The position numbers and the translations under genes are program-made. Positions 1 through 64,000 of a DNA stretch of 64,000 nt are shown piece after piece. A model generated the notes under the pieces. The model did no database searches and had not been told where the DNA came from. It was given only the letters and a program-made list of their open reading frames with translations. Origin of the DNA: an uncultured virus (IMG/VR IMGVR_UViG_3300014969_000015) (taxonomy: Duplodnaviria; Heunggongvirae; Uroviricota; Caudoviricetes); IMG/VR virus record IMGVR_UViG_3300014969_000015. The stretch is one strand, 5' to 3'. The first letter of the stretch is position 1. The number at the start of each line of letters is the position of its first letter.

Positions 1-1
1 C

Positions 2-877
2 TTCCTTGTATTTAACTCCGTGCCTGCTGGCCTTGTAGCGGAGCATTCCTCGGAAAGTCGACCAGCCCGCGTCGTACACGGATTTTGCCATCCGCGTGCG
101 GCCGAGCTGAGAACTGGAGACGTCTCCGACGTAGATCGCTGCGTGCTCTCGCACGAATCTCGTCGAGAGTTTGTGGTGATGATCCCGCCGGACGTTCGCG
201 ATCTTGTCGTGCAAGGCACGGACACGATCCATCTTGTTCGCGCGCTGAGCGACGATCAGCTTGTCCTCCCAGAGACGGTACGTCCGGGGAGCGTCAACCT
301 TCTCCCCGGTCGAGAGAGTCGCGAGGGACTTGAGACCAAGATCGATCCCGACCGGACATCCTGGAATCTGGGGTTGCGCATCGGCGATCTCAACGTGGAA
401 GCAAACCCACCAGCGTCCGTGCGAATCCTCGACGAAGCAGCCCCCTCTCGTCATCTCGGGGAGGGGTCGGCGCTTGGCCCCGAAGAAGCGATACGTGTTG
501 CGAAGATACGTGACTGAGCTTGGAGTAACCTGACGGGACTGTTTCTGGAAGGGCACCCAGCCGAGTGAGCGTTTTGGCCCTCCGGATCTCCGGAAGCGCG
601 GGCACTTCTTGTGAAGATCCCGAGATTTTGAGAACTGTTCGCAAACACCCTGGATCGTCTGTGCATGAAGGTGAAGGTCTCGGGACGTCCCTCCCGTGAG
701 CTTCTGCAAGTCGTACTGCGACGGCCATTTCGGAGACAGTCCCGAATTCCAGGCGCGCAGGACTGCCCGCTGCGTGGCCACGCAGTAGTTCCATACCTGG
801 TTCGCTGCCCAAGTCATACGCCGTAGTTGTCGGCAGCTTCGCTTCCCCTTCAATCGATATTTGTAGGTGAGGACCAT
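2..877 (-). CDS. tnpB: TnpB-family RNA-guided nuclease (IS200/IS605 OrfB-like), 3' end outside window
   Basis: Not in the ORF track because it runs off the edge. Manual translation from ATG 877: MVLTYKYRLKG...AANQVWNYC...PVGIDLGLKSLATLSTG (RuvC-I)...KIANVRRDHHHKLST...AIYVGDVSS...MAKSVYDAGWSTFRGMLRYKA. Confidence 0.92.
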   Translation of the reverse strand, partial: MVLTYKYRLKGKRSCRQLRRMTWAANQVWNYCVATQRAVLRAWNSGLSPKWPSQYDLQKLTGGTSRDLHLHAQTIQGVCEQFSKSRDLHKKCPRFRRSGGPKRSLGWVPFQKQSRQVTPSSVTYLRNTYRFFGAKRRPLPEMTRGGCFVEDSHGRWWVCFHVEIADAQPQIPGCPVGIDLGLKSLATLSTGEKVDAPRTYRLWEDKLIVAQRANKMDRVRALHDKIANVRRDHHHKLSTRFVREHAAIYVGDVSSSQLGRTRMAKSVYDAGWSTFRGMLRYKASRHGVKYKE

Positions 878-878
878 T

Positions 879-1247
879 CTACCCTGCCTTGGGGGCTAAC
901 CGAACCAAGACCCATACAGGCCGGTCGGTGATCCGACTGCGGTATATGAAATTACCCGCGCGTACCGTCCAATCGTGTCCATAATCCTCCAGAAAGGCGC
1001 CGTGGCCATGCACGGGATGGAGGGGGAGCGCGGGTCTAACCGCCGGGTTCCGATTTGCGGTTAACGTCCAGACGGATTTTACATCCTTGGCCGAGAAGTC
1101 GACGGGAACAGGCTTTGCGATCGATATCGATCCTTTGGTAGTGAAAGGAATCCACAGCAAGCGCTGCTGATCAGATGATTCATCAGAAGGCGTCTTTGCC
1201 AAAGCCTCAGCGATCTCTCTCGCAAGCTGGGCCTTCCGCGTTTTCAT
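879..1247 (-). CDS. Hypothetical protein with N-terminal shared tag
   Basis: MKTRKAQLAREIAEAL; start overlaps upstream stop (ATGA); stop lies 1 nt before tnpB ATG. Confidence 0.75.
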   Translation of the reverse strand: MKTRKAQLAREIAEALAKTPSDESSDQQRLLWIPFTTKGSISIAKPVPVDFSAKDVKSVWTLTANRNPAVRPALPLHPVHGHGAFLEDYGHDWTVRAGNFIYRSRITDRPVWVLVRLAPKAG

Positions 1248-1783
1248 CTGAGCTTCACATCTTCCGGGGACACCGTCGCAACACCGCCAGGCAGCCGTAC
1301 TTCAACCATCCCGTAAGAGGTGACACGCACGACGTTGCCTGGGTAACCGTTGGCCTTGATTTTGGCACCCGGCTTCAGGCTGAGGATGAGCGCCTTGTGA
1401 ATGTCGTCCTCTAGCTGTGCGTGCGACCTCTCACGCGTGGCGTGATGCAGGACAGATCTTCCATGACCCCTTTTTGTCGAGTGTTGACTTGTTCCTTTTG
1501 AGCGAGGAGACCGACGAATCAAGTACCCTGTTAGGTCCTCCTCGAATTCGGCCTCATCGCCAATGCCGCGGATCTCATTATCAGCGAAGGCCAAAGCGCT
1601 TGAGGCAACCTCGTCGAATGCCTGGGGTGAGTCGTACGCAACGCCCGGACCGAATCCCGCGGGTGCGGGCCGCACGGCGCCTCTCCAAAGCAGCTTGCCC
1701 CCTTGGCTCACCGACGTTCGATAGAAATTGTGATCGTCGTAGGTGACGTTGATTTTGAGGCTTCCTGAATAGCGCTTCGCCAT
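1244..1783 (-). CDS. Hypothetical protein with internal shared tag and small C-terminal beta domain
   Basis: 179 aa ORF containing HHATRERSHAQLEDDIHKAL. Confidence 0.75.
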   Translation of the reverse strand: MAKRYSGSLKINVTYDDHNFYRTSVSQGGKLLWRGAVRPAPAGFGPGVAYDSPQAFDEVASSALAFADNEIRGIGDEAEFEEDLTGYLIRRSPRSKGTSQHSTKRGHGRSVLHHATRERSHAQLEDDIHKALILSLKPGAKIKANGYPGNVVRVTSYGMVEVRLPGGVATVSPEDVKLR

Positions 1784-1941
1784 GGGTTCATCCTTGTTGA
1801 CAAGTAGCGACAGTTTCGCTCATACGGCTGCGTCCCCAACGGCGAATTGCCTCTTTTTAGTGCAGCGTGGGGATCGTACGCGCGGGGATGCTGAAAAACA
1901 ATTACCTCGTCGCTGGAGGCTCTTCGACGGCACGGCTATTC

Positions 1942-2376
1942 TTAACGGGCCCCACAGGGTCCCACGTGAAGTACATAGTACCGGTCGCCGTAAGGCGCGT
2001 CGCGAGCGGCAAAGCTCCCTGGAGGAGGCGGGGCAAATACCTCACATACGTGCACATAGCCCCCTTTAATCAAGCGGATCAGGTTCGCGTGCTCGCGCTT
2101 GCTGTAGGGCATCGCCTTACTGTAGGCCAGTACTTTCGAGATGAACCCCATGCTTCGGTCGTCACGCGACTGCAAGTCCGCCAACGTGGCTGCGAGCGTG
2201 GGAGTCTGCGAGATATTTTTCGCAGGGGCGGCCTTCGCTACCAGTAGAGGCTGGGGGCCAGGTCCAACGGCCGACTCTTGGAGGAGACGTGCCGTGACAT
2301 CGCGTGTCCCCTCAAGAGGGGCTTCCTTTGTCGATAAGAATTCATCGATCTCGCGAGCGATCTTTGATTTTGGCAC
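1942..2376 (-). CDS. Hypothetical protein with N-terminal shared tag
   Basis: MPKSKIAREIDEFL; TGCTAGAAT lies 7 nt upstream of the GTG. Confidence 0.7.
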   Translation of the reverse strand: MPKSKIAREIDEFLSTKEAPLEGTRDVTARLLQESAVGPGPQPLLVAKAAPAKNISQTPTLAATLADLQSRDDRSMGFISKVLAYSKAMPYSKREHANLIRLIKGGYVHVCEVFAPPPPGSFAARDAPYGDRYYVLHVGPCGAR

Positions 2377-3033
2377 GCCTTCGATTCTAGCACCCTAAAA
2401 AGACGTGGAATTACTGAAGAGGTCCCAAACCCCATAGGAGGGGCTCTTTTCGCGTTCTCCTCCCTTCCAGGTCGCTGCGAGAGGGAGGATCGCGAACAGC
2501 TGCGCGAAAGACTTACGGTCTGTAGGCTGTTCCTGCTGTACTCCCCCTACTTACAAAGGACCTAGAAAAAGGACTCTATGGCGCCGCGCGCATAATGGCG
2601 CCTAGTACTCTAGGAGGGTGCTAGGAACAGCTGATCAGGGGGAACAGAGGTGACGGCTGAATTGTGTTTCTAAGTTATTTTGATAAGTTGCGCATGTTCA
2701 GCTGCGCTGAGGGTGTCTGGGCGTACCCCCAGTTTTAGGGGGTCGGCGCTACCGTTAGACAGTTCTTACCATCGGCCCTTCTTCCGTTAGGGCGTTCTAA
2801 TTATTCGCCGCGTGGCTGCAGCCCCCAAGTGTGAAATTCCCTCAGTGTGCGGCTTAGTCCGCCCTCGGTGGGCAGATCCTCCTACTTTTGGGCCGTCGCT
2901 TTACATGTTCTGTTAGGCTGAGGGGCGTGTCCGGCCTTGAGCTATTGGTACGCCGTGCCGTCACGCGGTGGCTGGAGACGTCTGGACGGTCACGGCTCCC
3001 CGCCACGCATCGAGCTCGCGCTGCCCATTCGTC

Positions 3034-3963
3034 ATGAAGGAGAATTTCTTGAAGCGCTCCAAAACCAAGTACGGCAAGAAGGCGACCGAGAAAGTCGCGC
3101 GCACGATGCACGAGTTCAAGCGTGGGAAGCTCAGGAGCGGGGGAGGGGGCAAGGTGACCTCCCGAGCGCAGGCGATCGCGATTGGGCTCTCTCAGGCCCG
3201 GCGAGCTGGTTACAAGGCTCCGCCGCGAGGGCACGCGACGGTGAGCCTCGACGTGCGCACGCGAGAGTACCTTCGCAACATGCGACCGGGTACCGAGATC
3301 GATGCGCGAGGACTCGCGCGGGCGCTAGGCCGGGTCGATCCTCTTGAGGCCGACTACGCCCTAGAGCGCGCGGAGAAGGCGGGGCTTGCCGTCTCCCGGG
3401 ATGGGCGTTGGTTTGGTCCGGCAGGTGGACAGCTGGGGCATGCGAAAAAGTCGGCCAAGCAGATCGAGAGCGAGATCGCAGAGGCGTTGGAGCAATCTGC
3501 GGTATCAGAACCCTCAACGATTACGTTGAGAGATCGCTACAGCGGTAATCCTGTCTTGTTGACCGTCCGTGATGGACGCATTGTCAGCGTGATGGGATCT
3601 GATCCATGGCGTTACATGGGAATGTCGCTTGAAGAGGCCAAGCATTACGCCCGTCACGGAGGACGGGGGCGCGAAAAGAAGACAAGCCCCGCGCACGCGG
3701 TCCGAAAGGCGCGCGCTCCTCGTGTGGCGCTCTATCGTATTCAGCTCACGCCTGACGAGCTGCGTGCCCTTGAGTACGCGCGCGGTCGATACGCGTGGCC
3801 TGATGTGCTTTTGGCATATGCTGCCGATGATGGGTCAATCGCTCTCACGGAGAGCGAGATGTGGCAGTGGGTAGATGACGTGGACAGTGATGACTCTCCA
3901 TTTTCGCTGGCGTCTCCGGCATTCGCCGCGAAGCTTCAGCGCTTTTATGATTCACGTGTCTGA
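3034..3963 (+). CDS. DUF6496-like N-terminal domain protein with internal shared tag
   Basis: KVARTMHEFKRGKLRSG...KVTSRAQAIAIGLSQAR resembles DUF6496; contains GHAKKSAKQIESEIAEAL. Confidence 0.75.
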   Translation: MKENFLKRSKTKYGKKATEKVARTMHEFKRGKLRSGGGGKVTSRAQAIAIGLSQARRAGYKAPPRGHATVSLDVRTREYLRNMRPGTEIDARGLARALGRVDPLEADYALERAEKAGLAVSRDGRWFGPAGGQLGHAKKSAKQIESEIAEALEQSAVSEPSTITLRDRYSGNPVLLTVRDGRIVSVMGSDPWRYMGMSLEEAKHYARHGGRGREKKTSPAHAVRKARAPRVALYRIQLTPDELRALEYARGRYAWPDVLLAYAADDGSIALTESEMWQWVDDVDSDDSPFSLASPAFAAKLQRFYDSRV

Positions 3964-4166
3964 AATGGAGTCGGCTAGGCTGGTCATCCTTGATCATAGT
4001 TGTAAGAGCTGCTCGCGGGTCAGTGGCTGTCGGCCCGGGTCCCGGGTCTGCTCCCATTGCGGCCACCCGCCCGAGGACTTTGCTGACGAGCAGTCGATGG
4101 TCGAGTAGGCGAGGTTCGAAACAACGCTAGTAATCTCGTTTCGAGACCTGCTAAAATCGTGGCAAC

Positions 4167-4673
4167 ATGCGTGCTACTCGCAAGAAACCGACGCGCCCGA
4201 GTTATGACACGAGCACCGGCGAGGGTCAGAAACGTCTGATGCAAGAAAGTGTCGGTCTCGAATATGTTCAGCCTCGCCGCCTCGAAGCAGCGCTTGGTGA
4301 TTACGGTGCTGACCCTCTCGGGCCCGACGCGTATGGGGTGTTTCGTTGGCGGATGGTTCCATCAGGCGATGTCGTCGACAAGACCGAGCACGATCGCCGT
4401 CTGACGCGGGGTAGCGAAGCCAAACGGCATCACGCGGCAAAAAAGTCGACAGTTGAATTGGATCGCGACATCGCCGAAGTTCTGGCGAAAGATTATCGCG
4501 TCTCAGTGCGTGTGGAAGGCGCGCTCAAGCCGGTCTATGTTTCCCCTTGGATGACACGCGCGCAAGCTGAACATGCAGCAAGAAATCATAAGGCCATGAT
4601 CCGAGATCGTGGTTGGACGTCAGTTGTCGAGATCGAGGACAAGAGCGGTGCTGTAACGAGACTTCCGCGATAA
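4167..4673 (+). CDS. Hypothetical protein with internal shared tag
   Basis: HHAAKKSTVELDRDIAEVL; TGCTAAAAT lies 9 nt upstream of the ATG. Confidence 0.75.
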   Translation: MRATRKKPTRPSYDTSTGEGQKRLMQESVGLEYVQPRRLEAALGDYGADPLGPDAYGVFRWRMVPSGDVVDKTEHDRRLTRGSEAKRHHAAKKSTVELDRDIAEVLAKDYRVSVRVEGALKPVYVSPWMTRAQAEHAARNHKAMIRDRGWTSVVEIEDKSGAVTRLPR

Positions 4674-4697
4674 AAACTCCGCGATAAAAACGACGAC

Positions 4698-5075
4698 GTC
4701 ACGGAGGACGGGGGGGGCGCGAAAAGAAGACGAGTCCCGCGCATACGCTCCGAAAGGAGCGCACTCCTCGTGCGATGCTATTCAGTTCACGACTGACGAG
4801 CTGCGTTCCCTTGTTTGCAGCATCCATTTCCGTAGGCCGTCCAAGGCGGGATCAGTGTGGGCGTCCGGCAGCTCGGCGCAAAGCGCGGTTCGAGGATCAT
4901 GCCTCTCTCGCGCTCCGCGGCGCTCAGGAGCGCCCCGGCGCCCCGGCGCGGCGGAGGCGCGCCATGAAGGGCTCCTTGCCCGTGTCAATCGCGCTCACGG
5001 AGAGTGAGATGTGGCAGTGGATAGATGACGCGCTTTTATGATTCACGTATCTGAAAGTTGGCTAGGGCGGTCTCT
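4698..5075 (+). pseudogene. Degraded, interrupted duplicate of 3655-3990 (3' end of the DUF6496-like gene)
   Basis: Shared blocks gtcacggaggacggggg..gcgaaaagaagac, tcaatcgc.ctcacggagag.gagatgtggcagtgg and gcttttatgattcacgt.tctgaaa, with indels. Confidence 0.75.
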
Positions 5076-5959
5076 GTAGTCTCGGCCGCATCCTCGACCA
5101 TCCAGGGCTCCCATAGGCCCTCGGGTGTCCAGCGCGTGATAAAACGCCTAGCGTCAACGGGTATGGAGCCGATCAAACCCGCAGAGAATGGGCTGCCTAG
5201 CGGATTGTTTCCGACATACGTCACGTCAACAGCAAGATTCATCCCCATCTGAAGGGTTTCAAAGTTGATATAGAGGTCAAAGGCCGTCGGGGCAAACATT
5301 GCACCGGGGACTCCTCCCGCTTGTGCGAATTGCGATCGACTGCCGATTATTAGATCCTCGACTATCCAGTCTTCTGGATTTCCTCCAATGAGCAGCCTGT
5401 GAGGGCGAACCGTATGGCTTTGAGGGCGTAACGTAATTCTTGCCGTCTCTCCTGGTAAAATGTTCATGTTACTTGATAACGAGAGGACGGTGCGATCACG
5501 CTCCAGGAACCCCTTGGAAGAAGCCCTCTGGGGAATCTGCTCGAAGCCGATCTTGAGCACACTAAGATTTCGGACTTCGTCGATTGCGAAGAGCGCCTCA
5601 TGGCCCCCTCGCGGATCCGCGCCCTGCCTCCAGATGAAATTGCATACAACGGGGGCGGCGGAAGCGCTTTTGATTTCCGAAGCAATTCGACGAACAGATG
5701 CGTGATTGAACGGGTAGTTATCCGGTGCCCAGATGCCGCGCGGGGTCATGTCATCAAGGCACGAGATACCTACCGTGTTCCAGTAACTCGGCACTTCCTT
5801 CTCGAAGAAGGCATACATCCTGCCGTCGATCTGAACGAGGAGGATCGTAGCCGTTTCCCACGGTCTTTCCTGGATGCTTATCTCCCGTACTCCCTCCAGT
5901 GTATGCAGTCCGGCGCAGTCTTTCAGCACCTTCGGGCGCCAGGAGTCGAGGCCGCTCAT
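5036..5959 (-). CDS. Hypothetical protein with C-terminal beta-rich domain
   Basis: ATG 5959 overlaps the upstream stop; C-terminal ITLRPQ..RPHRLLIGG..DWIVEDLIIGSRSQF looks like a beta-sandwich. Confidence 0.65.
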   Translation of the reverse strand: MSGLDSWRPKVLKDCAGLHTLEGVREISIQERPWETATILLVQIDGRMYAFFEKEVPSYWNTVGISCLDDMTPRGIWAPDNYPFNHASVRRIASEIKSASAAPVVCNFIWRQGADPRGGHEALFAIDEVRNLSVLKIGFEQIPQRASSKGFLERDRTVLSLSSNMNILPGETARITLRPQSHTVRPHRLLIGGNPEDWIVEDLIIGSRSQFAQAGGVPGAMFAPTAFDLYINFETLQMGMNLAVDVTYVGNNPLGSPFSAGLIGSIPVDARRFITRWTPEGLWEPWMVEDAAETTETALANFQIRES

Positions 5960-6309
5960 GAAGATCGCGAGCCTTCCCTTGAAATGAAAGTGCGCAGCTT
6001 CCACTTTTTGGGAGGCACTTGCCGGAGGGCATCTTCGACGCTTGTGTGCTGAGAATCTCGAGAAGGTCCCAGCTCGTCGAAGAAGCTGACCTGCCAACGA
6101 CCCACAGTTTTTGTTGAGGGGTGAACGATCGCCGACTCATCGTGACGGGTCCGAGATGAAAATTCCGCCCCGCGTAGGGGTCCTACGACCTTCCAATCGC
6201 AGCTCTTGATCCCGAACCCAAGTGTTCGGCAGACGACGCGAAGAGGCGACTTCCGGCTCTCTAGGGCCTCTGCAATTTCTTGATCGAGTTGTGCTCTACG
6301 CTTGCTCAT
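5956..6309 (-). CDS. Hypothetical protein with N-terminal shared tag
   Basis: MSKRRAQLDQEIAEAL; ATGA overlaps at both ends. Confidence 0.75.
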   Translation of the reverse strand: MSKRRAQLDQEIAEALESRKSPLRVVCRTLGFGIKSCDWKVVGPLRGAEFSSRTRHDESAIVHPSTKTVGRWQVSFFDELGPSRDSQHTSVEDALRQVPPKKWKLRTFISREGSRSS

Positions 6310-7004
6310 AGTTTTTCTCCGAAGCGATAGCCCCGAACCCACGTCGCGACGTCGTCGTGCCCGAGTGTGCTCGTCATACCGATATGATCCACGAGACTTG
6401 GCACATGCACGTAACTGGGGCGCCCTAGCTCAAGCATCGAGGCTCCAACAACCGCGTCGACTTGCTGGTTCATTCGGTGCTTGGCGAGGTGCTTAACGAA
6501 GCGGCGGTGCTGCATGAGGTCTTTAGCTGCGGAGCGCGGGATACAGAGTGCGAGGGCTCCACAGTAGTCCCAGCCCAATCGACACTCGTTCCAGCCGTCT
6601 ACCGATCCTGGAGGCACCATGTTGGTGGCGACGTAGGGCGATAGGAAGCCGGTGCGGAGCTTTTGTCGTGCGGCAGCTGTGGCTCGCAGTGTATGTGCCG
6701 CGCCGGGTCCCCAGATCGCGTCGTCCTGCACGATGAGGAGCCAGGAAGCCGTGGTCCGTGTTAGAAGGTGCTGGAGAGCATGCCTCCAATTGACGAAGCA
6801 GCCGCGTGGCGTGGCATGATCGATGGTGGTGGTTCTTGCGTCCTTGGGCCTTGAAACCTGGTCCCAGGTGCCGGGCTCGGCGAACATGTGCACCCGCTCA
6901 TTGAAGCCGGCTTGGCGCAGGCTCGAGAGCGCGCGGTGAAGCGTAGGTGCGCGTCGCGGTGCCGTGGTCATCGCGATCGCGAGGGTGCCCGCGTCGTTTT
7001 TCAT
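6306..7004 (-). CDS. Glycosyltransferase, GT-A fold
   Basis: LAIAMTTAPR start, WLLIVQDDA (DxD-like) and PSLVDHIG..STLGH. Confidence 0.7.
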   Translation of the reverse strand: MKNDAGTLAIAMTTAPRRAPTLHRALSSLRQAGFNERVHMFAEPGTWDQVSRPKDARTTTIDHATPRGCFVNWRHALQHLLTRTTASWLLIVQDDAIWGPGAAHTLRATAAARQKLRTGFLSPYVATNMVPPGSVDGWNECRLGWDYCGALALCIPRSAAKDLMQHRRFVKHLAKHRMNQQVDAVVGASMLELGRPSYVHVPSLVDHIGMTSTLGHDDVATWVRGYRFGEKL

Positions 7005-7038
7005 CTTGACTGGGGTCTCCGTCGGCTAGCATACCACC

Positions 7039-7917
7039 GTGGTGGCACTGCAGATACAACTGGAAGACCTTCGAGGACCCGAGTGGCGAGCCCTCTTCGT
7101 TGGCGATCGTCCCCGCTTCGCGACCGCGACATCCGTCCGTCTCCTGGATGCGCATACGCTTGTTTGTGGTTCCCTTCTTGCTCGTAAGATTTATCTGATC
7201 CGCTTCGATCTAGCGTATGGCCGATATACCGTGATCGACGGTAGGGGCACCGTCTACAAGGACCGCTCTACGGAGACGGATCTTTGCGACACCGATGGGC
7301 AGGGCGGTGTACTCACCAGTAATTGTGAGGGCGGAAACATGAGCCTCTATCGGGTCTCCGGGGACAAGATCCACTACGAGCGCGATCTGTCCGCGGATCT
7401 TCCTGGAAACTACTGTCATGGTGCCCGGTTCTGTGGAGGGGGTGTGGTCGTGGCCACGGCTCTTCGAGAGCCGCGAGGCGCGCATTTCTACGAGGCTTCC
7501 TCGATGAGGAAGCTGCTCTACGTGAAGACTGAGAAGCTTCCCAAGGACATCTGTTTCTTGCCAGGCAAGCGCGGGGTCCTTGTCACGACCGATGGGGCTC
7601 CGCTGTCTGCGACCTCAGGGACGAGGAATGTCTCAGAGCTCCAGCTCATCGAGTATGACCTCGTGGGCGGGACCAGCACGGTTGTGGATCGGCAGATGTG
7701 CGAGGCACGCCAGCTTGATTCTGCGGCTTTCTATGAGGGACGGCTTTACGTCGTTGACAGCTACGGAGGCCGTGTCCTGGTAGTGGATGCGCGCACGTTA
7801 CGGCAGGTTGATCAGATTGATGGTTATGACTTTCCACACGGTGTGGATGCCAGGTACGGGATACTGGCAGTTTCCTGTTACGGAACGAACTCGATCCACG
7901 TGCGCCCGATCCGTTGA
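7039..7917 (+). CDS. Beta-propeller-like hypothetical protein
   Basis: 292 aa with blade-like repeats (RLYVVDSYGGRVLVVD, FPHGVD, LAVSCYGTNSIHV). Confidence 0.6.
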   Translation: MVALQIQLEDLRGPEWRALFVGDRPRFATATSVRLLDAHTLVCGSLLARKIYLIRFDLAYGRYTVIDGRGTVYKDRSTETDLCDTDGQGGVLTSNCEGGNMSLYRVSGDKIHYERDLSADLPGNYCHGARFCGGGVVVATALREPRGAHFYEASSMRKLLYVKTEKLPKDICFLPGKRGVLVTTDGAPLSATSGTRNVSELQLIEYDLVGGTSTVVDRQMCEARQLDSAAFYEGRLYVVDSYGGRVLVVDARTLRQVDQIDGYDFPHGVDARYGILAVSCYGTNSIHVRPIR

Positions 7918-7966
7918 TGGGTGCGGGGCTGCAGGATCCTCAGGATCCTCAGGTCATGGGTATCCC

Positions 7967-10455
7967 GTCCCGTACGTCAACCGCGCGGGCAAGCTCTAGC
8001 ACCTTCAACTGTCTCTCGTCCCGAACGTTAGGTGCTCGGGCAAGCTCTATCACTACTCCAAGATGTCCGGTCCCGTCCCGAACGTTAGATGCTCGGGCAA
8101 GCTCTAACACCGTCGGATCGATGGTGGTCCCTCTTGTCCCGAACGTCAACCGCTCGGGCAAACTCTATCATCCGCCTAAGCGTCCGCGTGTCGGTTGTCC
8201 CGAGCGTTAGGTGCTCGGGCAAGCTCTATTATGAAGTGACCACTCATACGTCCCGAGCGTTAGGTGCTCGGGCAAGCTCTATCACGGACAGTCATCCGTC
8301 AGGACGTTCGATGATCGTCCCGAACGTTAGGTGCTCGGGCAAGCTCTATCACATGCGCAACTCCAATGTAGCAATTCGAGTTGGCGACGTCCCGAACGTT
8401 AGGTGCTCGGGCAAGCTCTATCACCACGAGGCCGTTAGCCGCTCACCTTCAAGGACTGTGTGTCCCGAGCGTTAGGTGCTCGGGCAAGCTCTATCACCGT
8501 TTGGAAACGAGGCGTCGCATCGGCGCGGGTGGATTCATCCCGAACGTTAGGTGCTCGGGCAAGCTCTATCACTTGGCCGCCTGCCGTATCGGTTCGGGTC
8601 CCGGCGTCGTCCCGAACGTTAGGTGCTCGGGCAAACTCTATCACCCGATGTTATCACAAGGTGTTAGGCTTGGGCCTACTGGTCCCGTCCCGAACGTTAG
8701 GTGCTCGGGCAAGCTCTATTTCACCGGCGAGTCTGGTGGCCAGCGCATCGAGGACGCCGTCGTCCTGAACGTTAGATGCTCGGGCAAGCTCTATCACACG
8801 CCAGTGGCTCGGTGATCCAAAGCCCCGGCATGAGCGTCCCGAACGTTAGATGCTCGGGCAAGCTCTATCACGAGTGCTAGCATTGACCGCTGGAGTCCCG
8901 AACGTTAGGTGCTCGGGCAAGCTCTATCACGGCGAGCCATTGCGCGACCGTGAGCGTACACATTTCGTCCCGTCCCGAACGTTAGATGCTCGGGCAAGCT
9001 CTATCACGAGGATGCACTCCAGTCCCGAGCGTCAGCTGCTCGGGCAAGCTCTATCATGCGCGGTTTCGCCAGCTGGAAAGCGCTCACTGTCCCGAGCGTC
9101 AGCTGCTCGGGCAAGCTCTATCATGCTCCGCAGTGCGGACAGGTGTGGTTCTTCACTCGCGTCCCGTGCGTCCCGTGCGTCAGGTGCTTGGGCAAGCTCT
9201 ATCATCCAGACCGACGAAGGTCCCGAGCTTCGGGTGCTCGGGCAAGCTCTATCATGCCGTGGGGCCTTCCGTTCGTCCCGAGCGTCAGGTGCTCGGGCAA
9301 GCTCTACCATTCACATCGACGCGCTCGATACAGGTCCCGAGCGTCAGGTGCTCGGGCAAGCTCTATCACACAGGTCGCACTTGCCCTTCGGGGCATCAAG
9401 CCAGCTGTCCCGAACGTTAGATGCTCGGGCAAGCTCTATCACGGTCGATGTTCGGGATCACGGTGCGCGTAAACAATCGTCCCGAACGTTAGATGCTCGG
9501 GCAAGCTCTATCACCTCGACAACGCGGGCCCCGGACCAGTCGCCTACTTCGGCCCCGAACGTTAGATGCTCGGGGCAAGCTCTATCACGTCGCGGCGGGA
9601 CTGCTCAGCCAGAGCGACGCCATGTCCCGAACGTTAGATGCTCGGGCAAGCTCTATCACGGCCGTGAGAACGGCGTGCGCAACGAGGTCTGCCTCGTCCC
9701 GAACGTTAGGTGCTCGGGCAAGCTCTATCACCCGGCGGCCGCTCCCAAGCTCATAGCCGAGATCCGCGGTCCCGAACGTTAGATGCTCGGGCAAGCTCTA
9801 TCACATCAAAATCTTGGCCGATGAGGTTCCGGCTTTCGCGTCCCGAACGTTAGATGCTCGGGCAAGCTCTATCACGCGCTGCAGATGCAGGCTGGTACCG
9901 TCCGCGACGCTGTCCCGAACGTTAGATGCTCGGGCAAGCTCTATCACGTCTACATTTCCGTCCAACCATCTAAGCGAGCACTTGTCCCGAACGTTAGGTG
10001 CTCGGGCAAGCTCTATCACTCAAGCCCCGCCTTGATCGCCGCTCCGCGAAGGATGGTCCTGAACGTTAGGTGCTCGGGCAAGCTCTATCATCACCTGACC
10101 TACCAAGTCGGGAAGCCCCGGCATCACGTCCCGAACGTTAGGTGCTCGGGCAAGCTCTATCACACGGTTGTCAGGGGCGTTCGCCAAAGCCATTGTGTTG
10201 TCCCGAACGTTAGATGCTCGGGCAAGCTCTATCACGGAGTGGATCCGAATGTCCAACCTGCCCACCCTACTGTCCCGAACGTTAGATGCTCGGGCAAGCT
10301 CTATCACATCCGATTTCGGAGAGCGGGCCGCCAACGATGGTGCCCGTGTCCCGAACGTTAGATGCTCGGGCAAGCTCTATCACCGGGCACTTACGATCGC
10401 GAGCGACGACCTGTGACGCGTCCCGAACGTTAGATGCTCGGGCAAGCTCTATCAC
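7967..10455 (-). CRISPR. CRISPR array, 37 repeats and 36 spacers; 36-nt repeat GTGATAGAGCTTGCCCGAGCA(T/C)CTAACGTTCGGGAC in transcribed orientation
   Basis: The + strand shows GTCCCGAACGTTAG(A/G)TGCTCGGGCAAGCTCTATCAC repeated with unique spacers. Repeats degenerate at the left end; leader and promoter lie at the right end. Confidence 0.97.
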
Positions 10456-10599
10456 GTCAAGCAACTATTCAGTTGTCACTTAGCCGCCTTACAGTACTGA
10501 TTTCGAGCGGCTATGTCAAAGACCTTTTTATCAATGGCAGGGTGATCTGCGCTCTATACCAATTAGAAGAATTTTCACATATTTGCCTGACGCAAGAGG
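10456..10599 (-). promoter_or_regulatory. CRISPR leader with sigma70 promoter
   Basis: AT-richer non-coding stretch; minus-strand TTGACA (10519-10514), N17, TACTGT (10496-10491) points into the array. Confidence 0.8.
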
Positions 10600-11135
10600 T
10601 CACCCTTCGATGAGGAGCACTGGACCGCTCGCACTGCACGCGTTCATCGCCGTGAGCAGCGCCCCGACAGCGTCCCGGATGCCCTTCTGGGGTCCGGTCG
10701 CGGCGTACTCGTCGAGGACCGCCAGATAATTCGACAGGCACGACAGACACGACAGATCCAGCTTTGGATCGTCGAGGACTCGCAGCGCGACATCGACGGC
10801 GCCCACGATAACCCTGCTTGTGGTCGGAATCGGTCCGCCCTCGACCGTCGATCCGCGGTGCGCCTCCGCCCACATGTCGAGGATGACGAGCTGCGCTCCC
10901 GTGAGCCCGCGCCACGTGAACGTCCTGCGCCATGTGAACGTCCTCGCGCTTGTCGACAGCGCAAAGAGCCCGCGATCTTGCCCGACCAGGTCGGGAACGT
11001 CAGCACCCCGCGCCCGGAGCGGACGATCGCGCGCACGCAGCCAAGCACGGTCGCGAGCGGCAATTCCGAGGCGTCGATCAGCTCGGCGGTAGAAGCGCTC
11101 TCGTCCCACGAGTCGTCGTCCTGCCAGTCCTTCAA
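10600..11135 (-). pseudogene. Probably one frameshifted hypothetical gene upstream of the leader
   Basis: The N-terminus looks protein-like in frame 10644..11135 (coupled to the SLT stop) and the C-terminus in frame 10600..11148. The switch is near 10960, next to a 15-nt duplication (RTFTW x2). Confidence 0.45.
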
Positions 11136-11671
11136 GAGGCCCCTCCAAGTGCTCTGTGGATCATCCGCGCCCGTGCCTCGAACAGCCTTACCGCATCACA
11201 GCCCGGACTTCCCGGATGTGCACCGCAGTACGCTCGAAAACCCCGTCCACCGGCGTACGCCCACAGTGCGCAGCGTTGAATGACCTCGTCGTTGACGTCA
11301 TGTCGCCAATGATCCGCTGCGTGGCATACGTCGATCCATGTACGAAGATGCTCGGCTCCCGCGAGGTAGCCTCCCAAGAGGGTCAGCTCTTCGGGGGTAC
11401 AGCGCTCGTGAGGAATCGGGGTCATGACGCCGCAACTGACGCGGCCTCGGCTCTCGAGGGTGCGTAGGCCGACGACGAAGCGCGACTCGTGGTAGGCCAC
11501 CGAGAGGAGCACGGCTGGATCGATTCCGTATTTTTCACCTGCAACGCGAGCGGCTCCGAGGTGTTGGGCCGCGGCAGCCTGCGTGAGATACTGCGGGGCG
11601 GTCGCTTGGAGGGCTTGTACCTCTGCTGGGGTGGTTTGGAGCGTGAGCCAGAGAGCGAGGATCCAATTCAT
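11132..11671 (-). CDS. Lytic transglycosylase (SLT-like) with signal peptide
   Basis: KYGIDPAVLLSVAYHESRF catalytic ES motif, GVM, and ALWAYAGG. Confidence 0.75.
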   Translation of the reverse strand: MNWILALWLTLQTTPAEVQALQATAPQYLTQAAAAQHLGAARVAGEKYGIDPAVLLSVAYHESRFVVGLRTLESRGRVSCGVMTPIPHERCTPEELTLLGGYLAGAEHLRTWIDVCHAADHWRHDVNDEVIQRCALWAYAGGRGFRAYCGAHPGSPGCDAVRLFEARARMIHRALGGAS

Positions 11672-12662
11672 GCCCTGACATAGACCAAACGGTCAGATAT
11701 TCCCATACAAAGTTGGTGTATTCGTGTGGCTATCACACCAAAAACGGTGTGCGGGCTCACGAAGCATTGGCAACATTGGCAGCCTCAGAACATCCGGTTG
11801 TTAAATGCTTGACATATCGTACACTCACAGCGTGATGGTCTGCGCAGTGCATGTATCTCGCGTCTATGCAGATCTCGTCTGTCGGCTCGATGTGCAGTCA
11901 TGTCAGCTCTGTAGGCTTGACATGACGCGCATCCACAGCGGGCTCTGACACCGCGCTGTCTGTGATCTTCTCTGGAGTTGATCCATGTGGGCCATGTCGT
12001 CCACACTTGACCAAGATCTGCATCATGCGGTGTGTGGTCGATGACTAAGCGCATTGCGACTTGTGGAGTACGCGGGTTAATTCAAGCACTTCAGGTATGT
12101 GGTTCCTGACTAGCGCTCGTTTGCTCGAGGGGCCCACCCATCCTCCTGAAAGTAGAAAAAGGGCAGCGTGTTCCATTCGGCGGCCGTCAGGGTGACGAGC
12201 TTGGTGACATCGTCGCGCATGGCGTATGCGTACATGACGTCGGTGACGGGCTGTCCTTTCACGACGTCCCGGAAAAGCCCCATGGGCATGAGGTAGCGTA
12301 GGAGCGTTCTTGGATCGGTCCAGATCTTCATACGCAGCCGGAGACCGGTCTGCGAAGAGGAAGGGCTCTCTGGTTGGGCTGTCTCCGACCCTTCGCGGGG
12401 CTCTATATTTGGCAGGGCATCCATCGCCTCTTCGTAGGCGCGCGCTGCTTCATAGGACGTTTTGGGATAGAGCGCCGCTGCTTCTTCGATGGATGCTTCG
12501 GGGGTCTCGGTCGTTGCTCCGCTCATTGCATTACCTTTCGCGCATAGTCGTAGGATTCATGGCCTATATCAAGCGCTGCCGTCCGCTCCGTGTTGAGCTG
12601 ACCGATCTTATTTTGCGGGCTCTTCTATTCGTTGTCGACCACGCCGCATCGGGAGTGAGGCT

Positions 12663-13058
12663 TCAGCGGTGGATCTTCTTGTGCTGTGGCAAGTGTCGCG
12701 GATATTTTGGCAGCTTGATCTTGTTCGCGCGTAACATCACCGCGAAGGAAGGAAACAATTCAGGACCTTCTGTGTCTTCGACCTCCTCGCGTGTGACCTG
12801 GTGCTGCAGGGCGAGAAGCCGTACTCCGATTGCCTGAAAACCCAGGACACGAATCCAGCCCTGGCACGGTACGCTCTCGCGCTCTTCCGCGGGTAGGGCA
12901 TTCGCTTTGTGGCAGAGCATGATGTTCAGGCCGTCACCCTGGCAGCTCTGCCAGATGTCGACGAAGTGCTGGGGGTCCCAGTAGCCGCGCGGTGCGTCGA
13001 CTCTCCAGGGACAGTTGGAACAGGGTCGCCTGACTTTTGTGCCGACTACTGGATTCAT
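12663..13058 (-). CDS. DUF6283-like Cys-rich protein
   Basis: PCSNCPWRVDAP.G.W...CH...CQGW. Confidence 0.65.
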   Translation of the reverse strand: MNPVVGTKVRRPCSNCPWRVDAPRGYWDPQHFVDIWQSCQGDGLNIMLCHKANALPAEERESVPCQGWIRVLGFQAIGVRLLALQHQVTREEVEDTEGPELFPSFAVMLRANKIKLPKYPRHLPQHKKIHR

Positions 13059-13091
13059 GTGCGGTGCAACACTAGAGCGCAGAGCGCGCGG

Positions 13092-13454
13092 TTACGGTTC
13101 AATTTCAGAACAGCGACACTGAACATGTGTCACTAGCACACCATCTTCATTGAAGAAGATGCTTTCATCGCAGTCACCGATGTTTCCACAATGACTGACG
13201 GCGCCGCAATTCAGATGGCAGATCGCATCACCGCTCCGCTTGTTGAGAGAGCACCATCCCGGGCCACCGTTGTTCATGTCATCTGATGTGCAGCATGTCG
13301 TCACGGCACAAAAGGGATCTGAATGGGGCTTGATTTTAACGATCTGGGCTTCATCCAAGATGTAGGTGCTGGGATCTAGGCCCGCATCCGGACCAGAGCT
13401 GATGTTCGTTGTACAAGCGCAGGTGAGTAGGGCAATAAGGCAGAATTTGGACAT
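13092..13454 (-). CDS. Cys-rich putative lipoprotein
   Basis: MSKFCLIALLTCAC signal/lipobox-like start and many Cys. Confidence 0.5.
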   Translation of the reverse strand: MSKFCLIALLTCACTTNISSGPDAGLDPSTYILDEAQIVKIKPHSDPFCAVTTCCTSDDMNNGGPGWCSLNKRSGDAICHLNCGAVSHCGNIGDCDESIFFNEDGVLVTHVQCRCSEIEP

Positions 13455-14247
13455 TTACACTTTCGGGGTTGGTTACTGGACGGCTGCGAATGGATGTTGT
13501 TGGTCGCGGTGGTTGATCACGCGTCGTATGAAGGCGGCAACGGCTGCCGGGGTGATCTCCAAGCCGCCGTGTGGAGGAGCAATGTCGTATTCAGGCATCT
13601 CCGTGACTTTCCAATAGCCGGCTCTAATACGTTTTCCAGTCGGCAGGAGCACGTGCACTGTGGGTTGACCGCAGGATAAGTGAACCTTCCAGTAGTACTT
13701 TGTGCCATCTACGACGATGGGGCGCCCTCGACGTTTCGATGACTTGCGGCTCACATTGTCCCCTGATGGCAGCTGAATGCTTCCGTGCTTTATCTGGTTA
13801 GCGTCCAGTATCACGGTCTTCTTTGAACCGTCCAGCTCACGTTGTGAGCAACAGACTGCATATGCCCTTGCTCCGCGTTCGGCATATTCAAGCTCATCTT
13901 GTTCCATCTTCTCGTGTGGCGCTTCTTTCACAGGCTCGCCTTGACTATCAATCAGAGGCCAGTAGAGGATCTGCCTCGTAGGCTATGCAATCCCCTTCCT
14001 CGCAGGAGCTGCAGCTCGTCGAGCCCGGGTATTTAGCGTCGCGGCCATGCTCTTCGGGGGAATGTCCGCAGGTGCAGGGGTCCGAGCCTCCTATGACGGT
14101 TCCGCCGTTGGTGTTTTCTGTCGTCGGGACACTTCCCGGCATCCCAAATGTTTTCTTTGCAGGCGTCTTCTTGGCGCGCGTTTTCCTGGGCTTACTTGAT
14201 GTTTTCTTCGTGGGGGCCTTCTTGGTGTTTTTTGCCATGAGGTTCCT

Positions 14248-15171
14248 CTAGGGGTTACGCCGAGGCTCGATCACGAGCGTTTGACGGTCATCTCGCAATG
14301 ACGTATGCGGACCTTCAACGCGCGCATACAAGGATCCGCCAGATTGATCCAATTCGTCGGCGATCCGGCGTAATTGGCGTGCCACTTCCGACGTGGTCGC
14401 TAGCTCTTGGGCCGTGATCTTTGGAGACTCGAGCGATGAGAGTGCGGATTGAAACAGCCGTCCTGTTAGTGTTAGTCGGGCACTAACATTGCCAACAGTG
14501 GGCCGTACCCACGGGTCATAGGCAATCTCTTCGTTTTGGGATTTGGCGCACCGCTCAATGTAAGCATGGCGGTTTTGCTTCTTCACAGGACTACTGACTT
14601 TTTGGAGTATGTATAGACAGAAGCCCTCGTGCGGCTCTTTGTCATCTATGAAAGACAGCTCGACGCGACGTTCCAAGATGCGATTGACATTGTCAACGAT
14701 CTCGTTGAGTTGATCATCACAGCTGACGCGGAGTATGTCATCTTCAGCCGGTACTGCAGGTTTGCCGACTTCTTGGAGCGCGTACAGGCAGAAGCCCTCG
14801 TGCACCACCACATCGTCGACAAAAGACAACCCGATGTAACGTTTTAGGATACGGTTGGTATTATCAACGACCTCGTTGGGCTGATCGTCATAGTTGACAC
14901 GGAGGACATTATATTCGTCTGCCATGAAATCCCTTAGGTTAGGCTGCTGTGTTCCATGCTTATCCGGTTGACACCCAACGTTGCCGGCGCTCATCAGTAA
15001 GTCCTCCCAGCAAGTTCGGCAGACACCTTGCGCCGGAACCATCTTTTCGCGCGACGGCGCAGCCATGCACTGCAACTGTGATAAGGCTGTCCTCCGTTGA
15101 GGATGCTGACGTAGCGTCGGAACGTGATGGGTCCAAGCGATGGATGGGTCCAAAGTGTCTTTGGTGGGCAC
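14248..15171 (-). CDS. Hypothetical protein with internal tandem domain duplication
   Basis: LRV..DDQ.NE.VDN.NRIL...LSF.DD...HEGFCLY.LQ.V occurs twice. Confidence 0.65.
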   Translation of the reverse strand: MPTKDTLDPSIAWTHHVPTLRQHPQRRTALSQLQCMAAPSREKMVPAQGVCRTCWEDLLMSAGNVGCQPDKHGTQQPNLRDFMADEYNVLRVNYDDQPNEVVDNTNRILKRYIGLSFVDDVVVHEGFCLYALQEVGKPAVPAEDDILRVSCDDQLNEIVDNVNRILERRVELSFIDDKEPHEGFCLYILQKVSSPVKKQNRHAYIERCAKSQNEEIAYDPWVRPTVGNVSARLTLTGRLFQSALSSLESPKITAQELATTSEVARQLRRIADELDQSGGSLYARVEGPHTSLRDDRQTLVIEPRRNP

Positions 15172-15250
15172 TTACGCATTGTGTTATTCGAGCGGCGTGG
15201 CTGCGCGACCCAGGAGTTCGCCGAGGCCTTCCTACGCAGCTGCGGACGCA

Positions 15251-15760
15251 CTATGCAGAAAGGGACTGCGTAGGAAGAGGCAGTGAGGATAGCGCGCCAT
15301 CCCATGCCACCGCACTTCGATCGACTCTATTTATCGCACGTGCCGTAACTGCGTCGGAATCATGACGCGAGCTAACAAGCTCAGATTCACGAACGAGACG
15401 AAAGTCCCTTGCCGACAGCTTTGCCAGGCACTCTGCCGGGGCTCTAAGAAACCGAAGTGAGAACAGCTGCGCGGTATATGTGGTTAGTTCACCCCCAGCA
15501 GAGAGAGAATGGACGGGACCCCATCGCAGCGGTTGATCGAGCAGCGGGATCAACGTAAAATCCTCGCTGTACTTTAGTGGAGCCAGTTCTTCGTTGCACT
15601 CGCGCACAGCCGCACGGGCCCATTCATTTTTCTCGTGCGGCTCGACGTGCCCGCCGACGAAAGACCAGTCGTTCCACTGTTTGTGCCTGATCAGCACGTG
15701 AACCGACTCAGCGTTGACCCTCAGTCGGATCACGACAAGGGCGAGATCTGAGTGTCTCAT
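15251..15760 (-). CDS. NUDIX hydrolase
   Basis: GGHVEPHE...AAVRECNEEL Nudix box. Confidence 0.85.
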   Translation of the reverse strand: MRHSDLALVVIRLRVNAESVHVLIRHKQWNDWSFVGGHVEPHEKNEWARAAVRECNEELAPLKYSEDFTLIPLLDQPLRWGPVHSLSAGGELTTYTAQLFSLRFLRAPAECLAKLSARDFRLVRESELVSSRHDSDAVTARAINRVDRSAVAWDGALSSLPLPTQSLSA

Positions 15761-16955
15761 AGGGTTACCTCCTCCGTTTGAGTGAGCTTGATGTTACGGG
15801 CCATGTAGTACGACCTTGGATCAGCAACAGATGTAGCGTCCGCCACAGCCGTCGATTTCATAAAGTTGATGCGGATCAGGGGGCAGGGGCAATTTTACCA
15901 TGCTTGCTGTTGGCACGATGCACGTCGTGCTCTCCGCGAGCGGTGCATATGCTGGGCTGCCATGTTCCAGCTTTGCCGCAGCGACAGATGTAGCGGTAGT
16001 GCCGAAAGTATCGATCGGGATTGCCATTGTCATCGACTTCTGCAAGTTGATGCTCTGCAAGTTGATGCGGATCAGGGCTCATGAAAGCCGCTCGAAGCTA
16101 CTTGCCCAGCGTACTGCGAACTGGAATGTTCTGGAGGGGTGGAAAGGAGCTGCGCTTCATGGGTTCATTGCCCCGCGGCACCCCTGCGCGTAAGCCCCAT
16201 TTAGGAGCGCCACCAATTCTTCGAGCCCCGCCATCATGCTTGCGGTGGGCAGCCCTCGTGGGTCATCTTCGTGCCGCATGTGTAGCAGACTGATCAGGTG
16301 CTCAAGCCGGATGCTGAAATCTGGACCTATGACCTCGCGACCCTTGATCTTGTAGGTGTCTTGTTTCGACGGCCGATGGACCTCCAGGCAGCGTGAAAGC
16401 TCTTGCGCGACCTCTGTCCGGCTCATGCTTGCGGGGTAGTCCTGGAGGTCGTCGACGATTCCGTAGAGGTCGAGCACAGCGCGCACCGCATCCACGGGCC
16501 ATCCAATATGTACGGCGTAGGCCTCGGCGTTCATGACTTCCGCGCCACAGGCGCAGCCTCGAACGTGGACCGCGTTACCAGGACCTTCGGCAAGCGTCCG
16601 CAGGATCCGGGGGGCATGCCGATCTGGAAGGGGCGCGGGAGCAGGAGGCTCCACGGCCGTAAGGAACGTCTTACCACCGTGACTGATTGCAGCCTGCGCA
16701 CAGGTGTGCCCCGTGCGGATGTCGAAGGACCTCCCACATAGACCGCAACGGTTCTCGATCTGGATGTCCTTGATGACCCAGTCCGTCGACGGGGGTGGAA
16801 GCACCGTGACCGCGTGCCAAGGAGCTCCACAAATGCCGGGGAGTACGGCCCTCTTGGTCGATTTGCACAGGGGGCAACGATCGAGATCCGGCATGGCAAG
16901 ACCTTTAGCACGACAGATCTTGCGTTGACAAGCATGAACACGACGTGTACATGTC

Positions 16956-17264
16956 ATGGCCGTGGCTCCCCGGAATCGAACCGATATTCACATCCGTCCG
17001 TACGCCAGCGAGGTTCGCGCGTGGAAGGCGCACGCGCGGAGGGATAACAAGTCGCTCACGGACTGGATCAGGGAACGGTTGAACGTGACCCCTGTACCAC
17101 CCAGCGTTCCCGCAGCGCTGCCGGATGGTGCGGCTCCACCCGCGGTTACCGAGATGCGTTTGTGTGAGGCTCGGATGGTTGTACTCCACCCGAAACAGCT
17201 GTACCTGTTTTCCGTGGATCCGGACTGTGAAAAGTGCGTGGCGGCGGCTGGAGGGACTCCATGA
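16956..17264 (+). CDS. Ribbon-helix-helix-like DNA-binding protein
   Basis: DIHIR....EVRAWKAHARRDNKSLTDWIRERL. Confidence 0.55.
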   Translation: MAVAPRNRTDIHIRPYASEVRAWKAHARRDNKSLTDWIRERLNVTPVPPSVPAALPDGAAPPAVTEMRLCEARMVVLHPKQLYLFSVDPDCEKCVAAAGGTP

Positions 17265-19132
17265 GCCGCCCCAATATCACGGATGATACTGTCAAGGGCC
17301 TTTCTTTTGCCCGCGCTTGCGTCCTCGATCAACAATCTTCCTCGCATCTCCGTAAGAACCACAGCTGGGATGATCGCTTCAAAGCAGCCCTAGCCGCGAT
17401 CGATTTCATCGTTGGTTCGCATAAGCGCTCGATGAAGAAAGCTCCTCGGAACAAGCTGTAATGGCTAAACAAGATCCTAGGCTTGGAAGACTGCATCTTC
17501 TATGTTGGATGCCGAGGGGTAATCCACCGCAGGGTCGCTGTAAGCCGCCCTGCGCGCTACACGAGTTAAACTGTGAAGCTTGTAAAATTTGCGGCAGATT
17601 GCCAGGAGCCCCCGGCGGATGACTGGAGCCCACAATGATATTGCGAGCACGCTGGATCGGCCATCTTCCTAGGCCCGGTGAGTACCTCATGTCTGAGGTG
17701 CGGCCTCGCTACGCATACCGCATCGAGCAGGTGACTCCGGTGTCACCGGCCGTTCGCTGGGATCCTTCGGCCAAGGCCGAGCTTCGGGATTTACGGCTCT
17801 GCGTTTCTCGGGTCTCGGTAAACTCCGTGACCCGAGATGCGCACGTTCACGGCTGGCGGTGGGATCGGCGCGTGGCGCGGCACAGTGCCCGCCAACTGAC
17901 CATTCGTGGACATTTGGTAGAGCCCCAGGGGCGGAGACTTGCGTGAGGGCTGTTTCATCGACATCGATGCAGTCGATCGCTCCTGGCGCAGGTCGCGAGC
18001 CCGTTTGGCGTACCCGTTGTAGTGTCATAACCCAGCCGAGAGTGAAACATGCGTATTGAAATATCCACCGCATTTGAGACGAGCCACATCGAGGACTACA
18101 AGACTAAAATCACGGCCAAGATCGTGAACAATAATGGTGTGGTGCTGTGCGAAGGCGAGGATGTCGACGCTTGGCCGGACCCCAACAAGTATCGAGCCTC
18201 GGCGAAAAAAGCCACGCAAGCGGCGCTGCGCAGGTTCGAGGAGTTGCTCAACAACGCGCGGGATGTTGCCAAGAAATCAGGGCTGTATTGATGAATGGGG
18301 AGGCTAGAGTGACGAAGATTCGAGTTTTTGATGAGACCTGGGACGTCCCCCGGGGTTTTGGCGCGACGTATCGGCGAGTGATCCGCGGTCACCGAACCTT
18401 GATCGCAGCGGGTGATCTCGGCAGGCTCAGCTCTGAGGTGATCGACGGGCTCGGACTCATCGGCTATCACGTGACTCCTGAGCAAGTTTCCAGCTGGGAC
18501 CTCCACAGGCGTGTGGAGGCGGTTGTCTATGCGGTGACCGAGCATGCGCGGGCTTCGGATAATCCGGTACCGCGACACCCCCGGCCAAGTTGGCTGCCCG
18601 AGCACCCGTGGCAAGGTCCTGAGCGGGGTGAGGGCGTGCTTGCAGGACCTAGCGGCACGCAACTTCGGTCTTGTGAACGGGGAGCCCATCGGTTCAACGC
18701 GTACGGTTTCTGCAGGGACTGCGGCGCGAAACGACGAGCCCAGCCGTAGCCGTGGGGCCCGTGGCGCGCCGCGAGAAGAAGTAACGACGGACGCAAACGA
18801 AGGAGATTAAGATGTCGCAGTTCGCTAAACTTAATAAGCTCGACGACTTTGAAGCTGCCTGGAATCGCGTTCTTTCTACAGAGTCCGTTGGACTTGATTT
18901 CGAGGAGGCTGAGGATCGAGCCGTTTTTCGTGGGCGTTTGACCGCGGCGATGAGCAACTTGCGCGTTGACGGTATGCGCCGTCTTGCAGAGGCTCTCGCA
19001 GTGGGTCATCCGGGGCGCTCACGATCCCAAATTATTCGCAGTATTGCGAACGCGTGGATACGTTTGGAGCGAGCTGGTAGCAAAATGAAAGGCGGTTAGG
19101 GTTATGACCCGCTGCATTTGTTCCTGTCAAGC

Positions 19133-19364
19133 TATGGCGAAAAATCGAGGCACCGACTCGCAGTTGCTGACCATGCACGAGCTGGCAGTGTACCTGCACC
19201 TCGACGAGACAACCGTTTCGAAGCTTGTGATGCAGGGCAAGATTCCCTCGCTACAACTCGAGCGGCAGTGGCGCTTCAAGCGCGCCGCCATCGACGAATG
19301 GATCGAGCAGCAGTTGGTCGGAGACAGCCAAGCTTATCCGGTTAACACTCACCCAGGATCCTAA
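19133..19364 (+). CDS. Excisionase-like HTH (HTH_17) DNA-binding protein; start uncertain
   Basis: LLTMHELAVYLHLDETTVSKLVMQGKIPSLQLERQWRFKRAAIDEWI. Confidence 0.85.
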
Positions 19365-20106
19365 AAATGAAACGACCGTTCGCCCTTCTGTTAACCGTCG
19401 CGATCGTGGGCGGTATCCCCATTGGAGTAATGCTGCTGGTGGGCCTCGTCGTTTCCAAGGATACATCTGGAGTTGTGGGCACCCTTGTGGGGTGGGCGTT
19501 CGGCACGTTTGTACTCGACATCTATCGAGCGCTTCTTGGCGCTTCTGCGGCAACCCCCTCGGCACCTTGCCGTAAATGAAGGCAGTCAGGATTATGACAC
19601 TGTCTAAAGATGCACAAACCTTTCTGGATCATTTCGACTTCTGGGATCCAGAAGGACCCACGATGCGCGGGATCTGGACGAAGATCTCGGAGGCAGAGCG
19701 CGCAGAAATAAAACAGGTGCTTTCTGAGCGCGTTCAGGAACGAAACGCCCGGCAGGCTGAGGCACTACTTCGTGGCCTGCCCAAAAAGTGGCGTGATATT
19801 GTGATCAGCAACGTGAAAGATTTGTAAACGCTATCGAAGGGCCCATGAGCAACAAGTGCATCGAGGATGTTTGTCACGTGTGCTGCGAGGTCCGTGCATT
19901 TGTCGACGGCTATTCACGTGTCATCTGCCCACGGGGTGGCTGCGGGGGCTTTGGGCTCGGGGGCCACTGTTTTCCGAGGATGCGCAGTAATCGAGAGCTC
20001 GCGGAGCTGGGGGACCCAGAGCTGCCGGATCGCTCACGTGGAACGCCGCGGAAGGGCTGCATCCAAGTACCGCGGCGAGAGCCTTGACTAATAGGGAGCC
20101 GAAATC

Positions 20107-20859
20107 ATGCAAACGCCTGGGCAGAAGACCCACAAGACTGTAATCGACTACATTGCGTCCCTAAGATGGGATTGCACACCGCGTATCCATAGCTGGCTCA
20201 TTGACTGTGCCGGGGCCAAAAATTCACCGCACGTCCATAACGCAAGTCGTGGGATGCTCATTGACGCCGTTCGGCGAGCGCGGCGGCCCGGCTGTCAGAT
20301 CGATCGCGTACCCATCCTAGTAGGCCCGCAGGGCAGTGGGAAAACCAAAGCTTTGCGCGTATTGGCGGTAGAGGAGAATTGGTTCTCTACGGATTTTGCG
20401 TTTCATGGAGGTGCTAATCGCCTCATGGAAACGACCGCTGACAAGTGGATCTGTGAATGGGCCGTTGAAGTTAAGGATTTTAATGATCCGGCCCTCCTTA
20501 AGATTTATTTGTCGCGCGCGTACGAAGCTTATTTCCGTGAGCGCGCACGGGTACCTAGACAGTTCGTGATTGTGGGGACCTTGGCGCAGGGCAATATTAT
20601 TTTTCCAGATGCCCAAATCGCCGGTTACCTTCTGCCGGTACTTATTAAACACTTCGATCTTGATCGGCTCAGGGCTATGCGAGATCAGCTTTGGGCAGAG
20701 GCTGCGGCTAGGGAGGCTGCTGAGAGTCCCACTGCCGCTGCTTCTATTGTCAGCAGCCGCCACCTGACCGTAGAGCTTGATGGAAACTGCGCTGTTGGCG
20801 ATGTCGTCACACTTATTGGAAGGATTCGTGGCGTGGTATCTGTTAAGGATCGTCCATGA
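20107..20859 (+). CDS. VapE (virulence-associated E)-like P-loop ATPase domain, shortened
   Basis: YIASLRWD..PRI..WL, RARRPGCQID.VPILVGPQGSGKT, PRQFVIVGT, RDQLWAEA. Confidence 0.8.
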   Translation: MQTPGQKTHKTVIDYIASLRWDCTPRIHSWLIDCAGAKNSPHVHNASRGMLIDAVRRARRPGCQIDRVPILVGPQGSGKTKALRVLAVEENWFSTDFAFHGGANRLMETTADKWICEWAVEVKDFNDPALLKIYLSRAYEAYFRERARVPRQFVIVGTLAQGNIIFPDAQIAGYLLPVLIKHFDLDRLRAMRDQLWAEAAAREAAESPTAAASIVSSRHLTVELDGNCAVGDVVTLIGRIRGVVSVKDRP

Positions 20860-22316
20860 GTCAACACGAGAAAAAATTGCACCAGCCGCGGTTAGCGAGT
20901 TGGACGTCGGAGGAGTTGAAGGCGCATCTTGCCAACCTCGTGGACGCGTTGGCTCTTGAGAAGGCTCCCGTCTCTCCGCTCGATATCGCTCTCGCGTTGC
21001 TTGGGGGCGAGCTGGAGGCCTTTTTGTTGTTTGGACGGATGGGGCACCTTGATCCGCCCCGTCCTGACGGTGTGCCGATCGCGATCCTTCGCTGCCTGAG
21101 CGCGGATCCAAAGATCGATGAGATGATTCGTCGGACTGCCCAGAAGTGGCTCTCCGCGCAGGAGCAGCGTTCGTGAAAAAGCGACGGAAAAAGCGTCCAA
21201 AGATGTTTCAGGGCGCCGCTGTCGTGCGGGGGCTGGCTATGAACAGCCACAAGCTTGATAAACTCCTCAAGAAGAAGGCTCTTGAGCAGTTCGATGCGTT
21301 GCGGGAGACCTTTCTCGTTGTCGAAGATGGCGCCTTGGGTGGTGACAGTGTCACGGTTCGCTGTTTTTTGGATCCGGTCGCGGCGCTCCGTTGTGCTCGT
21401 GCACTATCCAATGGAAACATCGATCACCGCGTGCTGCGCGTGAGCGGTCAAACGCTCGTGATTGCAACCGATAACAGGTTGTATCCACGGATTGGCTGAG
21501 GAGCTATGATCCAGATTAATGGCGTTGGCTGGTTCGTCGGCGGCCTTATCATCCATTTTTGTGGAGCGCTGGCGCTTTTTTGCTACCTCCGGGGTTGGCG
21601 TCTCGAGAATCGGCAGCGCGCGGCGTGGTGGCAGAGATACGAGGCGGAAGCACAGTCGCGCCATGGCGCACTTATGCGGGCGCTCCATTGTGATCGCACG
21701 GAGGCGCAGTCGCCGAACGATCCGGGACCCTGTGCCGAGGCCTGCCACGATGAGGGCCCACCGAACGGGTCAGCGGACGATGACCCGACCGCACTGAAGG
21801 GGCTCGCGCGTAAACTTTACGAGGTCTACGATCGACCGTGCGAGTCGAACGGGGACTGGAACCATGTCAAGGAGTACGCCGATCTCGAGGACAAGATCCG
21901 AGCAATGGTAGGGGCTGAACCTGCGTGCTGCCGACGACCATGAAAGCACGGCTGCTCGTGGCGGTTGACTCCGCGCGGTCGATTCGACAAAAATCATAAA
22001 AGGAAAGGTCTCTCATGCATGTAAAGAACTGGATCTTCAGCGTTAGCTATGTCCCCAAGGGCACACTCGGTTACTTTCGCCGAGCTGTTGTGGGTCCAGC
22101 AAGCGTTTCAACCGTCGAGGCTGCTCTTCAGCTGGTCAACGTACCTGAGGAGGTGCAAGCTGAGATTCGCTTGAATCCGATGGTGCGTCAATTCATCGAG
22201 GGGGCTCTTTCATCGGAGGTGTCCGGACACTGTGCTACGTCGAGCAGGTTCATGGTCGCGTCGCAGCAGACGGAGGTGTGGCTCGTCTGCATAGGTCCTG
22301 TGCACGAGGTGCTTCG

Positions 22317-23105
22317 TTGAGAGATGCGCTGTCGCTGGAAGAGTCCTTCCGGGTGTTGGAAGATCGTTGTGACGGCAATGAGGCGGCTGAACAAGCGCTT
22401 GCTCGCGTCCGAACCTTGCTTCGTGAAGGTGCGAACCGCCATCAGTGCTCTAGCGTGTCTACCGATTCGACGATCCGTAGGATCTCGACGGGAATTTTGG
22501 CTTTTGACCGCGTGCTTGGTGGTGGTGGTCTCGTGGAGGGGGCCACCGTTTTATTTGCGGCCCGGTCTGATAGGGCAACTACCGAAGCAGCAACAGCGTG
22601 GACGCTGCAGATACTTGATGGACTAGGGGAGCACTGCCTTTACGTTACGGGCGAAGAGACCCGGGAGCAAGTTACGGCTACGGCTAAACGCTTAGGTGTG
22701 CTGTCAAATCGAATCTATGTGTTCAAGGAGACACGGCTCGGTGAGATCCTGGAACATATGCGATCGTCTAATGCTCGGGTAGTTGTGATCGACTCTATTC
22801 AGAGCCTGGCTTGTGAGGGGGTCCGCGGCCAAGCAGGCTCGATGGATCAACTCAAAGAGTGCACGGAGCGCTTGGTGCAACACGCGAAGATGCTGAAGAT
22901 ATCGCTCTGGCTCATTGGGTACGTCGCAGGGGACGGCTCGATCCTGGGTCCGGTGTCCTTTGAACATGTCGTTGACGTCGTACTTGAGTTGGTACAGGAC
23001 TCAAGGGGTCATGGACAGGTTATTCGCTCCCGCAAAAACAGGTTCGGACCAAACAACGAGGCAGCTCGTTTCAGGAAGGTCATTGAGGAGTTCGGTGATG
23101 TCTGA
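22317..23105 (+). CDS. RadA/Sms-like ATPase domain, degenerate Walker A, no Lon-like C-terminal domain
   Basis: ISTGI..FDRVLGGG, LYVTGEE, VVVIDSIQ, EHVVDVVL and KNRFG are present. Confidence 0.8.
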   Translation: MRDALSLEESFRVLEDRCDGNEAAEQALARVRTLLREGANRHQCSSVSTDSTIRRISTGILAFDRVLGGGGLVEGATVLFAARSDRATTEAATAWTLQILDGLGEHCLYVTGEETREQVTATAKRLGVLSNRIYVFKETRLGEILEHMRSSNARVVVIDSIQSLACEGVRGQAGSMDQLKECTERLVQHAKMLKISLWLIGYVAGDGSILGPVSFEHVVDVVLELVQDSRGHGQVIRSRKNRFGPNNEAARFRKVIEEFGDV

Positions 23106-23426
23106 TAAACTTACCGTGACTGGAGGAAAACTTTCCGGGCGCGGACTGACGTTCGATGTCTCCTCGCTTGTCGCGGGCAAGGCGGGTTCCGGCGACTGCG
23201 CGGAGCGCCTCGTCGAAATTGGTGAGGCCTTCTACCGCCAGGGGCGCGCGTCGTTGTTGCCTTCGTGGGATGATCGCTTCGAGCTAAGCCTCGCTGTGGA
23301 GGCGCTGCGTGGACTGTCGGTGATCGTGGGCCCTGGCCTCGCAGGGGAGAGGCACCGCCGTGCCGCAGATGCCCTCGGACGCCTGCTCCAAGAACAAGAG
23401 GGGGTGCCGTGAGCAGGGTTGTGAGC

Positions 23427-23606
23427 GAGGGTGCCGTGAGCAGGGCTCCAAGAACAGGGGATGCCGAGAGCGAGGGTGCCGTGAGCAGGACCCCAAGAAA
23501 AGGGGATGCCGAGAGCGAGGGTGCCGTGAGCAGGGCTCCAAGAACAGGGGATGCCGAGAGCGAGGGTGCCGTGAGCAGGGCTCCAAGAACAGGGGATGCC
23601 GAGAGC
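23427..23606 (+). repeat. 45-bp coding tandem repeat x4 (EGAVSRAPRTGDAES) at the start of ORF 23409..23885
   Basis: Visible directly in the sequence. Confidence 0.9.
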
Positions 23607-26379
23607 GGGGGTGCAGAGCGCACGGCTCTCTCAAACTTCAATGTCCCCGACGGCTACTTCATTGAGCTATTGCCGCGCCAACCGGATCATGTGTTGCTTC
23701 GCACGAAGTCGGGGCACATGATGACGATCGATTTCGGCAAGCGCGGCATTCGTATAGGATTCGCCACCACCGGCAGATTCCTTGGTGAAGAATGGAATAA
23801 GTCGCGCAAGAAGTACGGAGGACGGGGTTGGAAACAAGCGCTTGTTGACGACGCCGTGGCACATTTTCGTGAAGTCGGCTTGTAATTCAAGGAACGCTTA
23901 TGAGCACAGACACAGATCCGAAGTGTGCGTTGCTGGTAATGTGCGGCGTGTGCGGTAAGGGTGTTGAGGCACCGTTGCCCCTGGATCGGGAGACGCTAGA
24001 GCTCTTCTTGGCACAGATCCTCTGGTTCATATCGGTTCTTACACCGCCTGGCCATGTGCCGGTTCTGTTCAGCGCGCTCTGCGGTGACTGTGCTCGCGGG
24101 GCCTTTCCGCCGGAAGTTCTCCGGGCTGCGGAGGATCGGCGACAAAAGCTGCTCCAGGGGATCACATGAAAATCTGCGTGGAGCATCACGTTGAGGCATG
24201 CGCCATTTGTATGATTGATGAGTTCGAGCGGCTCCGGGACGCGCGGCGGGCGCGCCTTCGTGACAGTCGTGCGGAGCTTCGCCGCGAGCGGCGCGAGGAT
24301 GGCGCTTTGCCCTGGGATGCCGGCGGAGAGGCGTAGCTCCGGCTACGGAAAGAAAACATGAGCACCCATCGGGAAGAAAACCTGAGCACCGATCAAGAGC
24401 AAAGCCTTCGGATCCTAGACAACGCCCTCTGGCGCATCGCACATGGCAGCGATTGTGAATACGCGGGATGCTCTGAAAAGCCGCCGAACCCGTGCAACTG
24501 TCCGCACTGTGTGGCCCTCGCTGCCTTAGCAGCTTCCAAGGATTGGCGCTTTCATGGGGCCTTCTATGAGCGGACGCGAAGTGGCAACTGGCCGCGAGAG
24601 ATGAAGATGCATGCTGCATGGATGAAGCTTGCAAAATCGCAGGATCCAGATCGTCTGCTGACACAAATCCTGAAGGATGACACCGCCCCAAGTGCGCGGG
24701 ACTGGTACGTGGTGACGTCGGTGATCCAGTGGCTCGCCACCAACGTCGGGATGACAGTGCTGGAAGCTGCAGGTTTTAAATATCAGCAGTGGGAGCAGGA
24801 TATGGCGAATAGTGAATTGTTTCGGAGACGGCAAGAGCGTGAGGGGGAGGAGAAAAAGCCGTGAGGCAGGAGTCTCCGGCCGTGCTCGATGAATCGCACG
24901 ACGAAGACCTGCACTCAGCATCGACGCTGTTGTCGAGGTCGTCGAGAGCGCGGAGCTATCTGTGAGTCGTGAAGGGAGAACCCTGACTTTGTACCGTGAC
25001 GACTCGACGGTGCAGATTGTATATGCACGCGTCAAAAGTGTGTTCTGGACGGCTGACAATACGGTGCTTGTGGTGTCGCAGTACACTAACGAACAAACCG
25101 GAGCGCACCGCTACATTCATTGGCCGCGCGAGCGGTTCTGCTGGTTCAAGGACGAGCCAGGGGAAGGGGTTTAACCACCGTTGGCGGGCCTAGTCGACAC
25201 GCGGTCAGGCGTAGGGTGTTGCCGTCACCTTGTAGATCGCGTCCCCCTCAACCTCGCAGCCGAACAGCTTGGAAGCACAGTCTCGTCCAACCCAGAGGGA
25301 ATGTGGAACTTTGGCGGTGTTGAATGCGAGGATCGGAACCCAGTTGAAAGGGTTCTGGATCGCGTGACCGCATGCTTGGCACTGCTGGTTATTCGCGCTG
25401 TAGTTAAAGCGGGATTTGTTGTGCAGGGTGCCATCGGGCCAGTCTACAATGATCTCGTACACGCTGCACTTTGTGCCCTTGTACACGAACTCGACCCATT
25501 CCCCATGCATCGGTGGCGATTGAATAGTTGTAACATCGAGGCCGATGTGGGTGCTGATGGTTGTGGCGATCGTGGGTGACAGCGTCTTCATCACGATCAC
25601 AGCCTGGGGTCGGCGGGCGTCGAGCAATGCGATTAGCTCGGCGACTGGAGAGAAAGCTTCCGACCACCGAAGCGCGTCTAGTGCATATAACTTCTCTACA
25701 CTGCTGAGCACCGTAGTTCGGAGCGTCGTCCTTAGGGCCTGCAGCATTTGCGGGGCTCGCTCAAACGAGCCGTACAGCAGGTTAGACTGTGCTTCGTCGA
25801 GTGGATGATCATGGGGCATGTGAAACGATCCGAATGTGTGCTTGCCAAGCTCTTTTTCGACTTTGCGTGCCCACTTCTGCGCGACGTTTTGCGCGTACCG
25901 TGCGCGCAACCCCCTTCTTCCAGTAGCCAAGCTGCTCGGACTCGACTAGCGCAGGGATGGTGAAGGAGATGATCGTGTCGTGAGCTTTGCCGCTGAACCA
26001 TTCCAGGATGGACTCGAACTTAGGCAAAGGGAGGAGTGCAGGCTTTTTCGTCATAACTGACTCTTCCCGGGAAGGCCAAGGCACGCATGGAAGCCGGTGC
26101 CCGCCCACCCGCACTGTTCGCAGTGGTGCGCGACCTCTTGGCAATTCAAGGACCGCGCGTCTTTGTAAAGCTCATTATAGGCGGCGGCTACGGTTACGCT
26201 CGCCGCGGCTTGCTCTGCGCTGGTAAAATCGCCGTGGGTGTTGCGAGCTACGGTGCATGCGTGCATCAGGTCTGCATCGGCAATCCGCCAGCAGGCGGGG
26301 CCTGATGCGCTGATGTAAACCTTGTCAATCTGTGCGTTGCTAATCGTCTCGGCAGTCACCATCGGGTGCGAGCCTCCAT

Positions 26380-26605
26380 CTCGCCGTTGTGAGCGTCGCT
26401 GCCGTTGTGAGCGTCGCTGCCATGCAGCATGCCGGCCGCCATCTCGTCATTGTGAGCGTCGCTGCCGTCGGGAGCGTCGCTGCCGTGGGGAGCGTCGCTG
26501 CCGTGGGGAGCGTCGCTGCCGTGGGGAGCGTCGCTGCCATGCAGCATGCCAGCCTCCATCTCGTCATTGTGAGCGTCGCTGCCATGCAGCATGCCAGCCT
26601 CCATC
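26380..26605 (-). repeat. Nested coding repeats (HGSDAP/HGSDAH, EAGMLHGSDAHNDEM) at the end of ORF 26356..26910
   Basis: gagcgtcgctgcc recurs about 9 times, mostly with 18-bp spacing. Confidence 0.85.
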
Positions 26606-27748
26606 GCGCGCTCGCGCCTCCATTCGTTGTCCGAGCGCTTCAACTCGCTACGCCAGCGTTTCGCGGTGTGCTCGTCAGGATTGGGCATGACCTCATGAAG
26701 ATCGGGTCCATCGATCATCGCGAACTCCCATTCCGGGCAGTCGGCGGCAAGTTCTTCGGTCGGCCACTTGTACAAGGACTGGTAGGCGGTCAAAGCTTCC
26801 TCGGGCGTCGCGAAGTCGTCCCCAGTCCAGCAGTCGTCGTTGTCGGTCTCGTCCGGGTTGGAGCCCCAGAGCGTCACGCTGTATGCCTTGGTGAAGCTGT
26901 GTGGGATCATTGGAACGTCTCTGGTTCGGCAATAAGCTCCTTCGTTTCTGCCAATTGCTGCTCGCGCTCCACCACAAGCACTCGGATTTTCTCCATCCTA
27001 GCCAGGAAGTCGCCGAGCCCGACACTGCGCACATCTAGCCGGTTCGGGTTGTCGCGAATCTTGGTCACGTACGATCTCCACGCGTCGAGTGCTTGCTTGA
27101 GACGATATTCCTGATGGCGGATCAAACGGTTGAGGCGCTCACGGTTGGTTTTCATAATAGGCCTGACTTGCAAGCTACGCACCGGTTATCTTTGCCATAG
27201 AATTCTCCGGTAAACGGCTGCTTTTAGGTATTCTGGGTGATGCGCTACCCGTGTCTAAATGAGAGGGTGTTATGATACCCGTGTAGGAGCTGCGTCAGCG
27301 TTGGACCGTGCGGCGGCTCTTACCGAACCACTCGCGTCGCAGTACAGCGGATTCCTCGATCAGACGATAGGCGGTCCGGGCGAGCCGATCCCCGAACAAC
27401 ATGTTCACCGTGTCCTCGAACCGATAGACCTCGGCAAGGGCCTCCCAGAACAACCCCTCACCTCGTCCAGTACTTCGGATGATGGCGTACAAGTTGATGT
27501 TGTTCGCTGGGGCACCCGCGCACAGCAGAGCCTCGATCAGGATTCGTTTCTCGCTGAGGTTCATCGCCAGCCCCGCCGGGCCTTGCGCGCTCTGGCCCTG
27601 AGACGGATTTCATAACGATGAAACCAGTGCGCCTCTCGAGCGATTAGCTGGGGTGTCAGCGCAGCGAGGAATTTTTCACAGTTTTCGGCTGACCAGCCCG
27701 TCCAGTCCTCTGGTACTCGCCTCGTGACTCCATTGATCTTGTAGTGCT

Positions 27749-29875
27749 TCACGAAGCTCCGCGTTTCTGCCCAATATGGGCTGAACTCGACGGTCCGCCG
27801 TGCGCGGCGCACGCGGGGGGCAAGATGTCTCCGTCCTCTTCAGCAAGCTGCTTGCAGTCGGGACACCACTCAGCGTCCACCCGACCAGAGCTCTCGCGCT
27901 GAGCGTGATGCCAATCTTCGCAGGCAAGTAGGATGGGGGCCCATTGCAGGTAATCGGCGCGAAGGCGTGGATCATCGTAGAACAGGTGAAAGTCGCCTGG
28001 CGTATAAGCGTCCACGCAAGTCAGATGTTCCGCCGGACACAGCCACTTGACCTCGATCTCGGGGTATGAGGCCTGTAAGTAGCCTGCCTTTGTTGGATGT
28101 GCGATCCACTTCGCCTTGGCTCGATGGCGCGTCCATTGGAATTCGCAGGCGCCATCGCGCTTCATCCGGTGCACACGATGGATTGTACTGGGGCCGTTGC
28201 CGTGACGCCCTTCGTGCCGCCAAGCCTTGTCTCCATAGAGGTTTTCCATGTAGGTGTTCCAGGCACACTTCTGTCCGATGGTGTGGCATCCAGTCTTGAG
28301 GCCCTTATTGAGCTGTTTGCGGTATTCCTCGAAGTCCGGGGCTTCCCCGGGAGTAAGGGCCCGCGATACGTCATAGACTAGCTCGATGCCGGCGGTGAAG
28401 CCTTCGGGAGTCCAGATCCGCCACGGTGGATGAGGGTGCAGGCAGGTGGATCTGTCGAGCAGCCCCTGCACGATCACAGCGATCCGGTTGTGCTCCAGCG
28501 TAGCCACGCGGACGCGGCGCATGGCGTCGTCGTAATAGATGTTATTCGGGGTGAGCCGCTCATAGTCGAAGGCTTCACAGCGATCTTCTCTAAAAAGTCT
28601 GTGGGGTTCTCCGTTCTGCGCATACTGCTCACCGGGCTTGTGGTAACCGTCGAAGTCGTCACTTATGGCGGTACATAGCCAATGCTTGCCCGGCTTGCCT
28701 GCGCGGTGCCACTGCCAGAGCTTCTGCGCCATGTGCGTGCGTTTGGCTTTGTAGTGATCGATCATCGCGTCACGCTGCTGGCGAGTGATAATGCCAAGGA
28801 AGTTGCGGAGGTCGTATCCATCGGCCTTGATCCACAGCTCCTGATCTCCCAGGAGATCTTCGTCCTCCCGCCGGGGAAACAGCCCTTCATTGAACTCGAT
28901 GGACGTGCTCATCCTCCAGAGTTGTCGACCATTGCGAATGTAGAGAAACGTTTCCTTGTTTCGTCTGTTGAACGCGAAGCGAATGAAGGTACCCAGATCC
29001 CCGTAGTCTTTGTCGTTTCGGCGGATGCGGAAGGCCACGACGCAGCGATCGTGGGGAAGGAGTCGCCCGAAGTTTCCATCCCGGGCAAGCCAAGCGTCGA
29101 ATGCCCGGACATCCTTGAAATCCATCCCGCCTGCCTCGTATTTGGCCAGACACTCTTCGTCCATGAAGTGCATGCGCTGCATCAGGTGGACCTTGGTGCT
29201 CAAGTCCGCGGGCGTCCCCTCGCGGACCTGGACCAGCTCCTCCTGGAGCCCGGCGTATAGCTCTACCGTGTGGATTTTGCCCTCAATGACCTCGGTCACC
29301 CCCTGCGCGGAAGCTAGCTCCGCTTGCGCTGGGATCAGTTCCGCTTTCATCCAGGTAGCCATCTGCTCATGCTGCTCTTTGACCTTGGCGAATAACTCGG
29401 GAAGTCCTTTCTCCTTGGCATTGACCAGTGCGCTCTTGTACTTCTTGACGTCGTTCACGCTATGGGCAATAGCCAGCGCTGTCGACGCAGACTCTTGCGG
29501 CGCAAGCGCCTGGCGCATCGGTACGCCGAGCTTGTGGCAGAGGTCGCGGATCTTGCCCATCAGTTGTCGCACTTGATCTCGGTGCTTGTTGATCTGAGCG
29601 TCGATGAAGTTGTGGGGCTGGGGCTCCGATTTGCACATCGTATGGAAGTCGTCCATGGCGACGCGCTGATGAAGACGCACTCCCTCGATCTTGACGTAGT
29701 TGGAGCCCACCTCGACAATACAACCCAGCCACTGCTTGCCGGGACGATCGTAGGTGGATCTGTCTTTGTCATCGGATTGGGCAGTCACCCACCACCAGGA
29801 CGCAACCGGGGGCCGATCATCGGCTTGATCGACATCGTTGGATTCTAGCGTGGACGTAACAAGATCTGTATTCAT
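27749..29875 (-). CDS. Large hypothetical protein (~708 aa) with coiled-coil segment
   Basis: Long ORF with strong GC3 bias; no catalytic motif recognised. Confidence 0.8.
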   Translation of the reverse strand: MNTDLVTSTLESNDVDQADDRPPVASWWWVTAQSDDKDRSTYDRPGKQWLGCIVEVGSNYVKIEGVRLHQRVAMDDFHTMCKSEPQPHNFIDAQINKHRDQVRQLMGKIRDLCHKLGVPMRQALAPQESASTALAIAHSVNDVKKYKSALVNAKEKGLPELFAKVKEQHEQMATWMKAELIPAQAELASAQGVTEVIEGKIHTVELYAGLQEELVQVREGTPADLSTKVHLMQRMHFMDEECLAKYEAGGMDFKDVRAFDAWLARDGNFGRLLPHDRCVVAFRIRRNDKDYGDLGTFIRFAFNRRNKETFLYIRNGRQLWRMSTSIEFNEGLFPRREDEDLLGDQELWIKADGYDLRNFLGIITRQQRDAMIDHYKAKRTHMAQKLWQWHRAGKPGKHWLCTAISDDFDGYHKPGEQYAQNGEPHRLFREDRCEAFDYERLTPNNIYYDDAMRRVRVATLEHNRIAVIVQGLLDRSTCLHPHPPWRIWTPEGFTAGIELVYDVSRALTPGEAPDFEEYRKQLNKGLKTGCHTIGQKCAWNTYMENLYGDKAWRHEGRHGNGPSTIHRVHRMKRDGACEFQWTRHRAKAKWIAHPTKAGYLQASYPEIEVKWLCPAEHLTCVDAYTPGDFHLFYDDPRLRADYLQWAPILLACEDWHHAQRESSGRVDAEWCPDCKQLAEEDGDILPPACAAHGGPSSSAHIGQKRGAS

Positions 29876-31529
29876 CGATCTCTCCTGAGGGTCGCGCACA
29901 GGCCCTCTACAATACCATCTGGTTACCGCCCACGGCGACTCCGCCGACTTCGTGGGGCGTCGATCGTATCGGCTTGTCGTCGAAGCTCAGCACGAATGTA
30001 CTCGTCTTCTTCGTCGGTGCGTGCGACTTGGTCATAGTCAGCGCAATCAGCAAGATGTCGTGCTTCTTGCGCGATGGTCTTGGTCACAAGCACCTGAAGT
30101 TCGGCCATTCGATTCGGTGTCATCCATCAGCCCCAGTTCTTTTCCGGGCGGGCTCCCGTGAGAGCTTGACGATTCAGGATTGCCTGCTCGTCCTGCAGCT
30201 CTTTCCGGCGCATCCGGTCTCGGACGGTGTCCAGGATGTGGGTCAGATCCTCACGCTGCTCGGCGAGCAACGCGAGTTGCGGCTGAACATGCACAACCTT
30301 GGAGGCCAGATCATCCGCGCGAGCCTGTGCCGCGAAGAAATCTTGTTCGAGCGTGTCGCGCTGGACAGTGGTCGTGGCGAGACTCGCCTTTGTCAGTGTC
30401 AATTCCTCCTTTGTCAGTGTCAATTCCTCGCGGAGCGCCTTCACCTGGCAGAGGCGCTTGTAGATCTCGGCAGCGTGGTCCGTGTCGAGCTTGTAGATCT
30501 CGGCAGCGTGGTCCGTCCTCGCGCTCTCCAGAGCCGTGTCGAGAGCATCCTGGATGCGACCTGCCGTGCGGAGGGACTCGGCTTCCAGTTCCTTGTTGCG
30601 CTGCTGAAACTGACGAAGATCGTTGATGAGCTTGCTGTATTGACGGGCGGGCTTGTTGGTGGACATTATTTTCCTCGGCTGGCGGGTGGAAGGGGTGAGG
30701 GTCGGAAATGTTTTTGGATTACGGATGCCACTTCTTGGGGGCCGCTTTACAGGCCGCGGCATAGGCAGCATGTGCCGAAGAAAAACGGCGGGGCTCTCCG
30801 TGAGGCTTGCGTAGGGTCTCACCGTCCACCCGGGCCTCCCAGGGTTTCCAGCCGTCCGTAACATCGGTGCAGATCGCGCGTACGCGCCCACAGGGTTCGT
30901 TAGGAATCATCCCAAGGCGCCGGCTGCCGATGTGCACTCCCTCTACACGGCGAAAGCCGCGGTCGCAGTAGTCACATGTGTCGAGGTTGACAGGTGTATT
31001 GGTGGCGGCGACGGCAGGCGCTTCGCGGTACACCTGTGCTCCTGAGGACTGGAGGTACTCGATGACAGTCTCTTCGGAAAACAGCAGTCGCAGCAAAGCT
31101 TCTTCGGCGGCTTCAAGGGCTGGAGCGACCGGCGCGCCGTGTTTGTTGGCGATCATGGCATTGCGGACGTGCTGGAGCGCTGTCTTCAGACAGGACTTCA
31201 TAACTTACCTCGGTCGATGGTGTAGAGCGTGTCGACAAAAGCTTGCAACCTGCTTCGCAGGTACGTCTCTACGGCAAGTGTGACTGCTCGTGTGAGGATG
31301 TTGATGGGCGTCGCGGTAAGGCTCCCCCTACCGTGCTCGGGTTTGTTAGGCGCGCTCACGGGAGTGAAGCGCCCAGCGATAAGATCTCGACCCACACACC
31401 AACATTCTTGCAGTGCTGAGCGCTGCCCATCGACCATGTACCAAGCGATTCGGACAATACCGGACCAGTCCGCGTTGTGCGTGATGAGGATCCCGTTTGG
31501 TTTGTCCTCGATGATGGACGTCTTGAGGG

Positions 31530-31934
31530 TCACGGCTGTTTTCCCGCCTTCCTGGCGTTGATGGTAGCGGCGATGCGGGCACGAGCGGCCCAACGCTCCG
31601 ACGGATCAACGAGACCGGATCCGTCGCACGACGGACATGGCTGCGTTCCGATGTTGTACGGGACGCGCCCCAGTCCAGCGCAGCGTGTACAGCGGAAGTA
31701 CTCCGGAGCGCTGAGTTTGCACTTGCAGCGTGCTCCGTCCCATGAATCGATGCCGCCCTGCCGCCATCCACAGACACGGCACCACGGGCGCTCGCCAGTT
31801 GGTTCGCCAACCTGCAAGGCTACTACACAGAGATCACGGTACGTCTCGTCGGCAATGCCGTGGATCCCATCGCGCTCTGACTGTATCTCTTCGTCCGTTA
31901 GCGTTTCCGCGGTGACTTTGTCGATCGGCGTCAT
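31530..31934 (-). CDS. Zn-finger protein with DnaJ-like CxxCxGxG motifs
   Basis: CTRCAGLG and CPSCDGSG. Confidence 0.6.
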   Translation of the reverse strand: MTPIDKVTAETLTDEEIQSERDGIHGIADETYRDLCVVALQVGEPTGERPWCRVCGWRQGGIDSWDGARCKCKLSAPEYFRCTRCAGLGRVPYNIGTQPCPSCDGSGLVDPSERWAARARIAATINARKAGKQP

Positions 31935-32767
31935 TGCCGCATCTCCCCGCCATGGATCCAGCAGATCGCCTCGCTGGCGTACTCGCGCTCGTAGGCGCTG
32001 CACGTCCTGACGTCGACGACCTCAACGGACCCGGCACGGTTCGTGAAGATTTTGCCGCTGATCCTCGACGCGAGGAGCGGACCGAACCAGCGCAGCCGGC
32101 GCTCCATGACCTCGTCCGTCGTCTTCATCGGGATCTCCAGGCATCAGAGCGCAGATGTGCCAGCTCACAGACATTGCTGTCGCAGGGCAGCGCAAGTCGC
32201 ATCTCAAAGGGGCACTCGTTGTGCCGCGTGTCGCGATCGGTGATGCGGGTGATCACGACACAGCCACACTCGTATTCTTGGGGATTGTCCTGAGGTTCGT
32301 TGTGGCGTGACACTTCCGGCATGACCTTGAGGGTGTCGTCGGGCACCCGCCCACTGCTCACCAGGTAGCGCATCCAGCGCAGGATCGCTTGATCCCGGTC
32401 GTTGGGTGGACCGTACTCCTTGGCGAAAACGTCCAGCTGCTCTGTCGCGAGATCTCGTAAGGTCTGCGTCACGGCGCCAGTCCTTCCTCGCGAAGTTGCT
32501 CTTCTCGGCGGCGGGCCCGCTCGAAGGCTTCCTCCCACGAGGGCCCCTTCCCCATCACAACGTAACCGTTAGAGAGTAACTCTCCCGACGCGTTGCGCTC
32601 CTGGCCGGCGCTTCCGCCGCGCGTGTAGTAGCCGACCTCGTATCGATCGACAACGTTTTTGCGACGGATGACCACGTAGCCCACACGATCCTTGGGTGCG
32701 GTACCCGGGGTGCCCCAAAGTTTGTGGGCCTTTATGGAGGCGGCTCTACGGTTCATGCTGGATGATT

Positions 32768-32784
32768 AAGCAGTTTTCGTGCCG
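32768..32784 (-). promoter_or_regulatory. Putative sigma54 -24/-12 promoter
   Basis: CGGCACGAAAACTGCTT (GG-N10-GC), 13 nt before ATG 32756, in the intergenic gap after the activator gene. Confidence 0.6.
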
Positions 32785-32900
32785 AGTCGGGTGTATAGGT
32801 AAGTTATAGGAAGTAGCGGGGCGAGTACGTGCTTACCCCGTCTTTAGGGTTCACACCGCTACTCCTTGGGATACGGGTAGTAAGACACCCAGGGAGTCCA

Positions 32901-33923
32901 TCAGGGGGCTTTACCGGGCCTGCCGGGCCTGCCATGAGGCAGTCCATATTGTTTCACCTTGCCGAAAAACGTGCGCATGGGCATCGACAGAAGCAGGGCC
33001 GCTCGAGTCTGGTTTCCCCCGGTGGCCTCAAGGGCCTCCCGGATCCGCGTGATCTCTAACTCGCGCAACTCATCGGCCAGGGGGCGGAACTGGCGATCGA
33101 CTAGAGATCCCGCACCCATTGGGTCGACCTCCGGGGCGTGCTGCAGCGTGACCGTGCGCACGGATAGCACTTCACTAACGTCGCGTGGAAGTAGGACGGT
33201 GCTCCCCAGTGTCGTGGCAAAATATTGCATCACGTTCTTGAGCTCTCGGACGTTTCCGGGCCAAGCGTGGGCTCGCAGGACGAGCATGGCCTCCGGCGAA
33301 ATGGTCATCGGGCCGCCCCCTATCAGGCGCCGTGCCTCTTCGAGGAACGTGCTGGCCAAGATCGAGATCTCGGAAGGGCGTTGACGCAGTGGGGGAATCT
33401 CCAGAAGCGCCCCGGAGAGTCGAAAGAACAGATCGCTCCGGAAACGGCCTGCCGATACCTCGGCCCGCAGGTCTCGATTGGTCGCGGCGAGGATGCGGAC
33501 GTCGACCGCGCGCTCCTGTACATCCCCCACACGGGTGAGCCTTCCTGATTCCAGGACCCTCAACAGCTTAGCCTGGGTGATTGGACTGAGTTCTCCGATC
33601 TCATCCAGGAACAGGGTGGATCCAGTCGCTGCCTCAATCAGCCCTGCTTTTGCGGTTACAGCCCCAGAGAACGCCCCGCGCTCGTGCCCGAACAGTTCGC
33701 TCTCTGCGAGATGCTCGTGTAGCGCAGCGCAGTTGAGCGGGATCATTGGAAGCCGCACGCGGGGCGAACCTGCATGGAGCGCGGCAGCTACGAGTTCTTT
33801 TCCGCAGCCTGTTTCCCCGATAATCAGGACTGGTAGGTCCGCTGGGGCCAGTTTGCGGATCTGCGCGTAGATCCGCACCATGACGGGATCTTCGACGATA
33901 GGTGAGAGTATCCTTTCCTTCAC
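32901..33923 (-). CDS. Sigma54-dependent enhancer-binding protein (AAA+ plus Fis HTH) with no sensory domain
   Basis: GETGCGKE, ESELFGHERGAFSGA, LFLDEIGE, AATNRDL, WPGNVREL, ALEATGGNQTRAA. Confidence 0.95.
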   Translation of the reverse strand: MKERILSPIVEDPVMVRIYAQIRKLAPADLPVLIIGETGCGKELVAAALHAGSPRVRLPMIPLNCAALHEHLAESELFGHERGAFSGAVTAKAGLIEAATGSTLFLDEIGELSPITQAKLLRVLESGRLTRVGDVQERAVDVRILAATNRDLRAEVSAGRFRSDLFFRLSGALLEIPPLRQRPSEISILASTFLEEARRLIGGGPMTISPEAMLVLRAHAWPGNVRELKNVMQYFATTLGSTVLLPRDVSEVLSVRTVTLQHAPEVDPMGAGSLVDRQFRPLADELRELEITRIREALEATGGNQTRAALLLSMPMRTFFGKVKQYGLPHGRPGRPGKAP

Positions 33924-35773
33924 GCGTCTGTGCCGATGGGCTTCATATGCTCAGGCAAGGGTTCATTCCGTGCCACACAGCGAAGTGCCATGAGCCCGCG
34001 TGTGTAATCACCACTCTGCGACCATGGAGGTTTGTGCCATTCCAAACAGGCCGCGATGTATAACAGTTCGGCTATGAATGAAATCATCCGCGGTTAGCTT
34101 CTTTCATGGAGCATTCCACTCGACAGCGCTCCTTATGTGAGAACCTTAGATAGCGCGAGCGTAAGCTCGCCCCACTCGGGTTCAGTTCGATCTCCCTGGG
34201 TCGCGACGAATTTCTGCGCGGCTGCCACAATCTCCAGAAGCACGGGCCACGTGTCCCAGAGCACACCGTGCACAGTGTGCTGGGCGTCGGTTTTTTGCAG
34301 CTCTGAAATACTTGGCTTGTTGTAGGCCGAGCACGTCCCCGCGCCCGCGTGACTTAGTAGCAGATCGGCACCTTTGTGCTCAACGTGTTCGATTCCGCCT
34401 CCGCTCTCGCTGACTTGATAACAGCCACGTCCATGTTGGACGTCGCCCCATAAATCCGGCACGGCGCTGCAGACCTTGCACTGATAGTCGAGCGCGCGGA
34501 TCTTTAGAATCGCACTTTCGAGACGTTCCTGTGGAGATTCAAGGGGTGATTTCTTGTTTTTCATACGCTCACTTCACCATCATCACCAATGGAATACACC
34601 CGACCTGCTCGCACGCAAGTGGTCATATTGTCAAAGCTGTACAGCGTCGTTGCAAGTCCTCCATCCAGCCATGTCACCGTGGCTTCCCAGCTGTGGGCGT
34701 CCTCCCAACGGCGCGCCTTGCCTGCCAGGCGCATCGCATGGATGTTTTCAGGCAGGACTTGCGCATCAGGATAGCGCGTGGTTTTGTCGCGTCCCGGTAT
34801 CGATCTTATGTAGGCCGTGAGGATCTCGGCCAATTTGCAGCGGGTGCGCCCAATCGTGTTCCAGCGGTGTGCTCGGGGCTCTCGACGTGCGTTGTCACCC
34901 ATCGATTGGTTCTCCGACGGATGGACACACCTCGCGATCCTTATCCGTCCGCAATGGACGAGCATCGAAATGCCAAGGCACGTGGCCTTTCTTCTGCTCT
35001 CCAATCGATAGGCCGAAGTGCAGCCCACACGTCCTGCACTGAAATGACTTGTCGGGAGGTCCAGAAGATCTAGAGCCGTTCACTTGCATCCCCTTGGATG
35101 AGTGCCGGATAAGCCCCGGGCGGGGCGGGCGTAGCAAATAAAATCGCCGGTTATGGATCGGTTGCGCCCAGCGCCCCGCGTTCCGGGTTTGCCAACCTCG
35201 AACGTGACCTCGTAGACCGAGATCCGTCCTTGTCTGTCGTCATCATCAACAAAGTAAACGATCTTGTCCACATGAGGCACGAGCAACGGGTGCTCGTACA
35301 CCCGGCGATCGGTCATATGTTTGGAACCGCGTGACCCGCCGATCGTGAAACGCCCCCCGTCGAGAACACGACGAGTGCCCTGCATCCCGACCTCTCCGCA
35401 CCTGAACGTGTGAATAAAACGTCCCATTTACACCGCAGGCTCGACGATGGCCGTTGCCCACACGCTGTCGGTTGGATATTCGGCAACGATTTTCTTCGCG
35501 TTGCGCGCGAGCTTGTAGATCTTGGCTTCGGTCGCGTCGCGGGTGAACCAAGCCCCGTCCCACTGACCGGGGGCATAGTACGCGGGCATGCCAGAGATCG
35601 TCAGCTTGATTCGGTACTTGTTAGACATCGGCTAACGAATAAGCAACGCGTGTGCCACCGAAGACTCCTGGTCAACCGCTTGTATTGCCTTACTGGGTAA
35701 ATTCATACCCGTCTCTGACAAGTCACGAAAGGGACGAGTACGCATCCACCAAGATACGGGTAGGTATGTACCC

Positions 35774-36100
35774 ATGGAGGTAGCGAAAAACACTTCGCGA
35801 GTCGTGAACGATCTGACGACCAAGGAGCAGAAGGCCGTGCGCACCGCGCTGCGGTTCCTGCGGCTGCGCGTCGGCGCCTGGGGGCCGCTGGCCAAGGCGC
35901 TGCGGTACGAGTGGGACAGCATCCATAAGGTCGCCACCGGCAAGCGGGCCGTTACGCCCGCGCTGGCGCTGCGGGTGGCACGGTTCGCCGGGATCGCCAT
36001 GGACGAGCTACTCGCGGGGCAGTGGCTGTCGTCCCGGGTCTGCCCCCACTGCGGGCACCCGCCCGAGGACTTCGTCGACGAGGAGACGGTCGTCGAGTAG
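35774..36100 (+). CDS. Xre/HigA-like HTH protein with C-terminal CPHC motif
   Basis: LAKALRY....I.KVATGKRAVTPALALRVAR...RVCPHCGHPPEDF. Confidence 0.7.
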   Translation: MEVAKNTSRVVNDLTTKEQKAVRTALRFLRLRVGAWGPLAKALRYEWDSIHKVATGKRAVTPALALRVARFAGIAMDELLAGQWLSSRVCPHCGHPPEDFVDEETVVE

Positions 36101-36167
36101 GAGATGGCAACGAAACCAAAATGGTTGCGATATTTCGTTACAGCCTCGGCGTGATAGGATCGAGGAC

Positions 36168-36641
36168 ATGCCGAAGACGAGACGAGAACTCGACCGCGAG
36201 ATTAACAAAGTGCTTAGTCCGAGATTGGGTGTGGCGCGCGAGGCAAACGCAGGCGACCCCATCCGCTCAACCCCCAGGGATTCTCCTGCAGACTGGGTCT
36301 GGGCCTATCACGTCACTCCAAACGAATTCCTACCGTCGATCGCCAAGGACGGGCTGAAACCAGAGCGCCATCCTCATGTAAGGGGCGCTCCGGTAATCTT
36401 CGTTGAGCCTGACCTTGAAGGCGTGCTGCCCTATCACATCCGAAGTAAGACCTCCGTCCTCCGGTTTCGGACCCCTGGATTCGGAGATACGGAAGATGGG
36501 GAAACGGTACTCTACTCAGGAAGTCAACGCAGGCTGTCGCCCCCTGACCCTCCGTTCGTCGGTCGCCCTGGAAAACATGGCGTGATTCCCCCGCAGCGCC
36601 TTCAAATACTTCGTGACAACGCCTTCGTCTGGCTAACCTGA
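36168..36641 (+). CDS. Putative ADP-ribosyltransferase-fold protein with N-terminal shared tag
   Basis: MPKTRRELDREINKVL, then YHVT...LPSIAKDGLKP...IFV and IPPQRL, an ART/Tpt1-like pattern. Confidence 0.55.
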   Translation: MPKTRRELDREINKVLSPRLGVAREANAGDPIRSTPRDSPADWVWAYHVTPNEFLPSIAKDGLKPERHPHVRGAPVIFVEPDLEGVLPYHIRSKTSVLRFRTPGFGDTEDGETVLYSGSQRRLSPPDPPFVGRPGKHGVIPPQRLQILRDNAFVWLT

Positions 36642-37072
36642 GCTAGCTCCTCGGAGACTCGGAAACGGTGCTTGAAGATCGGGGGAGCTTGTCGCTTGCC
36701 TAACGGTTCTCGCCGAGGGAGCGTGGCTCGAATCGGGGTTCAAGGATCCGTCCCCCGTCGCGCTCGGCGGCACCCAGGAGCGCTCCCGCGTGACGGAGCC
36801 GTGCCATGAAGGGCTCCCTGCCCGTGACGTACTCGGACCTGCGGTGGAGCTGGTACGCGTAGTCCTGGCAGACCTGCCGGACGCGGCCCGGGGAGAGCCC
36901 GGCGCCGCGCGCGATGACCCCGTAGCTCGCCCCGGCCTCGTGCAGCATCCAGAACATCGCGGCCCGGCGGTCCATGTCGGCGGACCGCTTTTCCCTGGCC
37001 CTTTCCGCCCCTCGGACCTTCGCCTTCATGAGGCGATCCCCGCGTCCCGGCCGGTGCGGCACGGACGAAAAA

Positions 37073-37345
37073 ATGTGCAGGCTGTCCGAAGCTGCACATT
37101 TATTAGCGAGCGCTGCACAAGAATTCCGGGCGTATCGTCAAAAATGGACAAAGCCGCGTCTTTGGACGGACGATCCGATCCTTGCGGCGTACCGCTTTTG
37201 CAATGTGCGTCGAGAGGATGATCGGGTGACGGTCTGGATGGCGTTGCCTCATAACGCCTGCGTGCTTCTCGATCGTGTGATCTTGCCCCCTGACTGGTCC
37301 CCTAGCGTCACGCGCCTGTTCAGGCACTCCAGCGGCTGCCCCTAG
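37073..37345 (+). pseudogene. Fragment of a base-hypermodification helical-domain gene (aGPT-Pplase1 / 5-hmdU kinase helical type)
   Basis: WTDDPILAAYRFCNVRREDDRVTVWM, after which the ORF ends early. Confidence 0.6.
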
Positions 37346-37670
37346 TTCAGGTGGGGCTGCCCCGGCGCCTTGAGCGGAGAACTTGGACCGATCCGAGGGA
37401 ACGCGCTCGACACGGGCGGTCGGAGGTCGTCAAGCGGCTGCGCGCGAAGTTTCGCAACGGCGCTCGTCGACCTCGCGCTCGACGGATACCGCGTAGCCCG
37501 GGGCGGAACAAGGAAAGGTTCGCCCCGTTGGGTCCGGGACCACGCCTTCAGTCGAATTGAACCTTCCCCGGCGACCGACTGCAACCGCTTGGAGGCTTCC
37601 GACGCGAGCGCTCGCGTCTTGGGTTCAGGATCGAACGTACCACAACCCCTGCAGCGACGCCAGCTGAGGC

Positions 37671-39035
37671 TTACGTCAGCCTCTGCGGAAAGCAGGGCGT
37701 GCTCAAGAGGAGCGTGGCGGTATTCAGGGAGATTCCAACCTGGGAAGCCGCGCCGGTGGAGGGTTTGACCGCGGTGAGCCTCCCAGGATGGGAGCTCGTG
37801 TCCACGTAGTACGGGATTCCAGCTATCAGTCCGCCGGTGTCCGTGATCGCCGCCCACTGTGCTGGGGTCAGCTCCACCTTGCCAGCGAACTGCACCACGG
37901 CACGGTTGCCGTTCGTGATGTCGAACCCGACGACAAGGCCAACGGCTTGAGAAGCCTCCAGAGAAACGTCGCTGGTTGCCTCTCCCACGTGATCGGGGCC
38001 ATCTACTCTGACGGCTGCCCCAAGGAGGGGGACCGCGGAGAAGGCTGCCAGGAACGTTAAATCCCCCAATCGCTGCTGTGCCGTAGTGGGAGCAACGAGC
38101 ATCGTTGTGGGTGACAGGCCGACGCCGATTTGACAAACGAAGACGCCAGGTGAGGATGGAGCGGTTTCTGTGATCTTGGCGAAGTTTGGGAACAGCGCGA
38201 GGTAGTACGGGAGGCCCAGCACGAGCCCACCGGATTCTCCGGTGAGGGCGTCCCACTGTGCCGTCGTGAGCGTCAGCGGACCGGAGGTTTGGATCTGCAC
38301 TGTACCGTCTGCGTTGATGGAGGCTACGAGGCCGTTGACCTGCGAACCCTCCAGATCGTTCGTAGCGGCAGCAGGCTGGACAGTCGTGATGCCACCGGGC
38401 GCGCTTATCGCACCGACGAAGACGGGTTGGCCAAGGGCGGCTGCCAAGCTTCCGCCGCGGAAAGCTGCCTTGAAGGTGCCCTCGTTCAATCCAGAGCGCA
38501 GCGGGTTCCCCTCGGTACCGTTGCCCAGGATCGAAGTTCCATCCGTGACGACTGTGACGTCGCTGGTGTGGAGTGGGCTTACATCGGTTCCGTTGCCTAG
38601 GATCGAGATCCCGTCCGTGACGACTGGAACCGCACCGGTGTGGAGGGCGTTCCCTTCGGTCCCATTGCCCAGAATTGAGATCCCGTCCGTGACGATTGGA
38701 ACCGTGCCGGTGTGGAGGGCGTTCCCTTCGGTACCGTTGCCCAGGATCGAGGTCCCGTCCGTGATGACTGGAACCGCACCGGTGTGGAGGGCGTTCCCTT
38801 CGGTACCGTTGCCTAGGATCGAGGTTCCATCCGTGACGACTGAAACCTCGCCGGTGCGCAGGGGGTTCCCTTTGGTACCGTTGCCCAAAATCGAATCGCC
38901 GTCGGATACTACGGCTGCTTCTGTCGGTGGGGGTGCTGCCGGAGGAGGCGCTTGCGGGTCTTGCGCGTCCCGCGAATTTTCGCGATCGCAGCTACTGCGG
39001 ACCTGGCGCCCTCCAATAAGTTTTGCATCTGCCAT
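37671..39035 (-). CDS. Repeat-containing putative structural/fibre protein
   Basis: Six 24-aa repeats (TDGTSILGNGTEGNALHTGAVPVI, 72-bp period) and two copies of a G.L.LT.AQW.A.T...GL..G.PYY domain. Confidence 0.75.
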   Translation of the reverse strand: MADAKLIGGRQVRSSCDRENSRDAQDPQAPPPAAPPPTEAAVVSDGDSILGNGTKGNPLRTGEVSVVTDGTSILGNGTEGNALHTGAVPVITDGTSILGNGTEGNALHTGTVPIVTDGISILGNGTEGNALHTGAVPVVTDGISILGNGTDVSPLHTSDVTVVTDGTSILGNGTEGNPLRSGLNEGTFKAAFRGGSLAAALGQPVFVGAISAPGGITTVQPAAATNDLEGSQVNGLVASINADGTVQIQTSGPLTLTTAQWDALTGESGGLVLGLPYYLALFPNFAKITETAPSSPGVFVCQIGVGLSPTTMLVAPTTAQQRLGDLTFLAAFSAVPLLGAAVRVDGPDHVGEATSDVSLEASQAVGLVVGFDITNGNRAVVQFAGKVELTPAQWAAITDTGGLIAGIPYYVDTSSHPGRLTAVKPSTGAASQVGISLNTATLLLSTPCFPQRLT

Positions 39036-40082
39036 GAACTACTTTAGCTAAGCTTTCAGCGGATATGCCAATTTTAGTGGTGTAGTCACATATAGGCTAT
39101 TACGCATGTCGTTATATATGGGCTAGCGCGCCACGTCAGCACATGTGAGCCGACATCGCTTACGAATCAGCGCCGTGATCCCAGTCGACGCATCCGGCGG
39201 GTCCTCATCGATCATCGGGGGCGCCGCCGACAGCCGACAGCCGTCGGATTTCAATCATCGAAGGTCCATTTCGACCTGTCGAACGGTTGCGTCAACCGCG
39301 GCGCTTCAGGCAGGTACTTCCCAAGGGCAAGTACAAAGCCGGTACTTTGGCCAGATCTCACATCCAGCACGATGTGTCTTGCGCGCGATCCCAAGAGCCG
39401 CCAGGCGCTCTAGCAGTGCCGTCGCGATTCGCTGCTCGTCGGCGTCGAGCGGGCCGATTGTCCAGCGCACTGTGCACATAGCCAATTCATCGAGAAGCAG
39501 GTCGCGAGGATAGGTAGCGAACGAGGCGACCTGCGCGGACGTCATCTCATCGCGCGTCGGTACGGATTTATCGGAATGCCACAGCTTGTTTTGGATCGCG
39601 GCTGCTGCGAAGTCCCCACAGATCTGGCAGAGCTTGGCCGGCGGTGCCCATTCGCTAAGAGTAACTTCGACAAGATTGTTCTGTCTTACTCCACACGCCA
39701 CGCACGCACCACTGGTGAGTTCTACACGAATCATTCTGAAGTCCTTCCTGTGCCAGTGCCGCTATTAGATTTCCCCACCTAGTGCCTTGATGAGGGCTGT
39801 CGGGTCATGCGTAGGAGTGCCTGAGCCGCAGTGGTGACACTGCACGCTTCGGGGAGCAAGCTTATCGTTGAGCGGGCGAAACATTGACTGGGCTAGAGCG
39901 GACAAATTCTTCGGATCGGTTCGCTCGCGCGCGGCGGTGTGCTCGCATTCCAGTACGAGTAGCCAGATCGCAGCTCCTCGCGCACCTTCTCGCTCGAAGA
40001 TGTAGACGACCGAGCGCCTGGGTCCGGCGAGTTCGCTGGGCGTTCGTTTCATTGTTGCAGGGGTCTGGCGTGTTCGCAGATT

Positions 40083-40556
40083 TCAAGGATGGGTTTCATG
40101 AGAACCAAGCTTCATGCCGAGCTGGAGCCCCCTCTCGGCGAGCCGCTCTTTGATTTCTTGAAGTGTCCTATTGCCTAAATTTTTGATCTTTCGCATCTCG
40201 GACTCGGTCTTCTGGACTAGATCGACGATGTTCTTGACGCGCGCGTTTTGCAAGCAGTACATGGCGCGGTTGCTAAGTTTGAGGTCGTCGACCGCACCTT
40301 GCAGTTGCCTTGTGAGCACATGGGCCTTGATTGTCTCAAAGGCGTCGTTGCAAGACATTCCATTCTTCATCTCGTGCGCCAGTGTCATCCGGACGGCTTC
40401 CGCGAGAGCCTCAATCGCGACCTCGGGCTGAGTGTGTCCTGAGATGATGTCAAGTTCTTTACAGAACCCGATCCACTGGTTGGGGGTCTCAGGTTCTTGG
40501 AAAATTTCGAAGGTCAGCTTCATGTTTATCCGGTCGTCATCCAAGCGTGACGTCAA
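40083..40556 (-). CDS. HicB-like N-terminal domain fused to RNA polymerase alpha C-terminal domain
   Basis: VDDLKLSNRAMYCLQNA.VKNIVDLVQKTESEMRKIKNLGNRTLQEIKERLAERGLQLGM closely matches the RpoA CTD. Confidence 0.85.
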   Translation of the reverse strand: MTSRLDDDRINMKLTFEIFQEPETPNQWIGFCKELDIISGHTQPEVAIEALAEAVRMTLAHEMKNGMSCNDAFETIKAHVLTRQLQGAVDDLKLSNRAMYCLQNARVKNIVDLVQKTESEMRKIKNLGNRTLQEIKERLAERGLQLGMKLGSHETHP

Positions 40557-41725
40557 ACAATAGAGCCCGCAATCTCCAAGATCATGGCATCTGTCACCTT
40601 CTCAAAAGGCACACCGTTGTCCCCGCCGTATTCAAGATCGGTACAGTATTGGCGTAGGGATCGTAGTAGTGCCGCTACCTCCGATTCTCGACCGTCTGAT
40701 GCATATCCAGTCCAGTTGCCATGACCCACGAATTTGATCAGTGTCGTGATCACCCAGCACCCCTCCCACGTATCCTCAGGGGGATAGATCTTATGGACGC
40801 CCGGTAACGCTCGAACGACGTTGACGTCGCGGATACTGGAAGTCCTGAATTCACAGTCGATGCCCATAAATTACCTAGCGGTTTGTTACCCAGCGCAGGT
40901 TTAGCCGAACCATTCGCGTCTCAGCGTCGTCGATGACTCGATCAACCGGTAGGCAGTTTCGCAATAGTCTAACTCGATGTCACTGTAGACACAGGCTTTG
41001 ATGATCCGCCGCGCTTTGTTTTTTGCAAGCTTGACCAGTTTCTTGTCACTGAAAGCTGCCTCGATTACGGGCCCGTTCCAGTCGGTACCGCACAACAGCA
41101 CTTCGATCACCGCCCGCTTGGTGCCAAGCTTCACAGGGGCCCCTCGAATTTTCCATCGCGCGCAGCCATCACTGTTTACACCAGAGACACGATTTCTTTT
41201 TGCACTGACATCCGCAACTGGCCGCAATAAATGGGTGCTTGTGCGGTGGATGTGGACCCCCACATGTTGAACAGTGCGGATTTCCGGTCGCTGCCTCACG
41301 GCGAAGCGCCTCAGCGGTTTTTCTAAACATTGCCGCCTGATGATCGCCGACCGACATGCCCGGGCTGGATAGGTCAATGCCGCGCTCACGGTTCCATTTC
41401 GCCCGTGCTTGTGCTTCCACAGCCATTCGTTCCCAATGCTCAGCAGATTCTGCCGCGCCAACGTTCACTTGATCTCCTTGAACGTTTCAAGCCGACCTCC
41501 GTGAGCCTCGGCATTTCGATCAGCCACTGCATAACCAAGCTCGTAGAGGGCCTTGCGCCCGCGCTTGGCCCGCGGAAGCTCCACCCGTTCGGCCTGCCAG
41601 CCAGAGCCCTTGATTTCGGTCAAGGTGACGACAGCCCGGCGACTGTTGACATACTCGATAGTTCCATTAAAGCGCTTCATGGTTCATATATTGGCTGGGG
41701 GCGCGCCGGGTGTCAATTCTAACCC

Positions 41726-42355
41726 TTACAAGCCGTTTCGGGACTTATCCGAATCGGAATGCGCTGCGACGGTGATGTAGTGTCGATAGGTGAGCGAGAC
41801 ACGCGTCGACAGCGGCTTGTCACCTTTCGGTATGCGATGCTGGTGGGTGCGCTGCATACCCGCAGGCATCACAAAGATGGAGCCATGCTCGAGGAGCTGA
41901 CGCTGATCAGCCGGAATAATACCGGTCTGGCCCTTCTCGCGCCACCAGATCTCACGGGGCTGCCCGAACGACACGACAGCGATGGGGTGATCGTGGTCCA
42001 TCCCTGGCGAGTCATCGCTGTGCCAACCAAGCTGCATTGAAGAGTTATCGTAGCGGTTAAGGAAGCAGACGTTGTACTTGAATACGTCCTTCCGCGCGCC
42101 ATCTAGCCCGCCGATGTCATCACGGTTGAGTTGGTGCTGGATATCAAGAACCAGTCCCGAGTAGGGAACGGGAGTGTACGTTCGCACACCGCGGTCTTCA
42201 CCGTACGTATACGTGCCCAGGGTGGCCGACATGAAGCACTCCAGACGGGCATCCGTTACCTGAATCCAGGGGGTGCTGTGGAGGACATCTTCAAGAGCGA
42301 TGTTGAGAAAGCCAGAACGGAAGTAGTAGGGCTTCATGGAGGTCACGGGACGCAC
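41726..42355 (-). CDS. AlkB-family 2OG-Fe(II) dioxygenase
   Basis: NVCFLNRY, GWHSDD, IAVVSFG, HRIPK, RVSLTYR. Confidence 0.92.
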   Translation of the reverse strand: MRPVTSMKPYYFRSGFLNIALEDVLHSTPWIQVTDARLECFMSATLGTYTYGEDRGVRTYTPVPYSGLVLDIQHQLNRDDIGGLDGARKDVFKYNVCFLNRYDNSSMQLGWHSDDSPGMDHDHPIAVVSFGQPREIWWREKGQTGIIPADQRQLLEHGSIFVMPAGMQRTHQHRIPKGDKPLSTRVSLTYRHYITVAAHSDSDKSRNGL

Positions 42356-42365
42356 ACGACTTGTG

Positions 42366-42432
42366 AGACAGCTGCTACTTTGGCTAATTTAAGGCTGTAC
42401 GCGGCGCGGGACTTGGTCCCGCACTTGAAGGT
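42366..42432. repeat. Degenerate direct repeat of the tRNA-Leu 3' half plus downstream flank (partner at 45500-45563)
   Basis: ctactttggctaatt.aag.c.gtacgcg.cgcggga.t....cccgcacttgaagg is present at both sites. Confidence 0.8.
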
Positions 42433-42451
42433 CAGCCGTCTTCTCAGCGGC

Positions 42452-42862
42452 CTAGTCCTCTAGCGCCGAGATGCGCTTCTGCAGCTCCTTCTCCGACAGC
42501 TCGCTCAGCTTGCCGGCCTGCTTCTCGGCGAGGATGCTCAGGAGCTTCTCCTTCTCCTGCTTGCGCTCGGCGCGTGCCGCGGCGGTCTTTTCCTCGGCAA
42601 GCTTCGTGTCGATGACGTACTTCACAGTCTCCATCGCGGCCTCGCGGCGCGTGTGCTCGACCGTCTTGGTGGTCTCGACGAAGCTCTCCTCCGAGATCTC
42701 CTTGAGCGCCTTGTTCACGGCCTTGGCGATGGCGTTGAGGTTGAAGTCGTCACGCGCGCGGAGCGGGACGTCCCATAGCTGCTCGACGGTCAGTTCCCCG
42801 CGCATGGACGCGAAGCGGAGCTTGTTGCGGGTGGCGTACTCAAAGATGTTCTGCATGGTCAT
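42452..42862 (-). CDS. Phage-type coiled-coil hypothetical protein
   Basis: NIFEYATRNKLRFAS.RGELTVEQLWDVPL; strong GC3 bias. Confidence 0.8.
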   Translation of the reverse strand: MTMQNIFEYATRNKLRFASMRGELTVEQLWDVPLRARDDFNLNAIAKAVNKALKEISEESFVETTKTVEHTRREAAMETVKYVIDTKLAEEKTAAARAERKQEKEKLLSILAEKQAGKLSELSEKELQKRISALED

Positions 42863-43319
42863 GATCGTTTCCTTGTCGTGTGTATGCGTGTTACGAGGTT
42901 CGAGGCGTGATGGTATCCAGCAGTCGCTGGATGAGCTTGACGGCGTCTCGGTCAACGTCATGTGATTCCCAGTCAGCGTCAATCCATCGCTGGATTTGCT
43001 TGAGCTTCTTCGCGGACAAGGGACCCTTGCCCCGCGGCGAGCTCGCGCAGGTCGACGGCAGTCATGGCGATTACCTTTTGTGCTGGTATCTGATCGAGGC
43101 TCAATGTTCAGTGACCGACGTAGACGGAGACGTACTCCTTGCCCTTCTTGAGGTCGAACGGCCCAAGCTCGTCAACGTGATTGGTGACATGCGGCGTACC
43201 GAGGGGGTAGCAGCTGCCGGTCGAGCCGTGGCGGGCGTACACCTGCAGGTCGCCCTTGCCCTCGTCCTGCAGCTTGCGGAGCTGCTTGATCAGTTCGTTT
43301 AATTTCATCGTGTATCTCC

Positions 43320-45404
43320 TTAGGTTCCGACGCGGACGTTGAAGAGGCGCTGCTTTTTGCCCTGCTGGACGCGGATAAGGATGTTGGTGCGTTTGGTCGA
43401 CGAGAAGCCGAGGCCCGAGAGCTGCCCATCCGTGGGCTGGCACTTGGTCTTGTCGCCAATGACCTCGAACACTTTGCGGTGCGGCTCGAGGCGCGGGTGC
43501 AGGAACTCGTTGTAGATGCCGCGGGTGGGCTCGTCGTTCTTGGCGCCGTGCAGGACGAAGAACGTGTGCTTGTTGCCCATTGCGTTGGCGCCCCAGTAGT
43601 TGGGGCTCAGCGTGACGGCGTCGACCTTGACGTACTGCTCTGTCGAGAGCCCCCATTTCGTTTGCGAGATGTTCGACGCAGTGATCGCCGGATCACCCCT
43701 CTCGAGGCTTTCGATACGTCCCTCCTTCATGTGCAGGGTCACGACGTGGATGTCCTGCTTGTCGCGGACCGCCTTGTTGTAGGAGAAGTGCGAGAGCTTG
43801 CCGCCGCACTCCACCTCGATCACGAAGCCAACGTCGCTGGCCTCACGCTTGGAGAAATTGTTGACAACGATCTTGTAGGCGCCGCTCGGCATCTTGTTCA
43901 TCCAGACGACGTTCTCGACGGCCTCGCGGGTCGTGCCACCGCCCGCGTTCATGTCGACGTCGAGGACGCCGCCACTTGCGCCCCTCTTGTTGCTGAAAGA
44001 GATGTGGTCATGAAGGCCGGCGACGCCACGCCCAGGCGGCTCGTAGACGTGCAGGTCGAGGTCATCGTAATTGAACCACGATAGCGAAACGCGCAGCGTC
44101 GCGCCCTCGACCTTACCGCCAGCCTTCTTCACCCGCTCGGCGATCGAGTCGGTGACGTTGCCGCCGTAGCTCCACGCGAAGTCGTTGTCCCAGCGGAACA
44201 GTTGCTTGGGCTCCGGGTGTACAGGTGCCGTCAGTGACATCAGGTTGCCGAGGTGTTCACCCTTCAGCAGCACCTCCATGCTCGTCGCCTCCGGCAGCAC
44301 CCGCTCGACGAAGGTCTCGAGCCCGATGTCCTCGGCACGCTCCTCGTCCTTCTTCGTGTTCTGCGGGCTCGCGGCCGTCGCGACCTGCATGAGGGTGTCC
44401 CCGAGCCCGCCCTTCATGGCGGGCTTGACGCTGCCGTCGACCCACTTTACGTCGTTGACCGAAATATCGCGGATGGTGGCGAAACGACGCTCAAGCGCGG
44501 GCTCGAGGCCCAACGTTTCGATGGTCTCCATCGCCTTCTTCACCATAGTCGGCGTGATGACGGCGGTCGTGCGCTTGTAGTTGGTCGGCGCCACCTTCTG
44601 CTCGAAGCTCTCGACCGCGCGCTCGACGTCGATGCCCTCACTGAGGTCCTGCACGAGGGTGCCGATCACCGTGTTGCGGAAGCGCGACGCCGGGCCGACG
44701 GCGTTCGTCCACGCAAAGACGGCCTGTTCGCTAGGCTTCTTCGCTAGGAATGCCTTCTGCGCCGTCATGAACTGCACGACCGCTGCTTTGTGCTCGGCGC
44801 CGCGGTACAGGTTGTTGGCCTCGATGAGCGAGAGCACCGTGTCCAGCGCAGAGGGCGCCAGCTCGACGAGACCTCGCGTAAAGACCTGCACCGTGGTGCG
44901 GTAATCGCCGCGGACTTGGTCGGGCGACGAGGCCTGCAGCGCCTTGGGGATCGTGTCCGTGTAGAGGTGATTCCAGGTCAACGCCGTGCCGTGACCGGCG
45001 TCAAGCGAGCGGGTGGTGGCGGCGCCGAAGCTGTTCTCCTTCTGGCTGACCCGGTAGAGGTCCGAGATGTCCGCGCTGAGCACGGCGGCGCGCAGCGCCG
45101 CAGCCACGGTGTTGTACGGGTGCGGCGCCTTCTCGACCGCCTCGTCCCAGATGGTGCGGATGCGACCCTGGTCGTTGACGGAAACAACGTTGCCTGCGCG
45201 ACGAATGAAGTGCTTGCAGCAGGAGCACTCGTGCTCGGTCTGTTTCTTGAAGATGAGATTTGTTCCCTCGGGGAACGCGGTCAGGTAGCGCTGGTACAGC
45301 GTGTCGCCGTCGACGCCGGTGACGTAGACCTGCGGGGCCTTGACAACGGTCTGGAAGGACGCGGCCACGGTCTTCGCAAAGGTTGCGAACTTGTTGATGG
45401 GCAT
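43320..45404 (-). CDS. 694-aa phage-type hypothetical protein with YfaP/DUF2135-like segment
   Basis: HECSCCKHF; LRVSLSWFNYDDLDLHV...LDVDMN...AVENV.W. Confidence 0.8.
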   Translation of the reverse strand: MPINKFATFAKTVAASFQTVVKAPQVYVTGVDGDTLYQRYLTAFPEGTNLIFKKQTEHECSCCKHFIRRAGNVVSVNDQGRIRTIWDEAVEKAPHPYNTVAAALRAAVLSADISDLYRVSQKENSFGAATTRSLDAGHGTALTWNHLYTDTIPKALQASSPDQVRGDYRTTVQVFTRGLVELAPSALDTVLSLIEANNLYRGAEHKAAVVQFMTAQKAFLAKKPSEQAVFAWTNAVGPASRFRNTVIGTLVQDLSEGIDVERAVESFEQKVAPTNYKRTTAVITPTMVKKAMETIETLGLEPALERRFATIRDISVNDVKWVDGSVKPAMKGGLGDTLMQVATAASPQNTKKDEERAEDIGLETFVERVLPEATSMEVLLKGEHLGNLMSLTAPVHPEPKQLFRWDNDFAWSYGGNVTDSIAERVKKAGGKVEGATLRVSLSWFNYDDLDLHVYEPPGRGVAGLHDHISFSNKRGASGGVLDVDMNAGGGTTREAVENVVWMNKMPSGAYKIVVNNFSKREASDVGFVIEVECGGKLSHFSYNKAVRDKQDIHVVTLHMKEGRIESLERGDPAITASNISQTKWGLSTEQYVKVDAVTLSPNYWGANAMGNKHTFFVLHGAKNDEPTRGIYNEFLHPRLEPHRKVFEVIGDKTKCQPTDGQLSGLGFSSTKRTNILIRVQQGKKQRLFNVRVGT

Positions 45405-45529
45405 GTTCTAGTTTCCTTTTCGTTATGGCGGAAGCTCACGTTTTCTTCCTGTTGACGCATCCCCGCGAGATTCGTCTTACTCTCGAAGGTCCAGAATGAA
45501 ACAGCCACTACTTTGGCTAATTAAAGCCG

Positions 45530-45603
45530 TACGCGTCGCGGGATTCGAACCCGCACTTGAAGGCTTTTAAGGCCTTTGTCTCTAACCGTTGGACTAGACG
45601 CGC
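45530..45603 (-). tRNA. tRNA-Leu(UAA), short variable loop, no encoded CCA
   Basis: Acceptor GCGCGTC/GACGCGT, anticodon arm AAGGC-CTTAAAA-GCCTT, T arm GCGGG-TTCGAAT-CCCGC, discriminator A. Confidence 0.88.
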
Positions 45604-45892
45604 ATTCGTTGGGAGTTAGCTCACCCGTGCTTGTGCCGAATGGCACGATAGAGCCATGCGAGATCGTTCCCCTTGAACCCGACACACCAGCGCTTGATGG
45701 TAGGGAGACCTGCGGAGTGCGTTGGAAACGGGGCCCATTGGTCGTAGCTTGTCCAGCCATTGAAGCTGCCGGCATCCGTGGCGACCCAGAAGTCCTGTCC
45801 GTTTTCATGCACGACATCGATCGTGCCGAGCTGCCCCGCGGGGAATCCCCAGTGCGCGGTGATACGGCGAACACGTTGGCCTACCGTTGGAG

Positions 45893-46342
45893 TCACAAGG
45901 GTTCCTTTTTGGGCGTGATCCCCAAGTACGCATGCACCGCGCGATCCCGTGCCTTTTCCGCGCGCCAATCGGTGAATTCAAACGAGCACGTGGCGCACCG
46001 TCCTTTATCCACGAGAACGGTTAGCTCAACCACGTGAGGCGGCGCTCCGTAGGGCAAGTACTCTTCTTCCCTTGTGAACGTGATGGAGGAGGAAGCGCAA
46101 ACCGGGCACGAGGTCACGACAGCTGGCGGATCTTCAACCGCGGGAACCGGAAATAGATCTTCGGAAGTTGGATCGAGGTCCTTGGGAAACGGCTCTTCCC
46201 ACTGCTCTGGGAACTGGGGCACCAAGTGGGAGATCCCCGCGATCTGCATCTCTCCGCAGAACTCACAGTGGTACATGCCGATCGGCTGACCCTTCAGATC
46301 TTCAGGTTTACCGAGGCACGGCCATGTATTTTTATTGCTCAT
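45893..46342 (-). CDS. Zn-ribbon protein (MqsA/YgiT-like C-terminal part)
   Basis: HCEFCG, CPVC...EEEY...CATCSFEF. Confidence 0.5.
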   Translation of the reverse strand: MSNKNTWPCLGKPEDLKGQPIGMYHCEFCGEMQIAGISHLVPQFPEQWEEPFPKDLDPTSEDLFPVPAVEDPPAVVTSCPVCASSSITFTREEEYLPYGAPPHVVELTVLVDKGRCATCSFEFTDWRAEKARDRAVHAYLGITPKKEPL

Positions 46343-46346
46343 CGAT

Positions 46347-47150
46347 TTACTCCGTGACCTCGATGACGCGCTCGAACACAGCGATCGTGGCGAGCACGAT
46401 GGGGAGGCGCGCTGCTGATCGCAGGCGTGTGCGTTTTTCTGGAGTCGCGTCGTCGGCGACGGCAGCGGCAGCGGCAGCGGCAGCGGCAGCGGCAGCGGCG
46501 TCGTTGGCGTCGGCGCAGACGGCGTAGGCGACGGCGTCGGCGGCGTAGGCGACGGCAACGGCGACGCCGTCGGCGCCGCCGCAGAAAGTTGCGGCGTAGG
46601 CGACGGCAACGGCGACTGCGTCGCCGCCGCCGAAGTAAGCGGCGGCGTAGGCGGTGGCGGAGGCTGCGACGGCGGCGTCGGCGACGGCGTCGGCGTCGTA
46701 ACGGCGTTTCCGTGCCTCGCTCCGTACCGCCGAGACGACATCCCGCGCCGCGCGAGCAGTTGCGGTGTCAACGATCGGTGCGATCGCGCGTAGTTGCGCA
46801 GCTAGGTCGTGCCACTTCACGGCATCTAGCCCCATCGGAACGATCTCGCGGATCGTCGCATCCACCAGCGTGTACGCACGCTTGTGTTCCACGTCAGACG
46901 TCGAGCGCGTCCCGACCAGACGCGGGATCAGAGGCGCAAGCAACTGGCGCTCCTCGTCGTCGTACCGGTCATTGAGCCCGATCGCCAGCGAGGTAAGGAA
47001 CAGCGAGGCACATTGCGGGTGATCGCTGTGCGGCTCACCGGCGACATACGCGACGGCCTCCATCACGCACGCGCCATCAGCAAACACCGAATGCGATCCG
47101 TGACTGAGTCTGAAGTCGGGAGGGAGCTGACGAACGATAGCAGCAGTCAT
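46347..47150 (-). CDS. Phage-type hypothetical protein with Ala-rich low-complexity tract
   Basis: ACVMEAVAYVAGEPHSDHPQCAS, followed by a poly-Ala tract. Confidence 0.75.
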   Translation of the reverse strand: MTAAIVRQLPPDFRLSHGSHSVFADGACVMEAVAYVAGEPHSDHPQCASLFLTSLAIGLNDRYDDEERQLLAPLIPRLVGTRSTSDVEHKRAYTLVDATIREIVPMGLDAVKWHDLAAQLRAIAPIVDTATARAARDVVSAVRSEARKRRYDADAVADAAVAASATAYAAAYFGGGDAVAVAVAYAATFCGGADGVAVAVAYAADAVAYAVCADANDAAAAAAAAAAAAAVADDATPEKRTRLRSAARLPIVLATIAVFERVIEVTE

Positions 47151-47244
47151 CCTTGCACGCGGTCCTCAGTGAGGCCGCTGAGGTTGTTCGCGACGGCGCG
47201 CCGGACGCGAGCCTGCGCCGAGCGGGGATCTTCAGGTCTACCGC

Positions 47245-47443
47245 TCATCGATCCACTCCCGTGATCCCGACAAGCTTGGCGAGCTCGCGTCGCACGAAGT
47301 TCGCGAGCGTGCGCCCCTCGTCCTTGGCACGTACCTTGAGTGCTTTGTGGAGCCCCAGGCTCACCCAGGCTTGCACGAGCTTGTGCGCCTTGCGGTGTCT
47401 GCGGGTGCGTTCACCGGTTTCGCGCGCTTTGTTTGCTGCCATT
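47245..47443 (-). CDS. Ribbon-helix-helix-like regulator
   Basis: LVQAWVSLGLHKALKVRAKDEGRTLANFVRREL. Confidence 0.6.
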
Positions 47444-47529
47444 TTGATGAAGGTTGCATAGCTCGTAAAGAGCGTCAAGCGCTAAGCCTTGGAGGGTGCG
47501 TAGGCCGCGGCATCAAACCTCTTTTTTAT

Positions 47530-47558
47530 TGACAGGTAGGTTCATGTAGGACAAGATA
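47530..47558 (+). promoter_or_regulatory. Putative sigma70 promoter for ORF 47566..47784
   Basis: TTGACA, ~17 nt, CAAGAT, ending a few nt before the ATG, in a divergent intergenic region. Confidence 0.55.
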
Positions 47559-48551
47559 GGTAAAAATGAGGTCAAATAAAAATCCCAACGATGCGATTGA
47601 AGTATTGGATATGCCTCAAAAGTCGTTCGCGCGAGTGCGAGTCCGGGAGCAGGGGACGACATGGAGCACCAAGGCTTCGGTATTCCTGGAGGCTGATCAA
47701 CTAGAAGCGCACGCTCAAGAATGTCTGGACATAGCTCGACGTATCCGAGAGCGGAATGGGTTCAAGGAGAAAGAATCTCCTTAGGAGCCCGGCGCGCACT
47801 GCCGATCGCACGCCGTACCTGGGTATTAAAACACCCGGCTTTTTGCGCGCCACATGCACACATGCACCGTAGTCATTACGTCACGGGGTACGCCGTCCGT
47901 TAGGCTCCGCGCCCAAGCGTCCGGGACCTTGTGAATGGCACAAAACCAGCCGGTGGCCTAGTCATGACGAATTACACTTCCATCCGGACCTGCGCGGCCA
48001 TCGGCAGTAACTTGGCGGCATCCTTGCCATCGGATAACGATGGGGCCGTCTCAATCCCGCTGATGAGCCGCGAGACACGCGAACTTCACGTTAGTAAGGG
48101 CGCCGATTGGAATCAGCGCCTTGCATTCGAGTGGGGGCTATTAGCAGGGTGTCATCGACGCTGCGGCGACGAGAGTACCGCGGCCTACTGTGACGCTCGC
48201 GTAGTCGCGTTGGCAGGGGATATGGGCTACTAGCAGGGTGTCATCGGCGTAACGACGACGCGGGTACCGCGGCCCGCGTCGTCGGGTTGCCCCTCGCGAA
48301 CGTAGGGGGCTCGCGTTGAACTTGACCTGTCGCTCGTCCAGCGCGATGCTTGGCGCATGATGTATCGCAACTTCGACGCCTCCGTCATTCGATGGTTCGG
48401 ATGCAGTGAACGGGGAGCCCATCGGTTCAACGCGTCCGGTTTCTGCATGGACTGCGGCGCGGAACGACGAGGCCCCGCCGTAGCCGTGGTGCGCGGCGCC
48501 GTGGTGCGCGCCGCGAAGAAATAACGACGGATCTGTCGTCTTGACCTCCTA

Positions 48552-48968
48552 TCATGTGGAGGTCCCCCGTCGCTGTCGTGCAATGCCCGCCGCGTCGAGG
48601 ATGCGCGCCACCTGCTTCGGGTCTAGCGGATTTCCGTCTCGGTTGACAAAATGCTTCTCGGTGAGCGTTCGTGAAATGGCGCGCAGCGACAAACCCGCGC
48701 CATGCATTTGCTTGATCTCGGCAATCAGCCGACCTTCGTAGCGGGAAGGCTTGAGCTGCTTGGTCAAGTCGTCACTTTCCAGGCCGTAGGGCAGATTTCC
48801 GTTGAACTTCAGCCCTTGTTTACGGAGGTCATTGACCGCCTCACACGTGCGCACACTGATCAGGGCGCGCAGGTCCTGGTTTTCGGCTAGCAGTTGGCGA
48901 CAGATCTCCAGTAGCTCCTCCACGCTGGAGGTGGCCAGCTTTTCTTCGGTGAAGTGCGGCTCTTTCAA
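48552..48968 (-). CDS. Recombinase DNA-binding-domain protein (serine-recombinase C-terminal type) without catalytic domain
   Basis: GNLPYG...E..LI.EI.QMH..GLSLRAISRTL...NRDG. Confidence 0.65.
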   Translation of the reverse strand: MKEPHFTEEKLATSSVEELLEICRQLLAENQDLRALISVRTCEAVNDLRKQGLKFNGNLPYGLESDDLTKQLKPSRYEGRLIAEIKQMHGAGLSLRAISRTLTEKHFVNRDGNPLDPKQVARILDAAGIARQRRGTST

Positions 48969-49894
48969 GGCGGCACCTTCCCTCTCCGCTGCTGCCGAAA
49001 TAGGGCCACTTGTCGGGCGACGCCTGTGCCTCGAGTCTTGCCATCGTAACGCGCCGTCATGTCCGCGCTGGCGTGTCCGGCGGCGCCCTGGATCTCATAC
49101 GCGGGCAATCCAGCCTCGTGCGCGTCGCGAATGAACGCTGCCCGGAAACTATGTGGATGGGCCTCGGGTGCGATCAACTTCGCCCAGTGGTCGACGATCT
49201 TGTTCACCGTGTTCGGGTGCAGGTGCCCGTCGCTGTCATCCGCGGGGAACAGATAGTCCGAGGTTCGGCGCGAGCTCAGCCATCGATCGATAGCCGCGAC
49301 GCTGTCATCGGGCAATTCGACCTCCTGCTCCTTGTCCCCTTTTTGCCGATTGTAGACGCGGCGCCCATCGTAGTTTAAGCGGGGGAGCGAGGCGACCGCG
49401 GCACGCCGCCAACCTGTGTCGCGGAGCAGGCACAAGACGGCATGGTCTCGAGGGTGCCCCGAGGCAGCCTCCAAGATCGCACGGGCCTGGTCGTCGGAGA
49501 TACGCCTTGACTTGAGTACCTTGCCGGCCTTGGGCCACATAAGAATCTCCGGGTGAAAGGGGTTGCCGCTGACGATCGGGCGACCATGCTCATCGGGAAG
49601 CTTGCGGAGCGTGCTGTAGATCGTCGACATCGAGGCGAGCCGTCGCCGCCGCGTGTCCTCCGAGCCGATGAGCGCGTCGCGGTAGCGCGTCGCGTCGCCA
49701 AGCGCCGGGCTTTTCGGATCGATCTGCTCGTGAGAACAGAACGCGAGCCAGCCTTCGAGGTCGTTCGTGTACGCGCTCCGCGTGTGTGGGGAGTTCTTCG
49801 CCGCGATGACCTTGAGGGCGGCAGCCTTGAAGTCGACCCGCGACGGGGGCTGCACAACCAGTGTTGTCGTTTGGTTCGTATCGATCTTGGGCAT
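48965..49894 (-). CDS. XerC/D-like tyrosine recombinase
   Basis: SPHTRSAY, RDHAVL.LL..TGWR, KG, HPHSFR, GHAS.DMT.RY. Confidence 0.92.
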   Translation of the reverse strand: MPKIDTNQTTTLVVQPPSRVDFKAAALKVIAAKNSPHTRSAYTNDLEGWLAFCSHEQIDPKSPALGDATRYRDALIGSEDTRRRRLASMSTIYSTLRKLPDEHGRPIVSGNPFHPEILMWPKAGKVLKSRRISDDQARAILEAASGHPRDHAVLCLLRDTGWRRAAVASLPRLNYDGRRVYNRQKGDKEQEVELPDDSVAAIDRWLSSRRTSDYLFPADDSDGHLHPNTVNKIVDHWAKLIAPEAHPHSFRAAFIRDAHEAGLPAYEIQGAAGHASADMTARYDGKTRGTGVARQVALFRQQRRGKVPP

Positions 49895-50336
49895 GTCAGA
49901 ACTCTGGCGATGTCTACACGGGCTGCGCGGGGTACGTGTGCAGCTTCGCGCGCGTCATTTTTCGCATGGGGAGATTCCGCTGGGGCCACGCGTAGAGCGA
50001 CCACAGTCGCTCGACGATCGCCTTGCTAGACGCGCTCACGCCTCGCCCCACAGATGGGCATGTTCGATGAAGCACGTCAGCCAGCGATCGAACTCGTCCG
50101 GATTGATCGCGCCGTTCGATCCTCGACACGCCTCGGCGAGGCCCCGCCAGTGTTCAGATCTGTCCTGCGTTGACGTGTTCGTGATGCCCGGCTTCACCTC
50201 AAACGCGAACCATACGCGCCAGCCTGTCATCACGGCGTCTTCGCATCTTCGTAGCGCGGCGCCGCGGGGATGAACAACGCGCAATTTCCGATCGCGACGT
50301 TGAAGATCGTCCACAGCTCGGGGCTCTTGCAGGTCT

Positions 50337-50699
50337 TCATTCGGACAAAGCCTCCGGCCATGACGCTTTGACGATCGGCCACAGCTCGGCGAGTTTCTTG
50401 CCAGCGGCCTGGCCGATCGCACGTCCGCCCGCGCCGCTCGGCGGTCGGTAGTAGACCTCGGAAAGCTTCTTCCAGAACGCACGAATCACGCCGCCGTTCG
50501 ACGACTCGAACGTGTAGCTTCCGTCGGGATTGTTCTTGATCGTGTCGAGCAGTGCCGTCTGGGTGCGCCGGATGATGCTGCCCAGGCCACGGGGCAGGCG
50601 TGTACGTAGGATAACGGCGGGAGGCGCCGTGTGTGACTTCGCTGCGACGAGCGCCTCCTCGATCTCACGATCGAGCTGCCATGAAGGCTTCTTGGTCAC
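50337..50699 (-). CDS. Hypothetical protein with N-terminal shared tag
   Basis: MTKKPSWQLDREIEEAL. Confidence 0.7.
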   Translation of the reverse strand: MTKKPSWQLDREIEEALVAAKSHTAPPAVILRTRLPRGLGSIIRRTQTALLDTIKNNPDGSYTFESSNGGVIRAFWKKLSEVYYRPPSGAGGRAIGQAAGKKLAELWPIVKASWPEALSE

Positions 50700-51194
50700 A
50701 GCTACTCCTTGCCCGCAATGCCGTGTGACATCACCGCTGCTGCCTCATCTGCTGCCGGCTGCGGGTCACGTGGCTCAATTGATCGAGGCGGCGATCCGCT
50801 TGAGCGTCGGCACACTCGCCACGCTGCTGCCTCATCTGCTGCCGGCTGCGGGTCACGCGTCGGCAGGTCCAGCTCAAACCAGACCGGCGCGGTATTGCGG
50901 TGGATGCGACGACGGCGGCTCATGTGGCCCTCGGCAGATTTGGCTGCGAGGGCAGCCGCGCTGTTGGTGTGCTGGGATGGCATCTACGCGGCACTTTAGC
51001 AGACTGGGGGCATAACTCGCAATTATACCCCGTTAGAAATTTCTGGTGCAAGTTGTTGATACTTAGTGACAACAGGGGTCGTGTTGTCACAGATAAGTTC
51101 GAGGCTTGAAACGGTGCCATGCGAAGGGCCGTCGCCGTCGGTGGAGCCGTGACGACGGCCGTCGGTGGAGCTTGGCCGTGGTAGGATCAAGGCC

Positions 51195-51824
51195 ATGCCC
51201 AAATCAAGGATCGCTCGCGAGGTTGACGAGATTCTCGCCAACGGATCCGAGGCCGAGGCAGGATCCGAGACGATCGATGAGCTGAGGCCAAGACCCAAGA
51301 AGCCGAAATCGCTCACCAACGCAATCATCGAGAAGGCCGTCATGGCCGCTCGGCTATACTTTGGTTCCCTGGGCGGAAAACTTAGGCCGCGCGACGAGAA
51401 GAAGCTCCACGATCGGATGATTCGAGCCATCGAGATGGTCGTCAGGAAATCGAATGGGCTCCTCGACTACGGTAACGCCTACAGGCAAATTCACGACGAG
51501 GCAATACGACGAGGCCGCATCCTGGCACTGCCAGGGGATCCACATCTAAGGACGCGAGCTCGCCGGGCGAAACGGGGGGGGGTGCGGCGAAATGTGCCGA
51601 GGACGAATCGGTGCTTCAGGGTATTAGGGATAACTAGGTTCCAAGGTCCTGTGCTGGAGGTGCTAGGATCCTCAGGATGCTTCGCTACGCAAGTTTCCAG
51701 AACTGGACCATTGGCCAACTCCTCATTGGACTTGGCCGCAGAGCGGAACCTATACGTGGATCTATTCCATCAGCATGGATCACAGACGCCAGTGAATCCG
51801 AGATCCGAGACGCTGCCTCCCTGA
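51195..51824 (+). CDS. Hypothetical protein with N-terminal shared tag
   Basis: MPKSRIAREVDEIL; TGGTAGGAT lies 7 nt upstream. Confidence 0.65.
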   Translation: MPKSRIAREVDEILANGSEAEAGSETIDELRPRPKKPKSLTNAIIEKAVMAARLYFGSLGGKLRPRDEKKLHDRMIRAIEMVVRKSNGLLDYGNAYRQIHDEAIRRGRILALPGDPHLRTRARRAKRGGVRRNVPRTNRCFRVLGITRFQGPVLEVLGSSGCFATQVSRTGPLANSSLDLAAERNLYVDLFHQHGSQTPVNPRSETLPP

Positions 51825-52243
51825 GCGGCGCGGTCCAATTGGAGATTCAAGCTGTGCGGGAAAAGGAGTCGCCAGCTGAGATAAGAAGGGCTGTTAACCA
51901 AATTTTGCAGGAAAATAAGCCGCAGCGTCAGCGCCGTACGTAGAGTGCAAGCGCGGCCGCTAGCAACCCTGCGCAGAGCACGAACAGCGCCCCCGAAGGG
52001 CCGTTCGCCCGAGGGGTCGAGATCGCTCGGTCGTGTGCGCGCCATGAAGTAAGCGCCGATTCGCCTTTGTTATTCGGTGCGCCCCAGATCAGCGGTCACT
52101 CCTGCCACCTCACTTGCGACGTCGACGGCGCGCTCCGCGTCGTCGCGGCCGTAGACGTGGCCGATCAACTTCTTTGGTGGAAACGCATGTGTGAGGATGT
52201 CATCGATCTCTGGGGGCGCTTCGTCATCGGTCCGTCCTCTACT

Positions 52244-53056
52244 CTACTCTTGTACTTCGAGAGCGCCGTCTCGTGTCCAAGCTAACTCTCCGCGCCTAAC
52301 AGCGGCATTAATGTGCGGCATCCGGTACCCAAGTTTGCTCAGAAAGTAGGGAGTGGCGTGGTAGGGCCCCGCCTGGGCTACGACGGCCTGCAGCGGTGTC
52401 GGTCCGACTCGTGCCAGCTTCGGCTGCTGTAGTCCGGGCTTGCGGCCCGAGCCTGGACGGGGGGCGCCTCGGCGCTCGCCCTTTGCCATGGACTTCGAGC
52501 GTAACGATGCCCCAATAGCGGAATTTAGCGCGGCACGATCGAACCAAGCCTGATGCTCGAAGGCTATTTCGCCGTCGGCGGCGATGACCTGCACTACATC
52601 TCCTACAAGACGATGTGTGAAACCTGGAGCGGCTGGTTGTGCCGTGGATCTAATCTTGCCTTGGACATCCACATAATATGCCTCGGGCGCAGATCTCTTA
52701 CTATGGGGCACCGCGTAAGAGTGCGGTGTCTTCTGCTTGCGCGCATGAGAGTGCTTGTACTTTGGGTCAAGCGCCTCGTCGATCTCGCGCCTGATCTGCG
52801 CATGAGACTTCTTGGGCGGCGCGCTGACTGGCCTTGTCCACTCCACGTCGTCGGGGTGCCCAACGAAGGTATAGTCACCTGGGCCGAGTCTCATCGGACG
52901 CATCCGTAGGTCACGCCCTACAATTCCCTCATCGCTCCGACGCGTGGGTCCGTAAACGTAGACTTCTTCAAACTCGACCTTGTCGCCTGGGCCGCGACTC
53001 TGAATTAAATATCCGATCTTGGGCTGGTTGGGCTGGTTGCGCGCACTCTTTGCCAT
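52244..53056 (-). CDS. Hypothetical protein with internal shared tag
   Basis: PKKSHAQIRREIDEAL; TGGTAGAAT lies 9 nt upstream. Confidence 0.75.
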   Translation of the reverse strand: MAKSARNQPNQPKIGYLIQSRGPGDKVEFEEVYVYGPTRRSDEGIVGRDLRMRPMRLGPGDYTFVGHPDDVEWTRPVSAPPKKSHAQIRREIDEALDPKYKHSHARKQKTPHSYAVPHSKRSAPEAYYVDVQGKIRSTAQPAAPGFTHRLVGDVVQVIAADGEIAFEHQAWFDRAALNSAIGASLRSKSMAKGERRGAPRPGSGRKPGLQQPKLARVGPTPLQAVVAQAGPYHATPYFLSKLGYRMPHINAAVRRGELAWTRDGALEVQE

Positions 53057-53409
53057 GGCTCGAGGATTCTACCATCTCGCAGGGACCCTTGGTTACGAAA
53101 CGGCTAAGATGGCGCGGTTTCGTTACCTTGGTCTACCTGCTCGACGACGGTCTCTTCATCGACGAAGTCGTCGGGCGGGTGACCGCAGTGGGGGCAGACC
53201 CGGGCCGAGAGCCACTGGCCGGCGAGCAACGCGTCCATGGCGATTCCGGCGAACCGGGCCACCCGCAACGCGAGCGCCATACGACGACAAGACCTGGGAC
53301 CTTGCGCCTGTGCGGGAGCGCAGGGAAGACAACCGCGGTGGCGGTTCGAAGTGATCTCTGTGGCGGTCATCAATACCGTACATGGCCGGATGTGGGTAGG
53401 ATGGTTGCC

Positions 53410-53898
53410 ATGGCGCAGCTCCCGAAAAAGTCACCCGCCCAACTTGAGCGCGACATCCACGCCGCGCTCAAGCTCGAACCTCCGCGCCTAAAGCGCCTGG
53501 GATACGTCACGGGGCTTGCTGTCTATCTCGTATCGGGGGAGTACGTCCGTAACCACATCGATCCGGACTTTACCCAGGGCGGTAACGAGGGTGCGTATCC
53601 CGGCTACAACCCGCCAGGCGAAATTTGGATCGACGACGCAATGCACGTCCTCGATCGCATCGCCACCATCTTTCACGAGATCGTCGAGCGCAATCTCATG
53701 ATGTGCCAAGGCGTTGGTTACGACAAGGCACACGATACCGCACTCGAGCGCGAGATGAAGTTCCGCAAGGAGCTCATGCGTCAGCGCCCTACCTCGACGG
53801 ACCTTCGTCTCGTTACCAAGGCGCTCCGGCCGTATGCCCAGGAGGCGTTGCCCTCAGGCAAGAGGCCTGGCAGAGCGAGTCGAACCATCTCCGGATGA
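53410..53898 (+). CDS. Putative metal-binding (HE..H) protein with N-terminal shared tag
   Basis: PKKSPAQLERDIHAAL; EIWID...FHEIVERNLM...YDKAH. Confidence 0.7.
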   Translation: MAQLPKKSPAQLERDIHAALKLEPPRLKRLGYVTGLAVYLVSGEYVRNHIDPDFTQGGNEGAYPGYNPPGEIWIDDAMHVLDRIATIFHEIVERNLMMCQGVGYDKAHDTALEREMKFRKELMRQRPTSTDLRLVTKALRPYAQEALPSGKRPGRASRTISG

Positions 53899-55143
53899 AG
53901 AGAGACGAGTTCACCGCGCGGAGGTCATGGGCATCCCTCCGAGCACCTCTCCGACCCGCACGACGCGCCGCCCGAGCAGGCTACCGTAGGTCAGCCGCGG
54001 TCCTGCCGCGAACAGCGCGCGCGAAAGCGACGCGCACGCAGCAGCCGTGCCTCCGGCAGTCCGTCCGGCAGTCCGTCGGGCATGGTGTCGAAACGGACCT
54101 CGCAAATGCGCAGCGTGGCGCGCACACACTTTGTCAGCCCACGCCCGGATCGCCAGCGTTTGAATTGAGCAATGATCTTGAACCGGAAGATGCCAAGCGT
54201 GACGTCGGTGCCGTCGGTGCCTGTTCCGATGAGATACCAAAGTGAGGCAGTCACGGATAGATGCTTCCGTGCTTGTCCGGTTGTCTCCCACGCTCGGGCT
54301 GCTCCGTGCGCCGATCGTGTCGGAATGCGCTCTCGACGGCCGCGTACAGGTGTTCCTGGACCTCGGCACGTACGGCTTGGCGGGCGAGAAGATCCTGGCA
54401 GGTCACGATGTTTGGCAGGACATTCGCTACACCGCGGACATGCTTGATAGCGGACACGATCGATTTAAGATCGTCGTCTCGCATGTCCTCGTCAAGGGTA
54501 ATGGTCAGGTGGCGGATGCGGTCGGTCATGGGCGCTTCACTTTCTGTAGGGTCATAGGATGTCAGTTACCGTTGTCAGACGTCGTCACAAGAGTGATCGG
54601 CGCGGCAACGTCCCCCGCGCAAGCCGCGGCGAAGTACGCGCGCGCGTACCGCAGCGCGGCGACGTGCAGAGAGCGACGCGCGCTCTCGTCGGACTGAGGA
54701 CCGCTGTGCCGCCCGTACGCCTTGGCGACGGCTTCTAGCGAGATGGCGGCGCGCTCGACGTCACCGTGCTTGTCCGTCACTTCACATCCGCCTTGCGATC
54801 GCCCGCGTGCGTGCGATTGCGCGCAGATGATCGTGGCTGATTTGGTCAATGCTGAGGTAGCACCCATCGTTGGTCATCCACATTTTTAGGCGGATGGAAT
54901 CTTCGCGCATCATGCGTAACCGCGCTGCCGTGAAATGTGCTCATTCTCCATAGATTGGCCTCCTCGAGATGACCTTGAAGTGCTCCATGCCGAACGGAAG
55001 GGCTCCTGTTCGCTGCCGGAGCTGCCGCTTTGCACGGGCAATTAGGTGGTCGTTGTCCGCGTCTGGATCGTCGAAGAATACCTCGACGGTCCCGCTGTAG
55101 GTTGCGATCTGGTACTGAATGATGGCCAGCATGTTTTGTACAG

Positions 55144-55947
55144 TCAAACTTTAACGACGCGCCCGCGATCAAAGCCGTTGGCTGATTCGACCGGATAGCC
55201 GCGCGGGTTGCAAACAACCCGAGTCTTGCCAATGACGTAGTCACACGTTGCGTGTGTGTGGCCGTGGACCCAAAGCCGCGCTCCTGCGCGCTCCACCAGT
55301 TCAGCCGCATCCCCCGCAAGGAAGAAGCGATTCAATGCCGAACCCGCGTACTGCGGATCGATGCTTCGCGGGTGCGGTAGGTGGTGAGTAACGACGACGT
55401 CCCCCGGCCGCACGTGCACCTTGAGAAATGCGAGATGCTCTACATGGGTATCATGTACCCAGGGCTCGAAGTCGGCGATCATCCGAAAGTCTGCCAAGGC
55501 ATTGCGGTACAGGATCTCGTCAGGCGTGTCCGGGAACCACAGCGTCGCACCGACGAAGCGAATCCCGTCAATAGTGACAATGCCGGGGTTGAGAACATGG
55601 AGGTTGGGGATTCGCTGCGCACACGCGATAAGGCGCGTCCAGACGGCTGCGGGATGTGACCTGTAATACTCGTGGTTGCCCGGCACGAAGACCACGTGGG
55701 CAAATCGCGCGCAGAGCCCGTTGAACACACGGCAGGCCAGATCGGTCGTGCGCAGGGGCATCAGATCGCCAGCCAAAATGAGCACGTCTCCTACAACGGG
55801 CAGCCCGTGAACGAAAGCCTCTCCGCCATCGGGGTCGCACTCGAAGTGCAAATCAGAGAGGATCTGAAGGCTGACGCTTGGATTTGTTCTTTCCTCAGGG
55901 AGGGCCATATCAGTGCTCGGTGTGCCTAGTGCATTCCGCAAGCGCAT
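55144..55947 (-). CDS. Calcineurin-like metallophosphoesterase
   Basis: SDLH, AGD, GNHEYY, VVTHH, HGHTH, NPRGY. Confidence 0.93.
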   Translation of the reverse strand: MRLRNALGTPSTDMALPEERTNPSVSLQILSDLHFECDPDGGEAFVHGLPVVGDVLILAGDLMPLRTTDLACRVFNGLCARFAHVVFVPGNHEYYRSHPAAVWTRLIACAQRIPNLHVLNPGIVTIDGIRFVGATLWFPDTPDEILYRNALADFRMIADFEPWVHDTHVEHLAFLKVHVRPGDVVVTHHLPHPRSIDPQYAGSALNRFFLAGDAAELVERAGARLWVHGHTHATCDYVIGKTRVVCNPRGYPVESANGFDRGRVVKV

Positions 55948-57476
55948 CCTGTAGATCGAGGATCGTCGCGCGGAGAACGGTCAACGCCTCCTCAAGTTTT
56001 CCCAGCTCTGTTGCCTGTGCGGCGCATTTGGCAGCGAGCTTATCGCGCTCGTTTCGGAGGATACCCAGGGCATCGATCGGGATGTCTCCCTGCAAATACC
56101 TTTTCGCAGCTGTGAGTACCGAATGCTCCAAAGGGGGAGGGGCCGCGGGCATCATCACAAGTTTTCGTACCGTTGCGAGGCATCCCTCGCAGAGCACTAT
56201 TTTTGCCCCTCGATGGCGGATCATGAAGATGAAGGTCCCCGCGGCCATTTGCGGCATGGCAACAACCCCAGTACCGCCTTGGCATGCTGCGCGTGGGTCA
56301 TCCGAAAAGAAGCTTTCACAGTGGATGTCGATCATCGGTCCTTTCAGCGCGCAAATCGCAGCTGATGATGATTCACACGTCGCCGATGTCGGGAAGCTGG
56401 ATGTAGCTTGAAGGTGTCCCGCCGACTTCAGGGTGTGTGCGGCTGGGAGCACCCTCGGTGCTGCGGAAACTGAGGCCAATGGATTGTGCCCAGTTACGAA
56501 CCGCCTCGGCGTGCTCAACCCTCCACAGGGCAGTGTAGTCATTTCCCTTCCCACTCGGACTGCCAAGAGAGCATTCAAAGTCCGGGCACTCATCGTCAAG
56601 GATCGCAGTGAGCAGTTGCTTGCAGAGCAGGGAATTATCGGACGAAAGTTCAAACATGACGAGGGCCGGCAGTATCTTGGATCGGGCGGTGCCCCTGATA
56701 GGTTCCTTCGTTTCAGTCATTGCTTTTCCTTCAGTTCAGCTAACTGCGAGCCATACAGTTGACCAGTATCTGATTTGCAGGGTCTTGTCTTACGAAAGCA
56801 GTAGCAACAGTTCGAGGTGCTGTATATGTCCCGCGTGGTGGTTGGTCCGAGCTTTGTGCGGTTCTCCCACGTGTCAGATTGGACGAACGGAAGCCTCTCC
56901 ACCGGGTGGCAACTGCGAGGACGCCTTGTGGTGAGAGTACCTGCCGCGCACCGTAATCGCCACGCGCTTGCTGCACGTGCAGCAAGCAGCTTTGTAATCG
57001 AGGCCGACCTCGCCTGGCGCTGGTCCCCCGTCGTGCGGTCCTGTGCACCTTCCGAGGCGTTGCGACCGTTCGCGCGGCGTTTCGACAAAGGCCATGATTA
57101 CCCATCACCCGCGGCAGGGTCATCTGAAAATACGCTTTCACAGTGGATGTCGATCATCGGTCCTCTTCGTGATTAACGCATGGGTATCCGTCACGCCGTG
57201 ATTTCTCATTTTCGATCCGGCGGGCGACCCTGCGACCGTATGTCTTCATCATTTTGCGGATGCGCCGTCTCTTCCGTTGCTTGCCGTACCCGGTGTAACT
57301 ATGTAGCCACAGCGACCAACTGCCAGGATTGCCTTGGTTGACCGGCTCGTCCACAGTGCTTGGGCTGTATTCAGCGGCCTTCCTGCCCTTGGTGAGCGTG
57401 GAGCGCGGTGACGATCTGGTGGGTCGGTCGATGCGGCGATGATTCGTTCGGCTCATGGTATTCCTCGTCCACGAAG

Positions 57477-58214
57477 TCATCCAGAGGCTTTGGTCGCGCC
57501 ATGGACTTTTGGGCCACCCGATGTGTGCCAGCGCATTCGGCGAACATAAACACACACGTCGTCGTGCATCCCGGGCCATTGCGGGATCTCGTAGCTTGCG
57601 GACAGCTTCCATTGTTCAGCCAACGCTGCGTGAAAGCCGTTGTCACCTGTGCAGCCGCCCTTTCCCTCGCCAATGTAGATGACGCGAGCACCTCCGTAAC
57701 GTTCGAGCGCATGCAACGCCATGCCGCCATCCGGCGGCCAGCAAAGCATAAGTGTATATTTAGAAGGAACGCTGAATGTTGCAGCGTCTCCCCTGGACAC
57801 ATCACCGAAATATCGGAGAATTCCCACCTCTCGACGATGCCAGTGGTTATCACCTTCAAGCGGTGGATTTGAATCGACAGCCTGAACTTCTGCTCCGACA
57901 TCACGGAGCAGCTTGGCCCAGTATCCCGTCCCGCAGCCCATATCACAGATCGGAGACAGCGTGGCAAGCTTTCGCACGACACGCTCGGTTGGGATCGCCC
58001 ACGCGTACTCGGCCGTGAGACGCGCGCGATGCCTGCAATCTGACGTCAGGAACTCCCGTAGGTACGGGTTGTCGATCGTCTCGCCGATCGAGAGCCTGTG
58101 CCACGTCGCGAATGGGCTAGGGTCCCCGAAAACGCGTTGCGAATGCCAGCCACATGTGCACTCGACCCGGCCATCGCGGACGCGTGTATCATGGAATCTA
58201 GCCGTTTCAATCAC
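57477..58214 (-). CDS. SAM-dependent methyltransferase-like protein
   Basis: YAWAIP, DMGCGTGYWA, LMLCWPP, IYIGE. Confidence 0.8.
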   Translation of the reverse strand: MIETARFHDTRVRDGRVECTCGWHSQRVFGDPSPFATWHRLSIGETIDNPYLREFLTSDCRHRARLTAEYAWAIPTERVVRKLATLSPICDMGCGTGYWAKLLRDVGAEVQAVDSNPPLEGDNHWHRREVGILRYFGDVSRGDAATFSVPSKYTLMLCWPPDGGMALHALERYGGARVIYIGEGKGGCTGDNGFHAALAEQWKLSASYEIPQWPGMHDDVCVYVRRMRWHTSGGPKVHGATKASG

Positions 58215-59729
58215 AAGCAGCTCTCAGGAGAACGGCTTGCTAGCCACTTCGGATGGGCGCCTTCTGGCGTCCAGCGGTGCTGATCTTGCCCTGTTTCGCT
58301 TTCATTCGACATTAGAGCACTTGCACCTTATCGTGCCACGCCATCCGGATCGGTTCGGCACAAGACACGCACGGCCGAATTTGGCCGTCGCACATTTCCT
58401 TGGCCTCGTGGGGTTCGCAAAATTCGGAGCCGCCAGGGGCGGGCTGCGCCGCCTCGCAGTGCGGACAGTGAACCTCAATCGAAGAGGCTACTAACACGGC
58501 ATTACGAGGGCGCGGCTTGGTCGTCATGGGCTACCTTCTTTTGCCGGTCAATTTTCTGGTCTCACACCTTCGAGCTGCCTCGAAGCGCTCCTTCGGCTGA
58601 GCCATGACCATTCCCAAGGTTATCTCGCAATCTCTCAGTTCGCGGCGTTCCGTGGGCGTAAGATTCCAAAGGCTTGCTAAATAAACGCGACGCGCTTCGA
58701 CTTCGGACATCTTCATAATTACACCTCCGTGCCTTGGCATGACGGCCACGCCCCTAGCCCCACCATCACGCAATCCAGCGGCATAGTTTCGCGCAGAGCC
58801 TTCGTCGTCGAACACCTGATGGAGACCCATCGAACTGCTCACCTCGTATTTCTGCGCGAGCGGCGCTTCCTCTGCGCACACCGACACCGACCACCCATAC
58901 GCGACGCATGCGGCTTTGGCCTCGTCATATACGGACCATGCCTTGCGGAGGCTGTCCGTGTAGGCGCTCTCGGCCTCGGCATGGTCCCTGGTCGCGATCT
59001 CAAGAAGGAGCTTGGTACGCTGGGTCTCGTCCATGTGCTGACGCTCGGCGCCGGCCGCGGCATTGATCCTCTCGATGATCTGGCTCGCGAGCGGAGATCC
59101 GTCGCGCGCGGCCTGCGCGATCGCCCTGTGGGTGTCGCAGGTCGGCGCCGGGGGCTTGGTGCGATCAGCGTCGCAGGTCGGCGCCGGGGGCTTGGTGCGA
59201 TCAGCAGCTTGATTCATGGGCGACATCTTTCTGCCCGCACTCGGCGAGCTTCAGTCAAGAGCAAACAGCTCAGTTGGAGCTGAGCCGGCGAACCTGATAC
59301 TCCACGAGCTGACCGCGCAGGTGCATGGTCGTCTGAACAGCCATGAGACACGTGCGCGCCTTTCCCTCGTCGTCCGCCGCAACCACGGCCGTCGCGGTCT
59401 GTCCATCGGCACACGTGGCCGTGACCTCCCAAAGATGCTGACCTTCCAGCTCGATGGTGCGGCGACTAGACACAACGTGGCGCGTCTTACGGGTGTTCAT
59501 GCACCTTCTATAAAGCATCGCGCGTGCCGACGAGGTCAACGTGGAAGTCCATGATCTTAAACCGAGGGTATCGAGATACCCAGGCTCTGCGATCCCACAG
59601 GGAGAGGCGATCAAGACACGGGTAATCCAATACCCTGCCGCAGCACGGATCAGTCCCAAGGGCGACGGCCACGTTTGATGGCGCGTGCCGCACCCCAAAT
59701 GTTTGGCTGTGTGCTACACGCGGGTCCCA

Positions 59730-60442
59730 TGAGAACATTCCATTTGACCGCGTTACTTTTTTGTGCTGCGTGTGGGGTCGAGCCCGACATCGGGGCAGCC
59801 TCGCAGCCCGTGCTCACCACGAGCCTCATGCTTCCAGGGGTCGTTGTGGCGGAGCATGCCGCCGCACATTTGCTTGCAAGCGGGTGCCTTGCCGAGCACG
59901 CCGCGGAGATGGCCGCCACACCGAGCGCCTCTGAGTACCTGTCCTATCTCGTGGCGTGCGCGCTGCCTGCAGATCGCACGCTGACGGTTGGCAGCCTAGA
60001 GTACTTCGGAGAGCTCGGCCTCGCTCCCACATGGACCAGCGCAGCCTTGTCGCGCGCGGGGCGGGAGGCGATCAGCGCGTGTGTCCTGGCGCGGCTGAAT
60101 GATCGAGGCGTGGAGCTAGAGATCTCGATGCGCGGCCCCCGCCTCGAACTTTCCTCCGATGAAAAGGAGGTCGCCCCCGTGGAAGAAGGTGCGTTTTGGG
60201 GGGACCTGTTCACAGCGGCGGATCAGCCCCTTACCTGGTTCGCCTGCCGAGGCCGAGGCTCCCTGGACGCGGGTGGGCTTATCGATCGGACATGCGGGCG
60301 ACAGGATCCCGCGCACCTGGACAGTACGTTGTGCGGGCTCTCGTTCGCCGGACCTTGTCCCCTGATCTGCGATATGGGCCGGGACTTTTATCGGCGCTGC
60401 GGGGGCAATACCCAGGCCTTGACCGTGTACGTTGGCCCGTAG
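59730..60442 (+). CDS. Myxobacterial-type Cys-rich lipoprotein
   Basis: Lipobox AAC; LSYLVACALP...GELGLAP.W...ISACVLARLN...ISMRG...EEGAFWGDLF. Confidence 0.7.
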
Positions 60443-60500
60443 GGGGTAATAAAAGACCCACGTGTCTTGCGCCGCGAACCTGGGGTAAGGGTAAGAGCGC

Positions 60501-61061
60501 ATGAAGAAGATCCCCAGCCTGTTCACCCGCACCCCCGATGGGCGGGCACTTACCCCCGAGTATCATCCCCTGGCGGCTTGGGTCGTTAACGGCGAAGGAG
60601 TGGCCACGCGGAAATGGGACGGTACCGCGGTACGCTTCGTCGACGGAACCCTCTGGGCGCGCTACGACGCGAAACGCGGAAAGGCCCTACCTGCAGGCTT
60701 CATACCTTGCCAGGATCCGGATCCGATCACCGGACATCACCCCGGCTGGGTGCCGGCCACTCGTCCAGAGGACAAGTGGATCCGCGAGGCCGCTACGGGC
60801 ATGTCATTGGAAAACGGGACGTACGAGGCCTGTGGGCCCCGTATCGGAGGCAACCGCGAGGGCCTCAACGCTCACATGTTGATCCGACATGGAGCGGAAG
60901 AGCGCGTTGGCGTCCCCCGCGACTACGCGGGCCTCGTGGCCTACTTCGCCAGCCATGACATTGAGGGCATCGTCTGGTGGCGTGATCTTAAAAACGACGA
61001 TTGCGACAAGGTCAAGATCACCGGCGTCGCGCTGGGTATCAAAAGGAGGCCAGGACCGTGA
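60501..61061 (+). CDS. RNA-ligase-like nucleotidyltransferase (DUF5565-like)
   Basis: ATRKWDGT (KxDG motif), TYEACGP, EGIVW, KVK. Confidence 0.7.
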   Translation: MKKIPSLFTRTPDGRALTPEYHPLAAWVVNGEGVATRKWDGTAVRFVDGTLWARYDAKRGKALPAGFIPCQDPDPITGHHPGWVPATRPEDKWIREAATGMSLENGTYEACGPRIGGNREGLNAHMLIRHGAEERVGVPRDYAGLVAYFASHDIEGIVWWRDLKNDDCDKVKITGVALGIKRRPGP

Positions 61062-61593
61062 GTGCTGCGGAATATGGAGAATACGGGGACTGGATCTGCC
61101 TCGACTGGTATGACGGGCCGCTCACTGAAATCGCGCGCGTAGCGTTCAAGGACGGCCACACCTTGGCGGAGATCAAGTGCCAGGGAGGTTGGGTGGGGAC
61201 CGACTACCGGACTGGGCGCGACGGAGCGAAATTCTTCGTCAACCACATGCGGTTTGATCGTGAGACATTGGTTGCCATGCTCGATCTGATCGATGGTAAA
61301 CCGGTCAAGGACTTTCATGACCGCTGAGCCCTCGCGAGAGAGATGCTCCGTACCTGGGCATCCGGATCCCACTTGTGACCCGCCTCGGCCGCTGGTAGCA
61401 CCGTGTGATTCGCTCATGCGGCTCACTCGACAAGGAGTTCGCGATCTTGGCGGCAACGCGCGAATTCGACAACGCCCACAGCCTGCTGAATGTCGACACC
61501 AGTGGGAGCACTGGATCGACTGGGATTGTAGGGAAGAGAAGCCTGTGCATCGGAAGAGGTGCGGATTTTGTCAGGCGGTTAGCCATGGATTCT

Positions 61594-61784
61594 AACCGGA
61601 TAAGCGAGCCTTCCCCGCCGCCTTGCAGCGCGAACCAGATAAGCGAGACTTCTCCGCCGCCTTGCAGCGTGAACCAGATAAGCGAGTCTTCCCCGCCGCC
61701 TTGCAGCGCGAACCAGATAAGCGAGACTTCCCCGCCGCCTTGCAGCGCGAACCAGATAAGCGAGCCTTCCCCGCCGCCTTGCAG
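61594..61784 (+). repeat. 39-bp coding tandem repeat x5 (NQISEPSPPPCSA) at the start of ORF 61585..61956
   Basis: Visible directly in the sequence. Confidence 0.9.
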
Positions 61785-64000
61785 CCTGCGCACCGGCAAG
61801 GTTTCAGTCGTCACGGATGGAACGCCTTGCAGCGCGATGCACGGGGCGTTCCTCAAGGCGTTTATGGCGGCCATGGACGGAGATTACGAAGCCTTGGATT
61901 GGTGGGAGCGCGTGACCCGCCGTTACCGCGCGGCATGGGGAGCACTTGAGCTGTAATCAGCCGGTGTAACATTCCAAGGACCTAAGATAGGTAAAGGAAA
62001 CCAGAACATGACGCGACAAGGCAGCCCGAAAACAGTCTCGGCCCGAGATCGAATGATCCTTTGGCGAACTCATTGTTTGGAGGAGATCGAAGAGCTTCTC
62101 CAAAAAATCGGAGGCCTCCTTTCAGAGACCAAGAGCCTACGCACGATCTGCACGCAAATCGTCGGCAGAATGGCCAAGGAGGCTGACAAGATGAGCCAGG
62201 ACCTCGATGCGGGGCAAGACGCCCGCCGTGATCGGGCCTTTGAAGATCTCGTCAAGCAGTACGGTGCGCGCGAAGCTAAAGAACTATTTGATGCCGATGA
62301 CTATCCTGGCTATTATGCCGTCGAGGAGGCCAACGAGCGCGATGAAGAAGCGCGCAGCCACCTCGAAGAAACAGCCTTCCCTGATGTTCCTGATTCCATG
62401 GACCAAGCGATCGAGTCGCTTGATAATCTACGTGAAGAGCTGAAAGCACTGCTCGTACACTTTCGCAGTCTGAAGTGATGCCCAACGCCTATAAACCAAT
62501 TTACGAGGGTATTCTCTCGAAGCTTACCGCCGAGACGGCCTGTCGTGCCGGGCGCTCCCTCCAAGAATGGATCGAAAGTGTGTCCTGCACGAGGTCAACC
62601 GTCAGCGCGCGTTGCTTACCTATGCGCCCATTAAGATCGAAGTCATCGAGCGTGCCGAGCGCCTGGCCGTGGGACACAGCGATTACATTTCGAAGTATGC
62701 GCTAGCCGCAGCGGATCTCGTGTTTCGCAAGGAAATTGCATAAATCCGCTGCCGAAGAGGAGCACCTAATGACCCTCGAGAGAAAGTTTCCCTGGCCCAA
62801 CGAGCGCGAGCGCCGGGGCTTGCGTATGATCCGGACAGGAGACGTGACAAATAGCAGCGACGCCGAGGCAGCGGACGTCTGGATCGATCGCTTATTGGAA
62901 ACACCGGACAGCTCCGCCGAGGCTCCCCGCTGGTCCAAGCCGCCTACTGCTCCATCAAACCGTCCAGGTACTCGGCAATCGATCTCTGATCTGTCCCGTA
63001 ACGGTCGTATCACCCCGGAACAGGGAGCCCTGCTCTACGAGATACGTCGAATGCTAGAATGGAAACGACGGCCTTGGTGGGACCGACTGATCTCGCGGTT
63101 ACTTGGAGAGCGTCCATGAAACATAAAATGCGAGGGGCGCTGCCATGAAACACAAAATACGAGAAGCACTCGCCATCGAAGCCTGTGCAGATGGAGCGCT
63201 CATCCTTTATGCGGAGCTGCCCGACGGCGATGGAGAGCCTATCCGCATCGAGCCCCCTCGTGTCTCTGCAGTGCTCGCCGCATGCGGAGATGCACTTGCT
63301 AGAAAGCCGAGTACCCGATGACCCTTCCCAAGTGCGCTGTGCTGACGTGTCCTTACACAGCCGATCCGCGGTGGTTCGCGCGAGACACGGATGATCAGCC
63401 TGTCATGATCTGTGACGGCCATCCCCAAATGCCGAAGCCCTCCGAGGTAGCTCGACGACCGTTAGCGCTCACGGCAAAGACCCTCGCCGCGCGGATCGTC
63501 CATAGCGGGTATGCGCCTACCGCTCGTGAAATCAGGTACATTGCGCAAGCGCTGCTCGACTACTCGAATGAGGATAACTGCAGTGCCTTAACACCGCATG
63601 AATGGCAGGAAGTGTGGAAGACGCTCGATGCGGAGCTTGTCGCGGTGGATCCGCTGGCAACCCCCGCGAGCGAGCGCGCGGCCCTCAGAATCTATGCGGT
63701 CATGGCAAGGGACTGGAGCGACGCCCTCGATATGGTTACCGCGTGCCAAGACCGCGGAGCGCTGAATGTGCTGCTCAAGATGCTCACGCTGCCGGGCAGC
63801 GGGGCCACGGACGGCAAGTTAAACGCCCTGTTCGTCGAGCCGGTGCGCCGGCGTATCGAAAAACTTCAGACATGCGTCGAGCCGCCCGCGGATCGGACGG
63901 GCTGTGTCCCTGAGCAGGTGAATAGCCGCTTCAATGATGAAGGAGAATCGTGAGCGTGGAGGTCAAGGTGATCCGCCACCTGCCGAGCAAGATCGACCTC

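Follow-up and report, generated by a model that had tools for sequence, protein, structure and literature searches.

A position-free amphipathic helix on unrelated small proteins of a giant soil element: a candidate virion-loading address and module-swapping junction

Why should many otherwise dissimilar proteins of one element carry the same short peptide? The question arises from a 64,000-nucleotide stretch of an uncultured virus (IMG/VR IMGVR_UViG_3300014969_000015), here called the window, in which a sequence-only reading had listed the ORF ends of about 12 such proteins. Profile and regular expression together identified the tag, K-K-[ST]-x-x-Q-L-x-R-E-I-x-x-x-L, on 11 window proteins, all of them previously listed; each tag is given here as 16 codons (Table 1). 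Scores of the 11 tags were 32.5 to 45.7 bits with the full profile and 15.3 to 40.4 bits on leave-one-out, all above the shuffle maximum: when the residues of all six frames were shuffled 20 times, the top score per shuffle ranged from 7.9 to 14.8 bits. The regular expression gave 11 real matches, compared to 1 across the 20 shuffles. The twelfth listed instance was weak (19.7, the next-best window site scoring 14.0), and its gene has a promoter word in common with other tagged genes. With the tag removed, the window modules had no mutual BLASTP similarity at E ≤ 0.01. The proposed location at the N-terminus (7 of 12 window tags) or between domains was correct but incomplete, as C-terminal placement also occurs. 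Two details of the proposed motif did not hold: H-A-x belongs to a separate linker motif, and E-A before the final Leu is not invariant. Positions 844-8045 form a single unitig in run X1, possibly the source of this DNA, and an Rfam scan of the window matched a tRNA only.

Table 1. Tagged genes, promoter-like words and the neighboring untagged gene in the window.
Feature	Position	Strand	Tag (16 codons)	Remarks
Tagged protein, 122 aa	879..1247	-	1200-1247(-)	N-terminal tag; overlaps stop of 1244-1783 gene
Tagged protein, 179 aa	1244..1783	-	1388-1435(-)	Internal tag after HHAT linker; second HST linker upstream
Tagged protein, 144 aa	1942..2376	-	2335-2382(-)	N-terminal tag variant PKSKIAREIDEFL
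Promoter-like word GCTAGAAT	2384..2391	-		7 nt before start; putative leaderless transcript
Tagged mosaic protein, 309 aa	3034..3963	+	3442-3489(+)	DUF6496 - HAT - module - tag - module - HAV - module
Promoter-like word GCTAAAAT	4150..4157	+		9 nt before 4167
Tagged protein, 168 aa	4167..4673	+	4437-4484(+)	Internal tag after HHAA
Untagged gene	5036..5959	-		Directly downstream of tagged 5956-6309 gene; C-terminal jelly-roll beta-sandwich domain 5138-5470
Tagged protein, 117 aa	5956..6309	-	6262-6309(-)	N-terminal tag
Promoter-like word GATAGGAT	36153..36160	+		7 nt before 36168
Tagged protein, 157 aa	36168..36641	+	36168-36215(+)	N-terminal tag; cargo weakly like Tpt1/KptA ART fold
Tagged protein, 120 aa	50337..50699	-	50649-50696(-)	N-terminal tag
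Promoter-like word GGTAGGAT	51180..51187	+		7 nt before 51195
Tagged protein	51195..51824	+	51189-51236(+)	N-terminal tag variant PKSRIAREVDEIL; 3' end overlaps next gene
Promoter-like word GCTAGGAT	51662..51669	+		7 nt before 51677
88-aa protein	51677..51943	+	51860-51907	Weak near-C-terminal tag, score 19.7; promoter word present
Tagged mosaic protein, 270 aa	52244..53056	-	52769-52816(-)	Internal tag, then HSHA linker
Promoter-like word GGTAGAAT	53066..53073	-		9 nt before 53056
Promoter-like word GGTAGGAT	53395..53402	+		7 nt before 53410
Tagged core protein, 162 aa	53410..53898	+	53422-53469(+)	N-terminal tag on conserved HExxE zincin-like domain

The tag is a hallmark of giant, unclassified, virus-like soil elements that form a clade, with contigs up to 502 kb. 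Of the 150 profile matches listed, 22 translated CRISPR-type repeats and 3 unrelated large proteins were left out before counting, and the other 125 representatives were tagged; cluster look-ups returned neither accessions nor informative names. Of 128 analysed proteins, 85 had the tag inside the chain, 35 at the N-terminus and 8 at the C-terminus, and 8 proteins had at least two tags. The clade had no counterpart among the phage and plasmid sequences or the IMG/VR records searched; the 11 loci matched in IMG/VR scans (3 + 8) were treated as chance, as none had more than one tag-like site. A pattern scan of GTDB, with a pattern that recovers 64 of the 128 clade tags, gave 10 matches across 596 Gb of sequence, each single and outside any tag cluster, and five bacterial genomes (23.3 Mb) gave 3 weak matches, so that the tag is rare outside the clade. 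The host may, at a guess, belong to Myxococcota. No prior description of the peptide, or of shared motifs on unrelated phage proteins, was found in the literature searched, mostly open-access papers.

The basic patch and amphipathic helix proposed earlier were supported by the AlphaFold model of the 53410 protein (helix at residues 9-20) and by helical moments of 0.44 to 0.89, above the background median of 0.28 in 11 of 11 window tags. In an orthologue family the K, Q, R and E of the tag were conserved at 83-96%, and these conserved polar residues argue for a specific protein surface, not a membrane, as the target. No transmembrane-like stretch was present in any of the 128 tagged proteins. 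The best match of the tag profile to PDB sequences, a p53 fragment at E 0.044, was rejected as chance. The cargo is diverse, as claimed. Each of the 12 window cargoes has a net basic charge (median +0.05 per residue versus 0.0, p=9e-5), and just 5 of the 125 tagged representatives had Pfam matches. P0057 has a ParB-like module and P0014 a sigma70 region 4 module, both on tagged proteins. The window also encodes an alpha-CTD protein and a sigma54 activator, the latter with plasmid matches at 43-45% identity that pointed to no host. The cargo called ART-like (36168) retains a weak likeness to Tpt1/KptA (PDB 9ld4, E 0.01; Pfam PTS_2-RNA, E 0.37).

The cargo described as metal-binding does have an invariant HExxE with His/Glu, and gave weak zincin-like fold matches (Z ≤ 4.8); Foldseek gave no match at E ≤ 0.001 with either structure model. 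Among 120 family matches the tag was N-terminal in 108 and C-terminal in 3, while 9 fell under the tag threshold, among them 4 clearly untagged. The C-tagged members form a single branch of the tree (99/89) and the untagged ones lie between the N- and C-tagged groups, indicating either two gains or a move of the tag. Orthologues with 53-94% identity retain the tag, which can stand at one end of this domain or the other. The gene adjoins the block of putatively virion-like genes treated below in four relatives (L006, L008, L010 and L011), and an untagged homologue (hhalign 97.9%) lies two genes before a major capsid protein gene in MW202524.

Comparison of the sequences on both sides of the tag shows that it is, at the protein level, a module-swapping junction, to which the crossovers map. 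In 39 protein pairs one side was common (median identity 85%) and the other unlike (median 8%, maximum 19%); since the library was clustered at 50%, which removes pairs alike on both sides, the share of swapped pairs is inflated. The 79 proteins with modules on both sides represented 73 different N/C family pairs, and the 128 proteins contained 60 N-side and 79 C-side families. For example, the N-terminal part of the 309-aa mosaic protein was also found with different C-terminal parts (P0137 and P0108), that of the 270-aa mosaic protein recurs in P0025 with another C-terminal part, and the 168-aa protein has its N module in P0081 and its C module in P0035 and P0143 with other partners. A second linker, H-[AS]-T-K, marks module borders: H[AS]T was seen 51 times away from the tag versus 7.0 expected, and 3 times versus 3.3 expected in untagged window proteins. 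The sequence-only reading had missed the swapping of modules at the tag, HAT as a linker and the promoter held in common.

An extended -10-like word lies ahead of 7 among the 12 tagged genes versus 0 of 90 untagged window genes (p=4e-8), the 7 cases amounting to about 4 independent ones, as three have a duplicated upstream gene in common and two share 52 nt. It is absent before 5 of the 12 tagged genes and before the fibre-like gene of the window (37671-39035). In relatives the same word precedes L004:2363, L008:3529 and L012:2772, 9063 and 12086, which are of a membrane-anchored family, beta-sandwich or fibre-like and may on that ground be called virion-like; none matched a named family. A looser hexamer also precedes L012:10916 and L011:2603, neither of which is structural-looking. 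The word resembles the extended -10 of a housekeeping sigma factor, and given this likeness it fits early genes equally well.

Whether the clade consists of viruses was approached through the jelly-roll domain of the untagged 5036..5959 gene, which was modelled confidently (pLDDT 89.2) and whose homologues mark the clade. Fold comparison gave best Z scores of 6.3-6.4, all below 8, with viral capsid chains, single jelly-roll ones included, tied with non-viral GOLD and enterotoxin domains, and Foldseek gave no match for the domain at E ≤ 0.001. Alignments were obtained with HCIV-1 of the Helvetiavirae (6h9c_Z: Z 6.3, rmsd 3.2, 97 aligned; 6h82_b: Z 5.8, rmsd 3.8, 87 aligned), the portoglobovirus SPV1 (6oj0_T: Z 5.7, rmsd 4.0, 105 aligned) and P23-77 VP16 (Z 5.4, rmsd 4.2, 96 aligned). 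Single-domain homologues of 230-250 aa exist, and a search for short homologues of the domain found none. The idea that the tag sits on bait copies of the element's own capsid was not supported, as 0 of 120 jelly-roll homologues were tagged. Capsid, terminase and packaging ATPase families had no match among the 95 window proteins, the candidate capsid protein P0260 had none in GenBank phages or PLSDB, and beta-rich candidates, including a possible second beta-rich protein (L012:9063, pLDDT 0.41), matched just unnamed clusters in the ESM Atlas. Known Helvetiavirae and portoglobovirus genomes are tens of kb; the clade contigs, at 240-502 kb, are far larger than those of HCIV-1, HHIV-2, P23-77 and SPV1. 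Two major capsid proteins and an FtsK-type ATPase are given as hallmarks of Singelaviria/Helvetiavirae (PMC8812541). No giant tailless jelly-roll soil virus was described in the literature searched (same coverage as above). The modelled jelly-roll is only suggestive of a viral identity of the clade.

Several known systems resemble the tag in part. In polymorphic toxins a conserved peptide (Rhs DPxGL, CdiA VENN) marks the point of module exchange by recombination, and one large carrier swaps its C-terminal toxin alone, with the immunity gene adjacent; the clade tag, in contrast, swaps both sides among many separate small genes and is also found at protein ends. Encapsulin cargo-loading peptides, one of two precedents offered earlier, are defined with a shell gene beside the cargo genes, and Pfam showed no encapsulin shell among the 95 proteins of the window, which is part of the element. 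T-even ip loci exchange cargo via conserved flanking sequence. The other precedent, T4, fits in function: its capsid-targeting sequence (CTS) is a short common peptide that sends unrelated small proteins (IPI-III, Alt) into the head, although it is described as an N-terminal propeptide of 10-20 residues cut after Glu (PMC5694885). The clade tag has neither feature. It is mostly internal or, in a few proteins, C-terminal, with swaps on both sides; in place of that Glu, 111 tagged HExxE orthologues have Ser (54%), Ala (19%), Thr (6%), Asp (6%) or Glu (5%), and the window tags E, K, A or Q. Judged by sequence, it is not a T4 capsid-targeting sequence, because it is position-free and lacks a conserved glutamate. 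HK97/T4 head genes and a prohead protease were absent among the 95 window proteins (64 kb of an element of at least 127 kb).

In bacterial microcompartments (BMC), encapsulation peptides such as PduP18, PduD18 and PduL20 are described as amphipathic helices of about 18-20 aa, N- or C-terminal on unrelated cargo, with self-association through coiled coils suggested (PMC7221423). The tag is likewise a short amphipathic helix on unrelated cargo, but differs in its mostly internal position, strongly conserved polar pattern and role at module junctions; none of the 12 window cargoes and none of the 125 tagged representatives matched a metabolic enzyme family, and no BMC shell-protein family was hit among the 95 window proteins, which cover the element incompletely. 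Polyvalent proteins, according to Iyer et al. 2017, combine disparate small domains, ART and ParB-like ones included, in varying orders, are predicted to be packaged and delivered early, and are likely processed by zincin-like peptidases; the main text of that paper nowhere uses the word "linker" (PMC5512222). The varying architectures of the clade are similar, but here a single fixed tag and linker join proteins of small size, mostly 40-400 aa. Catalogued polyvalent domains (LPD, MPTase, ArdC, MuF etc.) had no Pfam match at E ≤ 0.001, with ParB-like and weak ART-like modules seen.

Taken together, we favor, with a probability of about 0.55, the reading that the tag is a bipartite address for loading virions, used by giant, probably viral elements, and at the same time a hub of recombination; the packaging role is backed indirectly by the shared promoter and gene context. 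The sequences show a basic KK, a helix start S/T-x-x-Q and a three-turn amphipathic helix L-x-R-E-I-x-x-x-L, kept at any position on many unrelated small basic proteins. During particle assembly the helix would plug into one conserved partner or other tags, and tagged proteins would be loaded into a DNA-containing core and delivered with the genome. The exchange seen at the protein level would arise by recombination inside the tag-coding stretch, because that stretch is shared, swapping N- and C-side modules; the outcome would be a combinatorial library of deliverable proteins, in which a captured domain becomes cargo once fused. Tagged genes would be co-expressed from a leaderless extended -10-type promoter in common with virion-like genes. 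More speculatively, H-[AS]-T-K linkers may be cleaved, perhaps by the tagged HExxE zincin-like protein, to release modules with the T/A/P-K-K start that Met removal gives. We regard the full picture as doubtful: an unrecognised clade of giant single-jelly-roll viruses (250-500 kb) that infect soil bacteria and have combinatorial cargo, in which a position-free helix, also a crossover point, brings dozens of proteins into the core of the virion, a tagged zincin of the virus itself cuts HAT linkers to free single effectors at infection, and the set is expressed together with virion genes from a leaderless promoter dedicated to it.

Other explanations have to be weighed. The tag could instead dock early effectors on one intracellular machine or site (RNA polymerase of host or element, nucleoid, replication compartment or anti-defence hub) with no packaging. 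This somewhat unlikely reading would fit the extended -10 likeness and leaderless spacing of the promoter word, the basic cargoes with ART-like, ParB-like and sigma70 region 4 modules, and the alpha-CTD protein and sigma54 activator; yet in relatives the word precedes membrane-anchored, beta-sandwich and fibre-like genes, replication and regulatory genes are among the 90 untagged window genes that lack it, and the conserved tagged HExxE gene lies within a structural-looking block. If the motif arose incidentally from a repeat or a site of recombination in the DNA, the peptide being a functionless by-product, this would account for crossovers at the tag and for one gene pair, 2376(-) and 51195(+), that is 79% identical over 52 nt spanning promoter and tag. 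That pair is an exception: where two tags share a residue, the same codon was used in 176 of 396 pairs (0.44, against 0.42 expected from codon usage), which bears out the earlier claim that conservation is at the protein level and the DNA has diverged. The tag is also always in frame on the coding strand and is retained among diverged orthologues at either end of one domain, so that a by-product appears highly improbable and largely refuted already.

A degron or protease-adaptor signal setting lifetime or processing would likewise be short and portable, and coupling to a candidate cleavage linker and a tagged core protein with a zincin-like metal site would suit it; known degrons, however, are terminal for the most part and the tag is internal in 85 of 128 proteins, making this quite improbable. 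Self-association of tags with no separate reader, condensing basic cargo and DNA into a nucleoprotein core or a cytoplasmic condensate, is improbable, although microcompartment peptides of similar length are suggested to associate in this manner (PMC7221423), some proteins carry repeated tags and all window cargoes are basic. L, I and L make up a narrow hydrophobic face, the conserved polar residues look more docking-like, and designed coiled coils matched the tag profile at E 0.4-2.4 at best.

If the virion-loading reading is true, the virus would make any captured domain deliverable through one recombination step, and a large pool of uncharacterised effector modules would be countable via one motif. 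Once its reader is known, a 15-residue label working at either end or mid-protein would be a useful loading handle. Very large elements of this clade can be recognised by the tag and the promoter, and with them the range of genome sizes among jelly-roll viruses of prokaryotes may become much wider.

The 11 tags (K-K-[ST]-x-x-Q-L-x-R-E-I-x-x-x-L) listed in the sequence-only reading were all recovered by a six-frame search of the window, in frame within the ORFs named. They scored 32.5-45.7 bits against a 16-column profile and 15.3-40.4 bits when left out one at a time, while the top site in each of 20 residue-shuffled controls reached only 7.9-14.8 bits, so that the real tags stood above the shuffle maximum (at least 15.3 vs 14.8 bits). 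The twelfth site is indeed weak: at 19.7 bits it lies below the 11, with the next window site at 14.0. As had been claimed, the tagged proteins are otherwise dissimilar, since window modules with the tag removed had no matches to one another. The 844-8045 region was found as a single unitig in a rhizosphere run, possibly the run from which the window derives, and close-strain fragments were present in 3 further soil runs. Two tagged genes, 51195-51824 and 51677-51943, share about 150 nt that are read in different frames, and the 3′ part of the former may be read-through.

A logo built from orthologues of the tagged 53410 protein, which is less biased by the tag search, gave K78 K90 [ST]86 x x Q83 L95 x R96 E90 I98 x x x L90 (in %). 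The proposed basic patch plus helix agreed with an AlphaFold helix at residues 9-20 of the 53410 protein, beginning right after Ser, and the S/T-x-x-Q of the tag fits a helix capping box. The E-A ahead of the final Leu, formerly counted in the motif, is not conserved in these orthologues, so a T4-like cut after Glu is ruled out. Of the 93 tags that are not N-terminal, 69 were preceded by another element, (G/R)-R-S-H-A-T-(K/R)-K, scored here as H[ASP]x. H[AS]T also occurred at other module borders away from the tag 51 times vs 7.0 expected, compared with 3 vs 3.3 in untagged window proteins. We speculate that a cut after H-A would leave a T/A/P-K-K start, the same as after Met removal.

Searching 1.84 billion sequences with a profile from 23 tags returned 168 representatives at E<=0.001; among the 150 matches listed, 125 were tagged, 3 were unrelated and 22 were translated CRISPR-type repeats, not tagged proteins. 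The analysed set of 128 consisted of the 125 tagged proteins and 3 cluster members, and includes the window's own 4167 protein (P0094). Of these, 85 had an internal tag, 35 an N-terminal and 8 a C-terminal one, and 8 proteins carried at least two tags. Pfam matched 5 of 125 (DUF6496 twice, sigma70 r4, YajC and a weak KOW) and PHROGs 14 of 103, only one of them named (ParB-like). The 12 window cargoes are, without exception, net basic, and a transmembrane-like stretch was found in 0 of the 128 tagged proteins. In loci of relatives (L005:5175-5849, L013:13390-13842, L009:7660-7932, L004:1235), a small basic protein, a Fis-like HTH protein and a peptidase-like protein also bear tags or weak tags, which suggests that captured host-type domains become tagged.

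Both cargo assignments made earlier gained support. The ART-like 36168 protein matched Tpt1/KptA, weakly (E 0.01), and the putative metal-binding 53410 protein kept HExxE in 120 of 120 matches, with H108 and E115 invariant, and its predicted fold gave weak zincin matches, the best being PprI (Z 4.8, rmsd 2.8, 75 aligned), followed by ERAP1 (4.8), lugdulysin (4.5), and Wss1, CapP and selecase (3.7-3.8). The HExxE gene adjoins the membrane-protein block in L006, L008, L010 and L011, and podovirus MW202524 has a distant homologue, untagged, two genes ahead of a major capsid gene.

Within this family the tag is portable. It stands before the core in 108 of the 120 matches, after it in 3 and is sub-threshold in 9, and both copies in L013 carry it C-terminally. 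A core-only tree of 57 rows (48 of 112 N-tagged, all 5 C-tagged, 4 untagged; 2 truncated rows omitted and 3 weak tags scored as N) gathered the C-tagged rows on one branch (support 99/89). Untagged P0391 and P0392 fell between the two groups, and one tag loss lay within the N-tagged group; as the root is by midpoint only, this means either two tag gains or a move. Across the 128 proteins, 97 pairs shared a module on only one side of the tag, and in 39 of these (34 proteins) the shared side had >=50% ungapped identity (median 85%) against a median of 8% on the other side; the 50% clustering of representatives conceals pairs alike on both sides. For example, P0077 and P0106 are near-identical through the tag end and then unrelated, while P0105 and P0106 have the part after the tag in common. 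One C module was paired with 5 different N modules. The N module of the window's 4167 protein also occurs in P0081, while P0035 and P0143 contain its C module, and the N parts of the 3034 and 52244 proteins were found elsewhere with other C parts. We infer homologous recombination in the tag-coding stretch, from swapping seen in protein sequences. At 4706-5030 lies a frameshifted, decayed duplicate of the 3034 gene's final module (repeat D17).

Tagged genes are also associated with a promoter-like word, GnTARRAT, which we take to resemble an extended -10 element. It lies 7-9 nt upstream of the start, any in-frame start being permitted, in 7 of 12 tagged genes vs 0 of 90 other predicted genes (p=4e-8), although these amount to about 4 independent cases because 3 genes follow HTH/Zn-ribbon gene copies and 2 share 52 nt. 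Each HTH/Zn-ribbon copy immediately precedes a tagged gene with its word, as a duplicated upstream cassette. Such a spacing would mean leaderless mRNA, provided that the word is an extended -10. In relatives, 7 of the 9 loci looked at have the hexamer ahead of the HExxE gene; it was also found ahead of the tagged L013:8070 and of 5 untagged membrane-family, beta-sandwich or fibre-like genes, but ahead of L012:10916 and L011:2603, too, which do not look structural, and none precedes the window's own fibre-like gene.

The window belongs to a 127,005-bp contig and encodes an integrase, a VapE-type primase/helicase piece, a RadA-like ATPase, a sigma54 activator, an RNA polymerase alpha-CTD protein, an AlkB-like oxygenase, an RNA ligase and one tRNA. 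Homologues of the C-terminal domain of the untagged 5036 gene lie on contigs as long as 501,972 bp, with several in the 240-460 kb range. This domain has a confident predicted jelly-roll fold (pLDDT 89.2), and its top fold-search matches were tied at Z 5.4-6.4 between viral capsid chains (HCIV-1, HHIV-2, SPV1, P23-77) and non-viral GOLD and enterotoxin domains, which is suggestive, not proof, of a capsid-like identity. Candidate capsid proteins of giant elements are the single-domain homologues, which measure 230-250 aa and have long N-terminal arms; some family members are fused to KaiC/RadA-type ATPase domains. In loci of relatives, paralogous proteins with a C-terminal membrane anchor stand in blocks with beta-rich proteins, and we take the repeated [VI]G words of these blocks to be like viral protease cleavage sites. 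By eye, Rsr/TROVE-like, RNA-ligase-like and release-factor-like genes were named at 4135-6660 and 18404-18925 of the 333-kb relative L013, and NCBIfam matched IF-3 at L008:11571. The clade had no match in IMG/VR, GenBank phages or PLSDB; a Myxococcota host is a tentative guess. Virus-realm definitions followed PMC12714852 and PMC8812541.

The CRISPR-like array is regularly spaced (71-76 nt) in its right half and irregularly (50-81 nt) in its left. No cas family was found among window proteins, and its spacers gave nothing beyond one 15-nt chance match to the window and fetched loci. The repeat occurs in other soil runs with different spacers.

Coordinates of features in the window and in loci of relatives
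Feature	Location	Description
Jelly-roll family	window 5036-5959; L013:11992-13170; P0154-P0273	single, double, multi-copy forms
Membrane-anchored/beta-rich blocks	L004:2363, L006:1309-2789, L008:1015-9967, L012:2772-9986	repeated [VI]G words
HTH/Zn-ribbon gene copies	window 3875-4108, 35774-36100, 53104-53373	3 copies, 2 decayed/partial
CRISPR-like array	window 7967-10455	37 repeats of 36 nt
Short tandem repeats	23378-23647, 26383-26608, 61594-61788, 38491-38975	45, 18, 39, 72 nt
Inverted copy of part of fibre-like gene	window 61785-61823	
tRNA-Leu(TAA)	window 45529-45603	rare-codon tRNA; element 59% GC

We favour, at a probability of roughly 0.55, a tag that serves as a virion-loading address and doubles as a recombination hub. 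Tagged proteins would then be packaged in the virion, with late timing and a single reader of the tag, and, speculatively, the HAT linker might be cleaved by the tagged zincin-like protein. No capsid, terminase or tail families were found among 95 window proteins scanned. Our tentative second choice is that tagged proteins dock, early in infection, on a machine inside the cell. It is doubtful that the tag acts purely by self-association, and a role as degron is more improbable again. Least credible is a motif that is a by-product of the DNA: synonymous codon identity among tags was 176/396 (0.44 vs 0.42 by chance), which upholds the claimed conservation at the protein level, the exception to diverged tag DNA being the gene pair 2376(-) and 51195(+), a recent partial copy. 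Five bacterial genomes (23.3 Mb), picked for best DNA-pattern matches, gave 3 weak tag matches.

T-even ip cassettes undergo exchange, and Rhs/CdiA carry junction motifs. The T4 precedent invoked earlier holds for the working, which resembles that of the capsid-targeting sequence (CTS; PMC5694885), but the tag departs from the CTS in the N-terminal and glutamate criteria. Microcompartment encapsulation peptides (PMC7221423) also work similarly, although the tag here has no metabolic cargo, and the mosaic cargo is reminiscent of polyvalent proteins (PMC5512222). The tag belongs to none of these three. It is real and clade-wide, and no description of the peptide or the clade was found in the literature searched. 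What is new is a short cargo-addressing peptide, on the favoured reading, that would also act, unusually, as a module-swap junction for both of its sides.

Follow-up and report, generated by a model that had tools for sequence, protein, structure and literature searches.

The CRISPR array described here lies within a 64,000-nt stretch of an uncultured Caudoviricetes record (IMG/VR IMGVR_UViG_3300014969_000015; hereafter, the window), phage-like DNA of ~58–60% GC that encodes an integrase, a helicase/primase, an RNA ligase, and unknown phage families, and whose gene content suggests that the host of the element is a myxobacterium. Array parsing identified 37 repeats and 36 spacers at 7967–10455, limits slightly wider than the 8353–10419 of the original prediction, which had correctly recognized a real array. 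The repeats are 36 nt long, with one copy of 37 nt; 26 spacers measure 31–45 nt, and 10 are shortened to 14–25 nt. The 15 spacers nearest the leader are all 35–40 nt long and have near-perfect repeats, and the leader-proximal repeat (10420–10455, minus strand) was taken as the reference copy. Repeats at the trailer end (7967–8285) are worn, carrying as many as 7 changes, and the spacers there include five cut to 15–25 nt. The six repeats at 9022–9369 form a block in which the loop differs and most spacers are shortened. A putative leader at 10456–10600 has a GC content of 43% versus 60% in the array, and no sigma-70 consensus promoter was found within it. The array is flanked by a plus-strand ORF of 292 aa (7039–7917) that had no match in Pfam, PHROG, or PADLOC and is non-cas by these scans, and, upstream of the leader, by a minus-strand ORF of at most 182 aa (10600–11148) that matched no family and is not Cas12m.

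Several features support the view, already held in the original prediction, that the array is transcribed from the minus strand. The repeat hairpin has a predicted folding energy of −11.3 kcal/mol on the minus strand versus −8.4 kcal/mol on the plus strand, and the 36 ungapped repeats vary at one stem pair, with G-U in 27 copies and G-C in the other 9 when read on the minus strand; on the plus strand the G-U would turn into an A-C mismatch. Because the repeats are worn at the left end, the AT-richer leader flanks the right end, and a related array in another virus record (L061) has the same orientation behind its cas gene, minus-strand transcription is the probable direction. On this strand, a 7-bp hairpin and then AC close the 3′ end of the repeat.

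In pattern scans, repeats of this family also turned up in L002, a metagenome contig whose array is more worn than that of the window, and in L061, which had 18 matches. The L061 array begins directly behind the gene for a 631-aa protein that matches Cas12m structures (23vw, E = 8.5 × 10−61; 8hhl; 8pm4) and PADLOC Cas12u1 (E = 2 × 10−84); the L061 Cas12m has N in the motif that we take to hold the first RuvC position. Its repeat is the closest effector-linked one, with 26 of 36 letters identical to the window repeat. An alignment of the L061 Cas12m relatives was used to pull 44 viral Cas12m loci, in 32 of which an array was called, and sixteen repeats were then aligned, comprising three from the window, one from L002, and twelve from the viral Cas12m loci. 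They have a common six-pair stem in which 98.9% of cells are paired, and five of the six pairs have changed on both sides, a score that none of 500 shuffles reached. According to the available text of one study, Cas12m loci conserve a repeat of 36 nt that carries a hairpin and then AC at its 3′ end (PMC11013384); that of another gives the Cas12m scaffold as 36 nt (PMC10442227). The window array has this type V-M repeat feature, and its repeat is, by predicted fold, of Cas12m (type V-M) architecture.

A cas12m gene is absent beside the array. A Cas12m profile run against the six frames of the window gave a best E-value of 0.18, and no cas match was found among the longer of its 171 ORFs (32 scanned with Pfam, 20 with PADLOC); the same scans detected no adaptation genes, as in type V-M, and no cas10 or cas13 linked to the array. 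Because an adjacent effector is missing, we treat the array as one that would work in trans like a V-M guide array, and do not class it as a full V-M locus. In a genome collection the window repeat pattern gave 51 single-match loci and no array, and exact and half-degenerate repeat patterns had no match in viral contigs. Cas12m was not found in 138 Kofleriaceae genomes with the L061 protein as single query. It was matched in 3 of 401 Mycobacteriaceae genomes, where no array was detected beside it. Two of these three matches carry an internal stop (L208, L209; G465, G339).

We propose, and consider probable, that the array serves as a detached store of guides, and that the Cas12m (type V-M) effector which would use them is encoded by the same phage-like element. 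As the sequence suggests, the array would be transcribed from the leader along the minus strand; on the pattern of the published family, Cas12m would cut the pre-crRNA transcript within the repeats, the first 17–20 nt of each spacer would serve as the guide, and the effector would recognize a PAM in double-stranded DNA and remain bound there without cutting. Bound Cas12m would block transcription or replication of its targets, presumably rival mobile DNA or host genes, with guides drawn from either strand of the target genes. The available text of PMC11013384 describes Cas12m as processing its own pre-crRNA, binding DNA at T/C-rich PAMs, and cleaving neither DNA nor RNA targets, and reports that GoCas12m protects against phage with guides to the sense or the antisense strand, without RNA cleavage; the guide duplex is put at ~17 bp in the portion of PMC10442227 available. 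The original prediction had called for an RNA-targeting or silencing effector. Silencing, here by DNA binding, fits because the repeat is of the Cas12m family; RNA targeting is without support.

The argument for RNA targeting had been that the spacers look coding on the plus strand and would therefore give guides antisense to mRNA. We called strands with three-periodic Markov codon models trained on genes of the window and related viruses, on Kofleriaceae genes, on both combined, and on Cas12m viral loci, which assigned 75, 83, 79, and 78% of held-out 36-mers to the correct strand, respectively. Among the 26 full-length spacers, these models called 12, 16, 15, and 13 antisense to mRNA (sign-flip P = 0.22, 0.067, 0.13, and 0.38 in the same order), so a bias against mRNA in the window array is unsupported. 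The estimated antisense share was 0.57–0.70, with intervals spanning 0.21–0.93. A uniformly antisense array was rejected under the window/viruses model (P = 0.0018) and the Cas12m-loci model (P = 0.0015) and was not rejected under the host (Kofleriaceae) model (P = 0.18); power at 26 spacers is limited, such that a true share of 0.65–0.8 is compatible with these results.

All nine peptides quoted in the original prediction, IKILADEVPAF and EWIRMSNLPTL among them, can indeed be read on the plus strand. A rule accepting any stop-free frame with GC3 ≥ 0.75 is passed by 16 of the 26 spacers on the plus strand versus 18 on the minus strand, so that the coding appearance does not separate the strands. 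The same rule passes 62% of non-coding-strand 36-mers from viral genes and 86% of those from host genes, which bears out the caveat, attached to the original prediction, that antisense frames in GC-rich DNA can look coding; such frames account for most of the coding impression. Selection added to it: the codon models scored six to eight of the nine quoted spacers as plus versus 5–10 of the 17 unquoted ones, several of which read better on the opposite strand, and the quoted list is thus a favorable selection. The kinase-like reading of spacer 9 did not hold up, with codon scores of −0.0 to 1.0 and another frame preferred. As part of the same probable explanation as the guide store, we attribute the apparent bias to the picking of good-looking GC-rich 36-mers together with, at most, a small excess such as a TT PAM would produce through codon composition. 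With no measurable orientation of the spacers against mRNA, the array offers nothing in favor of an RNA-targeting system.

Coding-strand bias is known from type III and some type I arrays, and the available text of PMC8482600 puts it at 65% on average in type III arrays and at 88% in Moraxella III-B. This is the pattern that had been proposed for the window, whose repeat is not type III-like. Control arrays were chosen by their position beside cmr2 genes and oriented by repeat end; one duplicate (L227) and two arrays with ambiguous repeat ends (L269, L270) were dropped. In the same test, one of these arrays (L257) had 28–30 of 36 spacers antisense (P ≤ 2 × 10−5), which indicates that the test detects a strong bias at this sample size, whereas a bias in the window could not be demonstrated. 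In the remaining six control loci the bias was slight or absent, and the type III-linked control pooled to 174–189 of 323, from which the window did not separate (P = 0.43–0.85). L257 lies at 10763–13487 of G641:C367, from a Polyangiaceae genome, and its near-complete antisense bias is known type III behavior.

Pooled, the arrays related to that of the window showed no bias. From the 44 Cas12m loci we dropped 12 without a called array, 5 duplicates, 3 with ambiguous repeat ends, 1 with short spacers alone, and 1 that was AT-rich (L197), and pooled the remaining 22 viral loci with L002, giving 236 unique spacers. Of these, 111–114 were antisense, a share of 0.48–0.49 (interval for 0.49: 0.40–0.59); the window did not separate from this pool (P = 0.15–0.77), and the two arrays with the closest repeats had 8–10 of 23 antisense. 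Seven matches of related arrays to their own phage records were found, three in the sense and four in the antisense orientation, two of the seven overlapping on opposite strands of one stretch; one of the seven had TTG, and six lacked a TTN PAM. Natural phage Cas12m spacers thus appear about evenly split by strand, a by-product of this analysis that fits the published two-strand activity of Cas12m. A limited search found no published strand share for natural Cas12m spacers; the first Cas12m paper (Wu et al. 2022) and supplementary material, which lay outside that search, may hold strand data, and the available portion of bioRxiv 10.64898/2026.10.26.761838 contained nothing on strand in coding regions. 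The self-matches (L158, 9121–9193; L169, near 10908; L194, 1045; L186, 13229; L276; L281) were perfect in three loci, and one lay inside its own cas12m gene.

A PAM alone could produce a small strand lean. By codon composition, TT at positions −3/−2 predicts 57–59% antisense guides, approximately the lean seen in the window. In the related arrays, codon phase was fixed to the 5′ end of the guide (LR = 21.2 on 5 df, P = 7 × 10−4), which is what a 5′ PAM would give, and had no tie to the 3′ end (LR = 0.8); the repeat of one of these arrays (L181) is probably one letter short, shifting 14 spacers in the phase test. TT ranked 8 of 48 candidates for this signal. The window's own spacers had no phase signal, and TT ranked 22 of 48.

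Searches of the spacers against viral, plasmid, and candidate host-family sequences returned partial matches, with neither a true protospacer nor a PAM for the window array in any set searched. No protospacer was found within the window itself, in 40 virus records, in 50,697 phage records (best E = 0.2), or in 72,556 plasmids (best E = 2). In 138 Kofleriaceae genomes 35 match at E ≤ 0.02, partial at best, and in 301 Polyangiaceae genomes 10 match at E ≤ 0.003, partially or on the repeat; one related Cas12m array, searched against the phage records, also had no match. The sole near-full database match of the array was that of spacer 10 (8573–8608, minus strand), 31 of 36 letters, beside an IS66 remnant in a Kofleriaceae genome (G061). 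Its five mismatches all fall within the PAM-proximal 20 nt, which makes it a non-working target. The match is silent in one plus frame (a chance of 0.016 for five random changes), that frame being an unconfirmed gene, and its E-value of 4.6 × 10−4 is for one genome when 138 were searched. The target region, which belongs to no family, occurs in 1 of the 138 Kofleriaceae genomes, and the match may be due to chance. Partial matches of spacers 12, 25, and 35, with 6–9 mismatches, were set aside as chance.

With no true protospacer found, there is room for a mild lean in the window array, and the alternative that survives best, though we think it unlikely, is that the same Cas12m array carries a real, moderate antisense excess (~65–80%) arising from the PAM of its clade, from borrowed acquisition machinery, or from selection for the strand that best blocks RNA polymerase. 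All four point estimates of the antisense share exceed 0.5, stop triplets are fewer on the plus strand of the spacers (15 versus 25 by raw count), the silent changes of spacer 10 fall in a plus frame, a TTG PAM would yield a share of 0.64–0.82, and one related array (L168) scored 12 of 15. Against this, none of the four tests reached significance, an opposite lean is seen in the two arrays whose repeats are most similar, the L168 score comes from a set of 25 single-array tests, and the doubts given above apply to the match of spacer 10. Moreover, dCas12a represses better when it targets the template strand, according to the available text of PMC8363830, so selection for silencing would not obviously yield the direction originally predicted. 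A genuine bias would reveal how selection shapes a non-cutting CRISPR system and could be a sign that a type V-M protein binds RNA. A related and quite improbable version is that the Cas12m sub-clade of this array keeps mainly antisense guides, through a strand-polar block opposite to that of dCas12a or through a grip on RNA; in that case the array would be a record of how selection acts on a silencing-only CRISPR.

It is highly improbable that the guides serve an RNA-targeting effector, whether a type III or VI system of the host or phage or a Cas12m clade that binds RNA, with antisense guides alone being kept. Host-family genomes do carry type III genes (TIGR02577 in 27 of 201 Polyangiaceae), and under the host-trained model, with its 16 of 26 calls, full bias was not rejected. 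However, the repeat is of Cas12m type and differs in sequence and end from the repeats beside Polyangiaceae cmr2 genes, the genome collection holds its pattern as single matches without an array, the window ORFs scanned include no cas gene, a truly biased array was readily detected by the same test, and the Cas12m proteins tested so far bind DNA with a PAM and leave RNA uncleaved (PMC11013384, available text). Equally doubtful is the reading that the array is an orphan in decay, no longer used by any effector: 10 of the 36 spacers are shortened, the repeats are worn in blocks, the window has no effector, and the L002 array is worn still further, but the leader-proximal spacers are of full length between near-perfect repeats, the stem changes preserve pairing, and contigs of runs X1–X3 hold repeat-flanked letters absent from the window, which suggests further spacers in the same or related elements.

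Set beside known type V-M CRISPR-Cas12m systems (MmCas12m2, 8hhl/8hio; GoCas12m, 8pm4; 23vw), the detached guide store proposed here is alike in its repeat length of 36 nt, in the hairpin and AC that close the repeat on its 3′ side, in its spacers of ~36 nt, and in the lack of adaptation genes among the ORFs scanned. It differs in having no adjoining effector and many shortened spacers. The type V-M locus of myxophage MV-1, as described in the available part of bioRxiv 10.64898/2026.09.14.751636, is likewise phage-borne and has a Cas12m-type array without cas1, cas2, cas4, or confident protospacers; in MV-1 the effector lies beside an eight-spacer array, whereas the window has 36 spacers, no adjoining effector, and a myxobacterial host that is suggested by gene content. 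Since that Cas12m locus has been published, a phage-borne Cas12m array is already known, and the window array is ordinary in this respect.

Elsewhere in the window, tRNA and Rfam scans returned one tRNA-Leu(TAA) at 45529–45603 and nothing else, and the gene products include a sigma-54 activator, an RNA polymerase alpha C-terminal domain protein, and a RadA/RecA-like ATPase (32901–33923, 40083–40556, and 22278–23105). No close viral relative of the element was found through its 716-aa protein, and a relative reached through the ORF at 11132–11671 had no array in the stretch examined. In L002, worn repeats run on for kilobases (2500–5050) and flank a 272-aa collagen-like ORF (3848–4666), placed as if the gene sat within an old array end. 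Repeat loop variants cluster in blocks, both in the window (7967–8002, 8136–8171, 9022–9369) and in L002 (116–4900); the variant at 8136 resembles the main repeat form of L002, and in contigs of runs X1 and X2 the 8136-type variant adjoins letters not present in the window, a possible sign of a second array or of arrays having recombined. Ten unrelated window ORFs (879–1247, 1942–2376, 2968–3963, 4167–4673, 5956–6342, 36168–36641, 50337–50699, 51165–51824, 52244–53056, and 52834–53898) have in common a short motif, mostly near the start, of basic residues followed by L/I-D/A/E-R-E/D-I-x-E-A/I-L. The motif also occurs in L002 (5037–7211); a common tag for targeting or packaging is one possibility, a repeated DNA element another.
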